Source: Reclinomonas americana ATCC 50394
Lineage: Eukaryota
Assembly: GCA_048213135.1 (NCBI GenBank)
Contig: PS015290.1
Span: forward strand, 1-38,220
Direction of reading: 5' to 3'
Length of the DNA: 38,220 nt
The notes under the pieces were generated by a model, which worked only from the letters and a program-made list of their open reading frames with translations, did not search any database and was not told the DNA's origin. Positions 1 to 38,220 of this stretch are shown piece after piece; position 1 is the stretch's first letter, and every line of letters begins with the position of its first letter. A program made the position numbers and the translations under genes.

Positions 1-517
1 CTCGCGTCATGCAGCAGTGAGATCCGACAACTTCCCTCCCTCACGATCAATGCAAGGAAGCTGAGATGCGAGCACCCAGATGCAAGCAGCGAGATGCGAC
101 CCAGCCTCCGCCACTCCCCACTGCATCACCAGCCACTGTCTCTCCCTGATGACTTCTGATGCAGTGTGAAGTCTGAGGATGGTCGAGACTGTCTTTTCCT
201 GCGTGTGTCCAAGGGGCAGCGAGTCTGTTATTCAGAAGAGATGGTGCCCTTGGCTTTGATCAGCTGGGTACGGACGTCTAGATCGGTGAATGAGTGAGAT
301 AGTTTGTCGTGCATGCGATTAGGAGGAGCGAGTCTGCTGCTTGGAGGAGACGCTGCTGTTATGATCTTCTCTGTTGCGATAGCTTGTATGAGCGAAGAGC
401 AAGAGCGAGACAACTGATGTTTGCGATTGTCACCTCACGCTCTCTGCTCTATGTATGCGTCTCCAATTCTTCTCGTGTACTCTTCTTCTTTCATTGGAGG
501 GGTTGTCACCTCGTGCA

Positions 518-904
518 TCATCGACCATGGCGTCGGCGCTCCGCCCGCTGCTGCATCTCCTGCTGCAGTGCACGCAGTTCCTGTCGCAGAGCCGCCTCTC
601 TCGCCACCCTGTGCCATCGCACACCATGAGCAGACAGTCACTACTTTCGTCAGTGATCCACGCACTGCTCTCCGTGCTGTCGCGTCAGTTCCTCCAGCTC
701 CTGCTCCAGCTCTCGTGCCTCGTCTTCCAGTTGCGAGTTGACAAACAGCAGACCTGTCATGAGCACAGAAGAGTGAGAAAAAGAGTGAGAGGCGCAGTAC
801 TGTGCTGAGGGTGTTCACCATTCTCCTCCCGTTCACTCTTGGCGGCGGCCTCCTCGACAGAGAGTCGCTGCTGGCAGCAATCCTTCAGCACGGTACAGTG
901 CAGC
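518..904 (-). CDS. 3' exons of an uncharacterised coiled-coil protein (partial)
   Basis: Three GT-AG-bounded, phase-compatible exons translate to LHCTVLKDCCQQRLSVEEAAAKSEREEN-GLLFVNSQLEDEARELEQELEELTRQHGEQ-VAREAALRQELRALQQEMQQRAERRRHGR*, with TGA at 520-518. E/Q/R/L-rich, coiled-coil-like. Upstream exons (about 1100-1420) not resolved. Confidence 0.5.
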
Positions 905-1439
905 CTACAACGCGGGGGTGAGCATCGTAGTCACTGCTTTCCTTCTTTCGTTGAGAGGAAGTTGAGAACGAAAGGATTGGTGGCAGTTTGCTTTCACCGT
1001 CCCATTCTTATGTCTCGTTTCTCTTCATTCTCTTACTTCGATCCACTTGCGCGCACTTGCAACAATCATCTCAGTATTCCAAATAGGTCATGTCGTCACA
1101 AAAACAGAACGAGAACTATGATCTCTGGTGCTGCATGAGCTCCGTATCGGGCATCTCCATAATTACTCCTTGTTCGCTGTCTCTCCATCTCTTCACACCA
1201 ACACGTGCCGATTGCAAATGGCAGCACTCTCGCTTCCACAATCTCTTGTCTTCCACCACTTCCAGCATCCCCAACAAGTGGCAAATGGTGAAGACGTGCC
1301 CTGTTAACACTCTCGCTTCCCCCTTCGATTCTCATCACCCCACCCACGTTTTCTTGTCTCCTTCCGTGAACCAATGCCAAAGGTAGGAACGGGATGCCTC
1401 AACAGCACTTTCGCTCTCTTCTCCCTGCCCCTTTCCACC

Positions 1440-1677
1440 TTTCCTTGTTGTCCCGCTTTACCTCTCATTTCTCTGCTTCTCCCTCCGTACTGCGAGAGGG
1501 GTGAAGAGAGGGGGGAGGAGGAGAGGGGGAGAAGGGGAGGGGAGAGGGTGGAGGGGGAAAGGTGGAGAGACGGGATGAAAGGGGAAGGCAGGCAGATTGA
1601 TACAGTAAGAGAATGGGAAGCGAAAGAGAGACAGACGAGCTCCCATTCCCCCTCGCCGTCATTCCCCCTTTCCCCCT

Positions 1678-1718
<41 letters not shown>

Positions 1719-2631
1719 CTCGTACTCNNNNNNNNNNNNNNNNNNNNNNNNNNNNNNNNNNNNNNNNNNNNNNNNNNNNNNNNNNNNNNNNNNNNNNNNN
1801 NNNNNNNNNNNNNNNNNNNNNNNNNNNNNNNNNNNNNNNNNNNNNNNNNNNNNNNNNNNNNNNNNNNNNNNNNNNNNNNNNNNNNNNNNNNNNNNNNNNN
1901 NNNNNNNNNNNNNNNNNNNNNNNNNNNNNNNNNNNNNNNNNNNNNNNNNNNNNNNNNNNNNNNNNNNNNNNNNNNNNNNNNNNNNNNNNNNNNNNNNNNN
2001 NNNNNNNNNNNNNNNNNNNNNNNNNNNNNNNNNNNNNNNNNNNNNNNNNNNNNNNNNNNNNNNNNNNNNNNNNNNNNNNNNNNNNNNNNNNNNNNNNAAA
2101 GAGAGACAGACGAGCTCCCATTCCCCCTCGCCGTCATTCCCCTTTCCCCCTTTCCCCCTTTCCCTCTTTCCCCTTGTCCCCCATTTCCCCATTCCCGCAT
2201 TCCCCTCTTTCCCCTTGTACCCCTTTCCCCCTTTTCCCGTTGTCCCGCTTTACCTCTCATTTCTCTGCTTCTCCCTCCGTACTGCGGGAGGGGTGAAGAG
2301 AGGGGGGAGGAGGAGAGAGAGGGGAGAGGGTGGAGGGGGAAAGGTGGAGAGACGGGATGAAAGGGGGAAGGCAGGCAGATTGATACAGTATGAGAATGGG
2401 AAGCGAAAGAGCGAGAGACAGACGAGCTCGCAGAATGCGTTCCCCCATTCCCCCTCTCCCTCATTCCCCTTTCCCCCTTTCTCCTTTCCCCCTTGCCCCT
2501 TTCCCCCTTGCCCCTTTTCCCTTGTCCCCCATTTCCCCTTTCCCTTTCCCCCATTCCCCCTCTCCCCCTTTCACCTTTCCCCTTTCCCCCATTCCCCCTC
2601 TCCCCCATTCCCCCATTCCCCCCTTCCCTTT
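1440..2631. repeat. Duplicated ~200-230 bp block with polypurine/polypyrimidine tracts, interrupted by a gap
   Basis: tgtcccgctttacctctcatttctctgcttctccctccgtactgcg...ggcaggcagattgatacagta...gagacagacgagctc starts at 1449 and again at 2241; a third partial copy lies at 2098-2150. Confidence 0.85.
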
Positions 2632-3043
2632 NNNNNNNNNNNNNNNNNNNNNNNNNNNNNNNNNNNNNNNNNNNNNNNNNNNNNNNNNNNNNNNNNNNNN
2701 NNNNNNNNNNNNNNNNNNNNNNNNNNNNNNNNNNNNNNNNNNNNNNNNNNNNNNNNNNNNNNNNNNNNNNNNNNNNNNNNNNNNNNNNNNNNNNNNNNNN
2801 NNNNNNNNNNNNNNNNNNNNNNNNNNNNNNNNNNNNNNNNNNNNNNNNNNNNNNNNNNNNNNNNNNNNNNNNNNNNNNNNNNNNNNNNNNNNNNNNNNNN
2901 NNNNNNNNNNNNNNNNNNNNNNNNNNNNNNNNNNNNNNNNNNNNNNNNNNNNNNNNNNNNNNNNNNNNNNNNNNNNNNNNNNNNNNNNNNNNNNNNNNNN
3001 NNNNNNNNNNNNNNNNNNNNNNNNNNNNNNNNNNNNNCTCTCT

Positions 3044-3147
<104 letters not shown>

Positions 3148-3179
3148 ACACATGTCTTCTAAGTTCCACTGTCATTCTC

Positions 3180-3465
3180 TCAATTTCTCTCTTGCCTCTC
3201 TCTCATCTCTCTCTCCTTATGTAACTGCACGGCCTCCTCACTCTCTCTGTGGAGAGAGGCCAGCTCCTCACGCTGCGCACAGAGAGCTCTGCGCGTGCTC
3301 TCCACTTGGGCGCGTTGTTGGTCAATGACTGCGCGCATGACCTTGATTCACGCGCAGTGAGTGAGAGAGTTTGTGAGAGAGAGAGAGAGAGAGGGAACTG
3401 AAGAGCATGTTGCGCACTTCATGGTCACTGCGGAGAGACTCAAGCCGCCGAAGAAAGTCGTCCAT
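3180..3465 (-). CDS. Probable 5' exons of a coiled-coil protein, possibly the same gene as 518-904
   Basis: ATG at 3465 gives MDDFLRRLESLRSDHE, then a GT-AG intron, then VMRAVIDQQRAQVESTRRALCAQREELASLHRESEEAV. The frame stops at 3182-3180 unless it is spliced onward across the gap region. Confidence 0.45.
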
Positions 3466-3596
3466 TGCGCGCACTTCAACTGGGATTAATTGCGGGAACG
3501 CGAGCAATGACAAACACAAATGTCCACTTTTCACTTTTGACTTCTGGAAGGGCACTTGCCAGTTGCTTCCCACAAAGTTCAAGCGGCAGCCGAAAA

Positions 3597-6500
3597 CTAG
3601 TCCACCGCCCTGTACTTGTGCATATTCGCGTGACAATCTCGGCAGTTGAACACGTATGAGTCAGGCATTCCATCCGTGGAGTTCAGCTCTTCCACGTTTT
3701 GTGCTGCGCGCAACAACAGGGATGAGCTGGTACACACATGTAAGACTTGCGTAAACAAACAAGCGCCGCTGTTACCGACGAAGCACGGGAAACAGCACCG
3801 CGAATACAAGAAGTCATTATCTCTGGAGAACTGCGTAAAATGTCAACAAGATCTCCCACAGCGACGGGTAAGAGCGACGAGCACAACGCACCGCGTACTT
3901 CTTGCGTATTCGGTGTCTCTGCCGCGTTTGATACGGGCTGTCGCCTGCATTGGCATAATCACAAGTACAATCAGAACAAAGTATCGCGATGAGTCGCAAT
4001 TATTGTACTCAACAGCAGCAAACGCAGTAGTCGTGCCAGGTAACTTCTCTCCCTTGCAACCAAGCCCTGCACATTGCCGCTCTTGTCAGTTCCCAGCATC
4101 ACACTCAGTCGCTTCACATGTAACATTTGCAACGAACTCAAGTTCTGCCTGTACGCGACAGGGACAGAATAATGTGGCAAGACAAAGCGCTTCGTATCTG
4201 AGGCAGGAAAACTGGCAGCCAGCATACTAAGAACATTGCACCCACCCAATTCTCATTCAGAAAATCCCGCAGCTCACCAGCCCAACGTCGAGATAATCGC
4301 GGCGAACGAAAGTAGGACCATTTGCGCCTTGAACCGAGTACACATCTGGCATCCCTCCTTTATGGACAAATTTCAACACATCCTGCCCTGCGCTTGTTTT
4401 AGACCAAAATGCGTTCACAAGCGATGCCTCAGTTGCAACTCACCGAGGAAACACGGATAGCAGAACCGCGACAGGAAGAAGTCCCTCGTGTTGTCGTTCT
4501 TCTCAAACTGCGATGTATGAACGGCTTACTCGACGAAAAACTGACTTATTATCGTTTGACATATCGATTCATACCCAGTTCTTTTCTCGATTACGGAACG
4601 ATTGTCGAATTTGGTACGCGCCGTCATCTGAGTGTTGTGTCGATTGGAATGAACAGAAAAAGCAGTCCTGTCTCTCTCTCTCTCACACACACACGCAACA
4701 GCAGCTGCAGCAGCAGCAGCTAAGCCAGTCATGCCACGATACATCCCTTTCTTCGACCCATGCCCTGAAATCAGAACGTGTGTCAAAACAACTTGGAGAC
4801 TGGAGCTTGCCGCACTTGTGCCACCTTGGACAAACCGAGTTTCAGCAAGCGGGAAACAAGGGGAAAAACAAGCACACATACACAGCTTGATCCTAGAGAA
4901 ACAGGAGAACTGTGCGCACAGCAAATATGAAGACATTCAGATTCGTGATGAACTTGCAAGACACAAGGTTGCATCGGCCTCTCACCAGGCCAGTCCCGCT
5001 TTCCATCACACTGCCATAGTGGAAGCGGCGCACAGGTGCCGGACTCGAGTGCACCCCAGCTGACACTGGCGCCTTCTCTGCAAGTCTGACATCCAACTGC
5101 AGTGAAAAATGAGAAACAAATACCGAAGCAGTAGTTGCGCGAAGAGCTTGAGGCAGAACTTCAGTAACCCGCTGCTGAGCAGCTCGCAGATCCTCCTACA
5201 ATCACCGCAAAGTAAGTTCTCTCAGCCTTAATCGCTCAAGACTCAACTCAGCTCGACACGAAATCAAAGACCTGTGTGGCCACCAACTGCGTCTGCAACT
5301 GGCGCATTCTGGATTCCGCGGCTGTCAGCATATTCTGTTTCTCTCGTGCGCCAGCCGCCAACTGCGTCTGCAATTGGCGCACGTTGGCTTCTGCAGTTGC
5401 CAACATGCTCTGCTTCTCCTGTGCTGAAGCCTCAGCTGCGGCGGCCCGAGCTTGGCACTGTTGCGCACTCAGTTTGACTTCTGTCACCTGGCCGCGTAAC
5501 CACTCATTTTCACGAATACACGCCTCCTGTCTCACTGGTGAGACAAAGATTTGAATGGCCGTGATGTCATAGACTACAGCACACACTGACCAGACGCATT
5601 TGCATCGTTGCCAACTGCATAATCTAGATTGTCAGAAAATCCAGATCACCACGGTGTATGAAGGAGCAAATGGGTTCATACCTGGGATCGAAGATCCTCA
5701 TTGCTGCAAACAAGCTGCACCCAACAACAGCAGCAAGTAAGTAAGAAACAATGCTCACAACTGCGACGGCTGCGCGCGAGGCACCTCCTGCCTGTAGTCG
5801 GCATGCAGCATGTTCTGCGAACAGGAGTGCGAGAGACAGTGAGGGCCTACAACCTCGCTTCCAGCAAATGATACGGAACTCGCAGTACTTCCGCAGCGGC
5901 CGAGTCGACCATGAGCCGACGTTCTCCTTCCTTGGATGCACAAACACAGATGAGGCCAGCTGTAAGTGCGTCGCTGCGAAGAGAGAATTGCGAACCTGCG
6001 GAACGCCATCTTCACTGGCCCACGCGCTTCGCACGTGAAGCAACCGCAAGAGAAGATCGACGGCAGATGGACGAGCCAGCGGGTTACCAGCCTGCGCAGT
6101 ATAAGCTCAGCACCAATATTTTATAAATGAAATCCTAGAGCCACACATCCACACGCAACCCAAGCGTCCTCCAGTGCCTGCTGCATGCCAGCTGGAATTG
6201 CATCCAGTGGGGGTCGACCACCCTGTGCAAGTCGCATTGCAACCTGCACACAGCGACCTGTCAGGCAACACAGCTCAGTGGACCGCCAGAGGAACACTCA
6301 CCGCCATGGGACCACGGTCGTGAATGTCAGAAAACGGCAGCTCAGCGCGGAACACCACCCACATGAGCATGGCCACGGAGAATATGTCACAGGAGGAGTC
6401 ATAATGCTGCAACAAAGAGGGCAAGTGAGTTTGGGAACGAGAGAAAGGGCCACATGTCACTCTGCACTCACCTCTCCACTTGTCACCTCCGGCGCCGTGT

Positions 6501-7584
6501 ATCTGCAGCTCGCCGAAGTGATTAGATCATCCGAGAGTGTCACACACACACACACACACGCGCGCACGCACGCACGCACGCACACACACAGTGAGACAGA
6601 GAGAGAAAGAGCGGATCGATCACATTCACTTCTTCTTCCTCTATCTGTCCTTAGTCAATCACTCTCTCGTGTACATACAAGAGACCGACGTGTGCGGTGA
6701 ACGCAACAAAGGACTGCCGACCCCAGCTGTCATTGTGATGGACACTGTCGACGTGCGAGCCAGGCCAAAATCCGCCAGCCGAAACTTGCCATTCTCATCC
6801 ACCAGCACGTTTTCAGGCTTGATGTCGCGATGAATGAAGCGGCCTCGGTGCAGGTTCACAAGCCCACGCATCACGGCAATGCAAATGTCCAAACGCTGAT
6901 GAGAATGCGGTCAACGCGCAGAACAACAGTCCGCTTGGGCACTCGCCCAACACGCACCTGCATTCGAGTCAACTGTTCCTTACGTACAAAGAGCACGTCA
7001 GCAAGTGAACCACCGGGGCAGTAATCCATAATGTAACCGGGTCCGTCGGGGGCATCCAACACCACACCGTACACCACGACAATGTTAGGATGCCTTCACG
7101 AAATGTCAGTCATCATCGCAAGCCGCGCAAAGCGTTTGGCCCTCGCACGCACCGCACTCGCATAGCCAACGACGCCTCCTCAAGCACCTTCTCCGTGACC
7201 GCACGCCGAGCGTCCGCATTCGCCGAGCGGAACAACTTGAGCGCAAACGACGTCGAGTGCTGCCACTCAATGCGGTACACCACCGCGCTCGCACCATCCC
7301 CGAGCCGCTCCCTGACTTGCACATCGGCAAACGGCACCTGTGGTGCGTCGTCCACAGCAGGCGACCGTTTCCGTTGCTGTTCCTTGACCGCACGGCGAAG
7401 GGGCGCCAGTGCCTCCAGCGTCTCCACCAGCGGCCTGTTGATTTCGAAGGCGTAATCGGCCGGAACCCGGCCCTGCATCTCAGCGCCGACAGCGTGGTAT
7501 ACACCGCGGCACACGGGGCACGATGGGGTGCGGTGGAGACGAGCGCACTCAGAGCACCTGGAGATTGACATAAGAGAGAAAAAA

Positions 7585-7683
<99 letters not shown>

Positions 7684-8685
7684 AGACGAGTAGAGAGAGA
7701 CGAGACGTAGACGAGTAGACGACTACGTAGAGTACGACGTACGACGTACGGTACGTAACGTCGTACGTACGGTACGTACGTANNNNNNNNNNNNNNNNNN
7801 NNNNNNNNNNNNNNNNNNNNNNNNNNNNNNNNNNNNNNNNNNNNNNNNNNNNNNNNNNNNNNNNNNNNNNNNNNNNNNNNNNNNNNNNNNNNNNNNNNNN
7901 NNNNNNNNNNNNNNNNNNNNNNNNNNNNNNNNNNNNNNNNNNNNNNNNNNNNNNNNNNNNNNNNNNNNNNNNNNNNNNNNNNNNNNNNNNNNNNNNNNNN
8001 NNNNNNNNNNNNNNNNNNNNNNNNNNNNNNNNNNNNNNNNNNNNNNNNNNNNNNNNNNNNNNNNNNNNNNNNNNNNNNNNNNNNNNNNNNNNNNNNNNNN
8101 NNNNNNNNNNNNNNNNNNNNNNNNNNNNNNNNNNNNNNNNNNNNNNNNNNNNNNNNNNNNNGTGCGTATGTGAGTTGAGTGCGCGCGTGTTCCGTGTTTC
8201 TTTGCTTTCTCACGCAAAAACGGAACTTTACAACTGCAGCCACATCCACCTGCAGCATCTGAGCAAACGGGCGGACAAAATGCAGCTCCGACAACAGCAA
8301 TCTTCGGAAGCAGCGGTTGCACTGTGGATAGAGATAAGCTGCTGTACCGTACATCCGCCTTGGCCGAGAGAGAGAGAGAGAGAGATGAGCGATCAGTGTA
8401 TCGTCTGCAAATGGCAAAGTAATGACACGGATCTGGAGTTCCATTTGCGATGAGGAGACTTCTCTCTCTTACTCACTCGCTCTCAGTTTCCCTTCTCTCT
8501 CCGCCACCACTGCGCAACATGGCATGCCCACGCCCACACGGCACAATCACCGGTGTGCACTCGGTCGGCTGATCATCGCGCGCGGGACCAAACACATCCA
8601 TGCACACTGGACAGCGCAGAACATCGTCGAGGACCGCAAATGGGTCGTCGTCTCCTCCACTGCCACTGCCACTGCCTCGACCCAT
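3597..8685 (-). CDS. Multi-exon RING finger / protein kinase (TKL-like) / coiled-coil / tandem PLAC8-like protein
   Basis: Exon 1 (8685-8519) plus exon 2 (from 7557) give a C3HC4 RING: CPVC...CGRGHAMCSEC...CPVC. Kinase motifs in later exons: LGDGASAVVY, ALK, RHPNIV, HRDIKPEN, DFG, GSPLYTAPE, DIFS, W-AGNPLARP. Coiled-coil exons at about 5690-5130. Two Cys-rich PLAC8-like repeats follow: GLFSCF..CMCACFSPC..QIRQSFR..DFFLSRFCYPCFLGQ and GCQFSCL..CLATLFCPC..QTRQRHR..DFLYSRCCFPCFVAQNVEEL. TAG at 3599-3597. The RING-kinase part is secure; the join to PLAC8 is inferred. Confidence 0.8.
7588..7678. repeat. (GA)n microsatellite at the 3' end of kinase intron 1
   Basis: Perfect GA run; it is the (CT)n pyrimidine tract on the transcribed strand. 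Confidence 0.97.
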
Positions 8686-8776
8686 CAATGACGAAGCAAA
8701 AGAGACGTAAAACGCGGACATGGGGGACGCGGACATACGTCATCGTACACTTCTTATTTTTTTGCATTGTAGCTCG

Positions 8777-11700
8777 CTACGCCACCCGCTTGCGTGCCGA
8801 CAGAACCAGCACAAACATGCCGAGGAGGCGCCAGAACACCATGATCACGAATAGCAAGATGAACGCCAGCCAGATGTTGTTCTGCGTACGGATCACGACA
8901 AGTAAGGCACATACAATACGGAAAAACGCTGATATCCACCACCACGCAACATCGACACCCAGCGTCTTGATCACGTCCTCTCCTGGAGAGGGGGCTGTCA
9001 GTCAGGCGAAGGACACATAAGGCATGACGGCGGTGATGCGAAACATACCAGTTCGATAGACGCACAGCTGACCAGGAACGCACTGGAAGACGACGCCGGA
9101 AAACTGCACAGCAAGAGAGAGGAATGGTGAGTGGCAATGAAAGGGAGGGAGAGCAAGGGAGAGGGCGAGGGAGAGAGAGAGAGAGGAGAGCACAGAGAAT
9201 GAGAGAGCGCGAGAGAGGGAGAGAGAGGGAGAGAGAGAGAGAGAGGAGAGACCCAGAAGAAAGAGTGTGAGAGATAAAGGCAGATCGAGTCTTCCATTGA
9301 CCAAGTGCAGTTTCGTGACATACAGGCAGACCGTGGCAAACTGCAAGCTGCAGCACTTCGCTGAAACCCACTCAAAAGCACAGAACATCCAGCACACAGG
9401 GACGCAGAGAAAGGGACAGACAGCGAACTCATGCACGATTCACGTGAAGAATCGTGCGCGAAACGCAGGAAATGAATAGCTATAGCTCTACCACATCGCC
9501 AACACCCAATCAAGCTGCCCAGAGAGAGGCACAGACGGAACTCTCACAACATTCGCCAATACGTACGAACACTCAGTCTTGTACGCTCTCACGTCGCCGA
9601 CACTCATACCACAAGGCCAAGAGCACGCAGGGAGAGAAAGTACACACAACGACCCCTCCTCCTTCACGCACCTCATTCGTCACCAAAATCTGGAACACGT
9701 ATCGCGGGAACGAAATGTACGAAATCCATCTCTGTGACAGCAATCAGCGAACGCACACACCACAGCAGAAACACTGTGTCTGTGAAGACGTACCAGGAAG
9801 GAAGGAATGTCGCTCTGCCACGACATAAATACTCAAGATATGAGCAATCGGGAGACTGAGCGAAAGTGTTTCAGATTCATACCAGCTGCACAAAGAAGCC
9901 TGAATGCGGTGGCAAGCACAACATGATCGGGAATATAAGCACATCAGCAGGCGAAAATCGGGCGAGTTATGCGCGACAAGACAAACCAGCAAACAAAATC
10001 TGCGGAGAACACAGCGATTAATGGTGAGTCAATCTCGTTCTGCTCTAACTCGTCTCGCTCTCTCCCTCCCTCCCTCCCTCCCTCCCTCTCTCCCTCCTTC
10101 CTTTACACGCAACTTGAATCAACGTCACCACCGGACCAAGCACCGTGCCAACGCCCGTGTTCGGCACCGCCGCCGAGATCATCATGCCCAACGCGTGCGA
10201 CACCAGCGCCGTCATAATCGCCGTGCAGATCGTGATCAAAAAGTTGGTGAAGCCGCTGTTCAAGTTCGTCAACCCTGTCACGCAGCAGTGAGGAGAGTGA
10301 GGAGTGATGCATCCCTCGGCGCTTGTCGATAGATACGCAACAGTACACGAGGCAAACGTAGATGATGATGGACACGATCTGCGTGTTGTGATCAGCGGAG
10401 AAGAAGGGAAAGGAGCTAAACGAGACAACGTACTTGAGAAGGCATGTCGGCAATGACACGAGCCGCTGCGCATATCGACCACCGGACAAAAAATGCAGAA
10501 GGATTACCGACAAGCACCACAGACAGAAAAAACAAGCAAATGCACGAACACCACACAAAGCACAAACGAACATGCGCACAAACAGCAGATTAACAGTCAC
10601 AGACACACGTACGAACAAGTGGGCACACACATGCACACAAGCAAACGAATGCAAGGTCACAACACAAAGCACAAACAAACGAGCGCACAAACAGCAGCAT
10701 CACAGTCACAGATACACATTGATTGACGACACAGATACGTGAACGTGAGCGCACGGACAGAGAAGTATGCGCACGTACGAACACATGTGAACACACACAC
10801 ATGGACCACGCACACACACGCATAGAAGCAAAATGAATGCGAGGACGCGACACAAAGCACAATCAACATGCGCACAAAACAGCAGATTCACAGTCACAGA
10901 CACACATTGATTGCACATACGTGAACGTGAGCGCATGGGCAGAGAAGCATGCACACGTACGCATTCACGGGAACACGCACACACACGCACACAAGCAAAC
11001 GAATGCACGGGTTGACACGACAAAAAGCACAAACAACATGCGCACAAACAGTAGATTCACAGTCACGGACACACGTACGAACACGTGGGAACACACACAT
11101 ATAGACCACGCACACACACGCACACAAGCAAACGAATACACGGTCACAACACAAAGCACAAACAAACGAGTGCACAAACAGCAGATTCACAGTCACAGAC
11201 ACACATTGATTGCACAGACACGTGAACGTGCATGCATGGACCAAGTGATACGTACACGAACGCATCCACGGGAACACGCACACACATATACCACGAAAAC
11301 ACACAATCAAGGGAGCACAATAACGAGGACAGAATACACGCACACAGAGACCACGCCCAAATCCATACACAAATTCCAGTTGACATGAGTTACATGTTTC
11401 CACCGCGCAGAAATCACACACAGGCAAACACAAATACAAGGTCACAAGGGAAATGAGTTTCATGTTTTCAACGCCACACGACACATGAAATGCACACACA
11501 GCGAACCGTAATATGGGCCAGTGCGGTAACTGCACACGCATCAACGTGAACAACACAATTCAAGCAGCCAAGCATCAACACACAGAACAAACCAGTTCGA
11601 CGCGCGTTCTCGCAAGAAAATCTCCTTCTCGGCAGGGAAGACTTGCACAACGCCGTTGAGCTGCACCACGAGAATCAGTGATCACCTAACAAGTCAACAA

Positions 11701-14700
11701 CAGGCTACACTGCAACACACCGTCGGCATGATGGACGCCTGCACCAGCGATGCACAGCGGTCAGTGGCGAACACAAAAAATGACGCACAATATTTCACCG
11801 CGCACCATCATGATCATGGAGAGCAGGCCGATGCGCGAACGCACAGATTGTTGCGAGTATGAGAGGCTGCAATGAACGAGTCAGCTTGGGAAATCTGCAA
11901 AGCACACAGAGGGTGAGAAAAGAGACAGAGCACAAAAAACAAACACGCTGACGGCTCACCTTGGCGACGGCGCACGCAAGCACGCAACCGCAGGAAGATG
12001 AGACCGATCTGAGAGTATTCCAAGCATTGTAACAGATTCAGTGACCGGTCGGGCTAATATGCACGAGCCAGACATACTCACCAGCACGCCCATGAACGAC
12101 GACTGGTGAGAGATGCACGATCAGTCAACAATACAGCAAGCGTCAGTTTCCATTGCATTGCCCACCTGGATGAGGCGGGTCCTAGTCACCGCTGTGAGAA
12201 TCAAACAACGCGCAAGTCAGCAAATCACTGGCAACAAGCGACGTCCGTATTCATGAGAGCGCGGGCGGCACGCAGAAAGTGACTCCAGCAACCACAATCG
12301 CAGGTGACACTCAGAAAGACAACACAATGACATGAACTACATCAGTACAAACTATCTTCATTCTGTCTCTCGCTTACCACTCACCTGGGTTTCGCGTCTG
12401 ATTCAAAAACGACCGCCACAAAATGACGGAGAACTACCCAACACAACACAATCACTGTGAGCTAGAAAAGAGGCACCACACCACCTTCACCAATACCCAC
12501 TCGCACCTGTCGGAACCAGCCTGGACGCATGGATGGCTCGTGAATCTCCGTAAACTGCGTAGGCCGAACCTCGGCGAGATCCTGCGTGGCCTTGGTGGCC
12601 ATGTCGGACTGCTCGTACGACACAACGACCTTGGCCAGGTCGGCATCCGGGTTTGGTGAGTCGTAGAACGTGAGTACGTCCACTGTGCACGAGAATGATG
12701 GAATGTGAGAGAGAGCGACTTGGACAGCGAGCACGCCAGACACGCAACAGAGGTGATCGGCAACATTCGTGCTGTTCGGAGAGAGTGGTGAGAACTACAA
12801 TTATACAATCGACACACGATACAAACGCAACTTGGGTGGAACTGGCATGTGCAGCGCGCGGTCAAAGTACTCGGCGGCACCCGACGCGGGACCCATGTAC
12901 ACCGTTCGTCCTTTAGCCAGGAGGAGAAGCTGTGCAGACGGGAACGAAGATTGTCAGGCACTTCAAAGAGATTGTGAAACGGTGGTGGGAAGAAACATAT
13001 CATCAAACAGGGCGTAGATGGCGGAGCGCGGCTGGTGAATCGTGCACATGACAGTACGTCCACTCAGTGCCAGCTCGTTCAACACGTGCATGATCTGGGC
13101 ACGCAAATCAGCACTGGACAGCGAGGGAGAAGGAAATGGAGAAGGTGGGAGGCAACACCTTGCTGGCAGTGGCGGCATCTGCGAATAGAGTGAGAAACAA
13201 TGGATCACGATGATGACACAACAAAGCATCGGCTCTCACCGAGACCACTGGAGAGTAGTTGCGGTTCCAGCAGACACGAGGTGAGGGGAGGGGAAGACGG
13301 AGATCAATTGTGCGCAGCTTCACCATACCTTGTTGGCTGTGCGTTGTAGCTCATGATTAGCAAGGATTAACAAACAAAGAGACTGAACAACACATACACA
13401 ACATGCACACCCACAGAGAGAAAAAAGTTTAAACAGAGAAGAGAGAGAGGAAGAGAGTAGCACACAAATACTCACTCACTCCTCACACACACACACACGC
13501 ACACACGCACCTCATCAAGAAACAGCACCGACGGGTTCGTCAGCAGTTCAATACCAATCGACACTCGTCGACGCTCACCGCCAGACACACTGTGAAATCG
13601 GCGGTGAGACAGCAACATGCATTCTGTAAGGGCGCAGTCACGCAACCCGCGAATGAGATTGTTGCCGATCTTGGTGTTCAGAGTGCCTTTCAAGCCGAGC
13701 TCGTTCACCACGCGGTCGATCTGCAAGCGGGGTGAGTGAGTCGAGGGGAAGAGAGGGAACGAGAGGGAGGGAGAGTGGGGAGAGAGGGAGGGAGAAGAGG
13801 GAGAAGAGGAGCTCGGTGGAAGATTTAGTGGAAATATGGGAGAGAGAGGGTGGAAGAGAGGGAGTGAGAAAGACAGAGGGGGGAGAAGAGGAAGAGCGCG
13901 AACACCGAATGCAGAGATAGAGAACCTGGCAAGATGGTGACAGCGAGAGAGAGAGAGAGAGAGAGAGTAACAGCAAGTGTGAGGGCGGTACAAGACAACG
14001 TGTCAGACAGTAAGGAAGAAAGGATTGAGGGAAGAGGAACTGAGCGCATTGATGTTGACAACATGGAACAAGAAAGGGGTACAAGCTGAGTGAGGAACGG
14101 AGAGAAAGGTGAGAGAGGAAAGCGGGGGAAAATCACTTGAACGAAAAAACGAACTGAGCAGAGTGCGAGAGGGTAGAACGAGAGAGAGCGCAAGAGGGCG
14201 AGAGTGCACGACAGAAAGGAGGAGTGAAGAGAGCTGAGCGCACAGAAAGGCTGACAATTGACAACATCAGGCTCTCACTCCCTCTTCTCTGCCACTCTCT
14301 CACTCTCTCACCCCTCTTCTCTGCCACTCTCTTTCCCTCTCTTCTCTTCTCTGCCACTCTGGAATGAGCGAAGGGGATGCAACGTAGAGAAAAGTGAGAG
14401 AGCAAAGCGAAAAAATCACTTGTGCAATGGAAACAACTGAGCAGAGTGCGGGAGAACGGAACGAGTGAGAGAGAGAGAGAGAGAGCATTCGCGCTCGGTG
14501 CACTCCTTATCACGAACCTGCTCTTGTTTCTCAGCCGCCGACATGTCACGCGGCAGCTTCAAGTTGGCATCTGAGCACACAAGTCAATAAAATCACAGAA
14601 GAAGCACACCACCAAACCACCGCTGCAACGCAACAGAATCTGCGCATCATCAGGGCAAGTACCAGAAGTCTTGTGTGTGAGTTAAAAAGCAACGCGATCG

Positions 14701-16393
14701 AAGGCCGTGGATGCCAAGGAGAGAGACAGAGATGTGCGTTAACGTTCCATTTCTAAGTGTGTGTTTCTCCTCGCAGTGCTTGCTGTCTCTGTCGTGCATT
14801 GCGGTGTCCTGTCGTTCGAGTCTCTCCTCCATTATCTTTCACTCTCGCGCTGCCCTTCTTCTCTCCCCTTCTCTGTCCCTTGTTCCCATTTATAACACTT
14901 TTCATCCTTCCCTCTTCTTCTTGCCCTTTTCCTCTCCCCCTGTCCTCTTCTCCTCTTCTCCGACAGAGAACAAGCGCACCCACACACACGCTCACCGAAA
15001 AGTCTCTGCCACCTGCGCGATGCACCCACCAATCAGTCAACACTCAAAGCCAGCACATGAACAGTCGACACACACCGTCAGCGTCGGCATGAGATTCTCC
15101 TGCAATAAGAGGTGTGAGAAATACGAAGGAGGTGGAGGAGAAGTCCTCACGCACCAGCTGCGACACGTACGCTCCGACCTGCGCCACTCGATATCAGCTA
15201 AGAGACTCCAAGAAAAGACGATACGCAAATCTCCATCACCGTACCTTGCCCAGCTGCGATCGCGTCAGCTTCACGCCATTGAAGAGAACCTCGCCACCAC
15301 TGTGCGCTCGACGGAGGGCCAGAATGTCCAGCAGCGTGGTCTTTCCGGCGCCCGACGGACCAATGACGGCGACCATCGAGTGTGGCTGCGCATTTCAATG
15401 AGTGCCGTCAACACAAGACGAGCGAGGAGACAAGGGCGGGCTCACCTTGACCACGCCAGAGACTCGCTGTTTGTCGGCAATGTCATTGTCAATCGGTGGG
15501 AGGAGAAGGAGAAGAGGAGGAGATTGGGGAAGGGAGGACAAGGAGGAGATAAGGGAAGAGAGGGAGGAGGATGAGATGATGGAGAAGAAGAAGAAGAAGA
15601 GGAGCAAGAACAAGAACAAGAAAAAGAACAAGAACAAGAAGCCGGAGGAGAAGAAGAAGAAGAAGAGAAGAAGATGATGATGATGATGAAGAAGAAGAAG
15701 AAGAAGCAGCAGCAAAGGAGACAGAGGAGGAGCAAGAGTAGGAGATGATGGAGAAGACGAACGAGGAGAAGAAGAAGAAGGAAGAGAGGAAGAACGAGAG
15801 AAAGAGTGGAAGAGCAACAAGAACAACAAAAGCAGAGGGAGAAGGAGATGCAGAAGGAGGAGGAGGAAGAGAAGGAGGAGGAGGAGGAGGAGGAGAAGGA
15901 GAAGGAGAAGATCAACAACAGCCAGGAGACAAGGAACGCTGCAACAAATCGAGAGGACAACGCAACGTCGAGAATGGTGATCTCCTTGGTGTGCCGCCGA
16001 TCAATCGGCACCTGCACCTTGCACGTGACGTCACGGAACGACACTGTCACCGGCTGAGACACCGCGAACGCACCAACAGTGAGCTGGTGATGAGAGATCG
16101 ATCGCGAGATGACTCACTGTTCGAGGAGGTCCAAGGCGCATGCTCTCTGCGCGGGCCAGGCCTTGATCGCCATTGACTCGGGGGATGGCTGTCAGAGGCG
16201 GTGGTGGTGGTGGGGAAGAAGAGGGAGCTGGAGGAGGATCGATGCTGTCATGATCAAGACCACCGAGCTCGACGTGAGTCTCCTGCATGGGAGGAGGAAC
16301 AGCTGCCGAGAGGCGGTTTGGTTTAAGTGGAGGACGGAGAAAGAGGGAGTGTGCGTGTTGGTGTGAGGCACCTGTGGCGGTCTCTGCGCTCAT
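8777..16393 (-). CDS. ABC transporter G family (White-like) half transporter, NBD-TMD, very intron-rich
   Basis: Walker A GPSGAGKT (~15350); LMPTLTVAETFRFYANLKLP; signature [15 protein letters not shown]; Walker B/D-loop LFLDEPTSGLD; H-loop TIHQP; NVADHLLD; TMD motifs [37 protein letters not shown] at 8779-8777. Start ATG at 16393 is likely but not proven. Confidence 0.95.
10530..11340. repeat. CA-rich degenerate tandem repeat (110-190 bp units) inside ABCG intron 10466-11506
   Basis: The core acaaacagcagattcacagtcacagacacac recurs near 10578, 10687, 10874, 11044 and 11174 with shared flanks. Confidence 0.9.
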
Positions 16394-16799
16394 GGTTTGC
16401 GAGTGGAAAGGGAAAAGTTCGAACGTGTCCGAATCGAGTGTGAGTGTTCGAATCTCTTCGCGCCGACGCCGATGTTGCTGGACAAAAGATGCGGAGAGGC
16501 ACTTGGGCGTGCAGCATGTATGAGCACTGTGCTTTGCTGGCGAACAGACGAAGCCTGATCTGCAAGCACGGCAATCGTGGGCGGACAAAACATACTTTTT
16601 CCGACGTCGAAGTTCCCCGCGAACACGCGCTCAGCTTAGCCATTGGTCTCCCGAGAGCAGCACTAATGTTCTGCATCATTGCACCGTGCCCTCAAACCGC
16701 CCAGTTGGAAAACACAAAACATGACGTCCGTGGGACAAATTGCATGTTGCCCCTCTTTTGTCACAGACATCGTGCAAGTCGCGTGCGTGGAGAGCAATC
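16394..16799. promoter_or_regulatory. Putative bidirectional promoter between ABCG (-) and NOP9 (+)
   Basis: Only 406 bp lie between the two divergent start codons. No specific element identified. Confidence 0.5.
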
Positions 16800-19700
16800 A
16801 TGGGTCGCGACAAGCCCAAGTACACCAGCCGCGCCAAGTTCGCCGGCATGTCCGCGAAGGAGGAGAAGGAGCAGCGCAAGGCGCGCAAGGAGCTGCGACG
16901 ACAGAAGCGCAAGGCCGTAAAGGTCGAGCGCAAGGTCACCAAGAAGATGCGCGTGCGCGCGAAGAAGGCCGAGCGCTTGCAGGAGAAGAACGACCTCAAG
17001 AAGGCCGCAAAGAAGCTCGTGGCATGTGAGTGACGTGAGAAGGGAAGAGAGCAGTGTGTGTGTGTGCGCGTGTGCGTGTGTGTGTGCATCTCTCTTGTGT
17101 GTGTCTATGTTGCTGTGCTCACAGGCACGAGCGCGTGCGTGCTTGGGTGTGCGTGTACGTGCGTGTGACGTGTGCATGTGCACATTCACACACTTTTGTG
17201 CCCCGTTTTTTCTCTCTCTCACTGTGTGCGCGTGTTACTGACTCTTTGCTGCCAATGTGTCTGCACAGCTGGCTTTGTGCAAAGTTGCGGAGGTGTCGCG
17301 TGTGGCAGAAAGGTACGCTGGCACGCATGCGATGACGTCATCGGAGAAATTGTCATGCTGACTCTTTTTGTTGTGTGCAGAATATTTGTAGTTTTATGGT
17401 GATCTGATGTTGTCGATGATGCAGCGCGTACGAGTGGGATTGTGGACATGGAGACGCAGGGTTATCTTTTGCGTGTGCGGGATATGCTGTTGCATCCGGA
17501 TGCGACGTTGGACACACCCCAAGGTGATGATTGTCGATGGGAGAGAGGGATGGGAATGGCCTATAGGGAATGGGATACAGCAGCAGAATGCACCACTCAT
17601 GCTTCTGAGTCTTGTCTTGTTCGTGGTCTGTATCCCGTCTTCTCGTGTGGTGAACTGCGCAGTGAATTGACGGCTATTTCTTTCTTGTATTCTGCATCTT
17701 GTCTTGCTCCTCGTGCAGTCACAGAGGCGCTCATTGCCTTCTTCTATTCTGCTTGCTTGTGTTCTACGTTCTTGTCTTGCGCTCTGCATATTGTCTTGCT
17801 TCTCGTGTGATGAACTAGCGCGGTGAGGAGACCGAGTCGGATGCGCTTGCTCATATGAACTTGCGTCTCATTGTGCTGTGCATCCTATTATGCCTCTCGT
17901 GCTGTAAACTGCTTGAATGCCTACGTCCATTTGCTTGTGTTCTACATTTTGTGGCGCTCTGCATTATGTCTTGCTTCTCGTGCACAGCTAAAAGATCGAG
18001 TCCATCTTTCTTGCTTGTGTTCTGCATCATATCTTGCTTCTCGTGCACAGCGAAGAAATCGAGACTATCTTTTTTTGCATGATCTGCATGACGTCTCGCC
18101 TTTTCATGAGGTGATTTGCGCAGTGAATTGATGGCTATTTCTTTCTTGTATTCTGCATCTTGTCTTGCTCCTCGTGCAGTCACAGAGACGTTCATTGCCT
18201 TCGTCTATTCTGCTTGCTTTGTGTTCTACGTTCTGTCTCGTGCTCTGCATTATGTCTTGCTTCTCGTGCGGTGAACAGCACAGTGTGTGCTATAGCTCTT
18301 CTCCCCTTCCCCTTCCCTTTCTCTTTCCCATTCCTCCCCCTTCCCCCTCCCCCCTCATCCCTTNNNNNNNNNNNNNNNNNNNNCCCCTAAACCCCTTTCC
18401 CTCTTTCTTGTGCAGCCGTGAACAACTTCCTCGAAGACGTCATCTCCGAACTGGAGGGCATGACCGTCAAGGTCGCCTTTGACAGCGTCGGCTGCAACGT
18501 GCTCGAGCTGGTCGTCGGCCTCGCCTCCCCCGAACTCGTCCTCCACTTGTGGGGCCGCCTGCTCGAAGTACCGACGTTGCGTTTGCTCTCCCCACCTGCC
18601 ATCCCCTTTCCCTCTTCCCTCTTGCGCCACTCACCCTCCACCTCGCGCAGTGGCTTCCACGGCCTGGCGCGCAACCGCTACGCCTCCCACCTCCTCGAAA
18701 AGCTCTTCCGCGCCGTCGACGTGAACGTCATGCCCGAGGACCTCGCCTCCCGCATCAATGCCACACTGGCGGCCTTCCGCTCGGTGAACCTTCCGTCGAG
18801 CATCACGCCGGTTTTGAATCTGGTGCGCGACATGTATGGGTGCCACACGGCGACGGCCTTTGCCGATTTGCTCGGTCGCGTCGGCAACGTGGCCGTGCTG
18901 CACGAGCTGTACTCGGAGGTGATGGGCATGACCAAGCCGTCGCTATTCGCCTCGCTGGTTCGCGACCCGTTCACCAGCACCTTCTTGCAAGCGGCGGTGC
19001 GTGCGGCGCCGAAGGATTCGCCGCTGCATCAGTTCCTGTGCTTTGATATTTTCGAGCGTAACTTTGTCAACTTCAATGCCATTGCACGGAATGCGAGTGG
19101 CAGTCACTTTTTGCAGGCGGTGGTGTTGGTGAGTGGTGATAGGGAAGGGGAAGGGCGAGAAGGGGAAATAGAAGGGGAGGGGGAAGGGGAGGGGGAAGGA
19201 GGAGAAGGTGAAGGAGAAGGAGGAGGTGAGGTGAAGGAGAAGGAGAAGAAGAAGGAGAAAGGGGAGGAGGAGAAGAAGGCGAAGGAGAACGAGAGGAAGA
19301 AGAAGAAGAGGAAGAGTGGGGAGCAGCTGTGTTGAGGGAAAGCAAGGAGGGAGAGTTCCCTTGGACAGAGAAAACGGCAAGACGGTCATTGAGGAAGTGA
19401 GTGGTGGTAGTATGGCGACGTACGCGCTGGCACGCTCAGAGGGAGGATAAGCAGAAAAAAGGACAAATAGGAGAGAATAGGAATCAGAATGGGAGAGAAA
19501 AAAGTTGAGAAAGTGAGTGGTGGCATCTTGACGAAACAGGCAAGTGGCTGCAATGTGTGTAAGGAGATGGGGGAAAGTGAGCGGAAGAATGAGAGGCTAA
19601 AAGGGAAATTCGTTGTGTCTCCTGCTTGCTGCACTCTTGCAGCCCTCTTTTTTCAATGTCGCTGTGTTCGTTTTAAGTTGTGTCGTCTACATCTGTCTCT

Positions 19701-20588
19701 TTCTCTGTCCCTGTGTGTTTTTCTTAAGTCTGTCATTGCTTCTTCCTTTCACTCAATTGTCGCTGCCTCTGCCTCTCCTTCTTCCTCGAGCGCAAATCGT
19801 CTTCTCAAACACTTTGCACGCAATTTGTCACTGCTTCTGCCTCTCCCTCTCCCCACTTCGCACTCATTATCTTCTTTCCCTCCTTGCAGCACTCCACCGA
19901 CGCCGAGTTCTCGCATCACTGCTCGCGCTCGTGCGAAGTGATGGCACCTGTAGTCCCCAAGCCGAAGAAGGAGAAGAAGACGAAGGAGGAGCCGGCGGGC
20001 AAGAAGGGCAAGCAGGGCAAACAGGGCAAGCAGGGCAAGAAGGGACCCAAGGAGGCAGAGGAGAAGAAGGAGGAGCCAGTAGAGGCTGAGGAGAAGAAGG
20101 AAGAGGGAGAGGAGGGAGAGGTCAAGAAGGAGCCCAAGAAGTACTTGCTCATGGACCTCGCGATGGACGTCCACGGACACTACATTGTGGAGGCGCTCAT
20201 TCAGCGTGCTGCCGGCTTTGCCGACAAGTTTGGCACAGGAAAGAGTTGCGTCTTGACTTGTTTTCTCTTCTCTCTCTTCTGCTTGTACGCCTCCCAGTGC
20301 TTCGTGTTCTTCTTGTCATCGCGTCGGTTTGCTATAGATTCCTTTGTGGTTGTATTCGTCGCTGTTGACTCGAGTGTTGTTGTGCGCTACGCCAAGGCTC
20401 CTCGCTTGCAATCTCACTTTCTTTCTTATTGCATTACTCTTTCTGTCCACGCAGTCGCATTCCTTCTTCTTATTCTCTCGCTTCTGAAATCACTGTTTGC
20501 TTTCCACACTTCATTTTTATCTCCCCTCCCGTTTGTTTCTTTTCATCGTCTCAAATCCTGCTCACCAAGTTCTCTCTCTCTCTCTCTG

Positions 20589-20620
<32 letters not shown>

Positions 20621-23330
20621 ACACTTTCCTTTTACTTACCTGCTCCTTGCTTTTCTTTCCTCTCGCTTCTGCATCTTACGTTATTCTGGCTCGTGCAATT
20701 TTCGCGTTGCCCACGTGCCTCCATACTGCTCATCCTTCCCCTTCTCCCCCCTTCCCGTTCTCCGCCCCTTTCCCTTGCCACCCTTTCCTTCTCCACCCCT
20801 TCCCCTTCTCCACCCTTCCCCTTCTCCACCCTTTCCCTTCTCCACCCCTTCCCCTTCTCCACCCTTTCCCTTCTCCGCCCCTTCTTCCTTTTCTCCACCC
20901 CTTCCCCTTCTCCACCCCTTCCCCTTCCCCACCCCTTCCCCTTCCCCACCCCTTCCCCTTCTCCACCCTTTCCCTTCTCTCCACCCTTTCCCCTTCTCAC
21001 CCCTCCCGCTCCTCTGCAGGCGGCCCGCCACTGGACGACTGCCTTCTCGCCCTGCTGAGCCGCCTGCTGCGTGTCAAGTCGCTGGAGCAGCTGCTGATGG
21101 GCGTGGAGGACATGTCCATGCCGGCCGCTGACCATAGTGGCGTGTCAAAGGAAGGAGCCAAGGGAGCCAGCGCGCTGGTCTCCAAGGCTCGTAAGCGTGC
21201 GGCAGCCGAAGCGGCGAAGCACGGGTCGCTGGAGGAGATGGCGGCGGCCAGCAACCAGGCTCACGCACTGGCGTTCTCGGCAATTCCTTCGGTGCAGCCG
21301 TCGGCGGTCGGTGCGTTGAATGTGGCGCGACTGGCCTTTGCCGCCACCCGCCTGATGCCGATGAAGCAGCAGACGCGATGCCTGAAGGTGAGAGCCTCGC
21401 ACGGCAAGTAGACTGCGTTCTCGTTGCCTAACTCTTTGTGTGTGTCGCAGCATGTGGGTGCGGTGCTCGTCCCCGGCACCACTGGCCAGGAGCTGCCGGC
21501 GGCACTGACCACCAAGCTGATCCGCAACGAATACGGCCTGGCGCTGTACAACGAGCTGCTCAAGTTCCACCGCGACTGCGTGTGGGAGTTTTGGACGGCA
21601 TTCGAGAAGCTGGTCAACGCCGACAAGCTGGCCTCACTGTGCGTCACCGTGTGCGGTGGGCGTGTCGTGGAGACGCTGGTTACGCTGCGCTCGAAGAAGT
21701 CGCCAGTGGTGGCCAAGTTTGTGGAGATGCTCGGCGAGCGAGTGGTCGATGTGGCGCTGACGCGACCGGGTGCGCATGTGGTGGAGGTCATGTTTGAGGA
21801 GGCGACGTTGTATCAGAAGGTGATTATGGGGTGTTAGGAGAAGGGAGGGGGATTGGGGAAAGAGATGTTAGAAAAGGGATGTTAAAGAGAAGAGGGATTT
21901 GGGAAAGAAGGGCAGTGGCAAAGTCATTGTGTGAGTGCCGTTCCAAGACGTGAGTTGCCGAGTGTGTCTGTGTATCAACGAGTTAGAGAACACATGTAGC
22001 CAGTGTTTGTTATGTGCACTGCGCTGCGTGAGAATGTTGAGCAATAACCATTGCATTATTGAGAACAAGTGTGGCATTCTCTGTCAACAGAGAAGTGGTC
22101 AAGAGAAGAGAGCGTTGCGCTGAGCGAGAATGAAGAGGAGTGAGAGCGAGAGCTACAGTATCTGTCAGCAAAAGAAATAGCTTCTCGTCAATTCTAGCGC
22201 GAGTGACCTCGTTTTTATTCTACTGCATTACGAATCGCGTCATTGAATGAGCAAGAGAGAGAGAGAGAGAGAGAGAGAGAAGAAAAGAGATGCAGATCGC
22301 CATGTCACGCTCTCACTCACACGCACGCAACAAGAGAGGCGTACATGAGAGAACGAGGGGAGACAAGCACGCTCGCATGAGAGCACACTCAGCGGTGTGC
22401 TTGCGTGTGTGTGTGCGAAAAACATCGCTGACTCTCCTTCCCCTTCTTCTCTCCTTCTCCCTTAATCCTCCTTCTCCCTGTAATCTCCTTTCCTTCCGCT
22501 CTCCTTCCCCTTCGATCCGCCTTCTTCCTCTACTCCCCCTTCCCCCCTCGTCCCTCTCTCACCCTCTCCTTCCCCACTCACCTCCCTTCTCCTTTCCGCA
22601 GCGCACCCTCATGCAACTGCTGTCCCCGCGCGCGGACCAAATCCGCCAAAACCGCTACGGTCGCTTCGTCTTCCGCAACCTGCACCTCGACGAGTACCGC
22701 CGTCAGCCCGAAGTGTGGGAGCAACGGCAGGCCAAGGTCGTCAAGCAGGCCAAGGTGTACGAGGAGATTTTCGGTGCGGGGTCACTGGGCCGTGCCGCGA
22801 CCTCTTCCACGGCCGCCGCCGCCGATGCCCACATGACCAATGGCGATCACGAGGGGGAGGCGGAGGCGGAGGCAGAGGACGAGATGGAGGTGGACGGTGA
22901 CAAGAAGAAGAAGAAGAGCAAGAAGGAGAAGAAGGACAAGAGCAAGAAGGAGGCGGAGAAGAAGCACAAGGAGGAGGTGGCGGCGGCTCCGATGGAGGAA
23001 GAAGAGGTCGAGGACGAGGAGCCGGCTGACAAGAAGAAGAAGAAGAAGAAGGAAAAGAGGGAGAAGAAGGACAGCAAGGGACACAGTGCCGAGCGCGTGG
23101 TGGAGCTGATGAGCAGCAGTGCTTCAGCCGTGGCCGCGGGCCAGAAGCGCTCTCGCAAGGAGTCTGCCGACACGGACGAGGTGCATGCGGAGGCGAACGG
23201 GCACATGGAGACGGATGGTGGTGACGACGACGACGCGCCCAAGAAGAAGTCGAAGAAGCCGAAGAAGCCGTCGAAGAAGCGTCGCAAGGGCGCCGATGGT
23301 GATGAGGTGGAGGAGGAGGAGGATGAATGA
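16800..23330 (+). CDS. NOP9: Nucleolar protein 9 (Pumilio/PUF-repeat 18S rRNA maturation factor)
   Basis: Phase-compatible exons 16800-17025, 17425-17523, 18416-18575, 18651-19128, 19890-20244, 21020-21387, 21451-21819, 22602-23330. PUF-type motifs NRYASHLLEKL, SGSHFLQ, HGHYIVE, GGRVVE, PGAHVVE. NOP9-like ends GIVDMETQGY and NRYGRFVFRNLHLDEYRRQPEVW. K/E-rich tail. Confidence 0.85.
17625..18275. repeat. Degenerate repeats inside NOP9 intron 2
   Basis: A ~115 bp block (gcgcagtgaattga.ggctatttctttcttgtattctgcatc...ttctacgttc) occurs at ~17657 and ~18118. The short unit tctgcat..tgtcttgcttctcgtg recurs several times. Confidence 0.85.
20735..21000. repeat. C/T minisatellite (cttctccacccct(t)tccc)n in a NOP9 intron
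   Basis: 16-17 bp units tandemly repeated just upstream of the 21019 acceptor. Confidence 0.9.
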
Positions 23331-23406
23331 GTGAAGCAAGATGCCAGCGTGGTCGTTTTATCCCCATACAGACAGACTCATCGGCACATGGTACTGTCTG
23401 TCCACA

Positions 23407-26400
23407 TTAGGTACTGCTGCCGACCAAGAAGCGCTCGAGGAACATGATGACGGCATTCTGGTAAAAGTCGCGGTTTCGCTTCTGCTCGGAGGCAGCGCTG
23501 AGTCAGAGCGTGTAGAAGCAAGCCTTGAAGAGGACATACACACCTTGCGGAATCCGTGTCCCTGCGACGCACAGCAGAAATGGGAATCAGCTGGTGCAAC
23601 TAACTCATGAGACGCCTGCTAGTCCACTCACCTCATCCTTGGCCATGAGGTACCACACGCTACGGCCGTTCTCGCGCACTGCCGTGACAATCTGCTCGCT
23701 CTCTGTGACGGGCACACGCGGATCGTTGAGTCCCTGCACCACGAACAGCGGCCGATCGATGCGACTGGCATGCGTCGACGGTGAGATGGAGAGCAGAAAC
23801 TCGCGCATCTCCGGATCGCGCTCGTCGCCGTACTTGACACGGCGCAAGTCGCGCCGGTCATCGTGCGTGTTCTCCAAGAAGGTGACAAAGTTGCTGATGC
23901 CCACAATATCGATGCCGCAACGCAGCCGCGGACCGAAATGGATGAGCGAGGCCAGCACCATGTAGCTGTTGTGTGCGCGCATGTAAGAGATGGGATGGAG
24001 GGGAGCTCGCGAGGGAGGGAGGGATGAGAAGACTCACCCGCCGTAGGAGCCACCCCACACGGCCACGCGGGAGGCGTCGAGCTCCGGCTGCTGACCGACC
24101 CAGTCGAGCAGCGCGCCAATGTCGAGCACCGAGTTTTCGCGCAGCCGTCCGTTGTCGAGCTGCACGAACCTGCACGAGGACGAAAGGGGGGGGATGACTA
24201 TGCGTGGTAAAGGTATCATACGACAAAGGAGGCGGCGCACTTTTTGCCGTATCCATCTGAACCGCGGACGTTGGGGTCGAGAATGGCCACGTTCATCTCG
24301 CGCAGCAGATACTGGTACGACGGCGAGAATGTCGGCAGCGATTGGCCCTCCTGAGAAGCGGGAAAGAGTGTCGGGAGAGTGAGAGAAGTGAGTGCATTGT
24401 TCCACTCACAGATGAACAATGAGAAAGGGGTTTCTCTCGCGTGTGCGTAGCTGGGAACACACAAAACACGATAGTGGTGGACTATGACTCAAATGACCAT
24501 CTGTCTCTCTCGTTGCACAATGAAAGGCTCCTAACTGGAGAGTACTAACTCTCAACCAACTCAAATGTCCAACTGTCTCTCGTTGCACAATGAAAGGCTC
24601 CGACTACTAACTCTCAACCAACTCAAATGTCCATCGGTCTCTCGATGCACAATGAAAGGCTCCTAACTGGAGACTGCTAACTCTCAACCAACTCAAATGT
24701 CCAACTGTCTCTCGTTGCACAATGAAAGGCTCCGACTACTAACTCTCAACCAACTCAAATGTCCATCTGCCTCAAAGGCTCCTAATTGGAGACTGCACTT
24801 TCAACCAACTCAAATGTCCAACTGTCTCTCGTTGCACAATTAAAGGCTCCGAACTGGAGACTGCTAACTCTCAACCGATGAAGATCAGATCGACTGCTGT
24901 GCTCATTTCAACTCACGAAGTGCTTGTGTGCGACAGAGGGTGCTCCCTAAGTTCCACTCCATGTTCCCTTCCCCTATCTCACACTTACCGGTCCACCATG
25001 AATGTGGATGACCACCGGGTACTTGTTGCCGACTGTCGATACAAGTCAGTCAGAAACATTATGCTGCCACACACTCAGTCAGCACGCAACACTTCTCCAA
25101 CGGCGGCCGATTGGGCTTGTAGTAGAACGCGTGAATGCGCAGGTCGTCAAACGATGCAAAATCGATCAGGGTGGGCTCGACAAAATCGTCAGTGGGGAGG
25201 CCGCCCACTTCGCTTTGCGTCCAGCGGGTAACCTACGTGATGGGAAGGGTGGGAAGTGAGGGGCAGGAAGGGAGAGGAGGGGGGAGGAAGGAAGGAGGAA
25301 GGGAGGAAGGAGGGAAGGGGGGAAGGGGAAGTCGGAAAGGGAGGAAGACGGAAGGGAGGAAGACGGAAGGGAGGCAGGGAAAGGAGACGACGTAAGCGGG
25401 AACTGAATGAGGAAGATGGAAGGGGGAAGACGGAAGGGGGAAGAGTGAAAAGGGTGAAGACGGAAGAGGGGAAAAGGGAAGAGGGGGAGGAGTGAGGGGG
25501 GAAGACGGTGAGGGGGGAGACGGAGGGCGGTAACACTTCACTTCTTTCCTCTTTCGCTTGTTCATATGTCGTCGTGCATTCCATGCCTCGCCCTTCTGTT
25601 CCATTCTCGTTACCTTTGCTCTTCTCTCCTGCTCTTCTCTTTCTGCTTTCCGTTTGCCCTTCTCCCTTCCCTTTCCCTGTTCCTCCTTCCCTTCTCTTCC
25701 TTTTTCGCTTTCCCGTCCCCGTTTTCTCCATGCCTCCTTCCTCTGTCCTTTCTAGATCTCTCTTCCTTTCTCTCTCGCTTGCGCTTTCCCTTCCTCTTCC
25801 TCTCTCTCTCCCTCTCTCTCTCCCTTCCCTCACGCACCTCCTTTGTGCGAACGTCCATGCTGAACACATCACCGGGCGTCTTGGGCGAGTTGAGATAGAA
25901 GCCAATGTCGGTGCCAGTCGGGTTCCAGTCGATGCTATGCGATGCACTCGATCAGAGACAGAGGTGGCGACAGGGGAGGTGAGGAAGCGACGCACCCGCC
26001 CACATAGCCGACGGTCGGCAGCGGTTGTGCCACGTACTCGTCGGTGGCAGTGAACAGCATGTACAGCTGCGTGGAGTGGTACGTTAACATAAAGCGGTGG
26101 AGAGGGCAGAGGGCAGTAGAGATGAAGACGTACCTTGTAGATACCGCCCTCGTTGACAGTGAAGGCCGCCAGCTCGCCAGTGGGGCTCACCTATGAGACG
26201 AGTCAACAACAACGCACAGCAAGCATGCACATGTGTTCAAGTGCCGTACCTCAAACTCCTCCACACCCCACTCCAAGTCCTCGGTGATGCACTTGTACTC
26301 GTGCGACTCGGTGTTGTACGAAAAGAGTTTCTTGAAATCGGAGCCCTCGTCTGTGCGCACCAGGGGTGTGAATAATCGGCACCCCCTGCACACCGCCTTC

Positions 26401-27862
26401 CTCACTCACCCGACACCACGTACAGCTTGTTCGGCGACGGTGCAAAGCGCACAACACCAAACGACACTGGCGAATCGATGCCCTGCGAAAACGAGAAGGA
26501 GGAGGATGAGAAACGCAATGGCTGCCTTGCGGTCTGGCCAGACATCTCACCCTGGTCTTCACGGGCAGCAGGTCGTCGACGCTGCTTACCGGCGGCACCT
26601 CCTGCACCGCCAGCTGGCGAATGTTGCGCAGGCGGTACACGTACGACTCGGAGACGGACACGTAGCGCTTGATCAGCAGCTCCGAGTCGTCGGGGCTGAA
26701 TTCGGTGGGGAAGAAGAAGCCGGTGGCTTCGAAGACCACGCGCGGCAGCGAGAAGGTGCGGGTGGTGACGTCGAAGGTGCAGATGACCACGTCGCGGTCG
26801 CGGCCGTTGCGCTGCGTGCTGTGGGGGGAGGAAGGAGAAGGGAAGAGGAGAGGGGGAAGAGGAGAGGGGGGAAGAGGAGAGGGAGGAGGCAAAGGGGTGG
26901 AGGAGAAGGGAAGAGGGGGTGTGAGGGAGAGGGGGAGGAGGAGAAGGGGAAGAGGAGAAGGGGAAGAGGAGACAAAAGGAAACAGACAGCAAAAGGAAGA
27001 GCAGATAAGTACAATGGCGCGGATAATTGGTAAAGAAAGACGAAAGGACGACTCGAAAGGTGGACGCAACGAGAAGAACGCCAGCATGGACCCATCGTGC
27101 GACCACTTGGCGCCCGAGTTCTTGCTCTTGCCGTCTGTCAGCAGCGTGTGCGTGGCCTTCTCGAAATCGAAAAAGTACAACTGCCGATGGAGCCTAGTAA
27201 GACATCAAGCACACATTGCGTGCAGAAAGAGAAGAGACTTGCCTGGAACTGCTCATCGCCTCCCGTGTCCTTCGCATACACGAAACCGCGCGCATCGCTG
27301 CGCGGGTAATACGAGCCACCTCCCACAGCATCCTCAAAGAAGGTCAGCTGCGTGCGACAGCCGAGAGGGCGGTGCACGTAGTGGATCTGTGGAAATGGAG
27401 AGATTGGTGAGACGAAAGAAAAGGCGAGTTGTCCACGGCACACAAATGAACAAACTTGCGAAGTGTCGGCGAATCGCGTGGCAATCAGGATGCCGCCCTT
27501 GTCGCTGCAAGGAGAAGCGAACCAGTGAGTAAAAGAGGGAGAGGGAGTTGCGGAATGATCTTTTCAGTCAAGGAAGCAGAGCAGCGCGAGAGAAAGAGGC
27601 ACAAGGCGTGATTCTTCAGAGTCAATCTGTCTGTCAACGAGGCACGCCACTGCGCTCGGGAGAGATGGGAGAGAGAGATAGAAAAGCACAATGCTCACAC
27701 TTGCATCCTCGAGCGACAACCAGAGAGAGAAAGGGAAACACCGACTGGGTGACAGAGAGTCAGGGAGACAAGAAGAGAAAGAGACATACAGACTCTCAGA
27801 GCAAGATAATCGAACAATCTCTCCTTCCTCTGCGTGCAGTCTCCAGGGCTTCTCTGAGACTC

Positions 27863-27905
<43 letters not shown>

Positions 27906-28599
27906 GTCGTCGTCTCGTACGTCGTCGTCGTTCGTCCGTACCGTACCTTCCTCTCCTCTCTACTCTCCTCGTCTCTCGTCTCCTCCTCCTCCGTCTCCTC
28001 TCTCTCTCTNNNNNNNNNNNNNNNNNNNNNNNNNNNNNNNNNNNNNNNNNNNNNNNNNNNNNNNNNNNNNNNNNNNNNNNNNNNNNNNNNNNNNNNNNNN
28101 NNNNNNNNNNNNNNNNNNNNNNNNNNNNNNNNNNNNNNNNNNNNNNNNNNNNNNNNNNNNNNNNNNNNNNNNNNNNNNNNNNNNNNNNNNNNNNNNNNNN
28201 NNNNNNNNNNNNNNNNNNNNNNNNNNNNNNNNNNNNNNNNNNNNNNNNNNNNNNNNNNNNNNNNNNNNNNNNNNNNNNNNNNNNNNNNNNNNNNNNNNNN
28301 NNNNNNNNNNNNNNNNNNNNNNNNNNNNNNNNNNNNNNNNNNNNNNNNNNNNNNNNNNNNNNNNNNNNNNNNNNNNNNNNNNNNNNNNNNNNNNNNNNNN
28401 NNNNNNNNNNNNNNNNNNNNNNNNNNNNNNNNNNNNNNNNNNNNNNNNNNNNNNNNNNNNNNNNNNNNNNNNNNNNNNNNNNNNNNNNNNNNNNNNNNNN
28501 NNNNNNNNNNNNNNNNNNNNNNNNNNNNNNNNNNNNNNNNNNNNNNNNNNNNNNNNNNNNNNNNNNNNNNNNNNNNNNNNNNNNNNNNNNNNNNNNNNN

Positions 28600-28656
<57 letters not shown>

Positions 28657-28709
28657 TATCTACTACTCTCTACTCTCTCTCTTCTCTCTCGTCCTCGTCT
28701 CGTCTCCTC

Positions 28710-28771
<62 letters not shown>

Positions 28772-29320
28772 TCCCTCTCTCTCTCAACAGTTGTCTCGAC
28801 TGCAGTTGTCTCGTCAGCCTCTGTCTTTGTCTCTCTCTCTCTCATCAGTTGTCTCGTTGTCAATCAGTCTCTGTCTCTCTCAAGCACTCTCTCTTGTTGC
28901 ACACTGTCAATCAGTCTCTCTCTTTAGCTCTCTCTCTTGCTCTCTCTCTCGTTGTCAATCACTCTCTGTCTCTCTCACTCTCTTGCTCTCACACTTCCAA
29001 TTAGTCCCTTTCTCTGTCTCTCTCAATCTCTCTCTCTCTCTCTCTCCCTCTCCCTCATTCCTTTTGTCAGTTTGCACAATCAATCAATCAATCACTCTTT
29101 CCCTCTCTTCCCCCCTCTCTCCTCCCTTCCCCTCCCCCTTTCCCCCCTTTCCCCTCTTCATACTCAACGAAGGATCCCATCCACTCAGCGACGCACTGCG
29201 CGTGTTCTGATACTGCAGAGTGCGATCTTTGATCTCCACTGGACAGTGTGGAATGCACTCAATGACCAGTGCGCCCTCTTCCCGGCGATTGACTGCGTGT
29301 GCGTCAGAGGCAGAGGCCAT
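23407..29320 (-). CDS. S9 family (prolyl oligopeptidase / acylaminoacyl-peptidase-like) serine peptidase, bacterial-like
   Basis: Exon 1 (29320-29169) encodes QYQNTRSASLSGWDP. Later exons encode ILIATRFADTSQ, RTQLTFFED, KDTGGDEQFQ, TRWTQSEVGGL, IHGGPEGQ, PNVRGSDGYG, nucleophile motif GGSYGG (~24040), QGLNDPRVPVTESEQ (Asp) and DE|GHGFRK (His). TAA at 23409-23407. Confidence 0.95.
24487..24876. repeat. Minisatellite of about 6 units (55-72 bp) inside S9 intron 24351-24988
   Basis: actcaaatg starts at 24487, 24559, 24621, 24691, 24753 and 24808; unit body tctctcgttgcacaatgaaaggctcc(taactggaga)...ctaactctcaacca. Confidence 0.95.
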
Positions 29321-29763
29321 CCTTGCTCAATGAGAGTGAGAATGAGAAGAGAGGACACGCGACGTTCGCTCTCTTTGTTTGTGCATAACAAACGGCTGTG
29401 TTGCAGATAGCCAAGGCCAGACACATAGCAGCACCTTCTGTGTGCACTGCGAGCTCGAAAGGCAGAGTGTGTGTGAGAGCGAGGACAGCGATCGCGAAGT
29501 TTCGAACATACAGCACCAGTCTCGAACGCTTGCCTCTCGTCGTCTGCGACTTCAGAGAGACCCGATGATCACCACAGTAAAGTACCGACCAGGTGGCGTG
29601 CTCTCCGACCCTGATTTGTATTTGTGAGGGGGAGGATTGTGCAAAGTCTCTCTCGTGTGTCGTTGTCAGTATAATCCCCCCACTCCTAGTCACCGCAGTA
29701 CATTCGTCTCCGCAGCTCCTTCTCACCCCCTCCTCCTCCTCCTCCTCCTCCTCTCCCACACAC

Positions 29764-31931
29764 TCATGTCTCCAGGTAGACCGCGGTCGCCACCAGCTTT
29801 TGCAGACGGTCGATTTGTGCGACGGATTCGGCCTCCACCACCACAGGTCGCGGGTACAGCATGCCGGTGCCGGCATTGACTTCCCACCCGTAGGCGCCAG
29901 TGGCGACTGCCGAGTGCAGGGGTGAGCAAAGTAGAAGAAGAAGAATAGGGGAGGGGCAAACACGCAACATTGAGCGCAGTCGTCCAGTGAGAGACCCGTC
30001 ATGGCGGCGCAGTCGGCCAATCGGATGCTCGAGTACGCTTGACCGACCAGGCGGAAGAGGCGCACGCGAAGTGCCTCTGTGCATGCAAGGTGAGAGGATG
30101 TCGAAACAAAGAGAGCGACACGGGGGAGGCGACTGACCGAGGACGTGAGCCACGTACTGCCCGATAATGTCGCTCCACGCCGAGTTTTTCAGCAGGTCGA
30201 ATGCGGCGGCGAATTGTCTGCAAGCGAGAGAGACACAGATGAGGGAGAGGCAAAGGGGAGATGTCCATTGTGGTCCTCACAGACCGCTTCCACAACGCCT
30301 TGCCCACGTTCCATGCGAGTCGCAGCTGTGCGCTCGATTCCTTGATGCTGGGGTGGGTGCGCTTCCAGAGGAACTTGGCGCTTGGGCTGGGGGTGGCGAA
30401 GGGAAGAAGGGAGGAGTGGGAAAGGAGAAGAGGAGAGAGGGGAAGGGAGACAGCACAAAGAGCATGGAGCGCTCTGAAGCAAGAGAAAAGAGCGCTCCTG
30501 CTTCCCCACAGGGGCACTTAGGGAGAGAGAAAGAGAGTTTGCTCGCAACACCTTGTCAAAGAAAAGAAAAAGAGCAGGAGTGCTCTTCCACTCTCATTGG
30601 GCAGAGGATGTGCACATGAGAGAGAACGAAGAGGGGGAGCAGTAGAGAAAAAGGTGGACCACGAACAGAGGATGTGCAGGAGAGAGACAGAGAGAGAGAG
30701 AGAGGAGAGAGAGCTTCATCCGCACGCTCAATCCTCTTCGTCTTCCTCTTCTTCTTCTTCTTCTTCTTCTTGTTGTTGTTCTTCTTCTTCTTGTTGTTCT
30801 TCTTCTTCTTCTTGTTGTTCTTCTTCTTCTTCTTGTTGTTGTTCTTCTTCTTCTTGTTGTTCTTCTTCTTCTTGTTGTTGTTGTTGTTGTTGTTGGTGTT
30901 CTTCTTCTTCTTCTTGTTCTTCTTCTTCTTCTTGTTCTTCTTCTTCTTCTTGTTGTTCTTCCTCTTCTTGTTGTTGTTGTCGTTGTTGTTCCTCTTCTTC
31001 TTCTTCTTCTCTTCTTCTCCTCCCTCTCCTCTCTCTCCTCTCTCCTCCTCCCCTCTCCTTCCCNNNNNNNNNNNNNNNNNNNNCAAATGTGAGAGAGAGA
31101 GAGACACACACAAAGAGAGAGAGAGAGAGGAGAGAGGAGAGAGAAGAGAAGAGAGAGGAAAAGATAGTGACTAAGTTTACACAATTCCTCTCTCTTGTCT
31201 CTCTCTTTCTCACAGAGAGTGAATGCATTGCACGCAAGAGGAGAGTGTGTGAGAGAGAACATGTGTGTGTGAGAGAGAAAGAGAGTGTGTGAGAGAGAGT
31301 GAGAGTGTGACTATGTTTACACATTTGCTCTCTCTCTCTTGTCTCTCTTCTCTCCACTCTCTCAAACACACAGAGAGTCTTACACACGCATTCATGAGGG
31401 CGTGTGAGAGAGAGTGTGTGTGTGTGTGTGAGTGAAAGAGAGAGAGAGTGCCACAGTAAGACTAAGTTTACACATTTTCTCCTCTTGTCTCTCTCTCTCT
31501 CTCATGTCTATATTTCACTCACACTCACACACACTGTCTGCAATACACACATGCACACAAGAGAGTGAGTGAATGAGAGAGAGTGAATGTGTGACAAAAG
31601 TAACAACTCATTCTCCTCACACACACTCTCTCACACACGCTCTCTCTCTCTCACACACACACACACACTCTCTCTCTCACTCTCTCTCTCTCCCTCTCTC
31701 ACTGCNNNNNNNNNNNNNNNNNNNNNNNNNNNNNNNNNNNNNNNNNNNNNNNNNNNNNNNNNNNNNNNNNNNNNNNNNNNNNNNNNNNNNNNNNNNNNNN
31801 NNNNNNNNNNNNNNNNNNNNNNNNNNNNNNNNNNNNNNNNNNGCGCGTGACATGTCCGCAACTCTCGTCTCTTGCGCCTCACACTCCCGCACAACTCCAT
31901 CAAAGTCTCCACTAATCAACAACTGCTCCAT
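29764..31931 (-). CDS. CSN8: COP9 signalosome complex subunit 8 (PCI domain)
   Basis: Exon 1 MEQLLISGDFDGVVRECEAQE, then AKFLWKRTHPSIK..AWNVGKALWKR, QFAAAFDLLKNSAWS, LFRLVGQAYSSI, YGWEVN and C-terminal RLQKLVATAVYLET*. These resemble remembered CSN8 motifs (CENQE, ARYLWKRIP, LVSQAYTSI, LARLTDYVAFLE). One exon probably lies in gap 31706-31842. Confidence 0.88.
30735..31010. repeat. Mixed (TTC)n/(TTG)n trinucleotide repeat in a CSN8 intron
   Basis: Continuous ttc/ttg runs; source of spurious poly-K/N, poly-E/Q and poly-F/L ORFs. Confidence 0.97.
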
Positions 31932-32380
31932 CACACAAACACACACAAACACACACTCTCACAAACAAACAAACAACAAGTTGCCGGGTTCCTCACAAAC
32001 ACGACAAAACCCGTCATCGTCGGGATGCGCGGAAGCTCTCTCTCTCTCTCTCTTCTCGCCTCTCTCGTCCTGTCTCTGAAGCATGTCATGCTTTTGCATT
32101 GTGAAGCGAATCCCTCTCTCGTGCAGCACGTCGAGTGAAAGACTCTGCTCAGTCTTGACTTCCCTTTCTCGCGCAGCGTCAACGACGTCGAGTGAAGGAC
32201 TCTCTGCTCAGTCTTGATTTTTCCGTTGTTCTGTAAGCTTCTGCATTGCCTTGTCTTTCTATCTTTCTTGTGCACAATAATCCAGAGTGTTGTGCGCGTT
32301 GTCGGGGATCAGTGCCAGCTTGGAAGTCCAAGCGATGTCCCGTCAGAACGCTTGCATTCGTCCTCTTTTCTCCCCCCACC
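31932..32380. promoter_or_regulatory. Divergent CSN8 / WD40-1 intergenic region containing the WD40-array upstream motif
   Basis: 449 bp between start codons. GATCARTGCCAGC at 32307 also lies upstream of WD40-2 (33705) and WD40-3 (35135). Confidence 0.5.
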
Positions 32381-33448
32381 ATGACCTCAGCCTCCCCCTC
32401 CCTCCTGTGCAAGACCTTTGATGAATACGCAGAGGAAGTAGTCGTCACAACCGACGGCCGCTACGTTGCGAGTGTGAATAATTACTTTAGAATGACACTA
32501 TGGTCTGCGGTGAGTGGACGAATAGTGAGACGGTTGGGGGGATATTCTGGATTTGTGATGTGTGCGACTGTTACTCCAGACGGTCGGCACATTGCTGTCT
32601 GCGAGGATGAGGCCTACACAGTGCGTGTGTGGTCTCTGGCGAGTGGGGAAGAGGTGCTTCTGCTGGCTGCAGACGTGTTGTGTGTCACAATTACCCCCGA
32701 TAGTCAGCACCTTGTGGGCGGCAGCTCTGACAACACAGTGCGCGTGTGGTCGTTGGAGAGTGGAGAGGAGGTGCGACGAATGAAGGGTCACTCGCGGTGG
32801 GTGTTATCTGTCGCTGTCTCTCTCGACGGGCAGTTTGTTGTGAGTGGGGGCGTTGATAAAACAGTGCGGGTGTGGTCACTGGCGAGTGGGGAAGAGGTGC
32901 GACGGCTGGAGGGATACGCGGCTATGGTGAATTGTGTCGCCGTCACACGCGATGGACAGCACATTGTGAGTGGAGGCAATGACAACACTGTGCGCGTGTG
33001 GTCTCTGGCAAGTGGCGAGGAGGTGCGACGATTGGAGGGACACAGCGATGCGGTACTATCTGTCGCCATCATGCCCGACAGTCAGCTCGTTGTGAGTGGG
33101 AGTCGGGACAGCACCGCGCGTGTGTGGTCCATGGAGAGCGGAGACGAGGTGCAATGGTTGGAGGGGCACACTCTGGGTGTGAACTCTGTTGCTGTCTCTC
33201 CCTGTGGCCAACACATCATCAGTGGGGGCGAGGATGGCTCTGTGAGAGTGTGGTCCACGCCTTGCGGCCTCGCTCGACTGGAGCTCGACCGTGCTCGCTC
33301 GGCCATGCACACGGTGCAGGAGATGCAACAGGAAGAGGGAGAGGAGAATCCGCGCTGCGTGGTGGAGATTGTGCTGCGGTGTTTCATCGTTGAGGAGGCG
33401 GAAGTCGTTCTTCATCGGTGTTTCACGGACGATCGTCTCCGTTGGTGA
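32381..33448 (+). CDS. WD40-repeat protein 1 (7 repeats plus ~64-aa C-terminal tail), intronless
   Basis: The ATG is homologous to the paralog starts (MTSASPSLLCK). Repeats of the type LEGHxxxVxSVAVTPDGQHVVSGSxDxTVRVWSLASGEEVRR, the first three degenerate. TGA ends at 33448. Confidence 0.95.
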   Translation: MTSASPSLLCKTFDEYAEEVVVTTDGRYVASVNNYFRMTLWSAVSGRIVRRLGGYSGFVMCATVTPDGRHIAVCEDEAYTVRVWSLASGEEVLLLAADVLCVTITPDSQHLVGGSSDNTVRVWSLESGEEVRRMKGHSRWVLSVAVSLDGQFVVSGGVDKTVRVWSLASGEEVRRLEGYAAMVNCVAVTRDGQHIVSGGNDNTVRVWSLASGEEVRRLEGHSDAVLSVAIMPDSQLVVSGSRDSTARVWSMESGDEVQWLEGHTLGVNSVAVSPCGQHIISGGEDGSVRVWSTPCGLARLELDRARSAMHTVQEMQQEEGEENPRCVVEIVLRCFIVEEAEVVLHRCFTDDRLRW

Positions 33449-33670
33449 CATACGAGGAGAAGGGATGCGCGGATGCTCTTTCTTTCTCGCACCTCTCGTC
33501 GTTTTTGAAGCACGTCTCGCTGTTTGTATTGTGAAGCGAGTATGCGTCTTGTGCAGCGTCAACAACGTCGAGTACAAGAGGAGGATCGAGGAATGCTCGC
33601 AGTTGCTGTCGCGGGTCTCTCCCTCACTGTCGTCTACTTCTGCGTTGCTTTGGCTTTCTTTCCTATACTT

Positions 33671-33676
33671 AATAAA
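33671..33676 (+). terminator. Candidate polyadenylation signal AATAAA after WD40-1
   Basis: Conserved at the homologous position after WD40-2 (35076-35081). Confidence 0.45.
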
Positions 33677-33811
33677 CAATCCCCCAGCGTTCAGGCGACA
33701 GGGTGATCAATGCCAGCGCAGGTTTCCAAGAAACGTCCCGACGTCGTTATCGAAGGACGACTCAAACTCCTCTCACACACGCGCATTCACACCCTCTTTT
33801 GCCCCTTCTCC

Positions 33812-34552
33812 ATGACCTCCGCTCCCCCTTCTCTCCTCTGCAAACGCCTGCGCGGCCACACGAAGGCGGTGCATGCTGTCGCCGTCACCCCCGACAGTCA
33901 GCATGTTGTCAGTGGAAGTGAGGACAACACGGTGCGAGTGTGGTCGCTCGCGAGTGGAGAGCAGGTACAACGGCTGGAGGGGCACTCTCACCGAGTGCGT
34001 TCCGTCGCCGTCACCCCCGATGGTCAACATGTGGTGAGTGGGAGCTGGGACTGGAGCGTCCGTGTGTGGTCACTGGAGAGCGGAGAAGAAGCACGACGGT
34101 TGAAAGGGCACACTGCATGGGTGCTGTCCGTTGTCGTCACTCCCGATGTTCAGCACGTGGTGAGTGGGAGCGCGGACAAAACCGTGCGAGTGTGGTCACT
34201 GGCGACCGGAGAAGAGGTGCGACTGTGGAAGGGACATGCTGATTGGGTTACGGCTGTTGCCGTCACTCCCGACGGTCAGTTTGTTGTGAGTGGGGGCGTT
34301 GACCGCACAGTGCGCATGTGGTCGCTGGCGACTGGGGAAGAAGTGCGACGAATGGAGGGTCACTCGCGGTGGGTGCGTTCTGTTGCCGTCACGCTTGATG
34401 GTCAATACGTGGTGAGCGGCAGTGATGATGGGACAGTGCGAGTGTGGAGTGTGGCAAGTGGCGAGGAGGTGCGACGATTGGAGGGACACAGCGATGCGGT
34501 ACTGTCTGTCGCCATCACCCCCGACAGTCAGCACGTTGTGAGTGGGAGCTAT
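33812..34552 (+). CDS. WD40-repeat protein 2 (3' end hidden in gap 34553-34908)
   Basis: Starts MTSAPPSLLCK; six repeats visible. Sequence after the gap matches the 3' flank of WD40-1, so the tail and stop probably lie in the gap. Confidence 0.92.
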
Positions 34553-34953
34553 NNNNNNNNNNNNNNNNNNNNNNNNNNNNNNNNNNNNNNNNNNNNNNNN
34601 NNNNNNNNNNNNNNNNNNNNNNNNNNNNNNNNNNNNNNNNNNNNNNNNNNNNNNNNNNNNNNNNNNNNNNNNNNNNNNNNNNNNNNNNNNNNNNNNNNNN
34701 NNNNNNNNNNNNNNNNNNNNNNNNNNNNNNNNNNNNNNNNNNNNNNNNNNNNNNNNNNNNNNNNNNNNNNNNNNNNNNNNNNNNNNNNNNNNNNNNNNNN
34801 NNNNNNNNNNNNNNNNNNNNNNNNNNNNNNNNNNNNNNNNNNNNNNNNNNNNNNNNNNNNNNNNNNNNNNNNNNNNNNNNNNNNNNNNNNNNNNNNNNNN
34901 NNNNNNNNCAAGAGAAGGCTCGAGGAGTGCTTGTTGTGGTTGAGCGTTCTTCT

Positions 34954-34994
<41 letters not shown>

Positions 34995-35241
34995 CTCTCT
35001 AACTCCCTCAATGCAATTCGCTTTGTTGCCTCTGTCGTCAACTTCTGCGTTTCTTTGGCTTTCTCTCCTGTATCAAATAAACAATTCCCCAGCGTTTGAC
35101 GAATGACGTGCGCGTTGCTGGTGACAGGGTGACAGATCAGTGCCAGCGCAGAAGTCTAAGTAACGACCCGTCACGGTCATCGAAGGACGACTCAAGCTCC
35201 GTCTCGTCACACACACGCATTCTCTCTTCTGCCCCCGCACC

Positions 35242-36325
35242 ATGTCCACAACTCCCCCATCCCTCCCCTGCAAATGCCTGCACGGTCACACATTCACCAT
35301 CCTGTCGGTCGCCGTCTCTCCCGACGGTCAACACATTGTCAGCGGAGGCGGTGACGAGACAATCCGCGTGTGGTCAGCGACGAGTGGAAGACAGGTGCGA
35401 CGACTGGAGGCTCACTCTGCTCGTGTGTGGTGCGTTGCTGTCGCACCCAGCGCGCAGTACATTGTGAGTGGCAGCACAGACAACACAATCGGCGTGTGGG
35501 AGCTGGAGAGTGGTGAGCTCGTGCGACGACTGCAACTGCATGGCACAGTTGTGTACTGCGTGACTGTCACACCCAACGGCCACCACATTGTCAGTGCAAG
35601 TGATGATCACACGGTGCGCGTGTGGTCACTGGCGAGTGGAGAGGAAGTGCGACGATTGGTGGGTCACACTGGCTCGGTGTTGTCTGTGACTGTCACCTCT
35701 GACAGTCGGCATGTGGTGAGCGGGAGTGCCGACGAGACACTGCGCGTGTGGTCGCTGGCGACTGGGGAAGAAGTGCGACGAATGGAGGGTCACTCTCGGT
35801 GGGTGCGTTCTGTTGCCGTCACGCGTGATGGTCAACACGTGGTGAGCGGCAGTGATGATGGGACAGTGCGAGTGTGGAGTGTGGCAAGTGGCGAGGAAGT
35901 GCGACGGCTGCAGGGACACAGCGATCGCGTGTCGTCGGTCGCCGTCACAGCCGACGGCCGGCATGTGGTGAGTGGGAGCTATGACCACACAGTGCGAGTG
36001 TGGTCGGTGGCGAGTGGCGAGGAGGTGCGGCGGCTGGAAGGGCACTCCGAGAGGGTGTGGTCAGTCGCCATCGCGCCGGATGGCCAGCACATTGCCAGCG
36101 GGAGTCGTGTTAGCACAGTGCGCGTGGTCGACGCCGTACGGCCTGGCTCGGCGGGAACTCGATGCGGCACGTTCGGTGATGCGCGCTGTGCAAGAGATGC
36201 AGCGCGAGGGCGACGAAGTGGATAATCCTCGTTGCCTGGTGGAGATCGTGTTCCGCTGCTTCTTGGTCGAGGAGGCGGAGGTTGTTGTCCATCGTTGCTT
36301 CACGGACGACAGTCTTCGACTGTAA
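35242..36325 (+). CDS. WD40-repeat protein 3 (7 repeats; frameshift before the conserved tail, so pseudogenised or an assembly error)
   Basis: Starts MSTTPPSLPCK. The ORF stops at 36225, while the paralog tail WSTPYGLARRELD..HRCFTDDSLRL* is intact in another frame to 36325. cgcgtggtcg at 36121 lacks one GT relative to the usual cgcgtgtggtcg. Confidence 0.88.
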
Positions 36326-36357
36326 CTTGTGTTGGAGAAGGAGTGAGAAAGCCCTGT

Positions 36358-36398
<41 letters not shown>

Positions 36399-37477
36399 TT
36401 CTGTGTTGTCTTGTGTTTCTTTATCGACGTTTCTTCGTTATGTGCATGTACGACGTTGCTAAATTGTTGTTCTGTACAGCAGCCTATGTCTCTGTNNNNN
36501 NNNNNNNNNNNNNNNNNNNNNNNNNNNNNNNNNNNNNNNNNNNNNNNNNNNNNNNNNNNNNNNNNNNNNNNNNNNNNNNNNNNNNNNNNNNNNNNNNNNN
36601 NNNNNNNNNNNNNNNNNNNNNNNNNNNNNNNNNNNNNNNNNNNNNNNNNNNNNNNNNNNNNNNNNNNNNNNNNNNNNNNNNNNNNNNNNNNNNNNNNNNN
36701 NNNNNNNNNNNNNNNNNNNNNNNNNNNNNNNNNNNNNNNNNNNNNNNNNNNNNNNNNNNNNNNNNNNNNNNNNNNNNNNNNNNNNNNNNNNNNNNNNNNN
36801 NNNNNNNNNNNNNNNNNNNNNNNNNNNNNNNNNNNNNNNNNNNNNNNNNNNNNNNNNNNNNNNNNNNNNNNNNNNNNNNNNNNNNNNNNNNNNNNNNNNN
36901 NNNNNNNNNNNNNNNNNNNNNNNNNNNNNNNNNNNNNNNNNNNNNNNNNNNNNNNNNNNNNNNNNNNNNNNNNNNNNNNNNNNNNNNNNNNNNNNNNNNN
37001 NNNNNNNNNNNNNNNNNNNNNNNNNNNNNNNNNNNNNNNNNNNNNNNNNNNNNNNNNNNNNNNNNNNNNNNNNNNNNNNNNNNNNNNNNNNNNNNNNNNN
37101 NNNNNNNNNNNNNNNNNNNNNNNNNNNNNNNNNNNNNNNNNNNNNNNNNNNNNNNNNNNNNNNNNNNNNNNNNNNNNNNNNNNNNNNNNNNNNNNNNNNN
37201 NNNNNNNNNNNNNNNNNNNNNNNNNNNNNNNNNNNNNNNNNNNNNNNNNNNNNNNNNNNNNNNNNNNNNNNNNNNNNNNNNNNNNNNNNNNNNNNNNNNN
37301 NNNNNNNNNNNNNNNNNNNNNNNNNNNNNNNNNNNNNNNNNNNNNNNNNNNNNNNNNNNNNNNNNNNNNNNNNNNNNNNNNNNNNNNNNNNNNNNNNNNN
37401 NNNNNNNNNNNNNNNNNNNNNNNNNNNNNNNNNNNNNNNNNNNNNNNNNNNNNNNNNNNNNNNNNNNNNNNNNNNNG

Positions 37478-38220
37478 GGTGCACATTCCAGCAAAGCCAA
37501 GTCCGTCGCCGTCACTCCCGATGGCCAGTACATCGTGAGCGGTGGGATGGACAAGATTGCGCGTGTGTGGTCGCTGGCGAGTGGCAAGGAGGTGCGGCGG
37601 TTTGAAGGACACGGCAGCTATGTGTGCTCTGTCGCCGTTACTCCCGACGGCGAGTACGCTGTGAGTGGGAGTTTGGACACGACTGCGCGAGTGTGGTCGC
37701 TGGCGAGCGGCGACGAAGTTCGACGATTGGGAGGGCACACCGGACCGGTGGAATCTGTTGCCGTCACTCCCGACGGTCGCCACGCAGTGATCTGCAGCTG
37801 GGACTCGATTGTGCGAGTGTGGTCACTCGCGAGTGGAGTAGAAGTGAGAGTGCTGAAGCACTCGACATTGGTGCTCGCTGTGACCATCACTCCCGACGGA
37901 CAACACGTGGTGAGTGGCAGCAACGACAGCATTGTGCGTGTGTGGTCGCTGGCGAGCGGGGAAGAGGTGCGACGGATGAAGGGACGCGCAGGGAGTCTCG
38001 CCATCACGCCTGACGGTCGGCACGTAGTGGGTGGATGTGCGGACAAGACAGTGCGCGTGTGGTCACTCGCGAGTGGTGAACAAGTGTGGCGTCTGAAGGG
38101 ACACACTGACCGGGTGTGGTCCGTCGCCGTCACTCCAGATGGTCGCCACGCTGTGAGCGGGAGCAGGGACAAAACGATGCGAATATGGTCCGTGGAGACA
38201 GGCCGAGAAGTGCAAAGGTT
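37478..38220 (+). CDS. WD40-repeat protein 4 (partial at both ends)
   Basis: Open frame GAHSSKAKSVAVTPDGQYIVSGGMDKIARVWSLASG...GHTDRVWSVAVTPDGRHAVSGSRDKTMRIWSVETGREVQR, six repeats, from the gap edge to the window end. Confidence 0.93.

What the first reader, a model, noticed from the sequence alone, without database searches (positions are those of the whole stretch)
4013..29968. Widespread +1-shifted 5' splice site GTTGCG(T)/GTTGAGT in five unrelated genes
Seen: introns begin GTTGCG at 4699, 6159, 6707, 8518 (kinase-PLAC8, -), 10113, 11988, 12748, 12831, 13646, 14634, 15966 (ABCG, -), 18576, 20245 (NOP9, +), 25090, 27070 (S9, -) and 29968 (CSN8, -). All read GTTGCGT except 8518 (GTTGCGC). 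Introns at 4013 and 29168 begin GTTGAGT; 8950 and 31862 are probable further cases. Phase compatibility supports each cut, and motif spacing (RING HAM/C, kinase GSPL/YTAPE, ABC IRG/VSGGE) excludes a GC donor 3 nt downstream. The motif is this genome's ordinary GTGCGT/GTGAGT donor with one T inserted, so the usual +5 G sits at +6. None of the 18 has AG at the exon end, whereas many other donors here do. Known: shifted or bulged U1 pairing has been described for atypical human sites such as GUUAAGU. Inference: this lineage has a second major donor class, read either in a bulged register or by variant U1/U6 snRNAs or dedicated factors.
Basis: partly seen in the sequence, partly recalled or inferred. 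Interest (0 to 1): 0.88.

Follow-up and report, generated by a model that had tools for sequence, protein, structure and literature searches.

The report
A second splice-donor motif, GTTGCGT
In this intron-packed stretch of a protist-like genome about one intron in four starts with the exact word GTTGCGT instead of the usual G|GTNNGT, which points to a second way of reading intron starts in one organism, though no RNA data were available to prove it.

Summary
All 20 motif positions are as stated. GTTGCGT occurs 18 times against 4.75 expected, and 17 of the 18 lie on the sense strand at inferred intron starts.

I rebuilt three genes against intron-free or distant homologues: ABCG, an S9 peptidase and a RING-kinase. 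Of 58 homology-anchored introns, 15 (26%) begin GTTG[CA]G. I found one unlisted case at 10341. Site 8950 is the last ABCG intron and 29168 is the first S9 intron.

For 9 sites homology clearly prefers the GT cut to the GC cut 3 nt downstream. For 5 the support is moderate or comes from paralogy. For 6 only phase or reading frame supports the cut, and at one of these (6159) the homologue test leaned slightly the other way. Site 31862 cannot be checked.

The class differs sharply from ordinary donors. It lacks the exon-end G (3/15 against 38/43), never follows AG, is rarely phase 0, and is nearly invariant, with C:A at +5 of 19:2.

A one-base-shifted reading explains the lost exon-end G. Pairing to a canonical U1 is very weak (-1.65 against -7.2 kcal/mol), so a U1 with G at position 5, or a dedicated variant, is predicted. 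There were no RNA reads, no genome and no snRNA to test this.

The parts
3945..4013 (-). Intron starting GTTGAGT at 4013, phase 1, in the second PLAC8-like module.
   Evidence: An in-frame TGA lies inside the heptamer, so GT at +1 is the only canonical donor. A paralogous intron sits at the same position in module 1.
4628..4699 (-). Intron starting GTTGCGT at 4699, phase 1, in the first PLAC8-like module.
   Evidence: It is phase-compatible only with the acceptor at 4628, which opens an exon paralogous to the one in module 2.
6092..6159 (-). Intron starting GTTGCGT at 6159, phase 0, near the kinase C-lobe.
   Evidence: Phase and reading frame only. The homologue scan was undecided and slightly favoured the GC cut (27.9 against 28.7 and 31.0 against 32.3).
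6503..6707 (-). Intron starting GTTGCGT at 6707, phase 2, in the kinase activation segment before the APE motif.
   Evidence: The spliced aligner chose it for 17 of 31 kinases. The scan gave 68.4 against 66.1 and 46.5 against 42.2 in favour of GT over GC+3.
7558..8518 (-). Intron starting GTTGCGC at 8518, phase 2, splitting the RING finger and spanning an N gap.
   Evidence: Phase only. The two flanking exons give weak RING hits in Pfam. The spacing does not exclude the GC cut.
8882..8950 (-). Intron starting GTTGCGT at 8950, phase 0, the last intron of the ABCG gene.
   Evidence: It completes the ABCG model up to its stop codon. The surrounding region varies in length among homologues, so GT against GC is not decided.
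10000..10113 (-). Intron starting GTTGCGT at 10113, phase 0, followed by a 13-nt microexon (ABCG).
   Evidence: 115 of 120 homologues favour GT over GC+3. A rival GTAAAG donor 7 nt downstream was chosen by 13 of 40 alignments. The model ranked 9 of 85 in the scan.
10275..10341 (-). Intron starting GTTGCGT at 10341, phase 1 (ABCG).
   Evidence: The split codon restores the conserved W. 92 of 120 homologues favour GT, 8 favour GC and 20 tie. The model ranked 2 of 79, tied with a slid non-GT variant.
11867..11988 (-). Intron starting GTTGCGT at 11988, phase 2 (ABCG).
   Evidence: Chosen by 26 of 40 alignments. 120 of 120 homologues favour GT over GC+3.
12683..12748 (-). Intron starting GTTGCGT at 12748, phase 1 (ABCG).
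   Evidence: Chosen by 27 of 40 alignments. 120 of 120 homologues favour GT. Ranked 1 of 82 in the scan.
12772..12831 (-). Intron starting GTTGCGT at 12831, phase 2 (ABCG).
   Evidence: With linear gap costs 31 of 40 alignments chose the GC cut at +4. With affine gaps 104 of 120 favour GT, 12 favour GC and 4 tie. Ranked 1 of 86 in the scan.
13590..13646 (-). Intron starting GTTGCGT at 13646, phase 2, splitting the ABC signature motif.
   Evidence: Chosen by 39 of 40 alignments. 120 of 120 homologues favour GT.
14571..14634 (-). Intron starting GTTGCGT at 14634, phase 1, directly after a 5-nt microexon (14635-14639).
   Evidence: Found by 2 of 3 homologues at the low intron penalty and skipped by 33 of 40 at the higher penalty. 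120 of 120 homologues favour GT over GC+3.
15467..15966 (-). Intron starting GTTGCGT at 15966, phase 0 (ABCG).
   Evidence: Found by 1 of 3 homologues. 118 of 120 favour GT and 2 tie.
18576..18650 (+). Intron starting GTTGCGT at 18576, phase 2, in the NOP9-like gene.
   Evidence: Phase only. The Pfam PUF_NOP9 match begins right after the acceptor. The single relative found (P0361) is one residue shorter than the model across the junction.
20245..21019 (+). Intron starting GTTGCGT at 20245, phase 1, in the NOP9-like gene.
   Evidence: Phase and reading frame only, read from the sequence.
25033..25090 (-). Intron starting GTTGCGT at 25090, phase 1 (S9 peptidase).
   Evidence: 7 of 25 alignments chose this cut, and 17 of 25 chose the GT at +6 with another acceptor. 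The affine scan gave 92.2 for the model, 89.0 for GC+3 and 87.8 for GT+6.
26819..27070 (-). Intron starting GTTGCGT at 27070, phase 2 (S9 peptidase).
   Evidence: Chosen by 24 of 25 alignments. The scan gave 107.5 against 97.0 for GC+3.
27505..29168 (-). Intron starting GTTGAGT at 29168, phase 2, the first intron of the S9 gene, spanning an N gap.
   Evidence: Chosen by 24 of 25 alignments. The scan gave 109.7 against 105.6 for the cut 3 nt downstream.
29907..29968 (-). Intron starting GTTGCGT at 29968, phase 1, in the CSN8-like gene.
   Evidence: Phase only. The upstream exon matches CSN8 (PDB E 0.034; Pfam E 8e-5). The downstream exon has no detectable match.
31856..31862 (-). Possible donor GTTGCGG at 31862 after the first coding exon of the CSN8-like gene.
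   Evidence: An N gap follows 20 nt later, so the acceptor is unknown. Unverifiable.

Best explanation
These are ordinary-length U2-type GT-AG introns whose 5' splice site is a distinct, almost invariant heptamer, /GUUGCGU (rarely /GUUGAGU). It makes up about a quarter of donors in this genome region, beside the ordinary class G|GUNNGU.

The most likely mechanism is recognition by U1 snRNA in a register moved one base into the intron. Intron +1G then takes the place that exon -1G has in ordinary donors, and +3U, +4G, +6G and +7U pair where +2U, +3G, +5G and +6U normally do. Cleavage still occurs in front of the GU, set later by U6 and U5.

Because one pair is lost at +2, the remaining positions must all fit. 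That would explain the invariance. The strong preference for C at +5 then predicts that the U1 of this organism reads C there, that is, has G at U1 position 5, as reported for Mastigamoeba.

Shown here: the introns, their boundaries where homology decides, and the statistical contrasts between the two classes. Inferred: the register, the handover to U6/U5 and the nature of the U1.
For: Boundaries:
- In the ABCG gene, 92 to 120 of 120 homologues favour GT at +1 over GC at +4 at each of the 8 sites tested.
- Junction scans show that the net intron length fits the model (equal-shift variants head the scan) at 7 of the 8 ABCG sites and at 27070 and 6707, and that within that length class only the modelled placement gives GT..AG. 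They do not show this at 10113, 29168, 25090 or 6159.
- The assembled ABCG model (688 aa) and S9 model (626 aa) align end to end with homologues, at E 2.6e-98 and at 50% identity over residues 1-622.

Frequency: 15 of 58 anchored introns belong to the class. 17 of the 18 GTTGCGT copies in the window are at donors.

Shifted register:
- Exon -1G: 3/15 in the class against 38/43 in the others (p 2e-6).
- Exon-end AG: 0/15 against 18/43.
- The 7-mer from +1 to +7 differs from the ordinary -1 to +6 string G GUGCGU at one position only.

Constraint: the two PLAC8-like modules keep this donor class at the same position while the rest of the intron has diverged. Their second introns carry different ordinary donors.

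C preference: C:A is 19:2 in the class against 10 C of 26 ordinary +3G donors (p 3e-4). Modelled pairing improves from -1.65 kcal/mol with canonical ACUUAC to -5.5 with ACGUAC.

Precedents, read as passages:
- Shifted and bulge +2/+3 registers have been proven in human cells (PMC4856993).
- U1 5' ends have co-evolved with donors in Entamoeba and Mastigamoeba (10.1101/2022.06.08.495308).

Otherwise typical U2-type introns:
- Median length is 69 nt against 66 nt for the others.
- All 15 end in CAG.
- A branch-like YTNAY motif is found in 14 of 15.
Against: - No RNA evidence: no RNA run was available to lay on the locus.
- The organism's U1, U6 and U5 are unknown: no genome is held and no snRNA lies in the window.
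- Under a shifted register exon -1 would face U1 U10 and should favour A. T is what is enriched instead (7/15), and this is unexplained.
- With a canonical U1 the class is predicted to pair hardly at all, so the mechanism depends on an untested change in U1.
- Several sites are not decided by homology. At 25090, 17 of 25 alignments chose another cut. At 6159 the scan slightly favoured the GC cut. 10113 has a rival GTAAAG donor. 8518, 8950, 18576, 20245 and 29968 rest on phase alone, and 31862 cannot be checked.
- With linear gap costs, 31 of 40 alignments chose the GC cut at 12831.
- The homologues used in the counts are related to one another, so the counts are not independent.
- All of this comes from one 38-kb window.
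Confidence: 0.55

Rival explanations
1. A dedicated second U1, or U1-like snRNA, whose 5' end is fully complementary to GUUGCGU reads this class directly, while the standard U1 reads the ordinary class. There would then be two major-type donor specificities in one cell.
For: - The heptamer is nearly invariant at all seven positions (17 identical of 21), whereas ordinary donors are degenerate at +3 and +4.
- No exon-side contribution is needed.
- C is preferred at +5.
- A modelled exact complement gives -11.1 kcal/mol for the class.
- The Entamoeba preprint says that Physarum has both standard and modified U1 variants (passage read).
Against: No snRNA gene is available to inspect. The similarity of the heptamer to the ordinary -1..+6 string is explained more simply by a shift of the same U1. 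No such variant has been reported. Two motif searches of the held papers found nothing relevant (17 unrelated papers, none).
Confidence: 0.2
2. A canonical U1 reads the sites with the extra U (+2 or +3) bulged out, as in the human bulge +2/+3 register, with no change in the machinery.
For: The register has been shown experimentally in human cells (PMC4856993, passages read). The motif equals GUGCGU plus one U.
Against: - In a bulged register exon -1G would still pair with U1 C9 and should be kept. It falls from 88% to 20%.
- A at +5 would pair better than C, yet C:A is 19:2.
- The predicted duplex with canonical U1 averages -1.65 kcal/mol.
- In humans the +2/+3 bulge register was predicted for 68, and the +3 bulge for 51, of 201,541 sites.
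Confidence: 0.1
3. The motif marks introns of common, mobile-element (introner-like) origin, and its invariance reflects shared ancestry rather than a special mode of recognition.
For: - The exon context is not the usual AG|G.
- The phases are unusual: 4/15 are phase 0 against 30/43 for the others.
- Three lie in the S9 gene, which looks bacterial in origin, so its introns are gains.
Against: - There is no sequence similarity among these introns beyond the heptamer. The normalised score is 1.74 for T-T pairs against 1.66 for T-O pairs (Mann-Whitney p 0.03), and I attribute the highest pair scores to low-complexity repeats, though I did not inspect those alignments.
- There is no target-site duplication: 0-1 nt shared in all 15.
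- The class has been kept across an old internal duplication while the rest of the intron diverged.
Confidence: 0.08
4. The cuts are mis-called. The real donors would be the GC at +4, the GT at +6 or nearby sites, and GTTGCGT would be just exon or intron sequence.
For: - 25090: 17 of 25 alignments chose GT +6.
- 12831: 31 of 40 chose GC +4 under linear gap costs.
- 10113: 13 of 40 chose GTAAAG at +7.
- 6159: the scan slightly favoured GC +3.
- Introns 13646, 12748 and 8950 are multiples of three without stops, so the reading frame alone does not prove them.
Against: - Affine-gap tests favour GT at +1 at all 8 ABCG sites tested, at the 3 S9 sites and at 6707, but not at 6159.
- 4013 has a stop codon inside the motif.
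- 17 of the 18 copies of a 7-mer sit exactly where a phase-compatible GT..AG intron can be drawn, which chance does not give.
Confidence: 0.05

Closest known systems
Shifted-register and bulge +2/+3 5' splice sites of human genes (Roca and Krainer 2009 and Roca et al. 2012, recalled; Tan et al. 2016, PMC4856993, passages read)
   Same: A GU donor whose downstream consensus bases lie one position later than normal. U1 pairs out of register while cleavage stays at the GU.
   Different: In humans these are scattered, heterogeneous and very rare. The +2/+3 bulge register was predicted for 68, and the +3 bulge for 51, of 201,541 sites, and all validated non-canonical registers together make up 1.5%. 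Here one exact heptamer makes up about 26% of donors, avoids exon-end G, and prefers C where a canonical U1 would want A.
Lineage-wide transformed donors with co-evolved U1: Entamoeba GUUUGU with U1 ACAAAC, and Mastigamoeba GUGCGC with U1 ACGUAC (bioRxiv 10.1101/2022.06.08.495308, passages read)
   Same: An atypical donor with U at +3 or C at +4 is matched by a changed U1 5' end. This is a precedent for the prediction made here.
   Different: Those genomes have one transformed consensus in the normal register. Here two classes in different registers coexist within the same genes.
Right-handed and left-handed 5' splice-site classes tuned by LUC7 paralogues (bioRxiv 10.1101/2022.12.07.519539, abstract and passages read)
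   Same: Two donor classes in one genome, one relying on intron-side matches and one on exon-side matches. The GTTGCGT class is an extreme intron-side case.
   Different: Those classes are ends of a continuum in the same register. No LUC7 gene was examined here.
U12-type (minor spliceosome) introns
   Same: A second, highly constrained donor motif coexisting with the major class.
   Different: No [AG]TATCC donor in any of 61 introns and no TCCTTRAY branch site. The branch regions and 3' ends look like those of the other introns.
Introner elements (transposon-derived introns)
   Same: Many introns with a shared terminal motif in a very intron-dense genome.
   Different: No shared internal sequence and no target-site duplication.

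Membership tests
U2-type GT-AG spliceosomal intron | GT at +1/+2 and AG at the 3' end, placed so that the flanking exons join in frame | tested here: met
   All 15 anchored class members are GT..CAG. The assembled proteins are full length and align end to end with homologues.
U2-type GT-AG spliceosomal intron | Branch-site-like motif shortly upstream of the 3' end, and length like that of other introns | tested here: met
   YTNAY is found 6-23 nt upstream in 14 of 15. Median length is 69 nt against 66 nt.
U2-type GT-AG spliceosomal intron | Removal from the mRNA at exactly these boundaries | not testable with these tools
   No RNA run was available. No close relative or transcript was found in the metagenome collection.
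Shifted or bulged U1-register 5' splice site | Poor complementarity to the U1 5' end in the canonical register | tested here: met
   The best duplex of any register with the human-type U1 5' end averages -1.65 kcal/mol against -7.22 for the other donors. The organism's own U1 is unknown.
Shifted or bulged U1-register 5' splice site | Clearly better complementarity when the register is moved by one base | tested here: inconclusive
   With canonical U1 even the best register is weak. With an ACGUAC-type U1 the mean is -5.5 and +6G pairs with C4 in 18 of 20. The loss of exon -1G fits a shift.
Shifted or bulged U1-register 5' splice site | Rescue by suppressor U1 in the shifted register only | not testable with these tools
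   Needs an experiment.
U12-type intron | [AG]TATCCTT donor and TCCTTRAY branch site | tested here: not met
   0 of 61 introns start [AG]TATCC. TCCTTRAY is found in 0 of 18 class introns and 0 of 43 others.
Introner or transposon-derived intron family | Sequence similarity among copies along the intron | tested here: not met
   The mean normalised score is 1.74 for T-T pairs, 1.66 for T-O pairs and 1.61 for O-O pairs, and the largest T-T score (5.29) is below the largest T-O score (5.63).
Introner or transposon-derived intron family | Target-site duplication at the ends | tested here: not met
   0-1 nt shared between the exon end and the intron end in all 15.
Donor class read by a co-evolved or variant U1 snRNA | A U1 gene whose 5' end is complementary to the motif | not testable with these tools
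   No whole genome is held. Rfam finds no snRNA in the window at gathering score or at E up to 1.

The most novel reading that the evidence does not exclude
This organism runs two major-spliceosome donor specificities side by side. A standard U1 reads G|GUNNGU, and a second U1 variant (or another dedicated reader) reads the exact word /GUUGCGU without any help from the exon. About a quarter of all introns, including recently gained ones in a gene of bacterial origin, would depend on it.
Probability: 0.2. Interest if true: 0.9.

Novelty: new variant of a known kind. Interest (0 to 1): 0.74.

Why it matters
If it holds genome-wide, this organism uses an out-of-register 5' splice site as a main class (about 1 in 4 introns) rather than as a rarity, as in humans. 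Human cells use such registers at well under 1% of sites.

It would be a natural system for three questions:
- How U1 register, exon-end pairing and the handover to U6/U5 fix the cleavage point.
- Whether snRNAs co-evolve with donor classes.
- How new introns acquire their signals.

It also matters in practice. Gene finders trained on a single donor matrix would miss or shift about a quarter of the introns, and with them the 5- to 13-nt microexons that lie beside them.

Tried and rejected
- Whole genome: none is held.
- Close relatives or transcripts: a metagenome scan with an ABCG-specific exon found none. A scan with a WD40 gene found only distant relatives, at most 53% identity, and I did not use them.
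- NOP9 homologues: the exhaustive search gave 2 weak hits. Only P0361 spans the junction.
- PLAC8: single exons give no Pfam hit. The name rests on my recollection of cysteine motifs.
- CSN8 downstream exon: no PDB match.
- snRNA in the window: none at gathering score. The 54 sub-threshold hits at E up to 1 include no spliceosomal snRNA, and their positions coincide with simple-repeat stretches of the window.
- Literature by motif: GTTGCGT/GUUGCGU/GTTGCG/GUUGCG gave 17 papers, none on splicing (telomerase, primers). GTTGAGT and related words gave 0. These searches cover only the held library.
- My spliced aligner at a stiffer intron penalty skipped microexons and produced spurious GC introns in poorly conserved parts of ABCG. 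I therefore curated that gene by hand and tested each junction separately.
- A 6-nt exon called in S9 with one homologue was dropped, because 24 of 25 homologues gave one long intron.
- Rejected: a systematic assembly error that inserts a T. GTGCGT donors coexist in the same genes, and intron-internal bases do not affect the exon frames.

Full report
**What the window is.** It is a eukaryotic draft scaffold with nine N gaps. It carries five intron-containing genes and a row of WD40 genes. No whole genome is held. There is no spliceosomal snRNA in the window.

**The observation.** Every one of the 20 positions carries the stated motif on the stated strand, and none of the 18 main sites follows AG.
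- GTTGCG occurs 39 times against 20.6 expected.
- The full heptamer GTTGCGT occurs 18 times against 4.75 (sd 2.2). No shuffle of 100 reached 18.
- GTTGAGT is not enriched, at 5 against 7.2.
- 17 of the 18 GTTGCGT copies are on the sense strand of a gene, and all 17 sit at an inferred donor.
- Heptamers that differ only at +3 (GTAGCGT 1, GTCGCGT 8, GTGGCGT 6 copies) are never at a curated donor. Nor is GTTGTGT, with 12 copies.

**How I tested the cuts.** I wrote a protein-to-DNA spliced aligner that treats GT and GC donors alike and requires AG acceptors.

*S9 peptidase.*
- All 120 listed relatives of its catalytic exon look prokaryotic or metagenomic, with up to 76% identity.
- 25 homologues gave 16 introns.
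- 24 of 25 called 29168 and 24 of 25 called 27070.
- Only 7 of 25 called 25090, while 17 chose the GT at +6 with another acceptor.

*ABCG.*
- At the stiffer intron penalty, 13646 was called by 39 of 40 homologues, 12748 by 27 and 11988 by 26.
- At 12831, 31 of 40 chose the GC cut.
- At 10113, 13 of 40 chose a GTAAAG donor 7 nt downstream.
- The microexon region around 14634 was skipped by 33 of 40.
- 15966 was not called by four or more, the level at which introns were listed.
- At a lower penalty, 15966, 14634, 12831 and 10341 were found by one or two of three homologues.

I therefore curated the ABCG gene by hand. The model has 35 introns and 688 codons, with exons as short as 5, 8, 8 and 13 nt. 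The model aligns with the best homologue over residues 47-655 at E 2.6e-98. The S9 model aligns 1-622 with a bacterial protein at 50% identity.

**Junction tests.** I compared the model with a cut 3 nt downstream, using affine-gap local alignments of the 44 residues around each junction.
- In ABCG, GT at +1 was favoured by 118, 120, 120, 104, 120, 120, 92 and 115 of 120 homologues at 15966, 14634, 13646, 12831, 12748, 11988, 10341 and 10113. GC was favoured by 0, 0, 0, 12, 0, 0, 8 and 2.
- I then scanned all frame-keeping shifts of donor and acceptor. At the ABCG sites other than 10113, and at 27070 and 6707, the best scores belong to variants with equal shifts at both ends, which confirms the net intron length. 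Within that length class only the model has GT and AG. At 10113, 29168, 25090 and 6159 the top variants change the net length.
- S9: 27070 gave 107.5 against 97.0, and 29168 gave 109.7 against 105.6. At 25090 the model scored 92.2, GC +3 scored 89.0 and GT +6 scored 87.8.
- Kinase: 6707 gave 68.4 against 66.1, and 46.5 against 42.2.
- 6159 was undecided and slightly the other way, at 27.9 against 28.7 and 31.0 against 32.3.

**Sites 4013 and 4699.** These lie in two paralogous PLAC8-like modules. Each has this donor class at the same position and phase, directly before a homologous exon. The rest of the two introns is unrelated, and the next intron in each module carries a different ordinary donor (GTATGA against GTGCGT). 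At 4013 an in-frame TGA lies inside the heptamer, so no later donor is possible.

**Remaining sites.**
- Sites 8518, 8950, 18576, 20245 and 29968 rest on phase and weak domain matches only.
- 31862 runs into an N gap.
That judgement rests on my recollection of the RING consensus.

**Frequency and contrasts.** Of 58 homology-anchored introns, 15 (26%) start GTTG[CA]G: ABCG 9 of 35, S9 3 of 16 and RING-kinase 3 of 7. Compared with the other 43:

| Feature | This class | Others | p |
|---|---|---|---|
| Exon -1 G | 3/15 | 38/43 | 2e-6 |
| Exon-end AG | 0/15 | 18/43 | 0.002 |
| Exon -1 T | 7/15 | 0/43 | 2e-5 |
| Phase 0 | 4/15 | 30/43 | 0.006 |

- Ordinary donors are degenerate at +3 and +4: GTGAGT 8, GTGCGT 7, GTGTGT 3, GTTTGT 3, GTACGT 3 and others, plus one GC-AG intron.
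- The class is nearly invariant.
- Across all 21 members, C:A at +5 is 19:2. Ordinary +3G donors have C in 10 of 26 (p 3e-4).
- In length, 3' end and branch-like motifs the class looks like the other introns.
- It has no U12-type motifs, no shared internal sequence and no target-site duplication.

**Mechanism.**
- The near-obligatory exon-end G of ordinary donors is absent.
- The heptamer from +1 to +7 equals the ordinary -1 to +6 string with one change.
- This fits a reading frame of U1 moved one base into the intron better than it fits a bulge. With a bulge the exon-end G would still pair and should be kept.
- With the canonical U1 5' end, as printed in PMC4856993, the class is predicted to pair very weakly in any register (mean -1.65 against -7.22 kcal/mol).
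- A canonical U1 would also prefer A at +5, not C.
- A U1 with ACGUAC, as reported for Mastigamoeba (10.1101/2022.06.08.495308, passages read), raises the modelled pairing to -5.5 and accounts for the C.
- An exact complement would give -11.1.
- These are models with assumed snRNA ends. The enrichment of T at exon -1 remains unexplained.

**Comparison with what is known.**
- Shifted and bulge +2/+3 registers have been proven in human cells but are very rare. The +2/+3 bulge register was predicted for 68 of 201,541 sites, and validated non-canonical registers make up 1.5% in all (PMC4856993).
- Whole-lineage donor changes with matching U1 changes are known in Entamoeba and Mastigamoeba.
- Intron-side against exon-side donor classes have been described for LUC7 paralogues.
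- I found no report of one exact out-of-register heptamer serving as a second main donor class. The motif searches returned nothing relevant. These searches cover only the held library.

**Verdict.**
- That the donors are real is very likely, about 0.9 for the class as a whole.
- The shifted-register mechanism is the best reading but is unproven.
- The snRNA question is open.

Noticed in passing
window 8780-16393 (-), e.g. exons 14635-14639, 13329-13336, 13240-13247, 9987-9999: The ABCG gene has 35 introns in 688 codons, about one per 59 nt of coding sequence. It has microexons of 5, 8, 8 and 13 nt, which split the Walker B region into three tiny exons.
   Followed up: partly
window 23400-29263 (-): The S9 peptidase gene is 50% identical end to end to a bacterial protein, and the top 120 relatives of its catalytic exon all look prokaryotic or metagenomic. 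Yet it carries 16 introns. It is a candidate bacterial-origin gene that later gained introns, 3 of them of the GTTG[CA]GT class.
   Followed up: partly
window donors 27455, 11592, 9986 (GTTTGT); 14517, 11506 (GTTCG); CSN8-like gene near 30283 and 30134 (GTCTGT, GTCAGT): Position +3 is unusually free in the ordinary register too, with T or C at +3 and G at +5 and T at +6 kept. Counting both classes, about a third of the anchored donors have T at +3.
   Followed up: partly
window 12930-12980 (-): One ABCG intron has no satisfying canonical solution. The only phase-compatible donor is GTTTCA, and it leaves about six extra residues relative to homologues.
   Followed up: no
window 27181-27242 (-): A GC-AG intron (GCAAGT) in the S9 gene, called by 24 of 25 homologues.
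   Followed up: no
window 3650-4770 (-): Two tandem cysteine-rich PLAC8-like modules at the 3' end of the RING-kinase gene have the same exon-intron layout. Single exons give no Pfam hit, so the family name is tentative.
   Followed up: partly
window 32200-38220 (+): A row of at least four closely similar WD40-repeat genes with long uninterrupted reading frames, in contrast to the intron-dense genes beside them. Several are broken by N gaps.
   Followed up: no
window 13158 and 30549 (-): Donor-like aag|GTGTTGC strings contain GTTGC two bases into the intron. The one at 13158 is a homology-supported donor without G at +5.
   Followed up: no
window 15470-15960, 20700-21000, 25240-25830 (introns): The long introns are filled with CT-rich or GA-rich simple repeats and short tandem units. 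The N gaps lie beside such repeats.
   Followed up: no
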